A stretch of 59,028 bases of DNA, from positions 1 to 59,028 of the forward strand of contig NIVC01004126.1 of assembly GCA_002269645.1 (NCBI GenBank), in the 5' to 3' direction. This DNA comes from Macrostomum lignano (lineage: Eukaryota). Positions 1-59,028 of this stretch are shown piece by piece (the first letter of the stretch is position 1; the number at the start of each line of letters is the position of its first letter). The notes under the pieces were generated by a model that ran no database searches, was not told the origin of the DNA, and saw nothing but the letters and a program-made list of their open reading frames with translations. Both the position numbers and the translations under genes were made by a program.

Positions 1-14
1 CAAACTTTGCTGCC

Positions 15-614
15 ATGCCGAAGTTTTACTGCGACTACTGCGACACCTTCCTGACGCACGACTCGCGTTCGGTGCGCAAGACGCACTGCAGCGGCCGGCA
101 CCACCGGGATGCAGTTCGCATGTACTACCAGAAATGGCTGGAGGAGCAGGTGCAGAAGCTGGTTGACAACACAACCGCGCGTTCAAGTCCGGCGCTGCCA
201 GGCCTGGCCGCGGCCCGCCCATGTCCATGCCGCCGCCGCCGCCTACCTCTGCCGGATTCCACCAGGCTCCGCCGTCGCTGCCGCCGCCGCCGATGCCTCC
301 GGTGCGCGCGGCGGCCCGCCAGCCGGGGCGATGATCCCCCGCCGGTGAGCCTCGGCCACCACCAGCAGCCGCCGCATCACCATCCGTACGGCGCCGGCCC
401 GCCGCCCGCTTCCGCGGTGGCCCGCCGCCGCCTCCGTCTGGCGTGGCCGGTGGCGGCCTCGGCGGCATTGGGGGACACCGGATGCCGCCCATGCTGGGGC
501 CGCCCAGGGGCTTCCCGCCCAGGCACGGCCCGATGGGCGGCGGCCTGCCGCCTCACGCATGCGCTGATGGCGCAGATTGAAAAAGAATTCGCAAGTCTCT
601 ACTTTGTACAGTAG
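15..614 (+). CDS. SNRPC: U1 small nuclear ribonucleoprotein C (U1-C); intronless, Pro-rich tail apparently frameshifted
   Basis: N-terminus [39 protein letters not shown] is the U1-C matrin-type zinc finger. The expected continuation (TTAAF.., [24 protein letters not shown]) is spread over all three frames after ~180. The likely true stop is near 565-567. Confidence 0.93.
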
Positions 615-952
615 TATGCTAAGCTGATTATTAGGCTTAAGTTTTTTAAAGACAAAACAAGCATCTTGTTCCGTTTGTTTGTTCCCATTATCCGTCGGGA
701 GTTGAGTGTAGTGTAAAAATTATGCAATTCCTACCCTAACCCTGCAAGCTTATTCTGTGCAAGTTTTAAATAATTTTTTGCATGAAATCGTAAAATATAT
801 TAGCAAGGCTTCAGTCAGTGTTGCTAGGCAACCGCTATTTAAGGCTTTTTACTTCCATTTGTTTTAGTTGTACTTGCTGTAGCTCTGAAATTGCATTTTT
901 CAGCTCTGTGGGTGAAAGTTTTAGTGCATTTTCATGGATGAGTTGGCTTTTG

Positions 953-1660
953 CATTCTGACTGTTGAGATATGCATTGGCCTAGGGATGAGATCTATAGC
1001 ATTCTGACTGTTAAGATATGCATTGGCCTAGGGGTGAGATCTATAGCATTCTGACTGTTAAGATATGCATTGGCCTAGGGGTGAGATCTATAGCATTCTG
1101 GGTAATGAGATAATGCATAGGCCTAGGTGGTGAGATCTATAGCATTCTGGCTAATAAGATAATGCATAGCCCTAGGGGGGTGAGATCTATAGCATTCTAG
1201 CTAATGAGATAATGCATAGGCCTAGGGGTGAGATCTATAGCATTCTAGCTAATGAGATAATGCATAGGCCTAGGGGGGTGAGATCTATAGCATTCTAGCT
1301 AATGAAATAATGCATAGGCCTAGGGGGTGAGATCTATAGCATTCTAGCTAATGAGATATGCATAGGCCTAGGTGGTGAGATCTATAGCATTCTAGCTAAT
1401 GAGATAATGCATAGGTCTAGGGGTGAGATCTATAGCATTCTAGCTAATGAGATAATGCATAGGCCTAGGGGGTGAGATCTATAGCATTCTAGCTAATGAG
1501 ATAATGCATAGGCCTAGGGGTGAGATCTATAGCATTCTAGCTAATGAGATAATGCATAGGCCTAGGGGTGAGATCTATAGCATTCTAGCTAATGAGATAA
1601 TGCATAGGCCTAGGTGGTGAGATCTATAGCATTCTGGCTAATGAGATAATGCATAGGTGT
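953..1660. repeat. ~48-52-bp tandem minisatellite (gcattctagctaatgagataatgcataggcctaggggtgagatctata)
   Basis: Directly visible tandem units with variable G-run. Confidence 0.95.
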
Positions 1661-1732
1661 AGGGGATTTAGGCGTTCTGTGGTGCAATCAAGCCTTGGCA
1701 ACCCTCATCCCCGCCATCTGGTGCATGCCGCA

Positions 1733-2119
1733 ATGCCGAAGGTGCCACGCCGGTCCAACCTGAAGGGCAAGAAGAAGAAGCAGACCAGCAAGTTCGTGCT
1801 GGACTGCACGCACCCCGTTGAGGACGGCATCATGGACGTGGCAAGCTTTGAGAAGTTCCTCACCGAGCGCATCAAGGTGCAGGGCAAGACCAACAACCTG
1901 CAGAACCTGGTGAACGTTGAGCGCAACAAGAGCAAGGTGACGGTCACAGCCGACATCCCGTTCTCCAAGCGGTACCTCAAGTACCTGACCAAGAAGTACC
2001 TGAAGAAGAACTCGCTGCGCGACTGGCTGCGGGTGGTCGCCTCCAACCGGGAGACCTTCGAGCTGCGCTACTTCAACATCAACAGCGAGGAGGCGGACGA
2101 GGACGCTGGCGAGGACTGA
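1733..2119 (+). CDS. RPL22: 60S ribosomal protein L22 (eL22), intronless CDS
   Basis: [69 protein letters not shown] is the eL22 family signature; ATG at 1733. Confidence 0.97.
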
Positions 2120-2500
2120 TTTGAAAGACTTGATGTTGCTGACTGGGGCATGCGTGTGCTAGCAGAGTTTGAGTGAGCATCGTCTTGATAATATACTGGG
2201 GTGCTTCATTCGCACCTGTGAGCCTGTTGTCCGCCTTGCGCTGCACTGCCGCTGGCGTGGATTCAATTTCACTCGAGTTCCTTCCCGCTTATTTATTTCC
2301 AGAGTAGCCAGCAGCCCCGCCTAGTCCGCTGTAAACTTTAGATTGCTTAGCCAGGCATGCGCGTGAAAAACTTGACACATTTGCATGCCGACTGAGTATT
2401 CAGAGAATGCACCGTAATAATTTTGCTGCTTTTGACAATTGGGCTAATAATGTATGCTTATAACAGTGTTGCTTATTGAATCACTGTTGGGACATCAAGC

Positions 2501-2909
2501 TTGGACCATTTGGCCATTGGGACACTGTCAGCTGCAGCATGTGCTTTGACCATTTGGACCATTGGGACACTGTCAGCTGCAGCATGTGCTTTGACCATTT
2601 GGACCATTGGGACACTGTCAGCTGCAGCATGTGCTTTGACCATTTGGACCATTGGGACACTGTCAGCTGCAGCATGTGCTTTGACCATTTGGACCATTGG
2701 GACACTGTCAGCTGCAGCATGTGCTTTGACCATTTGGACCATTGGGACACTGTCAGCTGCAGCATGTGCTTTGACCATTTGGACCATTGGGACACTGTCA
2801 GCTGCAGCATGTGCTTTGACCATTTGGACCATTGGGACACTGTCAGCTGCAGCATGTGCTTTGACCACTTGGATTATTGGGACACTGTCAGCTGCAGCAT
2901 GTGCTTTGA
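2501..2909. repeat. 42-bp tandem array (gaccatttggaccattgggacactgtcagctgcagcatgtgcttt-type)
   Basis: Near-perfect units; explains the 14-aa periodic ORFs. Confidence 0.95.
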
Positions 2910-4509
2910 TCGAAGGACAGGATGCATCATGTACATCAACTATTGAATAGCATTGAACTGGGCGATAGTGCAAGCAATTTACAGCTCAGAGCCCGGCAAG
3001 TGAAGGCAACGTCATCTGCCTTCAGTTTGTAAAAAACTCCCCTCAAAAACAAAAACATGCAGGATGCAGTTCCAATTAATGCTGAGGTGCGCAGGGGAAG
3101 GGAGCTTCTGTCACCCCTGGCAGTTTAGATATTTTTTATTTCCCATCCCTGATAGCTGTTGGCATCGCTTGCCTGCACGGGTTTGCCAGTTTATTGCCCA
3201 CAGACCCGCAGAGGCAATTCAATTTGCTCAGAGTTAATTAGCAAGCCTGTTACTAATCGATGCAGTCACTCAATTGTCAGAACGGGGCGGTCGAAAGGCA
3301 TGCATTAAGCAATCTTCCACAGAATTCTCAGGTCCCTCATACCCAAATTAGCATTTTCCCAGGCTCAGTAGTTTATCAGTTTTATTGTCCAGCTCAAACT
3401 TGGAAAAATTCAGCTATCCATTTAGCGAATTGGCTTAAGTTTAAATCGGCTGCTTTATGGGCAGCTACCTGCTTCGTATCATTTTTGTGGATTGAGCTGT
3501 CACTGATGCCATCAACTGATCATCGTCAATTTGCTGCGTTTTTTGCGTGAAATGCAGGAGACGATGATGATGCGAGAGAAGAGGATTGCGGGGTCGCACA
3601 AGGCAAAGCGCCCTGCTAAGCGAATACCAGAGAGACGCTGCGCTGCAGGTGGAGAGGAAGAGTCTGGATAAGGACGAGAGGACCAACTGTTTACTGATAT
3701 CTACGAGCGTATTAAGGAAGCGGTTTTGGTTCAATTCTTTTGAAAAGCTACATTCATCATCTTAGGCACCAGGGACTCGCAACTCCGCCCCTGCACGCCT
3801 TGATAAAACAAAAGGTTTAAGTTTCATACAAAGTTTCCTAACTCGCCTCCAACATCTGTTCGGTTTTTTATGAGAGGAAAGAATCCCCCTATTTATTAGT
3901 AGTAACAGTAATTATGCAAAAATTTGGAAAATTCAAGTTGATACAAAATGCCTGAGATTCTGCACTCACCCATATCATTTCTATATATCTTTCCCATCAC
4001 TAACTTGTCATGCACTCGTGCACGCGCTATAAATTAGAGTACCAGCTGAGGCACTCTGGCTGCAGTTGTGCCATTGTTGTGCCATTGTGCCATTGTAATG
4101 CACCTTGCATGCTCACCCCCTGCAGCTTGAGCAGTTCAGCTGCAATTATAAAAAGAATTAACTGCACAACAGTTTTGCCGTGTTCACCCGAATGAATGTT
4201 GAAATGTTTTTCGGATGGAAACTTTGTGGCTCGCTTTTTATTACTCTGTTACTCTGTTCTTTTACTCTCTGTCTGCTAGCAGGCCACGACACAGCCAAGT
4301 GATAGGCTTCTCTGAGTGAGCTGGCCAATGAGGGACAGCCGGGGGGTCATTATTCATAGCTAAGGACTGACTGACCCCAGCAGGAGCGATATAAGCCGGT
4401 GACCAAGCTTTCCTGCCATTTTTAATGCAAGCAAGCAACTGCATTCGCGTCGCAAAACTAAATTGACTAACTAGCTTCATTGGTTAACTTCTCAGCCGAG
4501 TTCTCAGCC

Positions 4510-7500
4510 ATGGGCAGCAGCTCTGGCGCACCGGAAGGACTCAGCTCGCCCGTGAAGCGGTTCTGCGGCTACACCACCGCCCACGGGCTGGGCCGCTTCT
4601 CCGAGCAGTCCAACCTCATCGGCAGGGTGATCTGGGTCTCCTTCCTGCTCGCCACCTACAGCGGCTTTGCCTACCACCTGTCCACCCTGTTCGAGAGGTT
4701 TCTGCAGGCTCCGGTGCTCACTAAAATGACCGTGTCCACTCTACAGTTCGAGTTCCCGGATGTGTACATCTGCCCAACTAACGCCGTTACCATGAGCAGG
4801 ATTTTTAAAAAGCTGCCCCAAAACGAGGTCACCTTTGGCGAGTTCTTCTTAAAGAAAAGCGTCGAGGAAAAAATCGGAATTTACTCGTTTGATCTCTCCA
4901 GCGGACGGTACGATTTGGAGCTGAACGACATGACGAAGGCTTTGCTGAGCGTTCTGCACAGCATGGAGGAGATCATAATGTCTTACTTTCAGTTTTTCGA
5001 TATCGGTGAGTCCTCCTGACTGCTGTGAAGACAGCGCGCACTGTGCAGTCTGGACGAGTTGCTCTTCAAACCATTGCCCTGAACCCAATCCTAAAACGCA
5101 ATTTCATTTCTTCAGCCGACGCAGCCAAGTGTCGAAGAACGCCCTCTGGAGAAGAGTACTCCGGGAATGTGAGCTCAGCAGTTGTCTACGGATTCACCAC
5201 TATGACTGTGACGTCCATCAACACTTCGGCGTTCACGCCCAGTCCGTACAGAGGCGTCAAGCAGTGCATGAGGTGGAACGATGCAGCTCAAAAACTGCTG
5301 AGCCTCGGCGAAAGTGGCCTGGCTAACAGACTGCTGGCGCTGAACTTTTCAGACAGCGAGTCCCGGTGCCGCTCGCCGCCTGGGCTGCCTCTGTCTGAGT
5401 TCTTTCCTATCGCTAGCCGTGAGTTTCCATCTGTTTGTCCGATTTGTTTGTCTCGATCAGGTCACACGGATGGAGATTTCCGGTCCTGCCAACACCACAG
5501 GCTCGGTGTTTCGGCACGCCGGCTGCCTTCCCCTTGCGCTGACCAACTCGAGTTCGTTCAACTTCACCTGCTACCGGGGCGGCTTGAGCTCGCTCGAAAC
5601 CTGCGCTGAATGCTGCGGCAGGCGCAGCTTCCAGTACATGGCGATCAGCCGCCAGGACTGCTTCTGCGGGAGCAGCATTGGCGGCTACGAGAACAGCAGC
5701 AGCGTGTGCAACGCCTCCTGCCTCCACGACAATTCGGCAATCTGTGGATCGGAAACTGCCGTCACTGTTCTGCAGATTCGGGACAACGGTAGGTGGGATA
5801 GTCGGAGAGCGGGTTAGAGATTGGTTGCTACTCAAAAGTAGCTCAATAAAACCGATAAGTTGACGACCTGGGACAGATTTTTTATGGTCACTTGTATATT
5901 GCTGGCAAAATCAGGTCATTCTGCAGACTCGTAACTCGCAGCTCAAGGCACGCATTCCACTTTGTAGGCAGCAGGCCGTTGCACGTCGCAAACTTCAGCG
6001 ACCTGGACGCAATCTCCAGCGGGCCCTACTGCTTTTTCGCGGATGAGCTGAGCGACAAGCTGAACGCTGCATTCTGCGAAATTCCCTACTGCCGTGAGTT
6101 TCCAACATGTTGCCTGACTTTTCCTTTCAAAGACGACTTCGATTCGTGAATGAAATACTTGACGTTCCATCGCTCAATCCAGAAATTTCGAGAACCTACG
6201 ACTGCATCGTGAGCTCCGAGGACAAGCTGACTCAGCAGCAAAGGCTGTCGCGCTACACCGGACGTCGGAACGTCACCAGCACTGGCCGGCGGTGCATGCC
6301 CTGGAGTCAGCTGTCCACAATTGAGCAAGTTCTCAAGGCGCGCCGCGGTAAGAGCTTCGATTGCATTGCTCACCTGTGCCGCTGGCAAATTTAATTTCGC
6401 CTGACCGAACCAGTCAAATTCCAATTTAGGTTCGGAAGTTGGCTTCATGGACGAAGTGCGGGAAATGCTTATCCAGACTCCGGACAGGCTTGAAGGCGAG
6501 AGCGACAATTACTGCCGTCCAGTTAGCGTTGTGGTCGATTCTGTCAACATCCACGGGCCCAAGGACTTCCAGTAAGCTTCGTATTGCATCGCAAGTAGCG
6601 TATGTGTGCTTGTTGCAGCGCTCCAAAATCTTTCCTATTATTTTTAGGCGGTTTAGCGCCATCGATTCGGAGGTTCCTGTGTGCATTCCGGAAGATTTCT
6701 GGGCCAACATTCCGTCCATTACGATAAAATTTGGCTACCTGTTTAACATGATCTTTCAGACCTGTAACGTGCCACTCTGTTGTGAGTTGCGCAAGTGACA
6801 ATTGAGCTGGATCTGTTTCTCGGTTATTATTTATTATTATATTCTAGGCATTGTTTTCAGTGCATTCTGTACCGAATGAATTTCTTTAGACACCGAGGTC
6901 CCCAGCGTGACAGCCACAATCAGAGACTCCGTCGGTGAGCACCTGCTGGCCCGACAGTTCGGCAGCGACCTCAACGCCGGCCTCACCGAGTGCAGCTTCG
7001 CTGGCCAGAAGTGCACCAAGGACGACTTTTTGAACGTCGCCCACCCGCAGCTGGGCATGTGCCACAAGTTTCTCAAGCAGCGCTTCACCGCCAACATGAC
7101 CAGCACGCAGTTGGCGGAGAGCCAGCTGTCCATCAAGTACTTCACGGACTCGACAGACTCCAAGGGTCAGACGGTGTCCAACATCGACAAGCTGACGCGG
7201 GTAGTGCGAGACAGCCGCGGCTCCGATGCGACTCAGGTCGCATTCAAGGTGAGTCTTCGTCGGTCGCTGAGCGTCTCAGTGTCTCACGCAATCTCTGAGC
7301 CTGGCTGCTCAACCGCGAACCCGCAGGCGGTCATCGTCCCGGATAGCTCGTTCCCGTGGGCCTCGAACGGCGTCAATGTGGCCACCGCTCAGCGCATGGA
7401 CGTGCATCTTAGATTCGACAAGTACTCCAGACTGTCCACCTCATCGAGGCCTTGCCTTGAGACTACGGAGCCGATCACCTACCGACTGCCGTCATGGAAG

Positions 7501-8723
7501 CTGTTTACGTCAAATGAGGACTCTGGGTAAAGAAAGCAAAAAGTTTTATTTCCTTATCTTTAGTCTGCAATATTGTAAATATCAAAGCTGTTTAAAACTA
7601 AAAATTTGCTTCCAGCGTCAACTCGGATGCGCAGGAAATTATGCGATCTTCCAACTGGACGCTGAAGCTGTCTATGTTGCGCAACGCGCTGCTTAAACTG
7701 AACGGCTCAAGGTAAGATTTTGCATAAAACCCTCCTTTTTCGCGCTTCTCTGCTTCTGGGAATTTCAGCATGTCAAATCGAATTTTGCAATAATTTTAAT
7801 CTCCATGACTTCAGCGCACTGACAGTCTCGGGTAGTCAGTTCAAAGTCTCGGACAGAGAGAACTGCGTCAACACTTATGTTGTCGAAAAATTCACCAACA
7901 CCTGCCGATGCCTGCCGGGGATGCTGCCCATTCAAGAAGAGCGGTTCAAAAAGCTCAGCTACTGCTTCGACATGTACTCAAGGGGAAACATTTCGGCCAA
8001 CACTGAGAAGTGCTACATTGAGCAGTTGTCGAAGATCACGCAGTACCATTTTGAAGCCATGAACGAATGCAAGTCGCCCTGCAGCAAGACCGACTTCAGC
8101 ACCCGCTACATCACCTACCCGTGGCCGAACTTGCTCTCGGTGCAGTCTCTCGACTTTCTGAAGAAGTTGGCCTCCGACTTTGGCTATCGACACGATATCA
8201 GCTTGATGAGAGGCGCCTCAAGCATCTACTACCTTTACCTTAAGGCTCAGAACCTCTCGGACACTCCCGTCATCAACCGGAGCACCGAGGCAATTCAGAG
8301 CTTCGAAAGCGAGCTGGCGGCGTTGCAGAACCGCCTGGCTCAGCTGACGGTCCAGGCCTGGCAGTCCCGTGGCCACGAAGTCTCAGAGGAGGAGGCCTAC
8401 CCAGCCAAGAACCTGGTGGCCGACATCGGGGGTAAGTGGTCCAGGTTGATCATGCTCAACAGGTGTATCAGTATTGAAAAACCGTTAATACAAAATGAAT
8501 TTCAGGAGCTCTGGGTCTCTGGTCCGGCATCTCAATCCTAACTATCTGCGAGCTGCTGGAGCTCTTCATCTACCTGGGACAGGCGCTGGCTGCCAGAGTG
8601 CAGGCGCAGTCCCGGATGCAGTCAAAAAACGCCGACGGTCAGCCCGAAGAGTCGGCCAGGCCGGAGTCAGAGATGGTCGCGCTCGATACGGACGCAGTAA
8701 GGCATAATAATGCTCAAGTCTGA
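4510..8723 (+). CDS. DEG/ENaC channel subunit with kringle-WSC-kringle insertion (paralog 1, ~1047 aa)
   Basis: Phase-consistent GT-AG exons: 4510-5005, 5116-5418, 5501-5788, 5968-6093, 6183-6347, 6430-6571, 6648-6781, 6890-7248, 7327-7526, 7616-7711, 7815-8431, 8506-8723. Motifs: TTAHG (HG motif), TM1, FPDVYIC, CSFAGQKC..DF..HPQLGMCHKF, Cys-rich thumb, EEEAY..LVADIGGALGLWSGISILTICELLELF (TM2). Confidence 0.92.
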
Positions 8724-9039
8724 GCCTCCCAATCCCTTGTGCGGCCTCCATTCTTGTAAATCTCTCTAAAGCTGTTAGTTTTGGGTCCTCCCAAGTTGTT
8801 TAACCTTTGTCACCGCCAGCACATTAAACAGAGCCGCAAACATTGAGGATACCCTGACTTTGCGCTGCCCTCACCTAACCTGGAAGTCCCTGGGAACAAG
8901 CTTTCAAACTAAAGTTTTCACATAAATTTTAAGCACCAATTTCTTTGCGGGTCCCAGATTGCATATCTTAGGACTTAGGACAACAATAAGTGAGAATTCC
9001 ATCTTTTCACTTTCTGTTGGCATCTCGACAAGTCTAATT

Positions 9040-9210
9040 TTGTTTGAGAACTTGAGAATGCATGAGAATGCATGAGAATGCATGAGAATGCATGAGAATG
9101 CATGAGAATGCATGAGAATACTTGAGAATACTTGAGAATGCATGAGAATGCAAGAGAATGCATGAGAATGCATGAGAATGCATGAGAATGCATGAGAATA
9201 CTTGAGAATG
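9040..9210. repeat. 10-bp microsatellite (gagaatgcat)n
   Basis: Visible tandem decamers. Confidence 0.95.
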
Positions 9211-10019
9211 CAGCAGTGTTGAACTCTGTTGCTGGAGGATGCAGTTGATTAAGCGAGGCATTGTGGACTGTGGTCTTTTGGCTGCCGAAATGAATGAAGT
9301 GCAAGTGACATTAATATGAAGCTTGGTTGTGGCGGTGCGAGCTTTATACAATTTAAAGTACTTTTCACATTGCCCGTGCATACTCGTGCATACATGCGTC
9401 AAGGTTATCTAGTGACAATAGCGGTTGTAGGATTGAGTTCACCAGCGGGACCTTCTTGGTTAAACCATTGGGAATGCAGTCGGGATCCCAAAACATATTT
9501 TAGAAAATCAATAGCTGCTAGTAATATTGCACTTGAAGCGTTTCCTGACGCCAGAGTTTGCAGCCAGCGTGCACACAATTGATCACCAAGCATATCCTGC
9601 CACATGTTGCACTAGCTGCTAGCGCAGGCCAATATTTGTCACTGAGCTCTTGAGCAGCGAACGGCGGCATATCTAGAGGGGAATTTCGGGAATCAGGGAT
9701 CAGAAATTGTTGGCCTTTGTGGGGAACCTCTGCATGCCACGTACGTTGCCAGAATGACCAATGGAGTGCCGTACCCAGGAGGCCTAATAGGCGTGGTGTC
9801 AATAGCTCGTATTTGGTGTCCTTAATTCTCATTGCCTATATGATTTTTTCATTTTAATATCAAATAATAATTTTGCCGTCAACTCAGATTGACTCGTTGA
9901 GATCCTTCACCAGGGGTCGGCAGACTCCCGCCCGCAAAGCCTCTCTATCCGGCCCTCGGTCCTTTAAAACTTCACAATAGCAATCCGACCTGCTCACGGT
10001 TTGTGTCTTCTCAGATCTC

Positions 10020-10170
10020 TTCTATCTAGTCTCCTCTGCCTCTTTTCTCTCATCTTATCTCTTCTCTTCTCGCTTTTTCTCTCTCATCTCCTCGTCTCTC
10101 CTCTCCTCTCCTTTCTCTTATCTCTCATCTCCCTTCTCTCTTCTCTATTCTCTCTCCTCTCTCCCCTCCT
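10020..10170. repeat. CT-rich low-complexity tract
   Basis: Nearly pure pyrimidine. Confidence 0.85.
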
Positions 10171-10929
10171 CTGGCCCGCATGTCTATCTTACAGGATGCT
10201 TACAGGTTTTTAGTGGCTCTCCCTACCCCTGTGTCCCAGGCGATGGATGCCCCGCCCAAGAGGTGACAAAATTTGAGCTCCTGTCGTAGAACTTGGTTGC
10301 CTCTTTCATTTAGTTCTTGGAAGCGGGAAATTTATGTAGGGGGCCGATGGGGGCCCTCTGCGTACACGCTGGACCCTCACTGGAGTTTTGCCCCACTATT
10401 TCATGGATTTTTGTGTGCCTTCCGTGTTCCATTCAGATTCAGGTGCAGCAAAGAGTGGCCAGCAGTTAAGATTGGCCCCCTTTTCTACAAAGCACTCGTA
10501 AGCAACTTGATAATTTTACTGTTAACTTTGAGCAACTCAACTAACCCCAGATTTTATGCACTCACCAAACCAGATTCAAAACTTTTATGAATGCACGTGT
10601 TATTATTTTTACTGCTACATGTAAGTGCAGCAGCACAGCATGCTCTCAGCTACTTGCACAACTGTTCTCTACACAATCGTCTCTCTTGATATTTCTTCGC
10701 GTACAACGCTTACCGTCTTATGCCTATTTTCACTTTAATAAAGCCTCTGAACGTCTTTAAAACAAATCTTAAAGTCGTCAAGTCACCCTATTTTGGTGCA
10801 AAGCACGGCTGCATCGTAAATCAAGTCTTGTCTGGCTACTTTATGCAATTAGTAAAATAAATAATGCAGGCACACATGAGCCTATGCGGTGGAAAGCTAT
10901 GACCAAGAACTGCTCAAGTAGGAGGATGA

Positions 10930-11480
10930 GAAACTGTCTCTTGGAAATTTTTGGAGTCAGGTTTTACCAAAACAACACAATACGGAGATTGGAGATTTTC
11001 GTTTCTTTGGCACAAATATTGTTATTCCTTGTGATAAAAGGCAGACCCTATGTTCATCTTTTGATATTTATTGCCTTTCTTATAACTGTTGTTGATATTC
11101 ATAGAGGTCTTTTCGTTTAGAAAATTAGGACTTTATGCTAATTGAATTTACGTAATTTATGAATCTATTTTCATTCTTAGCTTAATGAGTGTAACAGATT
11201 GATAAAACAGATTCATTATCATTAAAATAATCATTAAAACAGTTGATTTATGCCATTTTTAATGATTTTAGCCTTAAGACATGTAAGCATAGGATATAAA
11301 ATTACCATAGAATCCTAATATTTCTAAATGAAAAGCTCTATGAAAATCAAAAGATGAACATTGGGTCTGTCTCCTATCAAAAGTAATTACAACTCTTTGT
11401 GCTGAAAATATGAAAACCTCCAATCTTCGTAATGTATTTTTAGTAAAATCTGCCTCCTGAAATTTTCCAGGAAACGAAGT
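10930..11480. mobile_element. Degenerate fold-back/MITE-like palindromic element
   Basis: Arm ~10930-11190 aligns to the reverse complement of ~11270-11480 (e.g. gagattggagattttc..cagaccctatgttcatcttttgat vs gaagattggaggttttc..cagacccaatgttcatcttttgat). Confidence 0.65.
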
Positions 11481-11587
11481 AGAAGCACTTTGATCGAGAA
11501 CAGTTGGTTCCCTGTTTCGATCCTGTTTCAGGGGGCTCTGGACTGTGATCATACAGAGTGTACAGCGGCCCTGGCTTTCTCATCGTG

Positions 11588-11815
11588 GCGCGAGACAGCT
11601 TAGAGGTGACGTAACTGGCGCGAGACAGCTTAGAGGTGACGTAACTGTCTCGCGCGAGACAGCTTAGAGGTGACGTAACTGTCTCGCGCGAGACAGCTTA
11701 GAGGTGACATAACTGGCGCGAGACAGCTTAGAGGTGACGTAACTGGCGCGAGACAGCTTAGAGGTGACGTAACTGTCTCGCGCGAGACAGCTTAGAGGTG
11801 ACGTAACTGGCGCGG
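11588..11815. repeat. 30/35-bp tandem array (ggcgcgagacagcttagaggtgacgtaact)
   Basis: Two unit variants visible. Confidence 0.9.
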
Positions 11816-12280
11816 ACACATTGGCACAAAATTCAGACGCATGAAATTAATTTTTGAAATGAGCATAAACAAAAAATAAATTTGTTTAAGCGCGGAGCTA
11901 CCCCCCCCCCCGATGACTCCCTGCTCTGCACTGGCTAGAGCTGATCATCTGAGCCTCATACTGCCCATCCCAGAGCAGTCTGAGTCCAATGCTAGTGCGG
12001 CTTGGCAACATTTGTCTCTATTCTCTCTAAACTGCTTGACGGCTGCAGTGGAGTCGGGGGCAGCCGTACCAGAGCCAGTTAAACAAGCCAGCCGCCACAT
12101 TTGACATGTAGCAAAACCGAATCTCCGTCGGCGTGAGTTTAATGCGAATTGCATTTGTGTGCCATTTCAATGGCACTCTTCTCTCGGGCTCGTAACACAC
12201 ATGAATACTGTTTTACCCAGCTCTGAGTGAGGCGATGGCAGCTAGACCTCATTGAGCCAATCCAGGCATCACCTGAGCAG

Positions 12281-12650
12281 AGGGGGGCCGTAGCCCAGCG
12301 GTAGCGCAGCTGCTCTGGTGTGCCAGCGACCCAGGCTCGATTCCAAGTGCAGTCACATTAATTTGGGGCTGAATTGGAATCTCGGCTTGGCTCTGCTCGT
12401 GCAATTAACGGCCTTGAGAGCCAACCCCCAAGGCGCAGTGAAGTGTACATGCCTAACGATAATATAAAGTTAGGGCCGCTGTACACTCCTGTGTGAGTGT
12501 GTGCCTGCGTACGTATCCACGCGCTTGTATGCCTGCTCAGGGGAGTCGGCGGAATGGGCAGTAATGCCTCTCGCGGGTTGTGTGCCAATATCGCTTAAAG
12601 TGCGCCAGGGTGCACACAACCCCCCTGCCTCTAAAAAAAATAATAAAAAA
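12281..12650 (+). mobile_element. Full-length tRNA-derived SINE (family A)
   Basis: A-box TAGCCCAGCGG, B-box-like GGCTCGATTCC, A-rich tail, and a 13-bp TSD atcacctgagcag at 12268-12280 and 12651-12663; related copies elsewhere in the window. Confidence 0.85.
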
Positions 12651-13888
12651 ATCACCTGAGCAGTCAAGGTGAACTCCGGGACTCAAAGCCTCAGTTGGAG
12701 TCTCAGTTCGCCTGCCTGACCGGACCGAATTAGGTGCATCTCCGGGCCCATCACTCATCGAGTGCCTTCATCGAAGAAGTGAACAATTGCTTCCGGATGC
12801 CCTCACAGTTAATAGCAGCCAAGGACCATTAATGGAATATAAGGCACACCATCAAGCAATACTCGACTCCCATATAGCAGCAGCGTCTCAGAGCAGAGTC
12901 AGCAGCGGCACTTCCTGCACCGACTGTGGCAGCACGAATCAGTCGGGACAGCATATGAGCACTGGTATTGATGAGCTGCAGGGGGGGGGGCTCATGAAAT
13001 GTCGAGTTAACCCAGAGTCACGCGGTCAGGTAGGACGAGGCTGACAAGGGGCGCGCGCGCGCACCTCAAAATTCTACGAGAAGTTTGTCTCACCTCCCAA
13101 CCGTCAACACGATGACTCAACTTCGACCACTGTCTAAGTCACTGCTATTCAGCTGAGGTGTGCAGCCGGTCATAGCGTCGCCAATCTGCTGCAGTACATA
13201 CGAGTCATGTATGCCCAGGTGATTCTAAAATATATTCTCCGCTCGGAGATCATGACTCCATTTTTGAAGGCATCAAAACAGCATTTTCCTTCCTTTCTGT
13301 TGGCAAACGCAGGACCATGGGTTTGTGGATCATTTTTTCAGACCCTGCGGCTCAGCTCATTTATCAGAGGGGATCCGTGCAGCAGCCCAGCGGCCTCCCC
13401 AGCTCTCAGTCGCCATTTTATGAGGCCAGTTGGGGTAAAGCAGGCAGGTGCTTTTTCACAATAAAACACGAGCCCTCGGCACCGTCACCTGCATTGCCTG
13501 CCGCCTCAATCGGCTGCTGCCGGCTTCTTCTGAGCCATTTGCATCGACAAATTTATTTTAATAACCAACCCCTAGCAATAAATTAAACGAGCTGGGCTTT
13601 CATAAAAAATCCTTTCCCAGTTTCAACGCCGGGGTCTGGATGCGGCTGCTCAGCCCTGCAGTCACAGACCGCGGACATGCATGATAATAATTCAACACTA
13701 CTGTTATATACCATATTTTTAATATTTGTCTCTAATATTCAGTTGCTGCCATCTTCGTCTGGACTCCCACCCAATAAATTTAGCTGTACTAACAAACCAG
13801 CAATTCCTGTATTTAATCGTTGGCTCTCGCTCTGCATGGCTCAGAGAGTCTGGACCTTCCCGTAGTCTGAGCGTCTGAGGCAGTCGAG

Positions 13889-14015
13889 CCTTAAGCACAG
13901 TTGGATAGGCTTTTCGACTGCACAAGCTCTTTAAGCACAATTGGATAGGCTTTTCGACTGCACAAGCTCTTTAAGCACAATTGGATAGGCTTTTCGACTG
14001 CACAAGCTCTTTAAG
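13889..14015. repeat. 40-bp unit x3 (ttaagcacaattggataggcttttcgactgcacaagctct)
   Basis: Visible tandem copies. Confidence 0.9.
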
Positions 14016-15985
14016 CAGGCCAGCGCCCCATCTGCAGGCTGATCTCGGCCTCTGTTCCTCTGTTTGGAAGATTCCTACAAGCTCTGGCATCTACTGCGGT
14101 GACTGCTTCGACGTTACCGATCTTCCTGTTCCCTGCGCAGAGCCAAACGCCATGACTTCGCGCACCTCCTTACCTGTACCGCTCATCCTGCGGCTCTCGA
14201 GCCGCGGTCGATACTAAATGGATTCCACGCACAGTGGCGAGATTCCCCAAGCTGCCCATCCGTGTGCATCCGAAATTAACCAGTAGATCAGGGGTAATTT
14301 CGATAACTTTTGTAGGCCGTCGGAAATTCGGTCATTCGCTGGAATGCCAGCACTTTGTCTCCCTTGGAGGTCTTTGAAACCGACATTGTCGCCGCGAACC
14401 GCGAAATTGCGACGGTACACACTGGCCTGCTGCGCACCGCTTTCAAGATCGGCATTTGACCTGAAAGTCAACACGGTGCTTCATTGCCGCGCAGGCCTGG
14501 TGGTCCGTCCAAAAGTGACCTGCTGCGGCGTCGGCGACTCCAGCTGGGAAACCCCGCGACTTGACTAAATATGGTTCTTCATCGCGTCCTGGAGAGCGCA
14601 CAGAATGCACTGCTGAGGAAAGTCTTCGTATCGGACTACAGTACAGGTGAGGCTGTTTCAGGTGCTCTGTACAGTTTCCTGGAATTTTCCGAAGCATTTG
14701 TCAAGTAACGACTGGCTCCAATCCTGATCTGCTGCTAATGATTGTCTCACCAAAATCAGGTGTCTGGAGCAGCTGCGTCACGCCACGCCACGTCAAGTCA
14801 ATTTCATTGCTACTGACACTCAAGAGACGCCCGGTTGTTCACGTTGCGGAGCGATGAAGCTCAGGTTATAAAGATTAGCGGAACAGGAAGCCTGGTCGAC
14901 AGACTGCTGGCGAAGAAGTTCTCAAAAGTGTTCCATCCTCTTATTGGTTCTTGTCCCTGTCTTTGCTATCGTGTCCCACGTCTACCAAGAGAAGCCTCAT
15001 GATTGTACTTTTAAAAACTCTTGGCCTACATCTATTAGCCGCCTCACTGCACTGTGCTGTTCCGGTGCACTCCATGGATAAATATTTTTAATAGCTTTTC
15101 CGTATCTGCCACCATCTGAAGTCGGGCCTGACGCACACAGGCCCGAGCCATTGCGAGGATGATCCATCCTGCGAGCGCCTCAGCCGGCAGAATCTGGGCA
15201 GAAATTTTCATGAGTCAAGAAAAAGCTTGCAAAAGAAGCAGCTCTGATCGAGTTGTTGCTTGTTATTCTTAGAAATGAGCTCTGCCACTCCAGCAGCATC
15301 GATACAGATCGGGATGCTCGGGGCTTTTGTGCTTTTAACATGATTTCGAAAATTCCGCTGTGAGCAGCCTTCGAGCAAGCAGACAAGCAACAAAGGTTGA
15401 TAAGCTGAGAGCGTCAAAGACCGGCTCTGGACTTCGAAAAAACTAATTAATAAGATTTATTTAATTCCGAGCTAATTCCATAGTGAACAAAACTGCACTG
15501 CCGCACAGGAGAGCCAGTGAGCCGACAGGCAACTGAAAATGAAGCCAGAGGGCAGGCAGAAGCACTCAGACTAAGCCAGAGAGCAGTCATCCAATTTAGT
15601 TTGATCATGGGGCTTGAGGCACTACCGCGAGGCGACAGTCGACTCAAAGCCGGTGAAGGGGCAGCAGTCATGCGCATTCCACTGAACCCCTGACCACCCA
15701 CTTGCACACCGCTGACCACCCACTTGTCCCTCACAGTCCTCAAACTCCATACTCATTGTTCCCTAATCATAATTAACTGATAACAATTGGCATATAGCCA
15801 TTTACCAATGAAATGTGTAGCATTCAATGCATTAGCGAGACATAGAATTGTGTGAGGCGAGCGCGGACTACTGAGCTGAGATTCTGAAGATGCTGCAACA
15901 GAGCGAAAGTCAGAGTGGGGACCGCATTCACAGCACGGGCTGCAGTTACATGTATGTAGTGCAGAAATAAAACAGATTGTACCCA

Positions 15986-16866
15986 CAGGAGGTCAGAGAA
16001 CTAAAATGCAACAAAAGCGACATCACTGTAACTACAGGAGGTCAGAGAACTAAAATGCAACAAAAGCGACATCACTGTAACTACAGGAGGTCAGAGAACT
16101 AAAATGCAACAAAAGCGACATCACTGTAACTACAGGAGGTCAGAGAACTAAAATGCAACAAAAGCGACATCACTGTAACTACAGGAGGTCAGAGAACTAA
16201 AATGCAACAAAAGCGACATCACTGTAACTACAGGAGGTCAGAGAACTAAAATGCAACAAAAACGACATCACTGTAGTAGTTACAGTGATGTACTCATGAC
16301 AGGACAGTGACAGTGATGTACTCATGCTGTTCTCTGACAGGAGGTCAGAGAACTAAAATGCAACAAAAGCGACATCACTGTAACTACAGGAGGTCAGAGA
16401 ACTAAAATGCAACAAAAACGACATCACTGTAACTACAGGAGGTCAGAGAACTAAAATGCAACAAAAGCGACATCACTGTACCTACAGGAGGTCAGAGAAC
16501 TAAAATGCAACAAAAGCGACATCACTGTAACTACAGGAGGTCAGAGAACTAAAATGCAATAAAAACGACATCACTGTAACTACAGGAGGTCAGAGAACTA
16601 AAATGCAACAAAAACGACTCACTGTAACTACAGGAGGTCCGAGAACTAAAATACAACAAAAGCGACATCACTGTAACTACAGGAGGTCAGAGAACTAAAA
16701 TGCAACAAAAACGACATCACTGTAACTACAGGAGGTCCGAGAACTAAAATACAACAAAAGCGACATCACTGTAACTACAGGAGGTCAGAGAACTAAAATG
16801 CAACAAAAACGACATCACTGTAACTACAGGAGGTCCGAGAACTAAAATACAACAAAAGCGACATCA
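15986..16866. repeat. 49-bp tandem array (caggaggtcagagaactaaaatgcaacaaaagcgacatcactgtaacta)
   Basis: Period 49 (15986 to 16035); interrupted at ~16275-16340. Confidence 0.95.
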
Positions 16867-17599
16867 GTCCCGCTGCTGACTTTCGCGTCTCTGTCTGGGC
16901 TGGGCAGCAGCTCATACAGATGGCCAGACCAGCACCAACAAAAAGTACATCCGGCTTTCCAGTGAGCATGCAGCTCTGCTCAATGGGTTCGATGTGCTCT
17001 GTCCTCTTGGATTCCCAGTCTCCCAGGGCTTCACATTGGATGGCATCGCTGCCTGCGCACGCGGCGGGGGCAGTATAAGTAACTTAAATCAGAATTCAAA
17101 ATCAGATTCTGATGAAGTCCGACACATCCACCAAAGTACCTGGGTTTGATTCCGAAAATGTGCCGGGGGCTTGTCTCAAATGCTCTGTGCACAAGCGAGG
17201 CGTGATCCTGGCCTCCTCGCTGGATTCGCGGTGTCCGTCAGCAATCAGTAAGCCGCACAGCATGCCTATAAAATTATGCAAAATGCGCGCGGTTTCGATT
17301 TCGCTCGATTTTTAAGCCCAATAATTGGCGCCAGCAACTGTCCCAATAGACGATGATGAATCGTGCAGACTCGAAAAAATTTCCTTCCAAAGTGCTCGAG
17401 TGCGGAAAAGTACTTCTCATATGCAGAGCACACTACAGTTCTACGAGCTAGTTTGCAATCAGCAGCTTTAAACATGCTGGGGTAACGAGGACCACTATGC
17501 TAGTAGAAGTAGAGCGACATGCCAGGTTGCTACTCTTTATAGTAGTACGTAATGCTGTTTAAGTAGCCAGCTGTCCTAACGCGTTAATCATAACCACAT

Positions 17600-17812
17600 C
17601 AAGCATCGGCTGAGGAGTTGAGCATCCGGCTCTCACTCTGCGACCCATGGCATTCATTCGGCTGTCGGGGATTTCTGTGCGATTCAATCGCATGAGGACC
17701 AACCACCAAGGCGCAGAGACTACAAGCCTGACGATTAGAAAGCCAGAGCCGCTGTACACCCTGTGTGAGCGTGTATGAGTGCGTGTCTGCGTACAGTGTT
17801 GGCGCGCTTGTA
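17600..17812 (+). mobile_element. Diverged SINE family A fragment
   Basis: ccaaggcgcag..gccgctgtacaccctgtgtgag..gcgcgcttgta matches ~12425-12530. Confidence 0.6.
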
Positions 17813-19017
17813 ATGTCTACCATGTCTAACATGTCAAAAATGTCTACCATGTCTAACATGTCTACCATGTCTAAAATGTCTAACATGTCTACCATGTCTA
17901 CCATGTCTACCATGTCTAACATGTCTACCATGTCTAACATGTCTACCATGTCTAACATGTCTACCATGTCTAACATGTCAAAAATGTCTACCATGTCTAA
18001 CATGTCTACCATGTCTAACATGTCAAAAATGTCTACCATGTCTAACATGTCTACCATGTCTAAAATGTCTAACATGTCTACCATGTCTACCATGTCTACC
18101 ATGTCTAACATGTCTACCATGTCTAACATGTCTACCATGTCTAACATGTGTACCATGTCTACCATATCTACCATGTCTAACATGTCTACCATGTCTAACA
18201 TGTCTAACATGTCTACCATGTCTACCATGTCTACCATGTCTAACATGTCTACCATGTCTAACATGTGTACCATGTCTACCATGTCTACCATGTCTAACAT
18301 GTCTACCATGTCTAACATGTCTACCATGTCTAACATGTCTACCATGTCTAACATGTCTACCATGTCTAACATGTGTACCATGTCTACCATATCTAACATG
18401 TCTACCATGTCTACCATGTCTACCATGTCTAACATGTCTACCATGTCTAACATGTGTACCATGTCTGCCATGTCTACCATGTCTAACATGTCTACCATGT
18501 CTAACATGTGTACCATGTCTGCCATGTCTACCATGTCTAACATGATGTCTACCATGTCTACCATGTCTACCATGTCTAACATGTCTACCATGTCTAACAT
18601 GTCTACCATGTCTAACATGTCTACCATGTCTAACATGTCTACCATGTCTAACATGTCTACCATGTCTAACATGTCTACCATGTCTAACATGTGTACCATG
18701 TCTACCATATCTAACATGTCTACCATGTCTACCATGTCTACCATGTCTAACATGTCTACCATGTCTAACATGTGTACCATGTCTGCCATGTCTACCATGT
18801 CTAACATGTCTACCATGTCTAACATGTGTACCATGTCTGCCATGTCTACCATGTCTAACATGTCTACCATGTCTAACATGTCTACCATGTCTAACATGTG
18901 TACCATGTTCTAACATGTCTACCATGTCTAACATGTCTACCATGTCTAACATGTCTACCATGTCCACCATGTCTACCATGTCTAACATGTCTACCATGTC
19001 TAACATGTCTACCATGT
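17812..19017. repeat. 9-bp microsatellite (catgtctac/catgtctaa)n, ~1.2 kb
   Basis: Produces the MST/MSN and MLD/MVD pseudo-ORFs. Confidence 0.97.
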
Positions 19018-19385
19018 TTTTTCGCGTCGCCAGGCCAGAGGAGACATTTTGCTGCTGGCTCCTCCACGCAGTGACAGGGAGCAAGCAATAGTTGATTACA
19101 CCTTGCCCCAGTTTGGCCAGATGTGCAACCGACAGCTCAGCCGCAGCTATTGAGCGGCGCATCTGAAGGCTGCGTACGGCTGTTCAGTCCAAGGACTGGG
19201 TCGCCACACACAGCCTCAATTACCCCAGCTAATGCTGGTGCCCATTTTACAGCTGGGTGAACTGAATCAATGCATAGTTGAGTGTCTTGCTCAAGGACAC
19301 AAAATTGTTCCGAGTGGGTTGAGAATCGAACCCCCGACCTTCAAGTCGTGAGTCCGACGCTCTGACCACTAGGCTACAACCCATA
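19018..19385 (-). mobile_element. tRNA-derived SINE (family B) with CORE/Meta-like central domain
   Basis: Minus strand: A-box TAGCCTAGTGG, B-box GGTTCGATTCT, then GTGTCCTTGAGCAAGACACT..CTGTAAAATGGG and a short A tail at ~19018-19023. Confidence 0.75.
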
Positions 19386-19409
19386 CCCAACCCAACCCAA
19401 TTAATAGAA

Positions 19410-19645
19410 GGAAGACCAATGTTCATCTTTTGATATGTCTCGCCTTTCTTATAGCTATAGATTTCGTGTATAAAATTAGGATTCTATGCTAATTGCATAT
19501 CCTACGTACATTTACAATCGTACATGCCCTATGCCTAATAATCATAAAAATGGAACAACTAGACTCATTGGCTTTATGAATCTATTTTAATAGCATATCA
19601 TTCTTAGCTTAATGACCTGCCTCCTAACATTTTCCAAGAATTTTA
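19410..19645. mobile_element. Internally deleted relative of the 10.9-11.5 kb fold-back element
   Basis: accaatgttcatcttttgata..aaaattaggattctatgctaattg..ttatgaatctatttt..cattcttagcttaatga..ctgcctcc shared with that element. Confidence 0.6.
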
Positions 19646-19699
19646 GTTTCTTGCCCTTCTACTTGAGCAGTCCATGTATTTTATGAATGGTTCATTGAC

Positions 19700-19845
19700 A
19701 CCTTCACTGTTTTGATTCTCAAGCCGCTGGAAACGTGTCCATGGAAACGGACATGCATGTGCTGCAGAGAGCAACAGTCGAAGGTGGTGCTGGAGTACCA
19801 GTTTGCTGGGGTCCGGCTGTGCCAGCCTCCACAGCCGAACACAGC
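19700..19845 (+). pseudogene. Decayed fragment of the thumb-domain exon of DEG/ENaC paralog 2
   Basis: ctgttttgattctcaagccgctggaaacgtgtcc..gctggagtaccagtttgctg matches the reverse complement of ~22930-23075 with small indels. Confidence 0.85.
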
Positions 19846-20099
19846 GGGTATTGATTTTAAGGTTGCCTTTGCTTCCACCAGATTGCACAAAGCTCTGTAT
19901 ACCATCCTTTAGGGAACCACGGAAGCTGCCACTACACTGTACGCAAGTGCGTACTACCATAATTTCCCACTCAACTAACTGGTGCTATTCAATATAACGC
20001 TCCGACGGGCAAAATTAGCAGCGCATTTCGCTAAACCTGGTAGGCAACTTTGCAGACGAGTGCAGGATCGAGCTGCCGCCATTGTCAACGCGCCGCCAC

Positions 20100-20170
20100 C
20101 CCTAACCCTAACCCTAACCCTAACCCTAACCCTAACCCTAACCCTAACCCTAACCCTAACCCTAACCCTA
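20100..20170. repeat. Interstitial telomeric repeat (CCCTAA)11+
   Basis: 11 perfect units plus a partial unit. Confidence 0.97.
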
Positions 20171-20962
20171 CCCGCTGTCTGCCAGACCCTGTAAACGAGT
20201 AGAGCTTTAACTTCGATTGTTTGCCATGCAGCCTCGTAAGCAGACAAACTTGTGAAACCGCCCTGAACCAAGCGAACCAAGTCCAATTAGACTAATCAAA
20301 TTTTTTTATTGCAAGGCCGTGACAGCCGCTGTGGACGAAGCAGGTGGCAGGTGATTTTGATTAAATTTTGATTAAATTAATGATGCTGTTGACTCCCTGG
20401 TGTGGCAGCTTAGTGCATGGGGAAGTCTGAGCAACAGGGCATTAAGACTGAGCTCTCTCGTGAACTCGGGGGCATCCCTGCCGCTCTGATTCTCCGAGCA
20501 GAATGCCAAAAACCCAATGTCGATCTGACTCAGGGCCGCAGTTTTCACCCACTTTGAAAACATGCCTAGAAAAACAGAAGTTGGGCACGGATGCTCCGCC
20601 TGATTGTCTCAGTCTTCTTCGCAGCCGGTGCGAGACTCGATGGCTCCGGCACGTGACGCTCCGGTAAGCAGAGAAAGAAGCTCGTTCTCGGATAGTGACG
20701 TGACTCGATGTGGTGCTCAAAGAATCCTAATCGGATCCTCAGGCTGATCCTCCGAGGCGACCTTGGTCTGAGAGCAGCCAACCAAGGAGCCTAATGCCAA
20801 TGCGGGCAGTGATCGAGCGTCAAGCTTCACCGTCAGCTTGCTCTGCCGATGCATTTACTCCAGCTTCTTAGCCTCCTGCTTTCTGAAGGTGTGTGGAACC
20901 TGACGTTGGTCGCTGACGGATCGAGAGCGCGCCATTCTCCAGCTTCTCCAGACGTTCCCTCA

Positions 20963-21210
20963 ACAGTGACGTTCCCTCAGCAGTGACGTTCCCTCAGCAG
21001 TGACGTTCCCTCAGCAGTGACGTTCCCTCAGCACTGACGTTCCCTCAGCAGTGACGTTCCCTCAGCAGTGACGTTCCCTCAGCACTGACGTTCCCTCAGC
21101 AGTGACGTTCCCTCAGCAGTGACGTTCCCTCAGCACTGACGTTCCCTCAGCAGTGACGTTCCCTCAGCAGTGACGTTCCCTCAGCAGTGACGTTCCCTCA
21201 GCAGTGACGT
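20963..21210. repeat. 17-bp tandem array (cagtgacgttccctcag)
   Basis: Visible tandem units. Confidence 0.95.
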
Positions 21211-21551
21211 CACGCGACTGCTATTGCAGCGGCGCTGCTATATGGAAGCTCCGGATTGACATCGAACTCCATTTAATGGGCTCCGCCACTAATGCATATC
21301 TTCATCCTCGTTTATGATTTTGGCGCTCTCGAAGGTGCCAAAGCTCCAGTTGGAGTACAGCATGACCGGGTGCAGACAACGACAGGACAGCGGTACATCA
21401 CGCTCGGGTTTGGTGTCACTAAAGGGGGACACGCCATCGAAGGCAATCGTCTTGGCGGTCTGGTCTTTCTCCCTCGCCACGAGCCATTGGCGCAAATAAT
21501 CTGGTCTGGCTGTTTCAGACTGAATGAATGATAAATCAAATACGCTCGAAA

Positions 21552-21570
21552 TCTGTCTGTCTGTCTGTCA

Positions 21571-21617
<47 letters not shown>

Positions 21618-21665
21618 ATGGCGTCTGTCTGTCTTAGCGTCTGTCTGTCTGTCTGTCTGTCTGTC
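21552..21665. repeat. (TCTG)n microsatellite
   Basis: Visible. Confidence 0.95.
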
Positions 21666-22222
21666 AACTAGCAGCTGTTTTATTGCGTAATAAAGTCTGT
21701 CTTGGTATTCACGATTAAGTTTCAGTAACTTTTTCAGGGTTAAAAAGTTCGACGCTTCTCCGAGTTAGATGCCGAGAAAGTGCAGCCATCGATCGAAAAG
21801 TCTCTACAGGCACGTCTAAATAAAACGAATTTATTCAGGAGTGACGATAAGAATTTAAAGGTCAAGTTTTGTAAGAGGAAAGGAAAAAAGAAAAAAACAA
21901 GTAAGCAAAGGAAAAAGGTTTCTGTGAAAACTATTTCTGATCTGACAAACAGATGAAGAGAACTAACATCAAAATGTCTTACCAAACATACTCGTACATC
22001 GTTAGGTTTGTCATTAAAGATTTAAAATGAAGCGAGTGAAACATACTTGTATTCTTTAAACTTTGCTTATATAATTCTTTAGTAGATAGGAATTCCAAGC
22101 ACAGCAAGGCCAACAGATGTCAATCGGTGTTCATGGGCTGGTTACGGAGACCTTACAAATTACCAGGCACCTGTACTTCTAGTTTCCGGCATCAATTCTC
22201 AAACCACATTCACGACTTCTCG

Positions 22223-25200
22223 TTACATTCTGGAATTGGACTCCAACTCAACCTGGACAGAATCCTGACTCACAGCCGACTGTATCATCTCCGAGCACCC
22301 AGCAACAGATGAGGCCACGGTTGGGACACTGCCGGTATTGGTGCAATTGTTGTTGAAGTTGTTGTTGGCGCCAGGGCCGCCGTTGTTCCGGTTGCGGGGC
22401 GCAGCGACTCTGTGGAATTTGTAGCCGATGGCCAGGCCGATGTAGATGAGCAGCTCGAGCAGCTCGCAAACTGTCAGAATGGAAATTCCCGACCAAAGAC
22501 CCAAGGCACCTGCAATTTTAGGCATGAGATGCGAAAGCTGACATTCCTGGGAGACTTGGGATCCAGGGTCACTGAGTACAGAACCTGCTCATTGTCACCT
22601 CCAATGTCGGCCACGAGGTTCTTGGCCGGGTAGGCCTCCTCCTCCAAGATCTCCTGGCCGAATGACGTCCAGGCCTGAACCGTCAGCTGAGCCAGTCGGT
22701 TCTGCAGCACCGTCAGCTCGTTTTGAAAGCTCAGGATTTCTGTCGCGCTCCGATTGCTGACAGGAATGGCCGAATCCCTCAGGGATCTCAGGTAGATGCT
22801 GTAGATGCTGTTCAGGCCCCTCAGGCCGCTGGGGTTGCTGCCGTATCCAAACGCGGTGGCCAGGGTTTTCAGAAACGAGAACGACTGCAGACCGTTCAGG
22901 TTCGGCCACGGATAGGTGATGTGGCGGACGCTGTACTCGGCTGTACGGCAGGGAGACTGGCACAGCCGGACCGCAGCAAACTGGTACTCCAGCACCTTCG
23001 ACTTCTGCTCTCTGTAGCACATGTCCGTTTCTATGGACACGTTTCCAGCGGCTTGAAAATCAAAACAGTAGGTGTAATTCGAAAAGTACTCCACCGGAAT
23101 CGGCAGGAACGACGGCAGGCAGTGGCATTCCGCGATGAACTTCTTCACAACGTGTCTGTTGATGCAGTCGTCTCGGTCAGTCAGCTTGAATTCTGAGTCG
23201 AATTCCGACAGCGAACTGCAAATTTGGGAAATGCGTGGAACTTTTGCAAACCTGGCAGTCACACTCGCACAAGCTAAAGCCTATGGTCCATACCTCAATG
23301 CACCTTGCTTCTGCTTTCGAAGCTGCACTTCCATTGCGGCAACTTTCAGCCACCAATCAGTCACCATGAAAACCGCATTTAAGTCGAAACTGTAGCTGTA
23401 AAGGGAATCATTGATCAGTCAGTGCGCAGTCTTCACGGCGATAAAATATTTCTGCATGAAGACTCACTCCGGGTTCTCATTAAATGGAGCCGACTTCCAT
23501 GACGGCAGTCGGTAGGTGATTGGCTCCGTAGTCTCAAGGCAAGGCCTCGATGAGGTGGACAGTCTGGAGTACTTGTCGAACCTCAGCTGCACATCCATGC
23601 GCTGAGCGGTGGCCACATCGATTCCCTTCGAGGCCCACGGGAACGAGCTATCCGGGACGATGACCGCCTGCGGGTTCGCGGTTGAGCAGCCAAGCTCAGA
23701 GATTGCGTGAGACATTGAGACGCTCAGCGACCGACGAAGACTCACCTTGAATGCGACCTGAGTCGCATCGGAGCCGCGGCTGTCTCGCACTACCCGCGTC
23801 AGCTTGTCGATGTTGGACACCGTCTGACCCTTGGAGTCTGTCGAGTCCGTGAAGTACTTGATGGACAGCTGGCTCTCCGCCAACTGCGTGCTGGTCATGT
23901 TGGCGGTGAAGCGCTGCTTGAGAAACTTGTGGCACATGCCCAGCTGCGGGTGGGCGACGTTCACAAAGTCGTCCTTGGTGCACTTCTGGCCAGCGAAGCT
24001 GCAGTCGGCGAGGCCGGCGTTGAGGTCGCTGCCGAACTGTCGGGCCAGCAGGTGGCTGCCGACTGAGTCTCTGACGGCGCCCGTCACGCTGGGGACCGTG
24101 GCATCTGTTAAATGTTATGTGAATGCGGGATCAGGAAAGATATTTTTAATGAGAATTTCCTACTATCAATCGGTTGTTCAACAAAGGGCTCTAAAGACCC
24201 TGAAAAAGCGACTTACAACACAGCGGGATCTCGCAGGGCTCAAAGTCAGCATCAAAGAGACCGCCCCAGCCCATGATGTCCGGGATGCAGCCCGGCACAT
24301 CAGACATTTCTTGTGCGAAGCGACTGAAGTTATGTTTTTATAAATTGAAGCAGAGGCTGAGTTAAACATATTTAAAGTTTTATGCAGCAGAAGTCAAAGA
24401 AAGAATTCGATATAGGAAGATTTTCTTACGAAGCCTCGTGCGTACTAAAGTACGAGCCGTGGTCGATAACGATCTGCGCCGATCGGCAGAAATTGTCGCT
24501 GCTGTTGGGATTGAAGTCCGGAGTCTGAATGTGAAATCCGAACTGCTTGTGGTAACCTGTGAGTAGTCGGCGTTTGCAAGTCATGGATATGAATATGAAC
24601 TCGGGCATTTTATCGCATTCTGTGCATGCAGCGGTCGCATAGTTACCCATTCTTATGTACGTATCCTCTTGTATCTTCTCCAGCTTACTCCACGGCACGC
24701 ACGGCTTCCCAGTGATTGTGTAGTTTTTCCTACCGGTGTACCGGGCCCGAGTCAGCCGCTCAAGGGTCTTGTTCTCAGAGCTCACGATGCAGTCGTAAGC
24801 ACCTGACATCGCTGAAAAAGTGTAGCATTCGTGCGGTGTAACCGAGGAGACAATCCTCGGTATGGCAAACTCACTCACGGCAGAAGGGCACATCGCAGAA
24901 CGCAGCGCCCAGCCTGTCTCGCTCATCAGTGAAGAAGCAGTAGGGCCCGTGCGAGAAGACTGTGAGGTTGCTGAAGTTTCCCACCTGCAGCGGCCTCGGC
25001 TCTGCAAGCGGATTGAGCCTCGGCTAGAGTTATAGAGGCTTCTGCTGACGAGAATTCAAGAGACTCACCTGTGTCTCCGATCTGCAGCACCGTGATGGCG
25101 GTTGCTGACCCGCAGTGCTGCTGATCGTTGCTGGCGCAGCGACTGCTGCAGACGCCGCTGTCATTGCCGGAGCTTGGGGGACTCGCTCCGCACAGGCAGC

Positions 25201-26354
25201 TGTCAACTTGCAGCGCGATGTGGCTGAAGTCGAGCGAAGCGCAACAGTGAGCGCAGGTCTCGTGAGTCACAATGCCTTCCGTGTCGCAGGTGTAGTTGAA
25301 TTCATGGTCGGTGAAGTTCGCCTCAAAGCAACCAACAAGCCGCAGCGTGGGGCCTGTAATTCCAGGTTCGGTTGGAATGTCGAATAAAGCCGAATAAAGC
25401 TTGCAAAACAATCTCTTGACTCACGATTCGCGATGGGGAAAAAATCGGACAGCGGGAGCCCTGGCGGGGAGCGACAGCGAGACTCGCTGTCGGAGAAGTT
25501 CAGCGCCAGCAGTCGGTCAGCGAGGCTGTGTGTTAAACTGGTGTTCACACTTCTCAGCCTCTGAGCCGCATCGTTCCATTGCATGCACTGCCTGTACGTC
25601 CTGAATGGCGGCAGCACGCCAGAAATGTTCGAAGCCGTGACTCGCATCTTCGTCCGATCGTAGACAACCGCAACACTGGCGTTGCCCGAGTAATCCTCAC
25701 CGGAGAGCGTGGTCCTGCACTCCACTCTGCCTGAGAAGTTCGTTGCACAGTGGGAATCACTGAACTACTCATAAAATACTGAGAAAGATGAACTTGTAGA
25801 TGCAGATATATTAGGAACTCACTGCTCTTGGGAAACTGCAGCTCGGCCATGAGCGACCTCTCGGCACTCTGCAGCACATTCATCAGAGCTTGCGCCGGCT
25901 TGTTCTGCGCAGCGTAGTTCCCAGACTCCAAGTCGAACTCATAGAAGTGTATCTTGAAATCGATCTGGACTGTCCTGTCATTCTCTCTCCAGTTGATTAG
26001 GCCTATCGGCATCTGCTCAATGGCCCTGCTCAGTGTGACGGCTTGTGCGGGACAGATGTACACATCCGGGAACTCGTACGACAGCGTGGACATTGTCATG
26101 GTGGTGAGCACCGGGGCGGTGAGGAACCTGCCGAACAGGGTGTACAGGTGGTAGACGAAGCCGCTGTAGGTGCCGAGCAGGAAGGCCAGCCAGATCATCC
26201 TGCCGAGCAGGCTGGACTGGTGAGCGAAGCGACCGAGTCCGTGCGCGGTGGTGTAGTCCAGGAAGCTGGCCACGAACTGGCGCAGATTCCTGTCGCTGCG
26301 TGAGGAGTCGGCAACGACAGCGTTGCCGCTCGGCGTCTGAGCTGCTGCGCTCAT
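22223..26354 (-). CDS. DEG/ENaC channel subunit with kringle-WSC-kringle insertion (paralog 2, ~1069 aa)
   Basis: Phase-consistent exons: 26354-25823, 25730-25425, 25353-25069, 25001-24879, 24811-24647, 24556-24430, 24323-24217, 24104-23746, 23667-23468, 23395-23294, 23215-22599, 22509-22223. Same intron phases and motifs as paralog 1 (TTAHG, FPDVYIC, LVADIGGALGLWSGISILTVCELLEL). Confidence 0.92.
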
Positions 26355-26984
26355 TTCAGCTCAAGGCAGTCAGTGACTTTCAGGCGTCCGTCTGTCTCAC
26401 GGGTCAGCGCCGCGCAAAAACATGGGGCAGGTTTTCCCAGACAAATGCTGTTGTTTTCAACCTCTTTGCCGGGCCGCTCAGCATGCAGGTAATTGGCCAA
26501 AGTGGATTGTTTTCCAGCAACATCGCCCACCCAGCGGAGGCTGGGATGCCGCAACCTTTGGCTCAGGCAGATAAGGCGAGAGATGCATGCAATTACAATA
26601 AATTTTGCACGGCCAGTCACCTGGCTGCACGCTGGGCTGACTGGAGGCTTGTGCTCAGGCCGGCTCAAAGCATTGGGCCCGGCCTCGCAGTGGTGGAGGG
26701 GCAGAGAAGCTGGCGGCGTTTGAGCTGTCGGCCAGCCGTTTAACTGCCAAAGTCAATCAGTTTTAGGGCTGAGACCCGCAGCAGCTCAATGTGCAAAAAA
26801 TAATTGCAAATCAATAGTCTGCAGGTGCTGTAAAAATAGACATTTCAATTTTTACAGTCACGAAGCAAAAATTGATTTCGGTAACAGTAATTGTTGCAAT
26901 GCTGGGCTGAACATTTCAACACCAATTTCAGAAATGCTTTTTGAGCTGCTTGCTGCTTAATGAGCAGGAACCAAAGCACACTGA

Positions 26985-28062
26985 AGCTGCTGATCAAACG
27001 GGAATCAAGACAGCAGGTGTCACACTGCAGCTGCTGATCAAACGGGAATCAAGGCAGCAGGTGTCACACTGCAGCTGCTGATCAAACGGGAATCAAGGCA
27101 GCAGGTGTCACACTGCAGCTTCTGATCAAACGGGAATCAAGACAGCAGGTGTCACACTACAGCTGCTGATCAAACGGGAATCAAGGCAGCAGGTGTCACA
27201 CTGCAGCTGCTGATCAAACGGGAATCAAGACAGCAGGTGTCACACTGCAGCTGCTGATCAAACGGGAATCAAGACAGCAGGTGTCACACTGCAGCTGCTG
27301 ATCAAACGGGAATCAAGACAGCAGGTGTCACACTGCAGCTGCTGATCAAACGGGAATCAAGACAGCAGGTGTCACACTGCAGCTGCTGATCAAACGGGAA
27401 TCAAGGCAGCTGGTGTCACACTGCAGCTGCTGATCAAACGGGAATCAAGACAGCAGGTGTCACACTGCAGCTGCTGATCAAACGGGAATCAAGGCAGCAG
27501 GTGTCACACTGCAGCTGCTGATCAAACGGGAATCAAGGCAGCAGGTGTCACACTGCAGCTGCTGATCAAACGGGAATCAAGGCAGCAGGTGCCACACTGC
27601 AGCTGCTGATCAAACGGGAATCAAGGCAGCAGGTGCCACACTGCAGCTGCTGATCAAACGGGAATCAAGGCAGCAGGTGTCACACTGCAGCTGCTGATCA
27701 AACGGGAATCAAGACAGCAGGTGTCACACTGCAGCTGCTGATCAAACGGGAATCAAGACAGCAGGTGTCACACTGCAGCTGCTGATCAAACGGGAATCAA
27801 GGCAGCAGGTGTCACACTGCAGCTGCTGATCAAACGGGAATCAAGGCAGCAGGTGTCACACTGCAGCTGCTGATCAAACGGGAATCAAGGCAGCAGGTGT
27901 CACACTGCAGCTGCTGATCAAACGGGAATCAAGGCAGCAGGTGTCACACTGCAGCTGCTGATCAAACGGGAATCAAGGCAGCAGGTGTCACACTGCAGCT
28001 GCTGATCAAACGGGAATCAAGGCAGCAGGTGTCACACTGCAGCTGCTGATCAAACGGGAATC
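26985..28062. repeat. 44-bp tandem array (gctgctgatcaaacgggaatcaaggcagcaggtgtcacactgca)
   Basis: ~24 near-perfect units. Confidence 0.97.
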
Positions 28063-28426
28063 ATCTATCAGCAGTGAATGTAGATGATCTAGCGATGACT
28101 TTTTCATGGGGAAATTTATTATCTCTTTTCTGTAGGCGCTCATACATTGTAGGTGTTTGAATTGACACACCTGCAACAGAAAGGGCTTGCTAATTTACAT
28201 ATGAGTGGTTCAATAAATATCAGGATGTGCCTTGAATTCGTGTATTTGCGGGGAGCCGCTAGGCTACTCTGCAGTGTTGACAGAAGTTGCCAGTCCAAAT
28301 CTCATTCGAGGGCCTTTCAAGGGAATTTTGAGGGCCTTGCCGCCATCCTACAAACACATGCAGTTTGTAATGTACTTCGTAGAAAATGTAAGATGCTAAT
28401 TAGTGGACATACCCCCCGCAAGGGGA

Positions 28427-28760
28427 GGTCAGCTTCATCCAGTAACCAGAGGTCAGCCACATCCAGTAACCAGAGGTCAGCCTCATCCAGTAACCAGAGG
28501 TCAGCCTCATCCAGTAACCAGAGGTCAGCCTCATCCAGTAACCAGAGGTCAGCCTCATCCAGTAACCAGAGGTCAGCCTCATCCAGTAACCAGAGGTCAG
28601 CCTCACCCAGTAACCAGAGGTCAGCCTCATCCAGTAACCAGAGGTCAGCCTCATCCAGTAACCAGAGGTCAGCCTCATCCAGTAACCAGAGGTCAGCCTC
28701 ACCCAGTAACCAGAGGTCAGCCTCACCCAGTAACCAGAGGTCAGTCTCATCCGGTAACTA
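28427..28760. repeat. 24-bp tandem array (tcagcctcatccagtaaccagagg)
   Basis: Visible. Confidence 0.95.
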
Positions 28761-29211
28761 AATAGGTTTATTAACTAACCAGCTAGGCCTGACCCATAGA
28801 CATTTCGTACGCGGCGCAGAAGTCTGTCGAAAATGTAGACAACCAAGACAAACTGGGCCAGACCCACAGAATACACCAGAATGCTCAATCAAGCTCCCTG
28901 CGAAAAATTTTTGAGGCAAAAACTATTCGCTAGCTACGCTACTTCTAAGGTGAAGTGATTTGTGAGTAGTGCTGGCTTTTTTTCATCAACCCGAGTGTAT
29001 TGAGATCGATTTTGCCATAGACGATGTTTTTCGCTTGTCTTGTCTTTTTCTTGTTTTATATTTCGGCTTTCGATTTGGAAGCTGATTGAGCATTCTGGTG
29101 TATTCTGTGGCCAAACCGTTTTGAGTAGCTGCACACGGCATTTTAATAAGAGCGCTCTAAACTCGAAATAAACAATTCGATTGGAAGCTGAACGGTGTGG
29201 TGAACTCAACG

Positions 29212-31450
29212 ATGCAGCTCAATCAGCTTATCGCATGTTTGATCATCCTTTCTGCAGCCATTCGTAAGTTTCTCCCTTATCAGCTCGATTCGATTCTAAT
29301 ATTCCAGGTTCGTCGAACCACTCATGGTAGCTCGTACTCGTTGAACCTGGCGAAACTGCAGACAGAGCAGCGTCCTTGGAATGCCTGGTTGCCGTGGACT
29401 TCAGCCAGCAAAACTACTCGGAGCCCTGCGCCTCCTTCCACACCGGCTGCTTCGAGAGAATCCAGCTGGCCAGCGATGAGAGGACTCTCGTGAGGCTGTA
29501 CTGCGACTTCGCCTGTGCGGGACACCTGCCTCTCTGACCCTTCAGTCCCTACCTCTCTGACCCTCCAGTCCCTGCCTCTCTGACCCTCCAGTCCCTGCCT
29601 CTCTGACCCTCCAGTCCCTGCCTCGCTGACCCTCCAGTCCCTGCCTCTTTTTACCCTCCAGTCCCTGCCTCTTTTTACCCTCCAGTCCCTGCCTCTCTGA
29701 CCCTCCAGTCCCTGCCTCTTTTTACCCTCCAGTCCCTGCCTCTCTGACCCTCCAGTCCCTGCCTCTTTTTACCCTCCAGTCCCTGCCTCTTTTTACCCTC
29801 CAGTCCCTGCCTCTCTGACCCTCCAGTCCCTGTCTCTTTTTACCATCCAGTCCCTGCCTCTTTTTACCCTCCAGTCCCTGCCTCTTTTTACCCTCCAGTC
29901 CCTGCCTCTCTGACCCTCCAGTCCCTGTCTCTTTTTACCATCCAGTCCCTGCCTCTTTTTACCCTCCAGTCCCTGCCTCTTTTTACCCTCCAGTCCCTGC
30001 CTCTTTTTACCCTCCAGTCCCTGCCTCTCTGACCCTCCAGTCCCTGCCTCTTTTTACCCTCCAGTCCCTGCCTCTCTGACCCTCCAGTCCCTGCCTCTTT
30101 TTACCCTCCAGTCCCTGCCTCTCTGACCCTCCAGTCCCTGCCTCTTTTTACCCTCCAGTCCCTGCCTCTCTGACCCTCCAGTCCCTGCCTCTTTTTACCC
30201 TCCGGTCCCTGGCTAGTTTAGAACAAAAACTAGCTGACGAATTCATGACTCGTGCAGTTCTGGCTCATAAAAGCCAGCCCCAGAGACACAGAGAGTGTAC
30301 ATACCTGGAGCCAGCCCCAGAGACACAGAGAGTGTACATACCTGGCAACGAGAAAGTCAGGACCGCTGTACACCCTGTCTGAGCTGTGCGTGCATGAGAG
30401 TATTTATCCATGCGCGCCCACCCCCGTGCAAACTGATGACTGATTAACCTCTGCCGCAGGTTTACGAAGCGCACTGCGCCAAAGGCGACGAGTGCAAGCA
30501 GGACCCGTCGAACTGCCTGGTCTGCAGCGGTGCAGACAGGTGCAACACGGGCTTGTTGAAGCGAGTCGAGCAGAAGCACAGCCAGTGCTACAGCTACAGC
30601 GGAGATGTCAGGCAGATCTTCTATGGCGACAAGAAGGAGTACGTGCCGCAGGTGAAGGAGGAGCCCGCCTACTGCGGTGCCGGCATCAACAGCTGCCATC
30701 GAATTGAGCTCACCGAACCGGATCCCAACTTCGCGACTGGCTACTCTGTGAGGCACGGCCCAGCCATTCTTGAAACTTCGGAACTCTAAAAGGGACATTC
30801 CCAAATCCTCCTGAACCCCGCAGGACATCCCAAATCCTCCTGAGCCCCGCAGGACATCCCAAATCCTGAGCCCCGCAGGACATCCCAAATCCTGAGCCCC
30901 GCAGGACATCCCAAATCCTCCTGAACCCCGGAGGACATCCCAAATCCTCCTGAACCCCGCAGGACATCCCAAATCCTCCTGAGCCCCGCAGGACATCCCA
31001 AATCCTCCTGAACCCCGCAGGACATCCCAAATCCTCCTGAGCCCCGCAGGACACCCGCCAATCCTCCTGAGCCCCGCAGGACACCCCCAATCCTCCTGAG
31101 CCCCGCAGGACACCCCCAATCCTCCTGAGCCCCGCAGGACACCCCCAATCCTCCTGAGCCCCGCAGGACACCCCCAATCCTCCTGAGCCCCGCAGGACAC
31201 CCCTAACAAAGTCAGCCTGATGGCAGGCTGCGGCAAATTTGACTGCCGGACTCTGCAGTTCGTGTCGGGCTGCCTGATCTGCGTGGGCCAGCTGTGCAAC
31301 AGCCTGCAGGCCAACGAAATCCCGGTCGGGTTCCAGTCCGATCAGGCCAGCGGAGTCGCGCCTGTGGCCTGTGGACTGTCCGAGTCGCTGCTGCTGCTGG
31401 CCGCTGCCGCTCTCGCTGCAGTGCAGGGCCGGCAGCAGCTCGGAGACTGA
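29212..31450 (+). CDS. Secreted, putatively GPI-anchored Ly6/uPAR (three-finger) protein with two LU domains (~240 aa)
   Basis: Exons 29212-29263, 29362-29489, 30460-30747, 31196-31450. Signal peptide MQLNQLIACLIILSAAI; domain 1 LEC..C..C..C..C..CLVCSGADRCN; domain 2 QCY..C..C..GCGKFDC..CLICVGQLCN; hydrophobic C-terminal tail SLLLLAAAALAAV. Confidence 0.8.
29528..30210. repeat. 23-24-bp pyrimidine-rich array (ccctccagtccctgcctctctga / ..ctcttttta) in LU-gene intron 2
   Basis: Visible. Confidence 0.95.
30270..30420 (+). mobile_element. Diverged SINE family A fragment
   Basis: gtgtacatacct..aaagtcaggaccgctgtacaccctg..tatccatgcgcg resembles ~12440-12525. Confidence 0.5.
30790..31203. repeat. 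~29-bp array (aatcctcctgagccccgcaggacaccccc) ending at the LU-gene exon 4 acceptor
   Basis: The last unit supplies the in-frame ccccgcag|gac acceptor. Confidence 0.9.
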
Positions 31451-31819
31451 AGATTCAAAAGTGATCGCTCGAGTCAAGAAAGTCTGCGATGAGAGGACAA
31501 AATCCCAGAATCCGAGGCTGAGTAGATGCTGAACAAGTTTTGTTTTTAGTTGCGAGCTTAGTTCTTTAAGGTGAGAAAGTAACCTGTAGCCTGCAGCTGC
31601 ACGCACTTTAGGTATCGTACAATTATATTTTGCTTTTACAAGACTCCGGCTCACTCGCAGCGGCAAAAGCTGACTCCCCGTCCAGCAGAGTCCAGCTGAG
31701 AAGCGATTGTTAAAGATTCTCTTCTCTGATCATTTCTGGTCGCCATGGACTGCACTGACAAGCTGGTCTAGTATTGGGACCAAGACAGCACGAATTTAAG
31801 GACTGCCCGTTTTATATTG

Positions 31820-32420
31820 GAGCTAGTGTCAATGCAGGTCTATGAGCATCAGGCTCACTGTGAATGCAGGTCTATGATCATCAGGCTAGTGTGAATGCAG
31901 GTCTATGACCATCAGGCTTAGTGTGAATGCAGGTCTATGACCATCAGGCTTAGTGTGAATGCAGGTCTATGACCATCAGGCTAGTGTTAATGCAGGTCTA
32001 TGACCATCAGGCTTAGTGTGAATGCAGGTCTATGACCATCAGGCTTAGTGTGAATGCAGGTCTATGACCATCAGGCTAGTGTGAATGCAGGTCTATGACC
32101 ATCAGGCTAGTGTGAATGCAGGTCTATGACCATCAGGCTAGTGTGAATGCAGGTATATGACCATCAGGCTAGTGTTAATGCAGGTCTATGACCATCAGGC
32201 TAGTGTGAATGCAGGTCTATGACCATCAGGCTAGTGTGAATGCAGGTCTATGACCATCAGGCTAGTGTGAATGCAGGTCTATGACCATCAGGCTTAGTGT
32301 GAATGCAGGTCTATGACCATCAGGCTAGTGTAAATGGTCTATGAGTAGTAGTGTAAATGCACTAGTGTAAATGGTGCAGGTCTATGACCATCTGGCTACA
32401 TGTAGTGTGAATGCAGTCTA
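31820..32420. repeat. 31-32-bp array (tagtgtgaatgcaggtctatgaccatcaggc)
   Basis: Visible. Confidence 0.95.
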
Positions 32421-32449
32421 TGAACATCAGACCATCAGGCTATGACCAA

Positions 32450-34375
32450 AGCACCCAAAACACAATCCAAAACACCCAATCACAAAACACGCAACCCCAA
32501 AACACAAACCTTAAAACACAAACCTTAAAACACACCACCCCAAAACACAAACCTTAAAGCACAAACCTTAAAACACACCACCCCAAAATACAAACCTTAA
32601 AACACACCACCCCAAAACACAAACCTTAAAGCACAAACCTTAAAACACACCACCCCAAAATACAAACCTTAAAACACACCACCCCAAAACACAAACCTTA
32701 AAGCACAAACCTTAAAACACACCACCCCAAAATACAAACCTTAAAACACACCACCCCAAAACACAAACCTTAAAACACAAACCTTAAAACACACCACCCC
32801 AAAATACAAACCTTAAAACACACCACCCCAAAACACAAACCTTAAAACACACCACCCCAAAACACAAACCTTAAAACACACCACCCCAAAACACAAACCT
32901 TAAAACACAAACCTTAAAACACAAACCCCAAAATACAAACCTTAAAACACACCACCCTAAAATACAAAACTTAAAACACACAACCCCAAAACACAAACCG
33001 TAAAACACACCACCCCAAAACACAAACCTTAAAACACACCACCCCAAAATACAAACCTTAAAACACACCACCCCAAAATACAAACTTTAAAACACACCAC
33101 CCCAAAATACAAACCTTAAAACACACCACCCCAAAACACAAACCTTAAAACACACCACCCCAAAACACAAACCTTAAAACACACCACCCTAAAATACAAA
33201 CCTTAAAACACACCACCCCAAAACACAAACCTTAAAACACACCACCCCAAAATACAAACCTTAAAACACACCACCCCAAAATACAAACCTTAAAACACAC
33301 CACCCTAAAATACAAACCTTAAAACACACCACCCCAAAACACAAACCTTAAAACACACAACCCCAAAACACAAACCTTAAAACACACCACCCCAAAATAC
33401 AAACCTTAAAACACACAACCCCAAAACACAAACCTTAAAACACACAACCCCAAAACACAAACCTTAAAACACACAACCCCAAAATACAAACCTTAAAACA
33501 CACAACCCCAAAACACAAACCTTAAAACACACCACCCCAAAATACAAACCTTAAAACACACCACCCCAAAATACAAACCTTAAAACACACCACCCCAAAA
33601 CACAAAACTTAAAACACACCACCCCAAAATACAAACCTTAAAACACACCACCCCAAAATACAAACCTTAAAACACACCACCCTAAAATACAAACCTTAAA
33701 ACACACAACCCCAAAACACAAACCTTAAAACACACCACCCCAAAACACAAACCTTAAAACACACCACCCCAAAATACAAACCTTAAAACACACCACCCCA
33801 AAATACAAACCTTAAAACACACCACCCCAAAACACAAACCTTAAAACACACCACCCCAAAATACAAACCTTAAAACACACCACCCCAAAATACAAACCTT
33901 AAAACACACCACCCTAAAATACAAACCTTAAAACACACAACCCCAAAACACAAACCTTAAAACACACAACCCCAAAACACAAACCTTAAAACACACCACC
34001 CCAAAATACAAACCTTAAAACACACAACCCCAAAATACAAACCTTAAAACACACCACCCCAAAATACAAACCTTAAAACACACAACCCCAAAATACAAAC
34101 CTTAAAACACACAACCCCAAAACACAAACCTTAAAACACACAACCCCAAAATACAAACCTTAAAACACACAACCCCAAAACACAAACCTTAAAACACACC
34201 ACCCCAAAACACAAACCTTAAAACAAACAACCCCAAAACACAAACCTTAAAACACACAACCCCAAAATACAAACCTTAAAACACACAACCCCAAAACACA
34301 AACCTTAAAACACACACCCCCAAAATACAAACCTTAAAACACACCACCCAAAACACAAACCTTAAAACACACCAA
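32450..34375. repeat. ~29-bp A/C-rich satellite (aaaacacaccaccccaaaatacaaacctt), ~1.9 kb
   Basis: Almost G-free on the + strand. Confidence 0.97.
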
Positions 34376-35202
34376 CATATTCGGCAGCACTGTGCAGTGC
34401 AATGCTAGTAAAAGAAGACCCCAGAAGCCGCACAGAAATTACTGAATGCACAAAGCGGTCTCAATCGGCGACCTCCTCAGAGCGTCAATGCCTTTATTGC
34501 TTAGCGGACAAATTAATTAAAAAAAGAGCCAAGAGAAGTGCGAGAAGGGGGGCGCAAGACAAGCAGCGCAGACTTGAATTGCAGCGCACACAGAGCACAG
34601 TCAATACGTGCGCAAGTATCGCTATTGTACAGTTTGAAGTTGCAGCAGCAGTGGCGGCGGAAATGACGCAACTGCGGGCAGAAAAGCGAAACGAGAATAA
34701 TAATAATTGTTTATTTGAAAACGGAAGCGAAATCGCGTATAATTAAAAGAAACATAAAACATCGTAAATTTCGCCTCGGAATTGGCGGGAAGTGAAACCA
34801 GGAAAATTTTCAAAGATTTTTCGTTTAACACAATATTAAAAGTTCATGCAGACAAAAAAGCAGCAGCTGCGCGCAAGTCTCGCTACTGCGTATGCAATAA
34901 GAGCGCGAGTAGTAAGTGCAGAACATGCAGTATTGATAAAATATTAATATTAACCATCGGCAGCTAGCTCGTAAAAAGACATTAAAAATTTCAACTGATT
35001 AATAAAAAACTAAAAATATGCGCACAACATGCTACTGGATTATCGGCGAGACGGAAATGAGTAGGCAGGCATGCAATGGCGTTGATAGCGTATAATGAAT
35101 GGCCTTAAATGTACATCAGTATTCGGGAGGGATGCCGCAGTCCTGTCGCTGGTGTCACTTTGAGCAGAGTTCAGGGTGCAGGGGTCCCGCGGGGTCAACC
35201 GG

Positions 35203-38200
35203 TCAGGCCGCCTGCTGCTGCTGCTGGCAGCCGTCGAACAGCGAACGGAGGCTCCTGGCCGTCCCCTCGGCAGGCAGCTCGTCGGCTACGCCTTCGCCGA
35301 CGATCTCGCCGTCGCCCTCGTCATCGCCGTCGCCGCGTTGCGGCTCCTGGCGCTGTGGCAGGCGGACATTGCGGTTTGCCGCCGCCTGGCGCTGCTGCCT
35401 GGCGCCGTCCCGCAGCTCGCGCTGGCGCCGCTCGGCAGTCTCGGGATTCGGTGCGCCCGACGCGTCCACCTCCTCCTCTTTGCCGCGCCACAGCTGCAGC
35501 GCCGAGCGGGCGGCGTTGGCCGGCGGCAGCTCGTCGGCGGGGTCGGGGGCGCCGCTGCGCACCACGCCGTCTGGCAGGGGCGTCGGCTGCGACTCCGACA
35601 CCGTGGCGTCCGACACCGGCGCCGAGTAGTCAAAGTCCAGCTGCTGCTGCTGCTGCCGCGGTTGCTGCGGCTTTGAGACCGGCGGCTGGGGCGCAGAGTG
35701 GCGAGCGGGTTGGTTAGTAGAGGGTTGATGGGGAGGCGCGCGATACAGGTCGGAGAGGCGGGTAAAACCATGCGGATACTGGCTGACTACAACCGCACTC
35801 TAGCGGCTGTACAATCTGATGCACGTACATAGAGTGTACACTCTGCTGTATGAACTAGATATGGACTGTAATTTCCACTGTATATACGAGTACAATACAT
35901 AGGATGTACAATCCGCTGTATGTACAGAGTGTACACTCTACTGTATGTACACAGGGTGTACACTCTACTGTATGTACACAGGGTGTACACTCTACTGTAT
36001 GTACACAGGGTGTACACTCTACTGTATGTACACAGGGTGTCAGGGTGTACATTCCGCTGCATGCGCTATACATCAGGTTAACACGCTTCCTACATTAAGA
36101 AGCGTTGCATTTATTTACTGTAGCACAAGTGAAACGGCATTAGTTTGCATGCCGTTTTACTTTCATTTACTTTCGCTAGACAGAGTAGCGCAGCCGACCC
36201 AGCAGAGCAGAAAAAGGCATGCCAGAGAAATGAGCATTTATTACGCTTAGCTGCATTCAAGGACTTCTAAATACGGACAAGTGTGCTCAAATTAAAAGCA
36301 ATTAACAAATTTAGCTTACACAAAAAGAATTCCACACAGAATGATACCGCAAGCAAATAAATACCTGCATGCACGGAACTGCAAACCGTTAAGCAGCAGT
36401 AGTATATGGTGAATCGAATCTGGCTACAAACACGCAAGGCAAGCCAGCATGAAAATTATTGTAATGTGTGAGGTGAACAGCCGCGAGGGAACCGACAAGT
36501 ACTTTTATAGCATACTCTTAACAGTTGCATTAAGGCTCCCAATGTACACTAAGCATTGGTACTCGGATATAGCAGGCAGAAGTCACTGGATTTGTCAAAA
36601 GCACTGATAAGAATTTTTTCCCTACTTATGGTAGTTGCTCGGAATTCAAGGGCGTAGCTATCGTTTGAAATAGAGAAAATTGGTGCTGCTAGGGGTTGGG
36701 GTGTTGTGTGGTTTGGGGTGTTGTGGGGGTTGGGGTGCTGCTTGAATTAGGGTATTGTGGGGGTTGTGTGCTGCTTGGGGTGGGGTGCTGCTTGGGGTTG
36801 GGGTGTTGTGTGGTTTGGGGTGTTGTGGGGGTTGGGGTGCTGCTTGAATTAGGGTATTGTGGGGGTTGTGTGCTGCTTGGGGTTGGGGTGTTGTGGGGGC
36901 TGGGGTGTTGTGGGGGCTGGGGTGTTGTGGGGCTGGGGTGTTGTGGGGGCTGGGGTGTTGTGGGGCTGGGGTGTTGTGGGGGCTGGGGTGTTGTGGGGCT
37001 GGGGTGTTGTGGGGCTGGGGTGTTGTGGGGGCTGGGGTGTTGTGGGGCTGGGGTGTTGTGGGGGCTGGGGTGTTGTGGGGCTGGGGTGTTGTGGGGGCTG
37101 GGTGTTGTGGGAATTGGGGTGCCGCTGGAGGTTGGGATGTTGTGGTGGTTGGGGTGTTGTGGAGGTTGGGGTGTTGTGGGGGCTTGGGTTGCTACCGGAG
37201 GCCGAGTAAACTCCCGACGCCAGCTACGCCCCTGGCAGAGCTCCCAGCTAAACTACAGCGGTGCTGAGCCGTGCGGCAAAGCTTTGCTCCCCTCAAGTTC
37301 CAGACTCCCGAAGTAAATGTAAGCTTCATCATCAATCATCGGAGCGGCCGCTCCAGATGAGGTCAGCGGGCCGCTGCTGCGGATCGTTCTCGAAGACGCC
37401 ACTGTGCTCTGAGAGCTCGGCCCAGATGTCAATCTGCAGGGCGGGTCCGAGCAGTGCGATGAGAGAGGCGGTTGGAGGGGGCGGAGCTGCGTGAGAAGCT
37501 GCGAGCAAAGATTTCTGTGAGCTTTAAAGTGCGCGACATTAAAAGACAAAAAAGAAAAATGCATTGAGTGAAATTGGGTCAACTATAGCAGAGCGCACAG
37601 GTGACAAAAGTAATGCATGTAGGCAGAACAAACAGACAGACACAGCAGACACAGCAGACAGACACAGCAGACAGACACAGCAGACATTCCCCTAACTGAA
37701 CAATTAGATCACAGACAACAAACTGACACATTAGTTATGTTATGTTAGCACACAGCAGACATACACAACAAACAGACAGACACAGCACACAGACACAGCA
37801 CACAGACACACACAGACACAGCACACAGACACACACAGACACAGCACACCGACACACACAGACACAGCACACAGACACACACAGACACAGCACACAGACA
37901 CACACAGACACAGCACACAGAAACACACAGACACAGCACACAGACACACACAGACACAACACACAGACACAGCACACAGACACACACAGACACAGCACAC
38001 AGACACAGCACACAAAAAACAGCACACAGACACAGCACACAGACACACAGACACAGCACACAGACACAGCACACAGACACAGCACACCGACACAGCACAC
38101 AGACACACACAGACACAGCACACAGACACACACAGACACAGCACACCGACACAGCACACAGACACACACAGACACAGCACACAGACACACACAGACACAG

Positions 38201-41200
38201 CACACCGACACAGCACACAGACACACACAGACACAGCACACAGACACAGCACACCGACACAGCACACAGACACACACAGACACAGCACACCGACACAGCA
38301 CACAGACACACACACACAGACACAGCACACAGACACACACAGACACAGCACACCGACACAGCACACAGACACACACAGACACAGCACACAGACACACACC
38401 GACACAGCACACAGACACACACAGACACAGCACACAGACACAGCACACAGACACACACAGACACAGCACACAGACACAGCACACAGACACAGCACACAGA
38501 CACACACAGACACAGCACACAGACAGAACTGCGCCAATACCTGCCGCCAGCCAGCTGCGGTGCGCACGCAGAGAGGAGGCGTCAGGCAATGTGCCGCAGC
38601 TGCAGTGCAACAGCCAGCAGCAGCACACACACAGCGGCAGCAGCAGCAGCAGCAGCAGCAAAATTCACCATTCCAGGCCGGCCGGCTCTGGCGGCCTCCT
38701 CCGCCTCGCGCTGTCGGAGCAGCAGCTGCCGCTTGGCGGCGCTGGCGGTGCCGCGGATGTCGCCAAGCTCGCCGCCGCCGCCAGCCTGGTACTGCACCAC
38801 GTCAGGCAGCAGCTTCTGCGGCTGGTTCTCGTAGACGCCGCCCTCGCCCATCTCCAGGGCCACGGGGGCTTTGGGCTTCGGCGCCGAGCTGTTGCTGAGG
38901 CTGCGCTCGTACTGCTGGCGGGCCGCGCGGGCCCCGACGAATTCGCCGGTCTGCGGATCGAAGTCCAGCGGCTGCGGGCGGCAGGGGGAGTTACAGACAC
39001 TGGTGATGAGTGACGGACTGGGTGGTGTGGGGAGTGACACACACTGTGGTGATGAGTGACAGACACTGTGGTGATGAGTGACAGACTCGGTGGTGTGGGG
39101 AGTGAGACTCGGTGGTGTGGGGAGTGACAGACTCGGTGGTGTGGGGAGTGAGACTCGGTGGTGTGGGGAGTGACAGACTCGGTGGTGTGGGGAGTGACAG
39201 ACTCGGTGGTGTGGGGAGTGAGACTCGGTGGTGTGGGGAGTGACAGACTCGGTGGTGTGGGGAGTGAGACTCGGTGGTGTGGGGAGTGACAGACTCGGTG
39301 GTGTGAGGAGTGACAGACTCGGTGGTGTGGGGAGTGACAGACACTACAGAGTGAGGAATGACAGACACTACAGAGTGAGGAGTGACAGACACTACAGAGT
39401 GAGGAGTGACAGACACTACAGAGTGAGGAGTGACAGACACTACAGAGTGAGGAATGACAGACACTACAGAGTGAGGAGTGACAGACACTACAGAGTGAGG
39501 AGTGACAGACACTACAGAGTGAGGAGTGACAGACACTACAGAGTGAGGAGTGACAGACACTACAGAGTGAGGAGTGACAGACACTACAGAGTGAGGAATG
39601 ACAGGCACCTTCAGAGACAGCCTCACCTTGGGCGCCGCGGGCTGCTGCTGGCTGCCGGCCTGCTGCCAGGCGCTGACTGCGCGGCTGTAGGCGCCGGCCG
39701 GATCGAAGGCGGCTGCCTCGTCCTGGGCGCCCCAGCGGGCGACATCGTCGCGGACCTCCGGACAGTTCTCGTACACACCGCTATCGTTGGCAAGCTCCAG
39801 CACCACGCGTCGCTCGGCCGAGGCCGCCTTCTGCGCCGCCTCGGACATGAAGCGCTGCTTGGCCAGGGTGGCGCACTTGCCCTCAGCGTACAGCCGGTAG
39901 TCCTCGGCCGCCGCGGGGTCCGGCCGGACAACGTCGGGCAGCTGCACCGGCTCGTTCTCGTAGATGCCGCCCTCGCCTTCGTCTAGACGGATGGGCTGAG
40001 GATTGGGGAGGCAAGGTGAAGTGAGACTGGGGAAGTTTGGGTGAGCCTGGGACAGCTTGAGTGTGACTGGGACAGTTTGAGTGAGTCTGGGACAGCTTGA
40101 GTGTGACTGGGACAGCTTGAGTGAGTCTGGGACAGCTTGAGTGAGTCTGGGACAGCTTGAGTGAGTCTGGGACAGCTTGAGTGAGACTGGGACAGCTTGA
40201 GTGAGTCTGGAACAGCTTGAGTGAGACTGGGACAGCTTGAGTGAGTCTGGGACAGCTTGAGTGAGTATGGGACAGTTTGAGTGAGTCTGGGACAGCTTGA
40301 GGTGAGACTGGGACAGTTTGAGTGAGACTGGGACAGCTTGAGTGAGTCTGGGACAGCTTGAGTGAGACTGGGACAGCTTGAGTGAGTCTGGGACAGCTTG
40401 AGTGAGTATGGGACAGTTTGAGTGAGTCTGGGACAGCTTGAGGTGAGACTGGGACAGTTTGAGTGAGACTGGGACAGCTTGAGTGAGTCTGGGACAGCTT
40501 GAGTGAGTATGGGACAGTTTGAGTGAGTCTGGGACAGCTTGAGGTGAGACTGGGACAGTTTGAGTGAGACTGGGACAGCTTGAGTGAGTCTGGGACAGCT
40601 TGAGTGAGACTGGGACAGCTTGAGTGAGTCTGGGACAGCTTGAGTGAGTATGGGACAGTTTGAGTGAGTCTGGGACAGCTTGAGGTGAGACTGGGACAGT
40701 TTGAGTGAGACTGGGACAGTTTGAGTGAGACTGGGTCAGCTTGAGTGAGACTGAGACAGTTTGAGTCAGACTGGAACAACTTGACTCTCACCGGTCTCTC
40801 CACAGTTTTCTGCTGCTGGGACTCGAGCAGGAACTTCTCCTTGAGCCGTTTGGTGTACTGCTGCTCCAGCTGGTCCTGTGCTCCGTCGGTAGCGGACTGG
40901 CCGTACCGCACGACACCATCGGGCAGCGGGGCGGGCTCGTTCTCGTAGACTGCGGTGGCCGACTGCGAGGCGAAGGACTGGATCTCTTGCTGCGTTGGCG
41001 TGCGAAGTTTGAAATTAGATTCGTTTGCGGATTCGGGGTTGCAGACTCGGTGGCAGATTCGGAATTGGTCACGGCAGACGGCAGGCGGCATGCGGGGCTC
41101 CGAGGTGACGCGAGAAAAAAGCGGTGACTTGCTGCGTGCACTGCTGCCAGCTGCTGGTCTTTGTTCTGAACCGCACACGCAAGCATCTCAGCCAGCTGCT

Positions 41201-44200
41201 GGTCTTTGTTCTGAACCGCACACGCAAGCATCTCAGCCAGCTGCTGGTCTTTGTTCTGAACCGCACACGCAAGCATCTCAGCCAGCTGCTGGTCTTTGTT
41301 CTGAACCGCACACGCAAGCATCTCAGCCAGCTGCTGGTCTTTGTTCTGAACCGCACACGCAAGCATCTCAGCCAGCTGCTAGTCTTTGTTCTGAACCGCA
41401 CACGCAAGCAGAACAGCTCATGCGGACACAGGGCAGACAAACTGCCATCAGTTCGCGCACATACTCGTACATGACTGGAACACTTTATGTAACAAGCAAA
41501 GGATTTTCCATATAAATGAAAAGTAGGAAAGCAGGACAAATAATTACACAGAGTAATAAAATAACCGGTGAGAGGCGCAGAAAAGTTCAAACCGTGAGTC
41601 AGTTAAACTTGACACAAATAAAAAAACAGCAAAAGTACAAATGCACGGGTGCGCTCTCTAAACACGCGGAAATCTCGGGCTCGCAGCTTCCAACACGGGA
41701 AAATCATGCTTGTCAAAACTGGAGAAGCTCGCCAGTTTTGCTGCACACTCACGTGGGGGTCTATCCTGTTCTGCCGGGGTCGCTTGGTCTCCTCCTCAAG
41801 CGCCTTCTCCCACATCGAGCTGATGCGGGAGCCCTTTAGCAAGCGATAGCGATTTAGGAATTAAGGGCATTTTCAACACGTGTCAGGTCTGGAGACTGTC
41901 AGTCAAGTTCTAGAGACTGCCAGCCCAGGTCTAAAGACTGTCAGTCCAGGTCTAGAGACTGCCAGTCCAGGTCTAGAGACTGTCAGTCCAGATCTAGAGA
42001 CTGCCAGTCCAGGTCTAGAGACTGCCAGTCCAGGTCTAGAGACTGTCAGTCCAGATCTAGAGACTGACAGTCCCGGTCTAGAGACTGCCAGTCCAGGTCT
42101 AGAGACTGCCAGCCCAGGTCTAGAGACTGTCAGTCCCGGTCTAGAGACTGCCAGTCCAGGTCTAGAGACTGCCAGTCCAGGTCTAGAGACTGTCAGTCCA
42201 GATCTAGAGACCAGAGAAAGATCCAGAGAATGGCAGTGCATATCTGAAGTCTAGTCATATGAATGTGGAGTTTAAAACAGTAAATGAAGTTACCAACACA
42301 GAGCAGAGAATCCAAAGTAGCAAGATACTGCAGTGCTTATAGGCCATAAATATCGGGTGTCTGTCAGGATAAACACCCAGTGCCCGAGTGACAGGATCTC
42401 TGTGACAGAGTGACAGGATCTCTGTGACAGAGTGACAGGATCTCTGTGACAGAGTGACAGGATCTCTGTGACAGAGTGACAGGATCTCTGTGACAGAGTG
42501 ACAGGATCTCTGTGACAGAGTGACAGGATCATCTCTGACAGAGTGACAGGACAAAGAGCCAGGATGGGATAAGGAAGGCACAACAATGCGAATGATCAAC
42601 CTGGAATTGCGCAGCCGCAGCCGCCTGCGACTCCCGGCGGCGCCAGAGGTCAAGCAGGCTGCGGGCGGCGCTGACCTGCGGCAGGCCGTCCAGGCAGCTG
42701 CTGGCTGCTGGCGCAGATTCCCGCTCAGCTTCATCGCTGGCTGACGACTCCGAGGCGCAATTTCGCTAATTTGCGATTTTAGTTCGGGAGATCAGAGAGC
42801 GGCACGGATGATGCTGGAGTCTGGACCGGGACTTTCATAAAATCAAATTTTTACTAGTCGGAAAATGGAAGCGCCAAGTAGTCTGGCGCGGCGCTCTGAT
42901 GTGCCAGCGGCCCCGAGCTCCATTCCAAGTGCACTCACATGAATTTGGGGCTAAACTGGAATCTCAGCTTGGCTCTGCTCGTGCAATTAACGGCCTTGAG
43001 GCCCAACCCCCAAGGCACAGTGAAGTGTACATGCCTGCTCAGTGCAATCAGTGGGAGACCACGGGGAGACGGCGGGTCTGATAAGCCGGAAACCATTTTC
43101 TGACTAAGCTGAAATCCCCTCTAAAGCGCAGAACAGGCCAGAACGCTCAGTCGACCGCTTTGCATAAAAAATAAGGCCAAACTTATTAGCAAACAGGACA
43201 TACTACTGAGATGAAGTGATTAACGAGTAGTATTATTTGAATTTAAGGAAAATCTTTTGAATTTGCTGACTCTCAGAGAGCGATCGGGTTTTCATTGAGC
43301 AACACACTACTTACCGATTCTTCACCTCAGTAGTAATACCTATGGCCTTTTATTTTAGCTTCAGATATAAGACAGCCGATTTGAGCATTCTGGCGCATTC
43401 TGCGCTGCTGACAGCTCACAAATTCAGTTAAAACTGAGGGCGGCACTCACAGATCGCGGCCGGGCCTCCGCCTCCTTGGCAGGCGGCTGGTGGCTGCCGT
43501 TCTGCTGCTCGATCTCCCGGAAGCGGGCCAGCACGTTGCGGCTGCTGCCGGGTGCCGGCCGGTCGTCCGAGTCGCCGTTGTCATAGCAACGGACTACATC
43601 TGGTGGCAACTCCTGCGGCTGGCTTTCGACCACTCCGGCGCTGCCCTCCCTGGGCGGGGTGAAGCGCTTTGGCTTCTCCGAGTGCGGCCGCTCCTTCTCG
43701 CTGGTGGCCGTCTCGTAGCGGTGTCTGGCAGACTGCAGGCCAGCGTAGTACACCTGGGCGGATCCAGGTGGGGAGCTGCGTGCGAACGCGATGCTTTGGG
43801 AGTCGGGATTTGATGGATTGGGATTCGGGATTTGATGGATTGGGATTCGGGATTTGATGGATTGGGATTCGGGATTTGATGAACTGGGATTCGGGATTTG
43901 ATGGATTGGGATTCGGGATTCGATAGATTGGGATTCGGGATTTGATGGATTGGGATTCGGGATTTGATGAACTGGGATTCGGGATTTGATGGATTGGGAT
44001 TCGGGATTTGATGGATTGGGATTCGGGATTTGATGGATTGGGATTCGGGATTTGATGAACTGGGATTCGGGATTTGATGGATTGGGATTCGGGATTCGAT
44101 AGATTGGGATTCGGGATTTGATGGATTGGGATTCGGGATTTGATGAACTGGGATTCGGGATTTGATGGATTGGGATTCGGGATTTGATGGATTGGGATTC

Positions 44201-47200
44201 GGGATTTGATGGATTGGGATTCGGGATTTGATGGATTGGGATTCAGGATTTGATGGATTGGGATTCGGGATTTGATGGATTGGGATTCGGGATTTGATGG
44301 ATTGGGATTCGGGATTCGATAGATTGGGATTCGGGATTTGATGGATTGGGATTCGGGATTTGATGAACTGGGATTCGGGATTTGATGGATTGGGATTCGG
44401 GATTCGATAGATTGGGATTCGGGATTTGATGGATTGGGATTCGGGATTCGACAGATTGGGATTCGGGATTTGATGAACTGGGATTCGGGATTTGATGGAT
44501 TGGGATTCAGGATTTGATGGATTGGGATTCGGGATTTGATGGATTGGGATTCGGGATTTGATGGATTGGGATTCGGGATTCGATAGATTGGGATTCGGGA
44601 TTTGATGGATTGGGATTCGGGATTCGACAGATTGGGATTCGGGATTTGATGAACTGGGATTCGGGATTTGATGGATTGGGATTCGGGATTTGATGGATTG
44701 GGATTCGGGATTCGATAGATTGGGATTCGGGATTTGATGAACTGGGATTCGGGATTTGATGGATTGGGATTCGGGATTTGATAGATTGGGATTCGGGATT
44801 TGATGGATTGGGATTCGGGATTCGACAGATTGGGATTCGGGATTTGATGAACTGGGATTCGGGATTTGATGGATTGGGATTCGGGATTTGATGGATTGGG
44901 ATTCGGGATTCGATAGATTGGGATTCGGGATTTGATGAACTGGGATTCGGGATTTGATGGATTGGGATTCGGGATTTGATAGATTGGGATTCTGGATTTG
45001 ATGGAGTGCGATTCGGGATTTGATGGATTGGGATTTAGGATTAGGTTTGGGATTCGGGATTTGATGAACTGGGATTCGGGATTTGATGGAGTGCGATTCG
45101 GGATTTTATGGATTGGAATTTAGGATTAGGTTTGGGATTCGAACTGGAATTTGGGATTTGGAGAATTGGGACTCGGGATTGAAAAGTGTTTTGAGTCGGA
45201 CACCAGTGAAATAACCAGTGAAAAAGTAAATAAACTAAAATATTAAAGCTTTGATCGCCTCTTGCCAGCTGAGTGACTCATCCGACCGTGAAGCATGCGA
45301 AGGTGAACAGGACCAGGTGAACCAATTATTAATGCCGAATGACGAGTGCTGAACCGATCCACGAATCAAAAGAAAGGAAGTCTAAGGAAAGCAGATCGCC
45401 GTTAAAAAGGTACCCCAGATGATGCAGGAGGCTGCGCAGTCTCCATCTCTTCGGCCTCGTCAGGGGCGGCAGAGTCGCCCTCGTCGTAGTCGGAGGGAAA
45501 GTTCGGAGCGCAGGACAGCTCGGCTGTCAGCTTCGGGTGCCGAGTGTTGCCGCTGGATGCCGGCATTGGTTGCCTAGCAACTGCAGGCTGCATAGCAACC
45601 TCCGGAGAAGACAGCGTAGCAACCACTGGAGATGGTTGCGTAGCAGCCACAAATGGTTGCATAGCAACAGCATTCGAGGGCGGAGAAACCGAAGGCGGTT
45701 GAAAGGACAAAAATTGCTGCCTAGCAACTGGCAGCAGAGAAGTCACCGATGATTGCCTAGCAACCGGCGTCTCCTTAGCAACCGGCTGTTGCGTAGCAAC
45801 CAATGGATCAGCATTAGCATCGATCGGGGACTGTAATCCGGAAACAGACGACTGCCTAGCGACCATTCTTAGCTGAACGGTTGCCTTGGAAACCTTTGAT
45901 GATGCCGCCGGCTCGGCAAGCTGGATAGAATATTTTCCAGACCAATTTAACTGGCCATTTCCCTTTGCACGTAGCTGGGTGCTGCGACTGGGTAGCAATT
46001 AGAACTGCTGCTAACTTAATGCTCACTTGCTTCAAGCTTTAGCAATCAAGACTGATAATGCCTTAGTTAATACATTCTGCTAGTGCTTGCAGCAGCAAAA
46101 CTTAATGCAAAACTCAGATCTCAGAATCTGCGAAGGTTGCGACGGCCCAGCAACTGAGCAACTGAGTTACTCTGGGAGGGAAGCGAAGTAACTGGGGATC
46201 TGGGAGGCTAGCCCAGCAACTAAGGATCTGGGCGGCTGGCCCAGCAACTGAGGATCTGGGAGGCTGGCCCAGCAACTGAGGATCTGGGAGGCTGGCCCAG
46301 CAACTGAGGATCTGTGAGGCTGGCCCAGCAACTGAGGATCTGGGAGGCTGGCCCAGCAACTGAGGATCTGGGAGGCTAGCCCAGCAACTAAGGATCTGGG
46401 CGGCTGGCCCAGCAACTGAGGATCTGGGAGGCTGGCCCAGCAACTGAGGATCTGGGAGGCTGGCCCAGCAACTGAGGATCTGTGAGGCTGGCCCAGCAAC
46501 TGAGGATCTGGGAGGCTGGCCCAGCAACTGAGGATCTGGGAGGCTGGCCCAGCAACTGAGGATCTGGGAGGGCAGCGGAGCAACTGAGCATCTGGGAGGC
46601 TGGCCTAGCAACTGAGAATCTGGGCGGCTGGCTCAGCAACTGAGGATCTGGGAGGGCAGCGGAGCAACTGAGGATCTGGGAGGCTGGCCAGCAACTGAGA
46701 ATCTGGGTGGCTGGCCCAGCAACTGAGCATCTGGGAGGCTGGCCCAGCAACTGAGAATCTGGGCGGCTGGCTCAGCAATTGAGGATCTGGGAGGGCAGCG
46801 GAACAACTGAGAATCTGGGAGGCTGGCCCAGCAACTGAGAATCTGGGCGGCTGGCTCAGCAACTGAGGATCTGGGAGGCTGGCTCAGCAACTGAGGATCG
46901 AGGAAGGCAGCGGAGCAACTGAGGATCTGGGAGGCTGGCCCAGCAACTGAGAATCTGGGTGGCTGGCCCAGCAACTGAGGATCTGGGAGGCTGGCCCAGC
47001 AACTGAGAATCTGGGTGGCTGGCCCAGCAACTGAGAATCTGGGAGGCTGGCCCAGCAACTGAGAATCTGGGTGGCTGGCCCAGCAACTGAGGATCTGGGA
47101 GGCTGGCCCAGCAACTGAGAATCTGGGTGGCTGGCCCGGCAACTGAGGATCTGGGAGGCTGGCCCAGCAACTGAGAATCTGGGAACTGCTCGCCAATGCA

Positions 47201-50200
47201 AACAACTCAAACCCCAATCTCCTCACCTTCTCCTTCCTCTTAGATGGAGACGCGGGCGGCTGCTCCTCAAAGGACTCGAAGCGAGACTTGATGTTGCTGA
47301 GCTTGGGCACGTGGCCGCTGTCGTTAGAGCCGCCGCCGTTCTCAACGGACTCGTCGCCGCTTCCTGCTACAATAATTATTTGATTAGAAAAAATTCGCGA
47401 TTAAACTACTTGTCTAGTTAGTAGCTAGAAAGAATATTTAGGGAATTTTCAATCTGAATTTGCAGGGGTTTGAAAAGTGTCCAGTCAAGAATGAGGGAGT
47501 CCCGGTTTAAACAAAAAGCTGTCCTCAGCTCAAAATCCGAACCAAGCTGATCTCATGCTCATTCAAGACATGCAATTAGGGCAGGTGTATGAGTCGGTAA
47601 TCGGTAATAAAAGGCGAGAGGCCAACTAGGCCAGCATGCAAACCTATGGAGTTAACCGGGACTCCAGCCGAATCGTGGAAGCGGTAGCTGCCTGCAATTG
47701 GGAGAGTAGCAAGTTGGAGCCATAAGCTGTTGGGTCAGAACTCAAGACTATTAATGAGCAACAGTTCAGCTTCACCAACCCTTCAGCCGGAACAGCTCAA
47801 TGTAGTGAGGCTGGCAGTACAGCCGGTCGTCCATGATGGCGAAATTGCCGACGCTGAAATTTTGGAGTGCGACAGCAGACTGGAGTCACTATCTTGAGTC
47901 TTCACAATTCACTATCTTGAGTCTTCACAATTCACTATCTTGAGTCTTCACCATTCACTATCTTGAGTCTTCAGCATTCACTATCTTGAGTCTTCAGCAT
48001 TCACTATCTTGAGTCTTCAGCATTCACTATCTTGAGTCTTCACCATTCACTATCTTGAGTCTTCACCATTCACTATCTTGAGTCTTCAGCATTCACTATC
48101 TTGAGTCTTCACCATTCACTATCTTGAGTCTTCAGCATTCACTATCTTGAGTCTTCACCATTCACTATCTTGAGTCTTCACCATTCACTATCTTGAGTCT
48201 TCAGCATTCACTATCTTGAGTCTTCACCATTCACTATCTTGAGTCTTCACCATTCACTATCTTGAGTCTTCAGCATTCACTATCTTGAGTCTTCACCATT
48301 CACTATCTTGAGTCTTCAGCATTCACTATCTTGAGTCTTCACCGTTCACTATCTTGAGTCTTCACCATTCACTATCTTGAGTCTTCAGCATTTACTATCT
48401 TGAGTCTTTAGCATTCACTATTTAGCAGCTTAGCAACAGAAACCCCCAGAAAAATGCACAGCCAAACGCCATACCTGAGCTGCCGCTTGCACTTGTAGCA
48501 GCGGTAGCAGGACTTGTGGTACACCTGGCCATCGGAGGTTAGCCGCTCCATTGGGTAAACCCGCCCGTGGCACATTTTGCAGGAGTCGGCGCCTCCGCCC
48601 TGCGAATGAAAAAGCAGATTTGTTTCAGAAATTGCTTTGCAGGTTGCAGATTCAATACCTTAGGGTGCTGTGAAGTTGGAGGCAAATTTAAGAACAAAAA
48701 CTAAGACTCAACGAGTGCAAAATAAAAGTGGTAACAACTTCTGAAAGGCATTGACACAAATCGACGAAGCCCTACACAAGCTGACGAAGATCTGACACAA
48801 ATCGGCAAAGATCTGACACACACCGACGAATTTCTGATACAAACTGGCAAATATTGGACACATATCCGCACAGATCTCACACAAAGTGGCAAATATCTGA
48901 CACAAATCGGAAAAGCTTCGACACAAATCAGCAAAGATCTGACACAAACTGGAAAATATCTGACACAAATCGGCAAAGCTTCGACACAAATCAGCAAAGA
49001 TCTGACACAAACTGGAAAATATCTGACACAAATCGGCAAAGATCTGACACAAACTGGAAAATATCTGACACAAATCAGCAGAGAACTGACACAAATCGGC
49101 AAAGCTTCGACACAAATCGGCAAAGAACTGACACAAATCGGCAAAGCTTCGACACAAATCGGCAAAGATCTGACACAAATCGGCAAAGATCTGACACAAA
49201 TCGGCAAAGATCTGACACAAATCGGCAAAGATCTGACACAAATCGGCAAAGCTCTGACATACACCGACGAAACTCAGACATAAAATTGACAAAGATCTTA
49301 CACAAAACAACGAGGCTCTGACACAAATCGAAGAGGCTCTGACACAAGTCGACAGAGATCTTCTGACACGAAGCGACCAATATCATGGCACAAGCAGCAT
49401 TTGTTTAAATTTACAAATTAATTCAATGTGACCAAGAAGGTTGACATCATAGGTGAATCGGTACAATATCAGGTACGTGTGTGCCCAGAAATCACGTGAT
49501 TGCTCAGGTGATGAACTACTATTCGTGAGTATGATCACAGGCAACAGCAATACTGAAAACAAGCAACAGTCAACTGAGACCGAACCCGCACAAGTGAGCC
49601 GCACAGACAGTCGGGCTCCGTGTCCGGCACAAGATTCTCGGACCAGAAGCCCATTGTCTCAATCTAAGGGAGGAGGATTGGAAATGTCTTCTTCATCCTT
49701 CAAGAGCATAAAAGCAGATCTTCTGTTTGCGCATAGACGATGGTGCAGAAAGGCTGCAAGGTGTGCAACAGGCGACATTGGAGAGCATGCCAAATAGTTG
49801 CAGTTGATTAAACAGCAATGCCTCTGAGTGCAACTCAAGCCAGTAGAGTCTGTATGCCAGCATGCAGACGCTAAAGAAGAATCAAAAGAAATCGGTGCAT
49901 TGCGGAGCAGGCAGACTGGGCTGGCGCGGTGCCAACTGCGTGTCCCGGCAAGCCGCACTTTCTAGGAAAGTACAAAGCAGCACATCATTGATTGACAGGT
50001 AATTACATAGCTGCCTCTGGAGCAGGAGGCTGTGCTGTTGTGCCTGAATAAGCTGGACGCCGGTCCTCCGCCGAATGGATTGCTGGCTGATTGCCGCTGC
50101 TGCTGCCATCTGCTGCTAGAAGCAGAGCTCTTCCAAGAGCAGGAAAGGAATTGAAACATTTGGCATAGCATGGCAACACACCGTAATTAAAGCCCAACCT

Positions 50201-51027
50201 CACCTGTCCCTGACCAACGCTGCCGTTGCCGCTGCTCATGCGGCTGCCGAATTCGTCGCCGTTGGCAGACTCAGTTGCTATGGCAACGGCCTCCTCTGCG
50301 CTCTCCTCGGCTCCGACGGATTCCAACGGCGGCTGGTCTTCGCCTCCAGACTCTTCTTCAGCGGCTGTTCGGTTCGAGCGGGCGAGCGGGGGAGCGGAGG
50401 GTGGGGTGGGTGGCCACAGCACTGCAACGCATGCGCATGCACTGAGACAGGGAAAAATTAATAATAAATAAATTGTGGCACTCCAAAAATTGAGCAGGTA
50501 TTTGTGACGCAAATCAGCGCCTGGGTGAGTAGCAGTGAGTGACCGACTTTAGCTGACAAGCTCATGCGGCCGGCAGCGCACGGGCAGGAGAGAAATGAAA
50601 CAAAATAAATTTGATTTTTTCGTCACCAGGTTTGCGTCCGTAAGCTATGCTTCCGTTTATGCATGTCAATTTATGCCTCTGTCTGTCTGTCTGTCTGTCT
50701 GTCTGTGTGTCTGTCTGTCTGTGTGTCTTTCTGTCTGTGTGTCTGTCTGTGTGTCTGTCTGTCTGTCTGTCTGTGTGTCTGTCTGTCTGTGTGTCTTTCT
50801 GTCTGTGTGTCTGTCTGTCTGTCTGTGTGTCTGTCTGTGTGTCTGTCTGTCTGTCTGTGTGTCTGTCTGTCTGTGTGTCTTTCTGTCTGTGTGTCTGTCT
50901 GTCTGTCTGTCTGTGTGTCTGTCTGTGTGTCTGTCTGTCTGTCTGTCTGTGTGTCTGTGCGTCTGTCTGTGTGTCTGTCTGTCTGTCTGTCTGTGTGTCT
51001 GTCTGTCTGTGTGTCTTTCTGTCTGTG

Positions 51028-51058
<31 letters not shown>

Positions 51059-51127
51059 GTGTCTGTCTGTCTTAGTGTCTGTCTGTCTGTCTGTGTGTCT
51101 GTCTGTCTGTGTGTCTTTCTGTCTGTG

Positions 51128-51158
<31 letters not shown>

Positions 51159-51211
51159 GTGTCTGTCTGTGTGTCTGTCTGTCTGTCTTAGTGTCTGTCT
51201 GTCTGTCTTAG

Positions 51212-51246
<35 letters not shown>

Positions 51247-51315
51247 GTGTCTGTCTGTCTGTCTTAGTGTCTGTCTGCCTGTCTGTCTGTCTGTGTGTCT
51301 GTCTGTCTGTCTTAG

Positions 51316-51358
<43 letters not shown>

Positions 51359-52543
51359 GTGTCTGTCTGTCTGTCTGTCTTAGTGTCTGTCTGTCTGTCT
51401 GTGTGTCTGTCTGTCTGTCTGTCTTAGTGTCTGTCTGTCTGTCTGTCTGTCTTAGTGTCTGTCTGTCTGTCTGTCTGTCTTAGTGTCTGTCTGTCTGTCT
51501 GTCTGTCGCCCCAGTTTAAGCCACAAGCAGCTGCGCAGAAATGGAATTCAAGATGACCGCAGACCGTGCAGCAAAACTCGGCACGCGGCAGCCCGGCAGT
51601 GCATTCACAAATGGCCGGCACGCCAGCAGACATGCAGCGGGCAGCCAGCAGGCGGCAGGGCAGGTTAAAAGTGCAGGCAAATTAACCCCCCCACACACAC
51701 TACAAAGGAAAACAGCGCAGCCAGTTGAACTTCGGACAGCTGAATTTCGGCAATGCACTGACATTTGCAGATCCCCAGCGCTAAGGGAATAGCAATGCAA
51801 CAGTTATTAAATAAAAGATTAACTCGAAGTGAAAGTTGAAAGACAATCAATGGGCACAAAATTCTAGTGGCAGTGAGATGGGCGGCTGCTGGGCTGCGTG
51901 ATTCTGGGAATGGGCGGCTGCAAACCGATGAGGCGCAAGGGAGGAGGCTGCGAATCCCAGCGAGGCAGTGAGGGGATGAAGCTGATTCAGCGCAGGCTGC
52001 GCAGTACGCCAGACAGAGGGAGATGGTGCAGGTGAAACTCTGGCAGATTCCAAATCGCAGAGAATGAAGGCAAGCATATGCTACTAAATAATGGATGCCC
52101 CCAAGGCTGAGTCAGCTGAGCCGCAGATCCGCAGTCGCTGAACCAGAAGCGCGTCGGCAAACTCACCTGCAACCTGCTGTTGAGTATCCTCGGACTCGAG
52201 CCGCTGCTCCGGCTGCTTCGAATCGGTGGCTGCCGTCTCCTGCGAACGGAATGCGGGTCTGAATCAAACACACTGCTTAATCAAATAGACAGGGAGACAA
52301 CTGGCTTGGAAAACAGGCTGGGGGGGTTGATGAAGCACCGTGAGAACAGACACAATCTGAAGTGCGGCTCTTGAGTAGCCTGCACAAGATGCTTGGCCTT
52401 ACCATGGCTAATCTGGTCTGGCAGTGCAATAAGCGATCTGGTTTAGCGCGAATAGCAGACTTTGATGTGCAGCCCTCAAGTCAGCAGCAATCCGATGGCG
52501 AAGATTGCGGCGCCGCTATTTTTACTTTCTTTCTTGCCGTTTT

Positions 52544-52582
<39 letters not shown>

Positions 52583-55500
52583 GCGCAGGCCTGGTGGGGA
52601 CGGCAGGAGCCCTCCTAAGAGAAAGTTCTGCGATCGCGACTGGCTGCCAACTGCAGGCAGGGGGCGGTGGGGCAGGGGGGCAGCTGTACAGCCAGGTATT
52701 CCAGACTCCCAGCGCAAGGAGTTCTATAGAATTCTTATAAGCATCCGGAGTGGAAAATTGATGGTGAGGATACGCGCAGGCGGAGGCTGCAATTTATTTA
52801 GCCGGCGCACAAACAACATTTGAACTTATAAAATAGTAAATCTTGATAATAGGGCCTTCATTTTTGGGCATTGAACTTGAAACACAAAGACAATGCTATA
52901 TTTTGCAGTTTCCATTCCAGATGCGTAGGTTTTAGCAATCTATGCACAGTTTATAGACGGGGGAAGGGAAGGACCGAGGCTGGGCGTATTCGAAATTCAA
53001 CTTTCCATCTAAGGCCGGCAGCTCCCGAGGGCTTCGCAAACGCGGCCACCCCTGTGCGTTCAGTGCGCAGGAAAACCAGGGGGGGGGGGGGGTGCGCAAT
53101 GGAAAGGGGCAAAGCTGAATGTCTTGGCGAAGCAGCGAAGGACGGCGGAGCGATTCGCTGTTTACTCCGAATGGCACGCCAACAGTAGAGGGCAGGCCGC
53201 ATTCCCGGCCTCCATCCGCTATCCCCGCAGCTTTTTTGCCCGCCTCCGATGGCTCCCCTTAGCAAAGCCTTTGCAGCGGCAGCAGGCTGGCGTCAGCAGC
53301 TGCACACACACACGCGGGGCCAGGTGAAAATATGCGAGCCAGCATTGGCAGGGGCGCTGGGATACTGGCTAGTTTTCAAGCAAGAGGCTTCGCTTTGATG
53401 GCCCTTCGTTTAGGGTTCCGAAAGATTCCCGAAAGAAAGAAAAACATGAAACTATTTATCCACAATTACTATTTGTACAATTTCAATTTTTCCACACAGT
53501 CGCTAGAGTGGAAGTATTTTATTGCTTGTTGAAATATAAGGAACTAAAAGACAGATGCGCTGCTATGTACAACGGTGGATCATCTGTCAAACAGGGGCTG
53601 CTGCGGGCACAATAACCAGGGGGTCTTTCTCGAAAGCAACTTACGATCGACCATAGACGTAAGTTGGGTAAGCTACACTTACGGGTTGCTCGAAGGGCTC
53701 GCAAGTTAGCTATGCGTAAGATTGATCGCAACTTTACGAGTTCGTAACTTTGCGCAAAAGACTGTTTCTCGAAACGTTCGAATGTCTATGGTCTTTCGTA
53801 AGGTTGATCTTAACCCTACGACTGCTCGGTATCAGTCGTAAGACGCACTTAGCACTAATCGCATAGTACGTGAAGCTTTAGTCAAGCCAAGTCAAGTTAA
53901 ACTTTATCGAAGGTGGGTCTTTCTCGAAAGCAACTTACGAGAAACAAAGTAAAGATATTTACAGATTTAGGACCATAGACATGCAAATTTTCGTTTCAGA
54001 TACGACTTACGAACAGCGTAAGCCACGCAAAGTCTAAGTGAGTTTTGAGAAAGCGTCTTACGAGCAAACTTACGCTACACGTAAATTTCTTTCTTACGAT
54101 CTAACTTACCATAGAACTTACGTGAGTTTCGAGAAACACCCCCAGTAAGTCTGTTAACAGACGCTATGGCGGTACGGCAGAGAGGGGGAGATCGGGGGAT
54201 GGCAGATTGAGAGGACAGGGGAGACTCAGTCTGCAGACTCAGGCGCAGCCAGCGGCAGCAGCAGGCGCCAGAGGCAAATAAAACGCATAAGTGCTGCGCA
54301 GTTACGGCACACAAAAAGCAACAAATTCAAGCCTGTTAATTAACAATGGCGAGTAAAAGAGGAACTAGCAGCCAGCAGTGTGTAGCCTACATTGGGCAAA
54401 TAGTTTAGGCCCGTGAGAATTCTCATGCCTTGAATTTCCATGCAGCAGGCGCCAGTGCAGACACCAAAGCTGGTGCCGGCCCTGCAGCTTCGGTTATCAA
54501 AATTTACAACAGCCAAAATAAAAATAATTTGGTGCGCGATTAAATTAACTGCAACCGGATAAAATCTGTGCCGAGTTTGCCCTGCCAGGTGCGCCCTAAA
54601 CTCTCTGGCTAATTAACTCTGTCATCTAGTAACTGCTTCGGTGTCCAAATTATCGCAAATTAGTGCCTGGTCTGTGAAATTTTACCTTTAAACTACTAAA
54701 ATCTCACTGAGATTGGGGCAGCATGCGGCACTGAAATCTCACTGAGATTGGGGCTGCAGCGGCACTGAAATCTCACTGAGATTGGGGCAGCATGCGGCAC
54801 TGAAATCTCACTGAGATTGGGGCTGCAGCGGCACTGAAATCTCACTGAGATTGGGGCAGCATGCGGCACTGAAATCTCACTGAGATTGGGGCTGCAGCGG
54901 CACTGAAATCTCACTGAGATTGGGGCAGCATGCGGCACTGAAATCTCACTGAGATTGGGGCAACATGCGGCACTGAAATCTCACTGAGATTGGGGCTGCA
55001 GCGGCACTGAAATCTCTCTAAGATTGGGGGCAACATGCGGCACTGAAATCTCACTGAGATTGGGGCTGCAGCGCACAGAAATCTCACCGAGATTGGGGCT
55101 GCAGCGGCACAGAAATCTCACTGAGATTGAGGCTGCAGCGGCACTGAAATCTGCAACAAAATCTCAGAATCTTAATAGCTAAAGGTCGTACTAAAAATTA
55201 TATTCGATTTTTTATTGTCTAAAAATTGAATTGGGCAGTTGGAAGCATTTCCCAGAGAAATTGGTGCAGGGTTGACCATGTGCCAGCAAATAATAAAAAC
55301 TTTTTGAAGGTGCAAAGTTTCAATTTGTGCTCCCTCAGCTGATCTGTGCTTCACCGCAACACCTGGGGGCTATAAAATTCAGGTACAGTTAAACGATAAA
55401 CTCCGATTAAGTAATTTTTTGCGATTATATTAAGGTGTCCGAAATGAGTCTGTGAGCACCCGACAAACTTCAGTTCGCAAATCTCGGCGCCTAGTCAGTG

Positions 55501-58500
55501 CGCTGAAATAGTGGGAGAGGCAGAAAAACGCTCAGAGCTGTGCTGGAGAGCCAGAAGCTAAATAACAGCAACTATTCTGGCGCCGCTCAGAGCTGTGCTG
55601 GAGAGCCAGAAGCTAAATAACAGCAACTATTCTGGCGCCGCTCAGAGCTGTGCTGGAGAGCCAGAAGCTAAATAACAGCAACTATTCTGGCGCCGCTCAG
55701 AGCTGTGCTGGAGAGCCAGAAGCTAAATAACAGCAACTATTCTGGCGCCGCTCAGAGCTGTGCTGGAGAGCCAGAAGCTAAATAACAGCAACTATTCTGG
55801 CGCCGCTCAGAGCTGTGCTGGAGAGCCAGAAGCTAAATAACAGCAACTATTCTGGCGCCGCTCAGAGCTGTGCTGGAGAGCCAGAAGCTAAATAACAGCA
55901 ACTATTCTGGCGCCGCTCAGAGCTGTGCTGGAGAGCCAGAAGCTAAATAACAGCAACTATTCTGGCGCCGCTCAGAGCTGTGCTGGAGAGCCAGAAGCTA
56001 AATAACAGCAACTATTCTGGCGCCGCTCAGAGCTGTGCTGGAGAGCCAGAAGCTAAATAACAGCAACTATTCTGGCGCCGCTCAGAGCTGTGCTGGAGAG
56101 CCAGAAGCTAAATAACAGCAACTATTCTGGAGCTGCAATGCAAAGTTTACAGCACTGTGGACTCCGGCAGTCCGTGGGATTCTGTGCGTTTGGTCCGGTT
56201 GACAACACAAAGAAGTAAAAAGAGGTAAGCGCAAGGAAGGGCTAAAGGACTAAGAGATGGACAACATCCGTGACGCAGCGCATGGCCCGGCAGGATTCGC
56301 TGGCCTTCACCCACCCGGTCCAGACTGGGCGACACCGCGGCCCGGATGGTCACGCAGGTCTTGGCCGAGACGGCGACTTCGGCTGCGGCAAGCGCCGTCA
56401 GGTCCGAGTCGTCCTCGCTGGACAAGATTTCAGCGGCTATCAAGGCCTGCTCAGTGAGCAGCTGCAGCTCATCGGGTGTCGCAGCTGCCGCAGCTGGTGC
56501 GTTCAACTTTTCTGCATCATCCGACTGGCTACCGTCCTGCGAGTTATATCAGCACAATACTAGCGGAGTCGGAAATTTTTTAATAAAAAAACTTTCTTTC
56601 CCGAACAAAGAACGCAATTATTTCTACTTATTCCAGTAGTGTAGTGCGCAAAGGCGCATTGAAACCAAAAAAATGCTGCAGTACAGTTTTCTTAAGAACA
56701 AACAATGCACATAGATATGGGTAGAGCAGATACTGCAGTACGTGAGAAGTGACAGTGTAGGGAAGTTTTGGGCGTATTAGGGATTTGGCTGAAATGAGCA
56801 CCCCGGGAATGCACTAAACTGGCAAATAAAACAGCAAAAAACAGTCAACACCGCACATCTATACCTCGTACGCACGTACAGAGGCACTTCAATACAAACT
56901 CTGAAATGAGAGGTAGCACTTAATAAAATTTGAATCAGCATACGATCGTAAAATAACAAGCGGGCCATACCACACTGTCGGTACCGCGCTAGCATCGAGT
57001 GCGCCCAGCCCTTACTAATGCGCAGTGCAAGCTAAGAGGCCTTGGCGGCCTGAGTGAGTCATAACTGCTGGCCCCGATGGGGCACAGGGAACGGCCCGAC
57101 TTATTGGGGAAGAGGAGGGGAGAAGGGAAAAGATAGAATGGGATGAACGCAGGGGAACTGCAGAAGGCCAAGAGCGACTCCCCGCAATCTAATCCGGCAG
57201 GGCAGAGAGGCGTGAGCAAGAAGTCAGCGAGAGGATCAGACTGTACAGTCCCAGACCGAACCCGGACAGAGAGAATTTGGAACACAAAGATTGCTGAAGA
57301 AAGAATTCTACCAGACACCCCGATCTGCCGTCAGCAATCTGTAACAGACAGGCAGACTACTATAAATTATATACTATACGCGAGCCATGAATCACTAAGC
57401 CGCATTCCTTTCTTTGATAATACAAAATAGAAACATTCAATCCGGGACGCTAATTAAAAGTCCTTGTAATTAGTAAAGCCAGCCCACAAAGAAGACAGAA
57501 TGCAGAGACCTGATCAGATTGGGTATGCTTGGATAACCACAGCCACACCCAAAAATATTGTATTGCTGCACAGTAAGGACAGGTAGACAGCTCAGGCACA
57601 GGGCTTGGGCGTGTCCGCACTGGTACTGAGTGCTATTGCGCATTGATCGATATGACAGTAGAGTGTAGAGACAGACAGCGGTGTCAACACAGTGAGGCAA
57701 TATCGTATATATATATATATATATATATATAGCCAAACTACACACAGAATAAAACTCTCAGGACAGGTGTGTGATGGCACAAAAGTACCAACGATAGGTA
57801 AGTGCAACATTTGAGAAAGACAAAGAAACGTATGCACAGACAACAATGTTATGTTTGAGAATGCTCGTAAGCTAGCTAATCTGACAGGCTAGAACTGACC
57901 ACGTGACCTTAATTTACCTGGCTGGCGTCCGTGTCGGTGCCCAGCCGGCCGATGATTTCAATATTGGGCCGATTGAAGTACCGGCTGGCCCAGTGCTCGC
58001 GCTCTTCGCGCTTGCTCACCAGCGACTTGTCGCCAAAGTAGAACGTCTTGGAGTCCGACCCGCTGGCTGTCGGCTTTGAGCTCGACGTCACCGGAGGCCG
58101 GCCCTGCGAAGGCGGCGGTTGCTGCTGCTGCTGCTGCTGATGAGTTTGCTGCTGATACCGGCGGAGCTGATTAACGATGGCGTCGTGCGATGATGAAGGC
58201 TGAGCCGGTGGCTGCTGCTGCTGCTGAGGCGGCGCCGGTGTCCTGCGAAGCTGCTGATGGTAGGCGGCTCGGGACTCGGCTGGCTGCTGCTGCTCCTGGA
58301 AGCGGCTGGCCAGTGCGCGCACTTTCCCGGTGCGAATGGGATTTGAGTCGCTGGGCGCAGCATTGTAGGTGTAGGACAGATTCCTTGGCGACGAGTTCCC
58401 AGCGTACCAGAACGACTCTGGCTGCTGCTGCTGCTGATCAGCGGCGTCTCGTGCCTGATGGTCGGGCTCTGGGTAGATCAGCGTGTGCCTCAACACCTCA

Positions 58501-59028
58501 AAGCTGGGCTCAGCGTCCAACTCCTCGTTAGCATCCGCGTCTTCGTCCGAGGCGGTTTCGGCAGGCGCGGCGGGCGACACTCCGGGGCTGATGTAGCCGA
58601 ACCTCAGCGGCTGGAACTTGCGTATCGGGTACTCCACGCTGGACACAACAGGCCCAGCTGCTGGGTCTTCCGATGCCGGAGCATCCTCCTTCTGTTGCAC
58701 CAGCACCTCCATTACCGGCTGCTGGTGTTGAGCCGCCTCCGGCTCGCTGGTCTGGAAGTAGATGTTCTTCTTCAGCCAGTACTGGATTGCGCTGGTTCAC
58801 CTCGTGGTCCTCCGGCAGCTTCTCGCTGGGCCTGGGCGCGCGGACTGGTGCCGAAAATCTCGTCAAGATTGATATCAGTCACCGAGCGATCCTTGCGCAC
58901 CTTGTCAGGTAGGACCATCACATCGCTGGAGTTGCTGAAGCTCTATCTGAGCCGGGCCCGCTTGCTGTGCCTCTGCGGCTTTCGAACCAGCACCACTTTC
59001 TTGTAAGGATGCTCGATCTTCAGAGGCG
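35203..59028 (-). CDS. Large LIM-domain (EPLIN/LIMD2/XIRP-type) protein with repeated GVxENxP..PDVVR modules; 5' end outside the window
   Basis: Supported exons: >59028-57918, 56536-56315, 52239-52167, 50421-50204, 48599-48475, 47853-47780, 47366-47227, 45920-~45413, 43753-43451, ~42750-42600, 41833-41753, 40989-40792, 39995-39627, 38971-38669, then terminal 37433-37332 or 35685-35203. LIM: [61 protein letters not shown]. Joining the 52-59 kb exons to the LIM part is inferred from phase only. Confidence 0.7.
35920..36050. repeat. 27-bp array (gtacactctactgtatgtacacagggt)
   Basis: Visible. Confidence 0.9.
36690..37195. repeat. G/T-rich array (ggggtgttgtgggggct)
   Basis: Visible; G4-prone runs. 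Confidence 0.9.
37630..38525. repeat. CA-rich cryptic microsatellite (cacagacacag..)
   Basis: Visible. Confidence 0.95.
38995..39605. repeat. Compound 22-24-bp arrays (gtgacagactcggtggtgtgggga / gtgacagacactacagagtgagga)
   Basis: Fills the intron between repeat-module exons. Confidence 0.93.
40020..40785. repeat. ~21-bp array (gagtgagtctgggacagctt)
   Basis: Fills the intron; its translation in the 431-aa ORF is spurious. Confidence 0.93.
41140..41410. repeat. 45-bp array x~6
   Basis: gccagctgctggtctttgttctgaaccgcacacgcaagcatctca. Confidence 0.93.
41885..42212. repeat. 21-bp array (ccaggtctagagactgccagt)
   Basis: Visible. Confidence 0.93.
42385..42552. repeat. 22-bp array (gtgacaggatctctgtgacaga)
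   Basis: Visible. Confidence 0.93.
42875..43040 (+). mobile_element. SINE family A copy (diverged, truncated)
   Basis: gtgccagcg..ttccaagtgca..ctcagcttggctctgctcgtgcaattaacggccttgag..cccaaggcacagtgaagtgtacatgcct matches ~12320-12455. Confidence 0.8.
43800..45170. repeat. 22-bp array (gggatttgatggattgggattc)
   Basis: ~60 units. Confidence 0.97.
46145..47185. repeat. 28-bp array (ggaggctggcccagcaactgaggatctg)
   Basis: Visible. Confidence 0.95.
47780..48599 (-). CDS. LIM domain exons (48599-48475, 47853-47780)
   Basis: CxxC-x17-HxxCxxCxxC-x17-CxxH; the VYPMERL and YCxPHxxxLFxxKG motifs are typical of LIMA1/LIMD2/XIRP2. Confidence 0.9.
47888..48422. repeat. 23-bp array (cactatcttgagtcttcaccatt) filling the intron that splits the LIM domain
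   Basis: Visible. Confidence 0.95.
48750..49370. repeat. Degenerate 21-bp repeat (ctgacacaaatcggcaaagat)
   Basis: Many substitution variants, almost no indels. Confidence 0.9.
50668..51506. repeat. (TCTG/TGTG)n microsatellite
   Basis: Visible. Confidence 0.97.
53620..54142. mobile_element. PIF/Harbinger-like non-autonomous element (MITE)
   Basis: TIRs GGGGTCTTTCTCGAAAGC.. / ..GTTTCGAGAAACACCCC, flanked by a 3-bp CAG duplication (53617-19, 54143-45); a second left end lies at ~53915. Confidence 0.7.
54705..55150. repeat. Alternating 35/34-bp array containing the hairpin aatctca-c-tgagatt
   Basis: cactgaaatctcactgagattggggcagcatgcgg / ..ggggctgcagcgg. Confidence 0.93.
55529..56130. repeat. 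Perfect 55-bp array x~11
   Basis: cgctcagagctgtgctggagagccagaagctaaataacagcaactattctggcgc. Confidence 0.97.

What the first reader, a model, noticed from the sequence alone, without database searches (positions are those of the whole stretch)
4510..26354. DEG/ENaC channels carrying an extracellular kringle-WSC-kringle cassette: candidate new ligand-sensing channel class
Seen: both spliced genes have a complete DEG/ENaC frame (HG motif, TM1, FPDVYIC, palm/thumb cysteines, TM2). Between FPDVYIC and the CSF..C palm motif, where the variable finger domain normally lies, six exons encode ~390 aa. These comprise kringle-like 1 (six Cys: KCRR..GEEYSG, QCMRW, RCRSP, PYCF, FCEIPYC), a WSC domain (GC..TC..CC..CFCG..C..C..CG) and kringle-like 2 (YDC..RYTG.N.T.TG..C.PW, NYCR, PVC, TCNVPLC). 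Known: the finger is the gating/ligand-adapting region of ENaC, ASIC, FaNaC and degenerins; kringle+WSC co-occur in Kremen receptors; WSC is a glycan-binding module also found in PKD1 and yeast Wsc sensors. Inference: these may be channels gated by an extracellular protein or glycan, or tethered mechanosensors. I do not know of a described channel with this architecture but cannot search.
Basis: partly seen in the sequence, partly recalled or inferred. Interest (0 to 1): 0.92.

Follow-up and report, generated by a model that had tools for sequence, protein, structure and literature searches.

The report
Flatworm sodium channels with kringle–WSC insert
Two neighbouring genes of the flatworm Macrostomum lignano encode DEG/ENaC-type ion channel subunits with a ~380-residue cysteine-rich binding module (a kringle-like domain split by a WSC domain, then a second kringle-like domain) built into the part of the channel that normally senses the gating stimulus; I found this layout in no paper and in no other organism's proteins.

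Summary
The window is contig NIVC01004126.1 of Macrostomum lignano. It carries two convergent, intact DEG/ENaC paralogues: gene 1 on + (4510-8696, plus a small last exon at 10437-10469) and gene 2 on - (26354-22223). In both, six exons encode 371-386 aa inserted in the finger region, between the post-TM1 FPDVYIC strand and the CxFxGxxC motif.

- **Channel core:** ASC scores 147 bits in Pfam.
- **WSC:** solid. It passes the Pfam cut-off in three paralogues and matches Kremen and yeast Wsc1 at E~1e-9.
- **Kringles:** supported only by profile methods (hhalign ~95% probability, all six Cys in register). They fall below the Pfam cut-off. An AlphaFold model of kringle-like domain 2 did not retrieve the kringle fold.
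- **New detail:** the WSC exon sits inside kringle 1, between Cys3 and Cys4.
- **Transcript support:** the GenBank model of gene 1, from an RNA-seq-based annotation, joins the insert and the channel in one ORF.
- **Distribution:** at least eight M. lignano paralogue lineages, down to 29-32% identity, keep the insert and its cysteines. An exhaustive search of 1.84 billion representative proteins found the whole insert only in M. lignano.
- **Literature:** no paper describes it.

Function is inferred only. It is most likely a matrix- or glycan-binding module acting on the gating finger. I rate it a new variant of a known channel family, of moderate-to-high interest.

The parts
4510..10469 (+). 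Gene 1 (GenBank BOX15_Mlig006056g1, 1049 aa), 13 exons: 4510-5005, 5116-5418, 5501-5788, 5968-6093, 6183-6347, 6430-6571, 6648-6781, 6890-7248, 7327-7526, 7616-7711, 7815-8431, 8506-8696, 10437-10469
   Evidence: Exact spliced mapping of P0001 onto the window; all introns are GT-AG. The exon 3/4 junction can equally be 5792/5972 and gives the same protein; homology with gene 2 favours 5788/5968.
4510..5005 (+). Gene 1 exon 1: cytoplasmic N-terminus with HG motif (~4582-4587), TM1 (~4627-4692), beta1 FPDVYIC (4753-4773) and the proximal finger; ends in phase 1
   Evidence: Translation. Aligns to TM1/beta1 of FaNaC (7yvb residues 73-160; 8on7 residues 8-84).
5116..5418 (+). Gene 1 exon 2: N-terminal part of kringle-like domain 1 (Cys1-Cys3: CRRTPSGEEYSGN ... 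QCMRW ... SRCRSP); phase 1-1
   Evidence: hhalign of this part alone against the kringle profile: score 23.6, P 5e-4, aligned to kringle positions 3-53; shuffles reach at most 18.7. C, Y, G, C, W and CR.P are invariant across paralogues.
5501..5788 (+). Gene 1 exon 3: WSC domain (10 Cys), nested inside kringle-like domain 1; phase 1-1
   Evidence: Pfam WSC 26.4 bits here and 39-43 bits in paralogues. Profile against PDB: Wsc1 7pz2 at 1.7e-9, Kremen-1 at 1.8e-9. Foldseek top hits are Kremen and Wsc1.
5968..6093 (+). Gene 1 exon 4: C-terminal part of kringle-like domain 1 (Cys4-Cys6: GPYCFF ... FCEIPYC); phase 1-1
   Evidence: hhalign of this part alone: score 28.1, P 2.3e-6, aligned to kringle positions 59-79. 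Aligns to the Kremen kringle C-terminus SPWCY..YCEIPAC.
6183..6781 (+). Gene 1 exons 5-7 (6183-6347, 6430-6571, 6648-6781): kringle-like domain 2 (YDC ... RYTGRRNVTSTGRRCMPW ... DNYCRP ... PVC ... CNVPLC), ~140 aa with two large inserts; the unit as a whole is phase 1-1
   Evidence: hhalign 94.6%, score 45.6 against shuffles of 10 +/- 2. PDB hits include tPA kringle 2 at 2.8e-4, plus HGF and ROR1. The homologous segment of a paralogue is named 'Kringle domain-containing protein' in UniProt. Against this, the AF2 model found no kringle fold match.
6890..8696 (+). Gene 1 exons 8-12: rest of the DEG/ENaC extracellular domain (distal finger helix, beta-ball CSFAGQKC..GMCHKF, palm, Cys-rich thumb), TM2 with the G-I-S filter (~8508-8579) and the C-terminus
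   Evidence: Pfam ASC profile positions 147-455. TM2 aligns to FaNaC ADIGGTLGLWMGISVLTIMEL.
22223..26354 (-). Gene 2 (my model, 1069 aa), 12 exons: 26354-25823, 25730-25425, 25353-25069, 25001-24879, 24811-24647, 24556-24430, 24323-24217, 24104-23746, 23667-23468, 23395-23294, 23215-22599, 22509-22223
   Evidence: Homology-guided splice model: single ORF, all introns GT-AG, same exon plan as gene 1. It resembles UniProt A0A1I8IV52 (P0003), which comes from another assembly.
24217..25730 (-). Gene 2 insert, exons 2-7: kringle 1 N-part 25730-25425, WSC 25353-25069, kringle 1 C-part 25001-24879, kringle-like domain 2 24811-24217
   Evidence: Aligns with the gene 1 insert at 49-51% identity, with every cysteine conserved. 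dN/dS ~0.33.
6897..7500 (.). Gene-conversion tract shared with 24097-23494 (exons 8-9 and the intron between them)
   Evidence: 96% DNA identity over 604 bp, against 71-81% for the other exons. dS is 0.107 here against ~1-2 elsewhere.
19645..19845 (+). Short relic of a third copy (thumb-region fragment) between the two genes
   Evidence: tblastn of P0003 residues 1086-1146: 41% identity, with 74% over the 26-aa core.

Best explanation
These are two real, expressed-type paralogous subunits of a Macrostomum-restricted clade of DEG/ENaC channels.

**Origin (inferred from the exon structure).** A cysteine-rich, heavily N-glycosylatable module was assembled by exon shuffling into a phase-1 intron of the finger region, the alpha1-alpha3 segment at the outer upper corner of each subunit. 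The module is a kringle-like domain whose Cys3-Cys4 loop hosts a complete WSC domain, followed by a second, expanded kringle-like domain.

**Channel competence.** The core keeps the sequence hallmarks of a conducting channel that I checked: the HG motif, two TM segments, the G-x-S filter and the thumb/palm cysteines.

**Proposed mechanism (inferred, not shown).** The module is an extracellular binding device. The WSC would bind glycan, and the kringles would bind protein without the classical lysine pocket. Together they would anchor the finger to matrix or surface material, or to a macromolecular ligand. Pull on the module, or its occupancy, would move the finger and, through the thumb and palm, the gate. 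In effect this would be a built-in tether or ligand arm on a DEG/ENaC channel.

**Confidence.** About 0.9 for the architecture; about 0.3-0.4 for the tether/ligand-arm mechanism.
For: **One ORF, transcript-based annotation**
- P0001 maps exactly onto 13 GT-AG exons.
- The GenBank annotation of this assembly was built from StringTie/TACO RNA-seq assemblies (PMC5730564).
- The contig is NIVC01004126.1.

**Channel core**
- Pfam ASC scores 131-174 bits.
- TM1/beta1 and TM2 align with the FaNaC, ASIC, ENaC and PPK26 structures; FaNaC 7yvb is best at 1.3e-14.

**Position of the insert**
- The insert falls between P0001 residues 91 and 578. These correspond to FaNaC1 residues 84-165, which contain alpha1-alpha3a, the FMRFamide pocket. 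That paper describes this corner as important for gating across the superfamily and as the proposed site of matrix tethering (PMC11026163).
- A cassette-less M. lignano DEG/ENaC, Mlig049925.g2, has ~80 aa in this interval against ~495 aa here.

**Modules**
- WSC.
- Kringles.

**Selection and age**
- 22 insert cysteines, plus the Y-x-G, C-x-W and CR-x-P motifs, are invariant among paralogues that are only 29-49% identical.
- Insert identity (29-32%) is close to core identity (35-37%) for the most distant pairs.
- dN/dS is ~0.33.
- At least eight paralogue lineages carry the insert.

**Extracellular nature**
- The ectodomain has 13-16 N-x-S/T sequons and an even number of Cys.

**Exon shuffling**
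- Exons 2, 3, 4 and 5, and the pair 6+7, are each phase 1-1.
Against: - There are no functional, expression or localisation data of any kind.
- Kringle membership rests on profile-profile scores. Pfam scores are below threshold.
- The AlphaFold model of kringle-like domain 2 (pLDDT 69.9) is a helix plus a five-stranded sheet, with no Foldseek match to kringles.
- The whole-insert model is poor, pLDDT 61.7.
- The classical kringle lysine-binding Asp-x-Asp after CRNP is absent. In kringle 1 that loop is where the WSC is inserted (alignment; the pocket residues are from my own knowledge).
- Because exon 1 ends and exon 8 starts in phase 1, an isoform that skips the insert would stay in frame and cannot be excluded.
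- Older UniProt models of paralogues lack single insert exons (P0004, P0008, P0002). These could be prediction errors or real alternative splicing.
- I did not find gene 2 among the GenBank proteins returned by the searches.
- No orthologue outside M. lignano was found, so conservation is shown only within one genome.
Confidence: 0.45

Rival explanations
1. Soluble macromolecular ligand gating. The insert would be the receptor site for a secreted protein or proteoglycan, as the Kremen kringle, WSC and CUB domains bind Dickkopf. Binding would open or modulate the channel with no mechanical tether.
For: The closest solved relatives are ligand-gated FaNaCs, whose agonist pocket is made by the same finger segment. 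Kremen is the best structural and sequence match for the WSC plus the kringle end.
Against: The domain order differs from Kremen and there is no CUB domain (alignment). No candidate ligand is known. WSC domains elsewhere are mostly glycan- or cell-wall-binding (established knowledge). I could not test this rival here.
Confidence: 0.2
2. Regulatory or auto-inhibitory insert. The module would hold the finger in a closed or open state and be released or remodelled by proteolysis or redox, like the inhibitory tracts (GRIP domain) in the ENaC finger. Alternatively it would serve folding, trimer assembly, clustering or trafficking, and not sense a stimulus.
For: ENaC carries protease-sensitive inserts at the same corner (PMC11026163; PMC6197857 listed). 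The loops of kringle-like domain 2 are basic in some paralogues (KARR, KQRKQK). Yeast Wsc1 WSC domains mediate clustering (established knowledge).
Against: The basic motifs are not conserved among paralogues. A 380-aa, 22-Cys, two-fold-type module is elaborate for a simple inhibitory peptide. Its cysteine framework and motifs are conserved as strongly as the channel core.
Confidence: 0.2
3. Annotation or assembly artefact. The insert exons would be a separate nested gene, or normally skipped, so the real channel would have an ordinary finger.
For: Skipping exons 2-7 keeps the reading frame. Some older models of paralogues lack single insert exons. I have not seen reads.
Against: - The same order (exon 1, insert, core) occurs at two loci in this window and at six or more further loci on other contigs.
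- Introns are short (67-179 bp) and all GT-AG, with compatible phases and no stop codons.
- The RNA-seq-derived GenBank models P0001, P0005, P0158 and P0162 contain insert and channel in one ORF.
- Without the insert, the finger would keep only ~100 aa, split between exon 1 and exon 8.
Confidence: 0.07
4. Non-conducting adhesion or receptor protein. The DEG/ENaC scaffold would be used as a trimeric display platform for the binding modules, and ion conduction would be lost or irrelevant.
For: No currents have been recorded. Three other M. lignano DEG/ENaCs gave no response to the peptides tested in oocytes, though those are different genes (PMC9234716).
Against: The TM2 pore motif GALGLWSGISILT(I/V)CEL, the HG motif and the pre-TM2 DIGG are invariant across paralogues that are 35% identical in the core. 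That points to selection on the pore.
Confidence: 0.08

Closest known systems
FMRFamide-gated sodium channels (FaNaC; PDB 7yvb, 8on7) and DEG/ENaC channels in general (ASIC, ENaC, PPK, degenerins)
   Same: Pfam ASC family. HG motif, TM1, FPxxxxC beta1, Cys-rich thumb, and TM2 with the G-x-S filter. FaNaCs are the best sequence match among solved structures at 1.3e-14. In all of these the finger is the variable, stimulus-reading part.
   Different: - The finger interval is ~495 aa here, against ~80 aa in a cassette-less M. lignano channel and ~80 aa in FaNaC1 (residues 84-165).
- It contains recognisable shuffled modules (WSC, kringle-like), not just helices and loops.
- Identity to FaNaC outside the TM regions is very low.
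- The word-indexed searches found no close relative in any other species.
- Ligand, ion selectivity and gating are unknown.
Kremen-1/2 (kringle-WSC-CUB Wnt co-receptors; PDB 5fws/5fwt)
   Same: This is the only well-known protein that combines a kringle with a WSC domain. It is the best Foldseek hit for the insert model (E 8e-6) and a top profile hit (1.8e-9). Its kringle C-terminus and its WSC both align to the insert.
   Different: In Kremen the kringle is complete and comes before the WSC. Here the WSC lies inside kringle 1, and a second kringle-like domain follows. There is no CUB domain. Kremen is a single-pass receptor, not a channel.
Yeast Wsc1 cell-wall mechanosensor domain (PDB 7pz2); polycystin-1 also carries a WSC domain
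   Same: The WSC fold and cysteine framework. Profile E 1.7e-9; Foldseek probability 1.00, with target-normalised TM-score 0.55. Both link a WSC domain to sensing at the cell surface.
   Different: Wsc1 is a single-pass sensor that signals through Rom2/Rho1, not a channel. The window's WSC has 10 cysteines, and the extra CC pair is invariant in the family alignment. That WSC domains bind glycans is established knowledge for other proteins and was not tested for this one.
Nematode degenerins (MEC-4/MEC-10) and ENaC finger inserts (GRIP domain)
   Same: They set a precedent for lineage-specific extra sequence in the DEG/ENaC ectodomain that controls gating: matrix tethering is proposed for MEC-4, and proteolytic release occurs in ENaC (and established knowledge).
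   Different: Those inserts are family-specific sequences, not shuffled kringle or WSC modules. In the MEC-4 complex the matrix-binding domains sit on separate proteins (MEC-1, MEC-5, MEC-9). Here a putative binding module is part of the channel subunit itself.

Membership tests
DEG/ENaC (Pfam ASC, PF00858) | Match to the family HMM above the curated threshold | tested here: met
   146.6 bits (P0001), 131.2 (P0005) and 173.9 (P0162), against a cut-off of 23.6. The match is split into parts before and after the insert.
DEG/ENaC (Pfam ASC, PF00858) | Topology and signature motifs: N-terminal HG, TM1, post-TM1 FPxxxxC, Cys-rich ectodomain, and TM2 with the G-x-S filter and conserved Glu | tested here: met
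   TAHGLGRF, FPDVYIC and DIGGALGLWSGISILTICELLE are present in both genes. The TM2 and pre-TM2 motifs are invariant in the core alignment of the paralogues. TM1 and TM2 align to FaNaC, ASIC and ENaC chains.
DEG/ENaC (Pfam ASC, PF00858) | Trimeric, amiloride-sensitive, Na+-selective conductance | not testable with these tools
   Needs expression and electrophysiology.
WSC domain (PF01822) | Match to the family HMM above the curated threshold | tested here: met
   At family level: 39.1 bits (P0005), 41.4 (P0162) and 43.0 (P0014), against a cut-off of 27.8. The two window genes score 26.4, just below it.
WSC domain (PF01822) | Similarity to solved WSC structures in sequence and fold | tested here: met
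   Profile against PDB: Wsc1 7pz2 at 1.7e-9 and Kremen-1 at 1.8e-9. Foldseek: Kremen 5fwt at 8e-6 and Wsc1 at 1.5e-4, probability 1.00. The model is only pLDDT ~56-80 in this region.
WSC domain (PF01822) | Carbohydrate binding | not testable with these tools
   Needs a glycan array or pull-down with recombinant domain.
Kringle domain (PF00051) | Match to the family HMM above the curated threshold | tested here: not met
   10.6-22.7 bits against a cut-off of 34.3, and always only the first third of kringle-like domain 2.
Kringle domain (PF00051) | Six cysteines and the Y-x-G / C-x-W / CR-x-P / P-[WY]-C / C-x-[IV]-P-x-C motifs in register with the consensus (profile-profile test) | tested here: met
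   - hhalign against 10 canonical kringles: kringle 1 without the WSC gives 94.9%, P 4e-8; kringle 2 gives 94.6%, P 7e-8. Shuffles reach at most 19, against ~45 observed.
- The two halves of kringle 1 align separately to kringle positions 3-53 and 59-79.
- PDB hits include tPA K2 at 2.8e-4 and HGF at 3.3e-4.
Kringle domain (PF00051) | Kringle fold with 1-6, 2-4, 3-5 disulfides | tested here: inconclusive
   The AF2 model of kringle-like domain 2 (8-sequence alignment, pLDDT 69.9) has no Foldseek hit to any kringle; the best E-value is 0.2, to unrelated folds.
Kringle domain (PF00051) | Lysine-binding pocket (anionic Asp-x-Asp after CRNP); typical of plasminogen-type kringles, not of all kringles | tested here: not met
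   The sequence reads CRSPPG... in kringle 1 and CRPVSV... in kringle 2. In kringle 1 this loop is the WSC insertion site (alignment).
Kremen family | Linear kringle - WSC - CUB ectodomain on a single-pass receptor | tested here: not met
   The WSC lies inside kringle 1, there is no CUB match, and the protein is a two-TM ASC channel.
FaNaC (peptide-gated subfamily) | Activation by FMRFamide-type peptides through the alpha1-alpha3 finger pocket | not tested
   There is only distant sequence similarity, and the finger cannot be aligned. The M. lignano genes tested by Dandamudi et al. were other genes: Mlig049925.g2, Mlig051885.g1 and Mlig041003.g1.

The most novel reading that the evidence does not exclude
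The insert would be a built-in extracellular tether. A lectin-type WSC domain and two kringle-derived domains on each subunit's finger would bind glycan-rich matrix or cuticular/ciliary material, so that displacement pulls the finger and opens the pore. That would be the first DEG/ENaC in which the long-postulated extracellular gating tether is part of the channel polypeptide. It would also be a rare natural example of a whole domain (WSC) nested inside a kringle.
Probability: 0.22. Interest if true: 0.85.

Novelty: new variant of a known kind. Interest (0 to 1): 0.6.

Why it matters
How DEG/ENaC channels read such different stimuli (force, protons, peptides, proteases) through one scaffold is an open question, and the finger corner is the recurring answer. 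For the mechanosensitive members, the extracellular tether has been inferred genetically but never pinned to a defined domain on the channel.

This subfamily has recognisable, separately foldable binding modules spliced into the finger. That makes the coupling testable by clean domain deletion: joining exon 1 to exon 8 stays in frame. Domain swaps and binding assays are also possible.

The host organism suits the work: transgenesis is established, and so is RNAi (from my own knowledge). The family is also a textbook-style case of exon shuffling. Each module is phase 1-1, and one module sits inside another's intron.

Tried and rejected
- I substituted the P0003 segment.
- **Word-indexed searches.** Searches with the full protein and with a core profile returned only M. 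lignano proteins. They gave no outgroup, no deeper alignment and no placement within the DEG/ENaC tree. I left the third search unused because it would have reused the same words.
- **Whole-insert AlphaFold model.** Confidence was low at pLDDT 61.7. Foldseek recognised only the WSC/Kremen part.
- **AlphaFold model of kringle-like domain 2.** It did not retrieve kringles, so a structural confirmation of the kringle fold failed.
- **Literature.** 'kringle' with ENaC and degenerin gave one irrelevant protease review. 'WSC domain' with ENaC gave nothing. 'kringle' with ASIC and 'domain architecture' gave nothing. The gene IDs Mlig006056, 007204, 028168, 034226, 026586, 013355 and 029271 gave nothing.
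- **'These are the channels already tested by Dandamudi et al. 2022.'** Rejected. The gene IDs differ, and Mlig049925.g2 matches only in the TM1 and TM2 regions (25% and 40% identity) and lacks the insert.
- **'Kremen-like tandem cassette.'** Rejected, because the kringle C-terminal half follows the WSC instead of preceding it.
- **'A cassette-less close paralogue exists (P0166, 524 aa, ASC only).'** Rejected. P0166 starts inside kringle-like domain 2 and overlaps the end of P0014.

Full report
**Identity of the window.** The window is the complete 59,028-bp contig NIVC01004126.1 of the Macrostomum lignano Mlig_3_7 assembly (GCA_002269645.1). M. lignano is a free-living flatworm. GenBank annotates three genes in the first 20 kb:
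- a zf-U1 protein (27-614);
- ribosomal protein L22e (1733-2119);
- BOX15_Mlig006056g1 (4510-10469), with Pfam ASC and weak WSC.

**Gene models.**
- Gene 1 matches the GenBank protein P0001 (1049 aa) exactly over 13 exons, and every intron is GT-AG. My first crude model differed in three places. It placed the acceptor of exon 11 wrongly. It also lacked the final 33-nt exon at 10437-10469. Without that last splice, the ORF would stop at 8720-8722.
- Gene 2 lies on the minus strand, convergent with gene 1. I built it by homology with gene 1 and with UniProt A0A1I8IV52 (P0003). The result has 12 GT-AG exons and one intact ORF of 1069 aa.
- The paper describing this assembly states that the GenBank annotation comes from a genome-guided RNA-seq transcriptome (StringTie, TACO, and de novo transcripts) (PMC5730564). 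Gene 1's model joining insert and channel therefore rests on transcript assemblies, although I have not seen the reads.
- I did not find gene 2 among the GenBank proteins returned by the searches.

**The channel frame.**
- Pfam ASC scores 146.6 bits for P0001 and 131-174 bits for paralogues, against a cut-off of 23.6. The match is interrupted between about profile positions 129 and 147.
- The HG motif, TM1, FPDVYIC, the CxFxGxxC...GxCHxF beta-ball motif, the Cys-rich thumb and TM2 (DIGGALGLWSGISILTICELLELFIY, with a G-I-S filter) are all present. The TM2 and pre-TM2 motifs are invariant among paralogues that are 35-37% identical in the core.
- Among solved structures, the best matches are the FMRFamide-gated channels: 7yvb at 1.3e-14 and 8on7 at 1.4e-12. 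ASIC, PPK26 and ENaC follow.

**Where the insert sits.**
- P0001 residues 15-91 align to Malacoceros FaNaC1 residues 8-84, and P0001 578-611 align to FaNaC1 165-199.
- The intervening FaNaC1 segment contains helices alpha1-alpha3a (V87-F144), which form the FMRFamide pocket. The authors describe this outer corner as important for gating across the superfamily and as the proposed matrix-tethering site of mechanosensitive members (PMC11026163).
- A cassette-less M. lignano DEG/ENaC, Mlig049925.g2, has about 80 residues between the two landmarks. P0001 has about 495, of which 386 are exons 2-7.

**What the insert is.**

*WSC (exon 3).*
- It scores 26.4 bits in both window genes, just under the cut-off of 27.8. 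Paralogues P0005, P0162 and P0014 score 39-43 bits.
- The family profile hits yeast Wsc1 (7pz2) at 1.7e-9 and Kremen-1 at 1.8e-9.
- The whole-insert AlphaFold model is weak (pLDDT 61.7). Even so, its top Foldseek hits are Kremen and Wsc1.

*Kringle-like domains.*
- The evidence comes from sequence profiles only. Pfam Kringle reaches just 10-22 bits against a cut-off of 34.3, and always on the YTG..N.T.SG..C..W stretch of the second domain.
- Every non-WSC hit of the insert profile in the PDB is a kringle protein: tPA K2 at 2.8e-4, HGF at 3.3e-4, then ROR1/2, plasminogen, prothrombin, apo(a) and uPA at weaker E-values.
- UniProt names the corresponding fragment of a paralogue 'Kringle domain-containing protein'.
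Domain 1 with the WSC excised gives 94.9% (score 44.9). All six cysteines are in register. Column-shuffled controls score 10-11 +/- 2, with maxima of 17-19.
- The two halves of domain 1 align on their own to complementary parts of the kringle. Exon 2 aligns to positions 3-53 (score 23.6, P 5e-4). Exon 4 aligns to positions 59-79 (score 28.1, P 2e-6).
- The WSC exon therefore lies inside kringle 1, between Cys3 (CR-x-P) and Cys4 (GPYCF). In plasminogen-type kringles that loop carries the Asp-x-Asp of the lysine-binding site (my own knowledge). That motif is absent from both domains here.
- Both kringle-like domains are much larger than a canonical kringle: 107 aa and 126-140 aa, against about 80.
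- A separate AlphaFold model of domain 2 (pLDDT 69.9) shows a helix plus a five-stranded sheet and found no kringle in the PDB.
- I therefore call them kringle-like or kringle-derived. Homology is supported; the fold is unconfirmed.

**Exon logic.** Exon 1 ends in phase 1. Exons 2, 3, 4 and 5, and the pair 6+7, are each phase 1-1, and exon 8 starts in phase 1. This is the classical signature of shuffled extracellular modules. It explains how a WSC exon could land in an intra-kringle intron. It also means that skipping the whole insert, or single modules, would keep the reading frame. Some older UniProt models of paralogues lack single insert exons. I cannot tell whether that reflects prediction error or real splicing.

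**Family and selection.**
- All relatives found are from M. lignano: P0001-P0009, P0011, P0014, P0036, P0080, P0158, P0162 and P0166-P0170. Every one that covers the region carries insert sequence. That makes at least eight paralogue lineages on different contigs.
- The most distant full-length paralogues (P0005, P0162) are 29-32% identical to gene 1 in the insert and 35-37% in the core.
- Twenty-two insert cysteines and the kringle and WSC signature residues are invariant.
- Between the two window genes, the insert has dN/dS of about 0.33, with synonymous sites near saturation.
- The ectodomains carry 13-16 N-glycosylation sequons and an even number of cysteines.

**Distribution.**
- An exhaustive HMMER scan of 1.84 billion representative proteins with the insert profile gave 3,588 hits at E<=0.001. 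Matches to the whole insert were found only in M. lignano proteins. The rest of the top 150 (101 bits or more) are proteins with repeated WSC domains.
- This does not exclude weaker orthologues scoring below 101 bits, or DEG/ENaCs elsewhere that carry a single WSC or kringle domain.
- Transcriptomes of other Macrostomum species may not be in the library. I could not check which species it holds.

**Literature.** No paper in the searchable library combines kringle or WSC with DEG/ENaC channels, apart from a protease review that mentions kringles in proteases. None cites these gene IDs. Dandamudi et al. 2022 tested three other M. lignano DEG/ENaCs, which gave no response to the peptides tried (PMC9234716).

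**Mechanism.**

*Shown:*
- a complete channel scaffold under purifying selection;
- a conserved, cysteine-rich, glycosylatable module in the finger;
- homology of its parts to WSC (strong) and kringle (moderate).

*Inferred:* WSC domains elsewhere bind glycans or cell-wall polymers, and kringles mediate protein binding. The finger corner transmits stimulus to the gate in FaNaC, ASIC and ENaC, and is the proposed tether site in mechanosensitive members. I therefore judge a binding arm that couples external material (matrix or glycan, or a macromolecular ligand) to gating to be the most likely role. The rivals are an auto-inhibitory or assembly role, soluble-ligand gating, a non-conducting adhesion role, and annotation artefact. 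I weigh each in its own section.

**Verdict.**
The architecture is real and I found no description of it, but this is a lineage-restricted variant of DEG/ENaC and not a new class, and its function is untested.
- Interest 0.6.

Noticed in passing
window 6897-7500 (+) and 24097-23494 (-): The two convergent paralogues share a 604-bp tract at 96% identity, covering exons 8-9 and the 78-bp intron between them. Their other exons are only 71-81% identical. dS is 0.107 in this tract against ~1-2 elsewhere. This points to recent gene conversion between inverted copies about 16 kb apart.
   Followed up: partly
window 19645-19845 (+): A short relic of a third DEG/ENaC copy lies between the two genes. 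It is a thumb-region fragment (SKVVLEYQFAGVRLCQPP...) with 41-74% identity to the gene 2-like protein P0003.
   Followed up: no
window 8697-10469 (+): The GenBank model of gene 1 splices from 8696 across a 1740-nt intron to a 33-nt last exon (10437-10469). Read-through would instead end the protein at 8720-8722 (...DAVRHNNAQV). Which C-terminus is used is not settled.
   Followed up: partly
whole window, e.g. 965-1665, 15978-16866, 17813-19017, 26977-28063, 32454-34374, 43796-45141, 46190-47184, 50678-51507: The contig is unusually dense in minisatellite arrays: 52 TRF rows with score >=200, periods of 10-145 bp, and up to 67 copies. These produce many long spurious ORFs, especially in 27-59 kb, where I saw no convincing gene other than a possible one at 57909-58712 (-).
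   Followed up: no
window 30439-31445 and 26664-26735 (-): The N-terminal 230 aa of UniProt model P0003 (from another assembly) map to repeat-rich sequence upstream of gene 2. This is probably a mis-predicted 5' extension and not real coding exons.
   Followed up: no
P0004, P0008, P0002 (UniProt models of paralogues at other loci): Several older models lack single insert exons. P0004 lacks most of kringle-like domain 2, P0008 lacks the exon for the kringle 1 C-part, and P0002 lacks exon 7. All of these skips stay in frame because of the phase 1-1 design, so modular alternative splicing of the insert is possible.
   Followed up: no
window 27-614 and 1733-2119 (+): Two housekeeping-type genes (a zf-U1 protein and ribosomal protein L22e) lie directly upstream of gene 1.
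   Followed up: no

Follow-up and report, generated by a model that had tools for sequence, protein, structure and literature searches.

A WSC domain between the halves of a kringle-like module in a DEG/ENaC channel subunit of the flatworm Macrostomum lignano

Introduction

How does a WSC domain come to lie between two pieces of what resembles another cysteine-rich module, and is this arrangement a fixed part of the protein or one that splicing can undo? These questions are raised by positions 5116-6093 of a contig of Macrostomum lignano (NIVC01004126.1, assembly GCA_002269645.1), of which positions 1 to 59,028 of the forward strand constitute the window analyzed here. A first-pass annotation had read the region as a WSC domain dropped by exon shuffling into the loop between the third and fourth cysteines (Cys3 and Cys4) of a kringle, with a possible splice switch. 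Our analysis establishes that the kringle-like/WSC layout is real, old and unusual. We consider it probable that it represents a permanent nested arrangement in a DEG/ENaC channel subunit, wherein a module K1 that encloses the WSC domain is followed by a second module, K2; the best reading is that a diverged module of kringle descent received the WSC exon in its Cys3-Cys4 loop.

Exon Anatomy, Paralogs and Channel Family

The region comprises exons 2-4 of BOX15_Mlig006056g1 (gene 1), a 12-exon DEG/ENaC channel gene for which we built a model by hand (Table 1), with the stop codon at 8721-8723; the spliced product of this model agrees with the deposited protein, P0001, over its whole length (100% identity). 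The introns around exons 2-4 are GT-AG, and each of the three exons is in phase 1 at both ends. Cys1-3 of K1 are encoded by exon 2 (C171, C216 and C250 of P0001, in the contexts KC, QCMRW and SRCRSP) and Cys4-6 by exon 4 (C384, C399 and C404, in the context GPYCFF..AFCEIPYC), which bears out the earlier claim that three cysteines reside on either side. The claim that a symmetric WSC exon separates the two halves stands as well: the Pfam WSC match covers residues 274-349, within the residues 267-362 that exon 3 encodes. Exon 2 additionally encodes a conserved linker, PPGLPLSEFFPI, in which the positions P88, L91, P92, L93 and F96 (segment numbering) after Cys3 are invariant.

Table 1. Features of the two paralogous channel genes of the window
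Feature	Positions	Strand	Length and phase	Content
Gene 1 exon 1	4510..5005	+		N-terminus, HG motif GYTTAHGLGR, TM1, FPDVYIC motif, first finger helices; Pfam ASC match
Gene 1 exon 2	5116..5418	+	303 nt, phase 1-1	N-half of kringle-like module K1
Gene 1 exon 3	5501..5788	+	288 nt, phase 1-1	Entire WSC domain, 10 cysteines, CG[GS] motif
Gene 1 exon 4	5968..6093	+	126 nt, phase 1-1	C-half of K1
Gene 1 exons 5-7	6183..6781 (6183-6347, 6430-6571, 6648-6781)	+		Second kringle-like module K2, without WSC
Gene 1 exons 8-12	6890..8723	+		Remaining DEG/ENaC extracellular domain and TM2, GALGLWSGISILTICELLEL; Pfam ASC, residues 575-995
Gene 2 (inverted paralog, 1069 aa)	22223..26354	-		Layout as gene 1
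Gene 2 exon 2	25730-25425	-	306 nt, phase 1-1	
Gene 2 exon 3 (WSC exon)	25353-25069	-	285 nt, phase 1-1	
Gene 2 exon 4	25001-24879	-	123 nt, phase 1-1	HGPYCFF..AFCDVPFC

The same split had been claimed for gene 2, the inverted paralog, and its coordinates, the length of its WSC exon and its exon 4 motif were all recovered in our model. The two genes share approximately 54% amino-acid identity (measured via P0003, a near-copy of gene 2), which varies across the K1 region from 67% in exon 2 and 61% in exon 4 to 39% in the WSC exon, the fastest-evolving part of this region. On other contigs, the genes for P0005 (locus L001) and P0009 (locus L002), whose products are 32-33% identical, likewise possess the three phase 1-1 exons, with intron positions that match in the alignment; the WSC exon of P0005 occupies positions 4592-4891 of its locus (300 nt). 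The architecture is hence common to four independent loci, and the retention of the same exons, phases and intron positions in paralogs of only 32-33% identity places the layout beyond chance, this comparative evidence being drawn wholly from paralogs of one species, M. lignano. The six flanking K1 cysteines are invariant in each paralog sequence that covers them, and the counts on exons 2, 3 and 4 are 3/10/3 in five of the six paralogs and 3/11/3 in P0006. Between the two window genes the dN/dS is below 1, a crude value that is unreliable with synonymous sites being saturated. Several database models of the family are plainly faulty, with an intron read through in P0003 and exon 4 missing from P0008 and P0035. 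Elsewhere in the window, the other long ORFs returned no significant Pfam match (GBP_repeat scored 17.3 bits against a 25-bit cut-off); most of them fall in tandem repeats.

By sequence, the gene 1 product is a member of the DEG/ENaC family. The Pfam ASC profile (PF00858) matches it with 146.6 bits (cut-off 23.6, E 1.5e-42), and it displays the hallmarks of these channels, namely two TMs, the HG motif TTAHGLGR, the post-TM1 motif FPDVYIC and the G-x-S motif of TM2 in LWSGISILT. Both ends of P0001 align to FaNaC, ASIC and ENaC structures, the FaNaCs being the closest solved relatives. Residues 20-106 align to residues 73-160 of the FaNaC 7yvb, and the K1-WSC-K2 insert falls between the parts aligned to FaNaC residues 73-160 and 196-224. 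In all, K1, the WSC domain inside it and then K2 add approximately 390 cysteine-rich residues to the extracellular finger region of the channel, the insert occupying residues 166-551.

Identity of the WSC Exon

Exon 3 encodes a genuine WSC domain. Taken alone, the exon of gene 1 scores 33.0 bits against the Pfam WSC profile (PF01822; cut-off 27.8); within the full-length protein the score is 26.4 bits, slightly below that cut-off, and the same family appears in the database's precomputed Pfam annotation of P0001. A WSC-only profile from the family matches single WSC domains of unrelated proteins with 43-53 bits. With the K1+WSC profile, HMMER run over the full set of 1.84 billion representatives gave 3790 matches, centred on profile positions 105-195, which correspond to the WSC exon. 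The cysteine counts given above (ten, or eleven in P0006) are in keeping with the eight or more conserved cysteines of WSC domains. The CGG-type motif described for WSC domains (PMC9024836) is present as CG[GS] in five of the six paralogs (ICGSE, HCGSA, ACGGD, TCGGD and PCGSD), with P0006 having KCDCD in its place.

Structural comparisons concur. Foldseek with the AlphaFold model of K1+WSC, whose pLDDT in the WSC part is about 50-80, retrieved Kremen1 (5FWT) with E 5.4e-4 over 178 aligned columns and yeast Wsc1 (7PZ2) with E 3.9e-3; the predicted WSC part thereby matches the PAN/Apple-type fold. A phmmer comparison of P0001 with 7pz2 gave E 1.6e-4. We also compared WSC domains in search of the donor of the exon, and none among them was clearly the closest.

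The Kringle-like Frame

The label "kringle" for the flanks, as used in the first-pass annotation, holds with regard to motifs and profile scores and falls short with regard to the Pfam cut-off, the length and the model of K2. We accordingly term the flanking halves kringle-like, their status as true kringles being unproven, and infer kringle ancestry from the following lines of sequence evidence. The K1 cysteines occur in the order and the motif contexts expected of a kringle: G..Y.G, C..W, N[YF]..CR.P, GP[YW]C and C.[IV]P.C. Kringle (PF00051) is the sole Pfam family matched by K1 without the WSC (14.7 bits, E 0.04; two of six paralogs matched) and the top family for K2 in six of seven paralogs (14.1 bits for gene 1; best E 2.6e-4). 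None of the paralogs scanned reaches the gathering score of 34.3 bits.

Profile-profile comparisons were made by hhalign against the plasminogen kringles, whose sequences we verified as exact against PDB 4A5T. K1 without the WSC scored 31.0 (E 5.5e-5), as against 11.4 +/- 2.6 with a maximum of 24.3 for its shuffled null, and K2 scored 28.9 (E 1.3e-4 over 70 columns); in neither case did any of 200 column shuffles reach the score, and both lie 7-8 standard deviations above the column-shuffled nulls (about 11 +/- 2.5). The strict K1 alignment is confined to the last 21 columns, i.e., the C-terminal third. In the greedy alignment to plasminogen kringles 1-5, Cys2-Cys6 are in register, Cys1 is off by one residue and the point at which the WSC is inserted lies in the loop from Cys3 to Cys4. 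K1 and K2 are related to each other (E 5.4e-5); the N-half of K1, encoded by exon 2, scores 26.9 against K2 (0 of 100 shuffles reach this) and 19.3 against the plasminogen kringles, in the latter case on the GEEYSGN~GKNYRGT motif. In profile searches of the PDB, kringles constitute nearly all of the 60 matches listed for K2 (best tPA kringle 2, E 9.5e-4), aligned as three pieces in the correct order. The same search with K1 without the WSC recovered the kringles of plasminogen, neurotrypsin and ROR2; its top matches were to talin, which we judged spurious.

A competing reading, which we regard as unlikely, is that the flanks are not kringle-derived and instead represent a lineage-specific cysteine-rich scaffold or two small modules with a resemblance to kringles. 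It would account for the Pfam Kringle scores far under the cut-off and for the spurious talin matches at the top of the K1 search, as also for the dimensions of both modules: from Cys1 to Cys6, K1 minus its WSC measures 138 residues and K2 measures 140, versus about 80 in a kringle, and the Cys2-Cys3 and Cys3-Cys4 loops of K2 are far longer than those of a kringle. The predicted structures point the same way, that of K2 being without the compact, superposable kringle fold of roughly 80 residues. The K2 model (pLDDT 72.6) has a long helix and three long strands, elements absent from kringles; the 50 PDB matches that Foldseek listed for it include no kringle, and none improves on E 0.39. In the K1+WSC model, with pLDDT below 50 over the first 46 residues, the Cys2-Cys3 stretch is predicted as helical, unlike in known kringles. 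However, these contrary models were built from 7-sequence alignments and are of moderate confidence only, and for K1+WSC the Foldseek method cannot resolve a discontinuous domain. Against this reading also stand the preference for Kringle among all Pfam families, the ordered kringle matches of K2, the separation of the hhalign scores from their nulls and the six cysteines in their expected contexts. Were the flanks of other origin, "WSC nested in kringle" would be a misnomer, and the WSC domain would still lie between two cysteine-bearing pieces.

Nesting, Splicing and Other Explanations

To return to the nested arrangement in a kringle-derived module, we advance the following probable course of events. 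A WSC exon with a PAN/Apple-type product most likely entered a phase-1 intron located in the Cys3-Cys4 loop of K1, before the family diversified. The two halves of K1 are expected to be joined by disulfides around the base of the WSC domain, the putative pairs in P0001 being C171-C404, C216-C384 and C250-C399 (i.e., 1-6, 2-4 and 3-5). The strand order of the WSC fold is beta1-beta5-beta3-beta4-beta2 (PMC9024836); its first and last strands are hence neighbors in the sheet, and the two ends of the domain should be near each other. Moreover, with three cysteines in each half and an even number in the WSC domain (ten in five of six paralogs), at least one disulfide must leave each half if all the cysteines are oxidised. 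The 3/10/3 counts are consistent with the 1-6, 2-4, 3-5 pairing, but are no proof of it. The proposal of exon shuffling in the first-pass annotation survives as to the symmetric exon and the insertion point, with its recipient being a module that is only kringle-like.

The annotation further called for a search for other proteins with a WSC domain inside a kringle. Among the best 150 of the 3790 HMMER matches to the K1+WSC profile there was no full-length match outside M. lignano; these 150 are mostly multi-WSC proteins, and relatives with the frame alone, without the WSC, would rank lower. A database search with a K1-WSC-K2 profile returned P0002 as its sole match and was uninformative.

Much less probable than permanent nesting, and without support in our analysis, is the splice switch, under which exon 3 would be a cassette exon whose regulated skipping yields a channel with a WSC-free K1. 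The first-pass annotation had noted that skipping would restore the kringle in frame. The frame is indeed kept: the WSC exon is symmetric in both genes, and the junction of exon 2 with exon 4 is stop-free (..PIAS-R-SRPL.. in gene 1 and ..PIAN-Q-PRPL.. in gene 2). The restored module would nonetheless have a Cys3-Cys4 loop of 37 residues, as compared to 11-12 in plasminogen kringles, and would be no normal kringle. The rapid divergence of the WSC exon relative to its neighbors might be taken to favor such a cassette. However, exons 2, 4 and 5 are likewise symmetric and can be skipped in frame; since they are equally so, phase 1-1 is not specific to the WSC exon and reflects exon shuffling. Further, the splice sites of the WSC exon are canonical and its adjoining introns are short (82 and 179 nt, with the consensus-like donors gtgagt and gtaggt). 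With short introns, splicing favors intron retention over exon skipping. The ten WSC cysteines and the adjoining linker persist even where overall identity drops to 32%, and the WSC exon is present in all the retrieved protein models that cover the region. A database search with the skipped-junction sequence gave zero matches and failed to recover even the parent protein; it is thus uninformative as to skipping. The splice switch at this exon is, therefore, not upheld in view of its canonical sites, the conserved linker and the retention of the WSC domain in every covering paralog.

Finally, that the region is an annotation or assembly artefact or a decaying pseudogene, with the WSC exon outside the functional transcript, could draw on the faulty models P0003, P0008 and P0035, but has a negligible probability given the 12-exon open frame with canonical splice sites in both window genes, the architecture repeated at four independent loci, the conserved cysteines, the dN/dS, crude as it is, and the intact channel motifs.

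Implications

If the nested fold is real, it would furnish a natural instance of three-level nesting by symmetric exons, with a WSC domain in a kringle-type module in a channel ectodomain, and would indicate that a whole domain can be accommodated in a single loop of a small disulfide-knotted module. The layout also sets apart an apparently flatworm-specific DEG/ENaC subfamily, which numbers at least six distinct paralogs. The composite module would form the top of each subunit, the part that takes up the stimuli in related channels. There it probably serves as a binding or tethering surface, be it for protein, glycan or matrix, that is coupled to gating, a suggestion we make by analogy only. 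As a large module of the adhesive or ligand-binding type thus sits where related channels take peptide, proteolytic or mechanical input, the members of this subfamily are candidates for a new gating stimulus, which is testable in a flatworm amenable to experiment. A bolder proposition, that they constitute a new functional class of DEG/ENaC with the composite as its sensor, either of force by way of a tether to glycan or matrix or of a protein ligand, and perhaps with regulated inclusion of the WSC exon that alters what is sensed, appears improbable to us. The proteins themselves are already deposited, named only as "WSC domain-containing" or hypothetical, and in our search of the literature neither the kringle-like frame nor the nesting was found described.

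Comparison with Known Systems

Like Kremen1/2 (Kringle-WSC-CUB; PDB 5FWS/5FWT), the gene 1 product combines a kringle-type module and a WSC domain in one extracellular unit, and the K1+WSC model finds its best structural match in Kremen1. In Kremen the two are in tandem and not nested, as the first-pass annotation had correctly stated (PMC5014086, PMC9024836). The gene 1 WSC domain, in contrast, has Cys3 of the kringle-like module on one side and Cys4 on the other; no CUB domain is detected by Pfam in the protein, and the host is a two-TM channel rather than a single-pass type I receptor. Moreover, a phase 0 intron interrupts the WSC domain of Kremen (PMC3927609), whereas that of gene 1 is encoded by a single exon.

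Among the channels themselves, the closest parallels are those with lineage-specific additions in the variable finger region: ENaC with its GRIP domain, the C. elegans degenerins with their extra cysteine-rich region, and FaNaC. In such DEG/ENaCs this region receives proteolytic or peptide input. Our search of the literature on DEG/ENaC subunits with WSC or kringle-type modules found none. Peptides evoked no currents in three DEG/ENaCs of M. lignano that lie close to the FaNaC clade and may or may not belong to the WSC-bearing subfamily (PMC9234716).

With yeast Wsc1 (PDB 7PZ2) the gene 1 WSC domain shares the PAN/Apple core, the conserved disulfides and the CGG-type motif. Wsc1 is a single-pass sensor of cell-wall stress; the gene 1 domain, with its 10 cysteines, is instead enclosed by another module.

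The parallel in architecture is with the gelatinases MMP-2/MMP-9, in which fibronectin type II modules have been inserted in the catalytic domain via symmetric exons. A disulfide-rich mobile module is there permanently nested inside another folded domain, as we propose for the flatworm channel. The modules and the host differ, and in the flatworm channel the recipient, K1, would itself be a small disulfide-knotted module within a channel ectodomain, which would make for three levels of nesting.

Channel host gene

On the 59-kb contig, which comes from the free-living flatworm Macrostomum lignano, our hand-assembled model of gene 1 (BOX15_Mlig006056g1) is 100% identical to the deposited protein P0001 across 99% of the model length. 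P0001 is recognizable from sequence as a DEG/ENaC-type channel subunit, with a Pfam ASC match at E 1.5e-42; the model has the HG motif, FPDVYIC past TM1 and a GIS stretch within TM2, and among solved structures FMRFamide-gated channels stand nearest (7yvb, E 1.3e-14), with ASIC, PPK26 and ENaC after them. Residues 166-551 are a lineage-specific insertion within the variable finger region, since the flanking parts align to FaNaC (residues 20-106 to FaNaC 73-160 and residues 572-600 to FaNaC 196-224). At its other end, P0001 as deposited finishes in ..DTDAIQVQQRVASS, a peptide encoded near 10440-10466 (window about 10437-10466), which implies an extra 3' intron; a read-through alternative (about 8696-8723) would end in ..DTDAVRHNNAQV, with the stop codon at 8721-8723.

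Coordinates of the two channel genes, their exon triplets and example minisatellite arrays
Feature	Position	Strand	Length and phase	Basis
Gene 1, 12 exons	4510-8723	+		model assembled by hand
Gene 1 exon 2	5116-5418	+	303 nt, phase 1-1	hand-built model
Gene 1 exon 3 (WSC)	5501-5788	+	288 nt, phase 1-1	hand-built model
Gene 1 exon 4	5968-6093	+	126 nt, phase 1-1	hand-built model
Gene 2 (inverted paralog)	26354-22223	-	1069 aa	gene model
Gene 2 triplet matching gene 1 exons 2-4	25730-25425, 25353-25069, 25001-24879	-	each phase 1-1; middle exon 285 nt	
Minisatellite arrays (examples)	965-1665, 17813-19017, 26977-28063, 32454-34374, 43796-45141			Tandem Repeats Finder

A WSC exon between two half-modules

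Exon 3 is a WSC domain. Taken by itself, the exon passes the Pfam WSC cut-off of 27.8 bits with a score of 33.0, and it contains a CG[GS] motif; a motif of this kind has been described for WSC domains (PMC9024836). Five of six paralogs encode 10 cysteines in this exon, and P0006 encodes 11. A profile of the first kringle-like module together with its WSC (K1+WSC), built from seven paralog sequences, was run through HMMER on 1.84 billion representatives and matched 3790 proteins at E <= 0.001, the best stretch lying consistently at profile positions about 105-195, that is, exon 3. A WSC-only profile scored single WSC domains from unrelated proteins at 43-53 bits, and in the PDB the closest counterparts of the AlphaFold model of K1+WSC (pLDDT 64, pTM 0.53) are Kremen1 (5FWT, E 5.4e-4) and yeast Wsc1 (7PZ2, E 3.9e-3).

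The first-pass annotation placed this exon between the halves of kringle 1, and its coordinates and description of the exons hold in both the gene 1 and gene 2 models. The introns on either side of exon 3 in gene 1 are GT-AG, 82 and 179 nt long. At the loci of the distant paralogs P0005 (33% identity) and P0009 (32%) the phase 1-1 triplet is kept, with introns at identical alignment positions; the WSC-in-K1 arrangement is older than the diversification of this family of paralogs. Exon 4 products are short or absent in P0007, P0008 and P0035, from other M. lignano loci: one of these models has 23 residues as against 41-42, and two have none, which would leave three cysteines unpaired. Such differences may be genuine or may stem from faulty prediction. 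An AG at 5459-5460, which precedes the acceptor of the WSC exon (tctcgatcag/GTCACA) by 40 nt, is a possible cryptic acceptor; its use would give a 328-nt WSC exon and shift the frame.

Kringle affinity of the flanks

The K1 flanks are kringle-like and quite likely kringle-derived; they are not established kringles. Their six cysteines are invariant across all paralogs covering them and lie in kringle-type contexts (C..SGEEY.GN, QCMRW, NFS...RCR.P, GPYCFF, AFC.[IV]P.C). When aligned by hhalign to plasminogen kringles 1-5, checked as exact against PDB 4A5T, K1 without its WSC scores 31.0 (E 5.5e-5) versus 11.4 +/- 2.6 for column-shuffled queries (maximum 24.3; 0/200 reach 31.0). In the greedy alignment Cys2-Cys6 are in register, with Cys1 off by one residue, and the WSC insertion point falls in the Cys3-Cys4 loop; the strict alignment spans just the C-terminal 21 columns. 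For the sister module K2 (exons 5-7), which has no WSC, the 70 aligned columns give a score of 28.9 (E 1.3e-4; 0/200 shuffles reach this). Nearly all of its 60 listed PDB profile matches are kringles, with the three pieces in correct order, and six of seven K2 paralogs match Pfam Kringle. The two modules, K1 and K2, can be aligned with each other over Cys2-Cys6 (E 5.4e-5), and the K1 N-half alone scores 26.9 against K2 (0/100 shuffles reach this).

Kringle identity of the flanks is thus probable, yet under formal thresholds: all Pfam Kringle scores of K1 and K2 are far under the 34.3-bit cut-off, and Cys1-Cys6 span about 140 residues in both modules versus about 80 in a kringle. Structure predictions do not support kringle identity in the case of K2, and those of K1 point neither way. 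The K1 Cys2-Cys3 stretch is predicted to be helical, and the K2 model (pLDDT 72.6, pTM 0.66; a long helix and three long strands) had no PDB match better than E 0.39, and the 50 matches listed include no kringle. In that prediction the enlarged K2 loops form the long helix and three-stranded sheet. K2 (6183-6781) has introns in phase 1 (Cys2-Cys3) and phase 2 (Cys3-Cys4), which are therefore not common to K1 and K2.

Nesting of the WSC domain

In every paralog exon 2 and exon 4 encode three cysteines each; with an odd count per half in an oxidising extracellular setting, at least one cysteine per half must therefore pair outside its own half. Kringle disulfides (1-6, 2-4, 3-5) each join one of the first three cysteines to one of the last three, which would be exactly the pattern that the 3 + 3 split in K1 predicts. 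In the AlphaFold model, segment residues 211-240, the part of exon 4 carrying Cys4 and Cys5, have block-mean pLDDT values of 57-72, as against values below 50 for residues 1-46, and the prediction suggests that this part packs against something. The WSC strand order, beta1-beta5-beta3-beta4-beta2, places the first and last strands side by side (PMC9024836); hence the ends of the domain should be close, as an inserted domain needs. Of the original proposal of a WSC domain within a kringle, the nesting between the halves of a six-cysteine kringle-like module stands, while the kringle itself falls below formal thresholds. The nesting most likely came about through an old exon insertion.

It had also been suggested that skipping exon 3 might act as a splice switch restoring an uninterrupted kringle. 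Skipping does keep the frame in both genes, but this is equally true of exons 2, 4 and 5, and symmetric phases are what exon shuffling is expected to leave behind, not a sign of regulation. Further, donors around the WSC exon are consensus-like and the introns short; the linker past Cys3 (PPGLPLSEFFPI) ranks among the region's most conserved parts; and the WSC is kept in every retrieved paralog covering this region. The skipped product would not be a normal kringle, because 37 residues remain between Cys3 and Cys4 versus 11-12 in plasminogen kringles. The switch thus finds no support and, as unsupported speculation, is very unlikely.

Other features of the window

Gene 1 6897-7500 (+) and gene 2 24097-23494 (-) are 96% identical over 604 nt, spanning exon 8 with intron 8 and the greater part of exon 9, versus 71-81% elsewhere; dS of exon 8 is only 0.05. 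The tract looks, from sequence comparison, like recent gene conversion between genes about 13.5 kb apart. The intergenic DNA is crowded with minisatellites (52 Tandem Repeats Finder rows, periods 10-145 nt), and most of the mechanically listed long ORFs fall within these arrays. P0003, a near-copy of gene 2, seemingly has upstream repeat-derived ORFs fused to it (tblastn matches 30439-31445) and reads through intron 2 (25424-25354, -), gaining 'HRESDCFRKLYSALFDIPTEPGITG'; both look like annotation artefacts.

Distribution and relation to known systems

The search for further WSC-in-kringle proteins returned the arrangement in M. lignano and nowhere else among the 150 matches listed: the whole K1+WSC profile is spanned only by P0002, P0003, P0005, P0006 and P0009 (best 150 of 3790). 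The partial M. lignano models P0035 and P0097 also match, and M. lignano P0016 has 12 WSC matches. In Mytilus galloprovincialis, P0037 (XP_076108178.1) carries a canonical kringle (residues 554-624, E 6e-25 versus the plasminogen kringle profile) at its C-terminus, after seven WSC matches; thus, both modules co-occur, in tandem, in another spiralian. We found no paper linking DEG/ENaC channels with kringle or WSC modules. A study of FaNaC relatives assayed three M. lignano DEG/ENaCs, which gave no peptide-evoked currents (PMC9234716). The present channels extend two known kinds of change, namely domain insertion by symmetric exons and elaboration of the finger region of DEG/ENaC channels.
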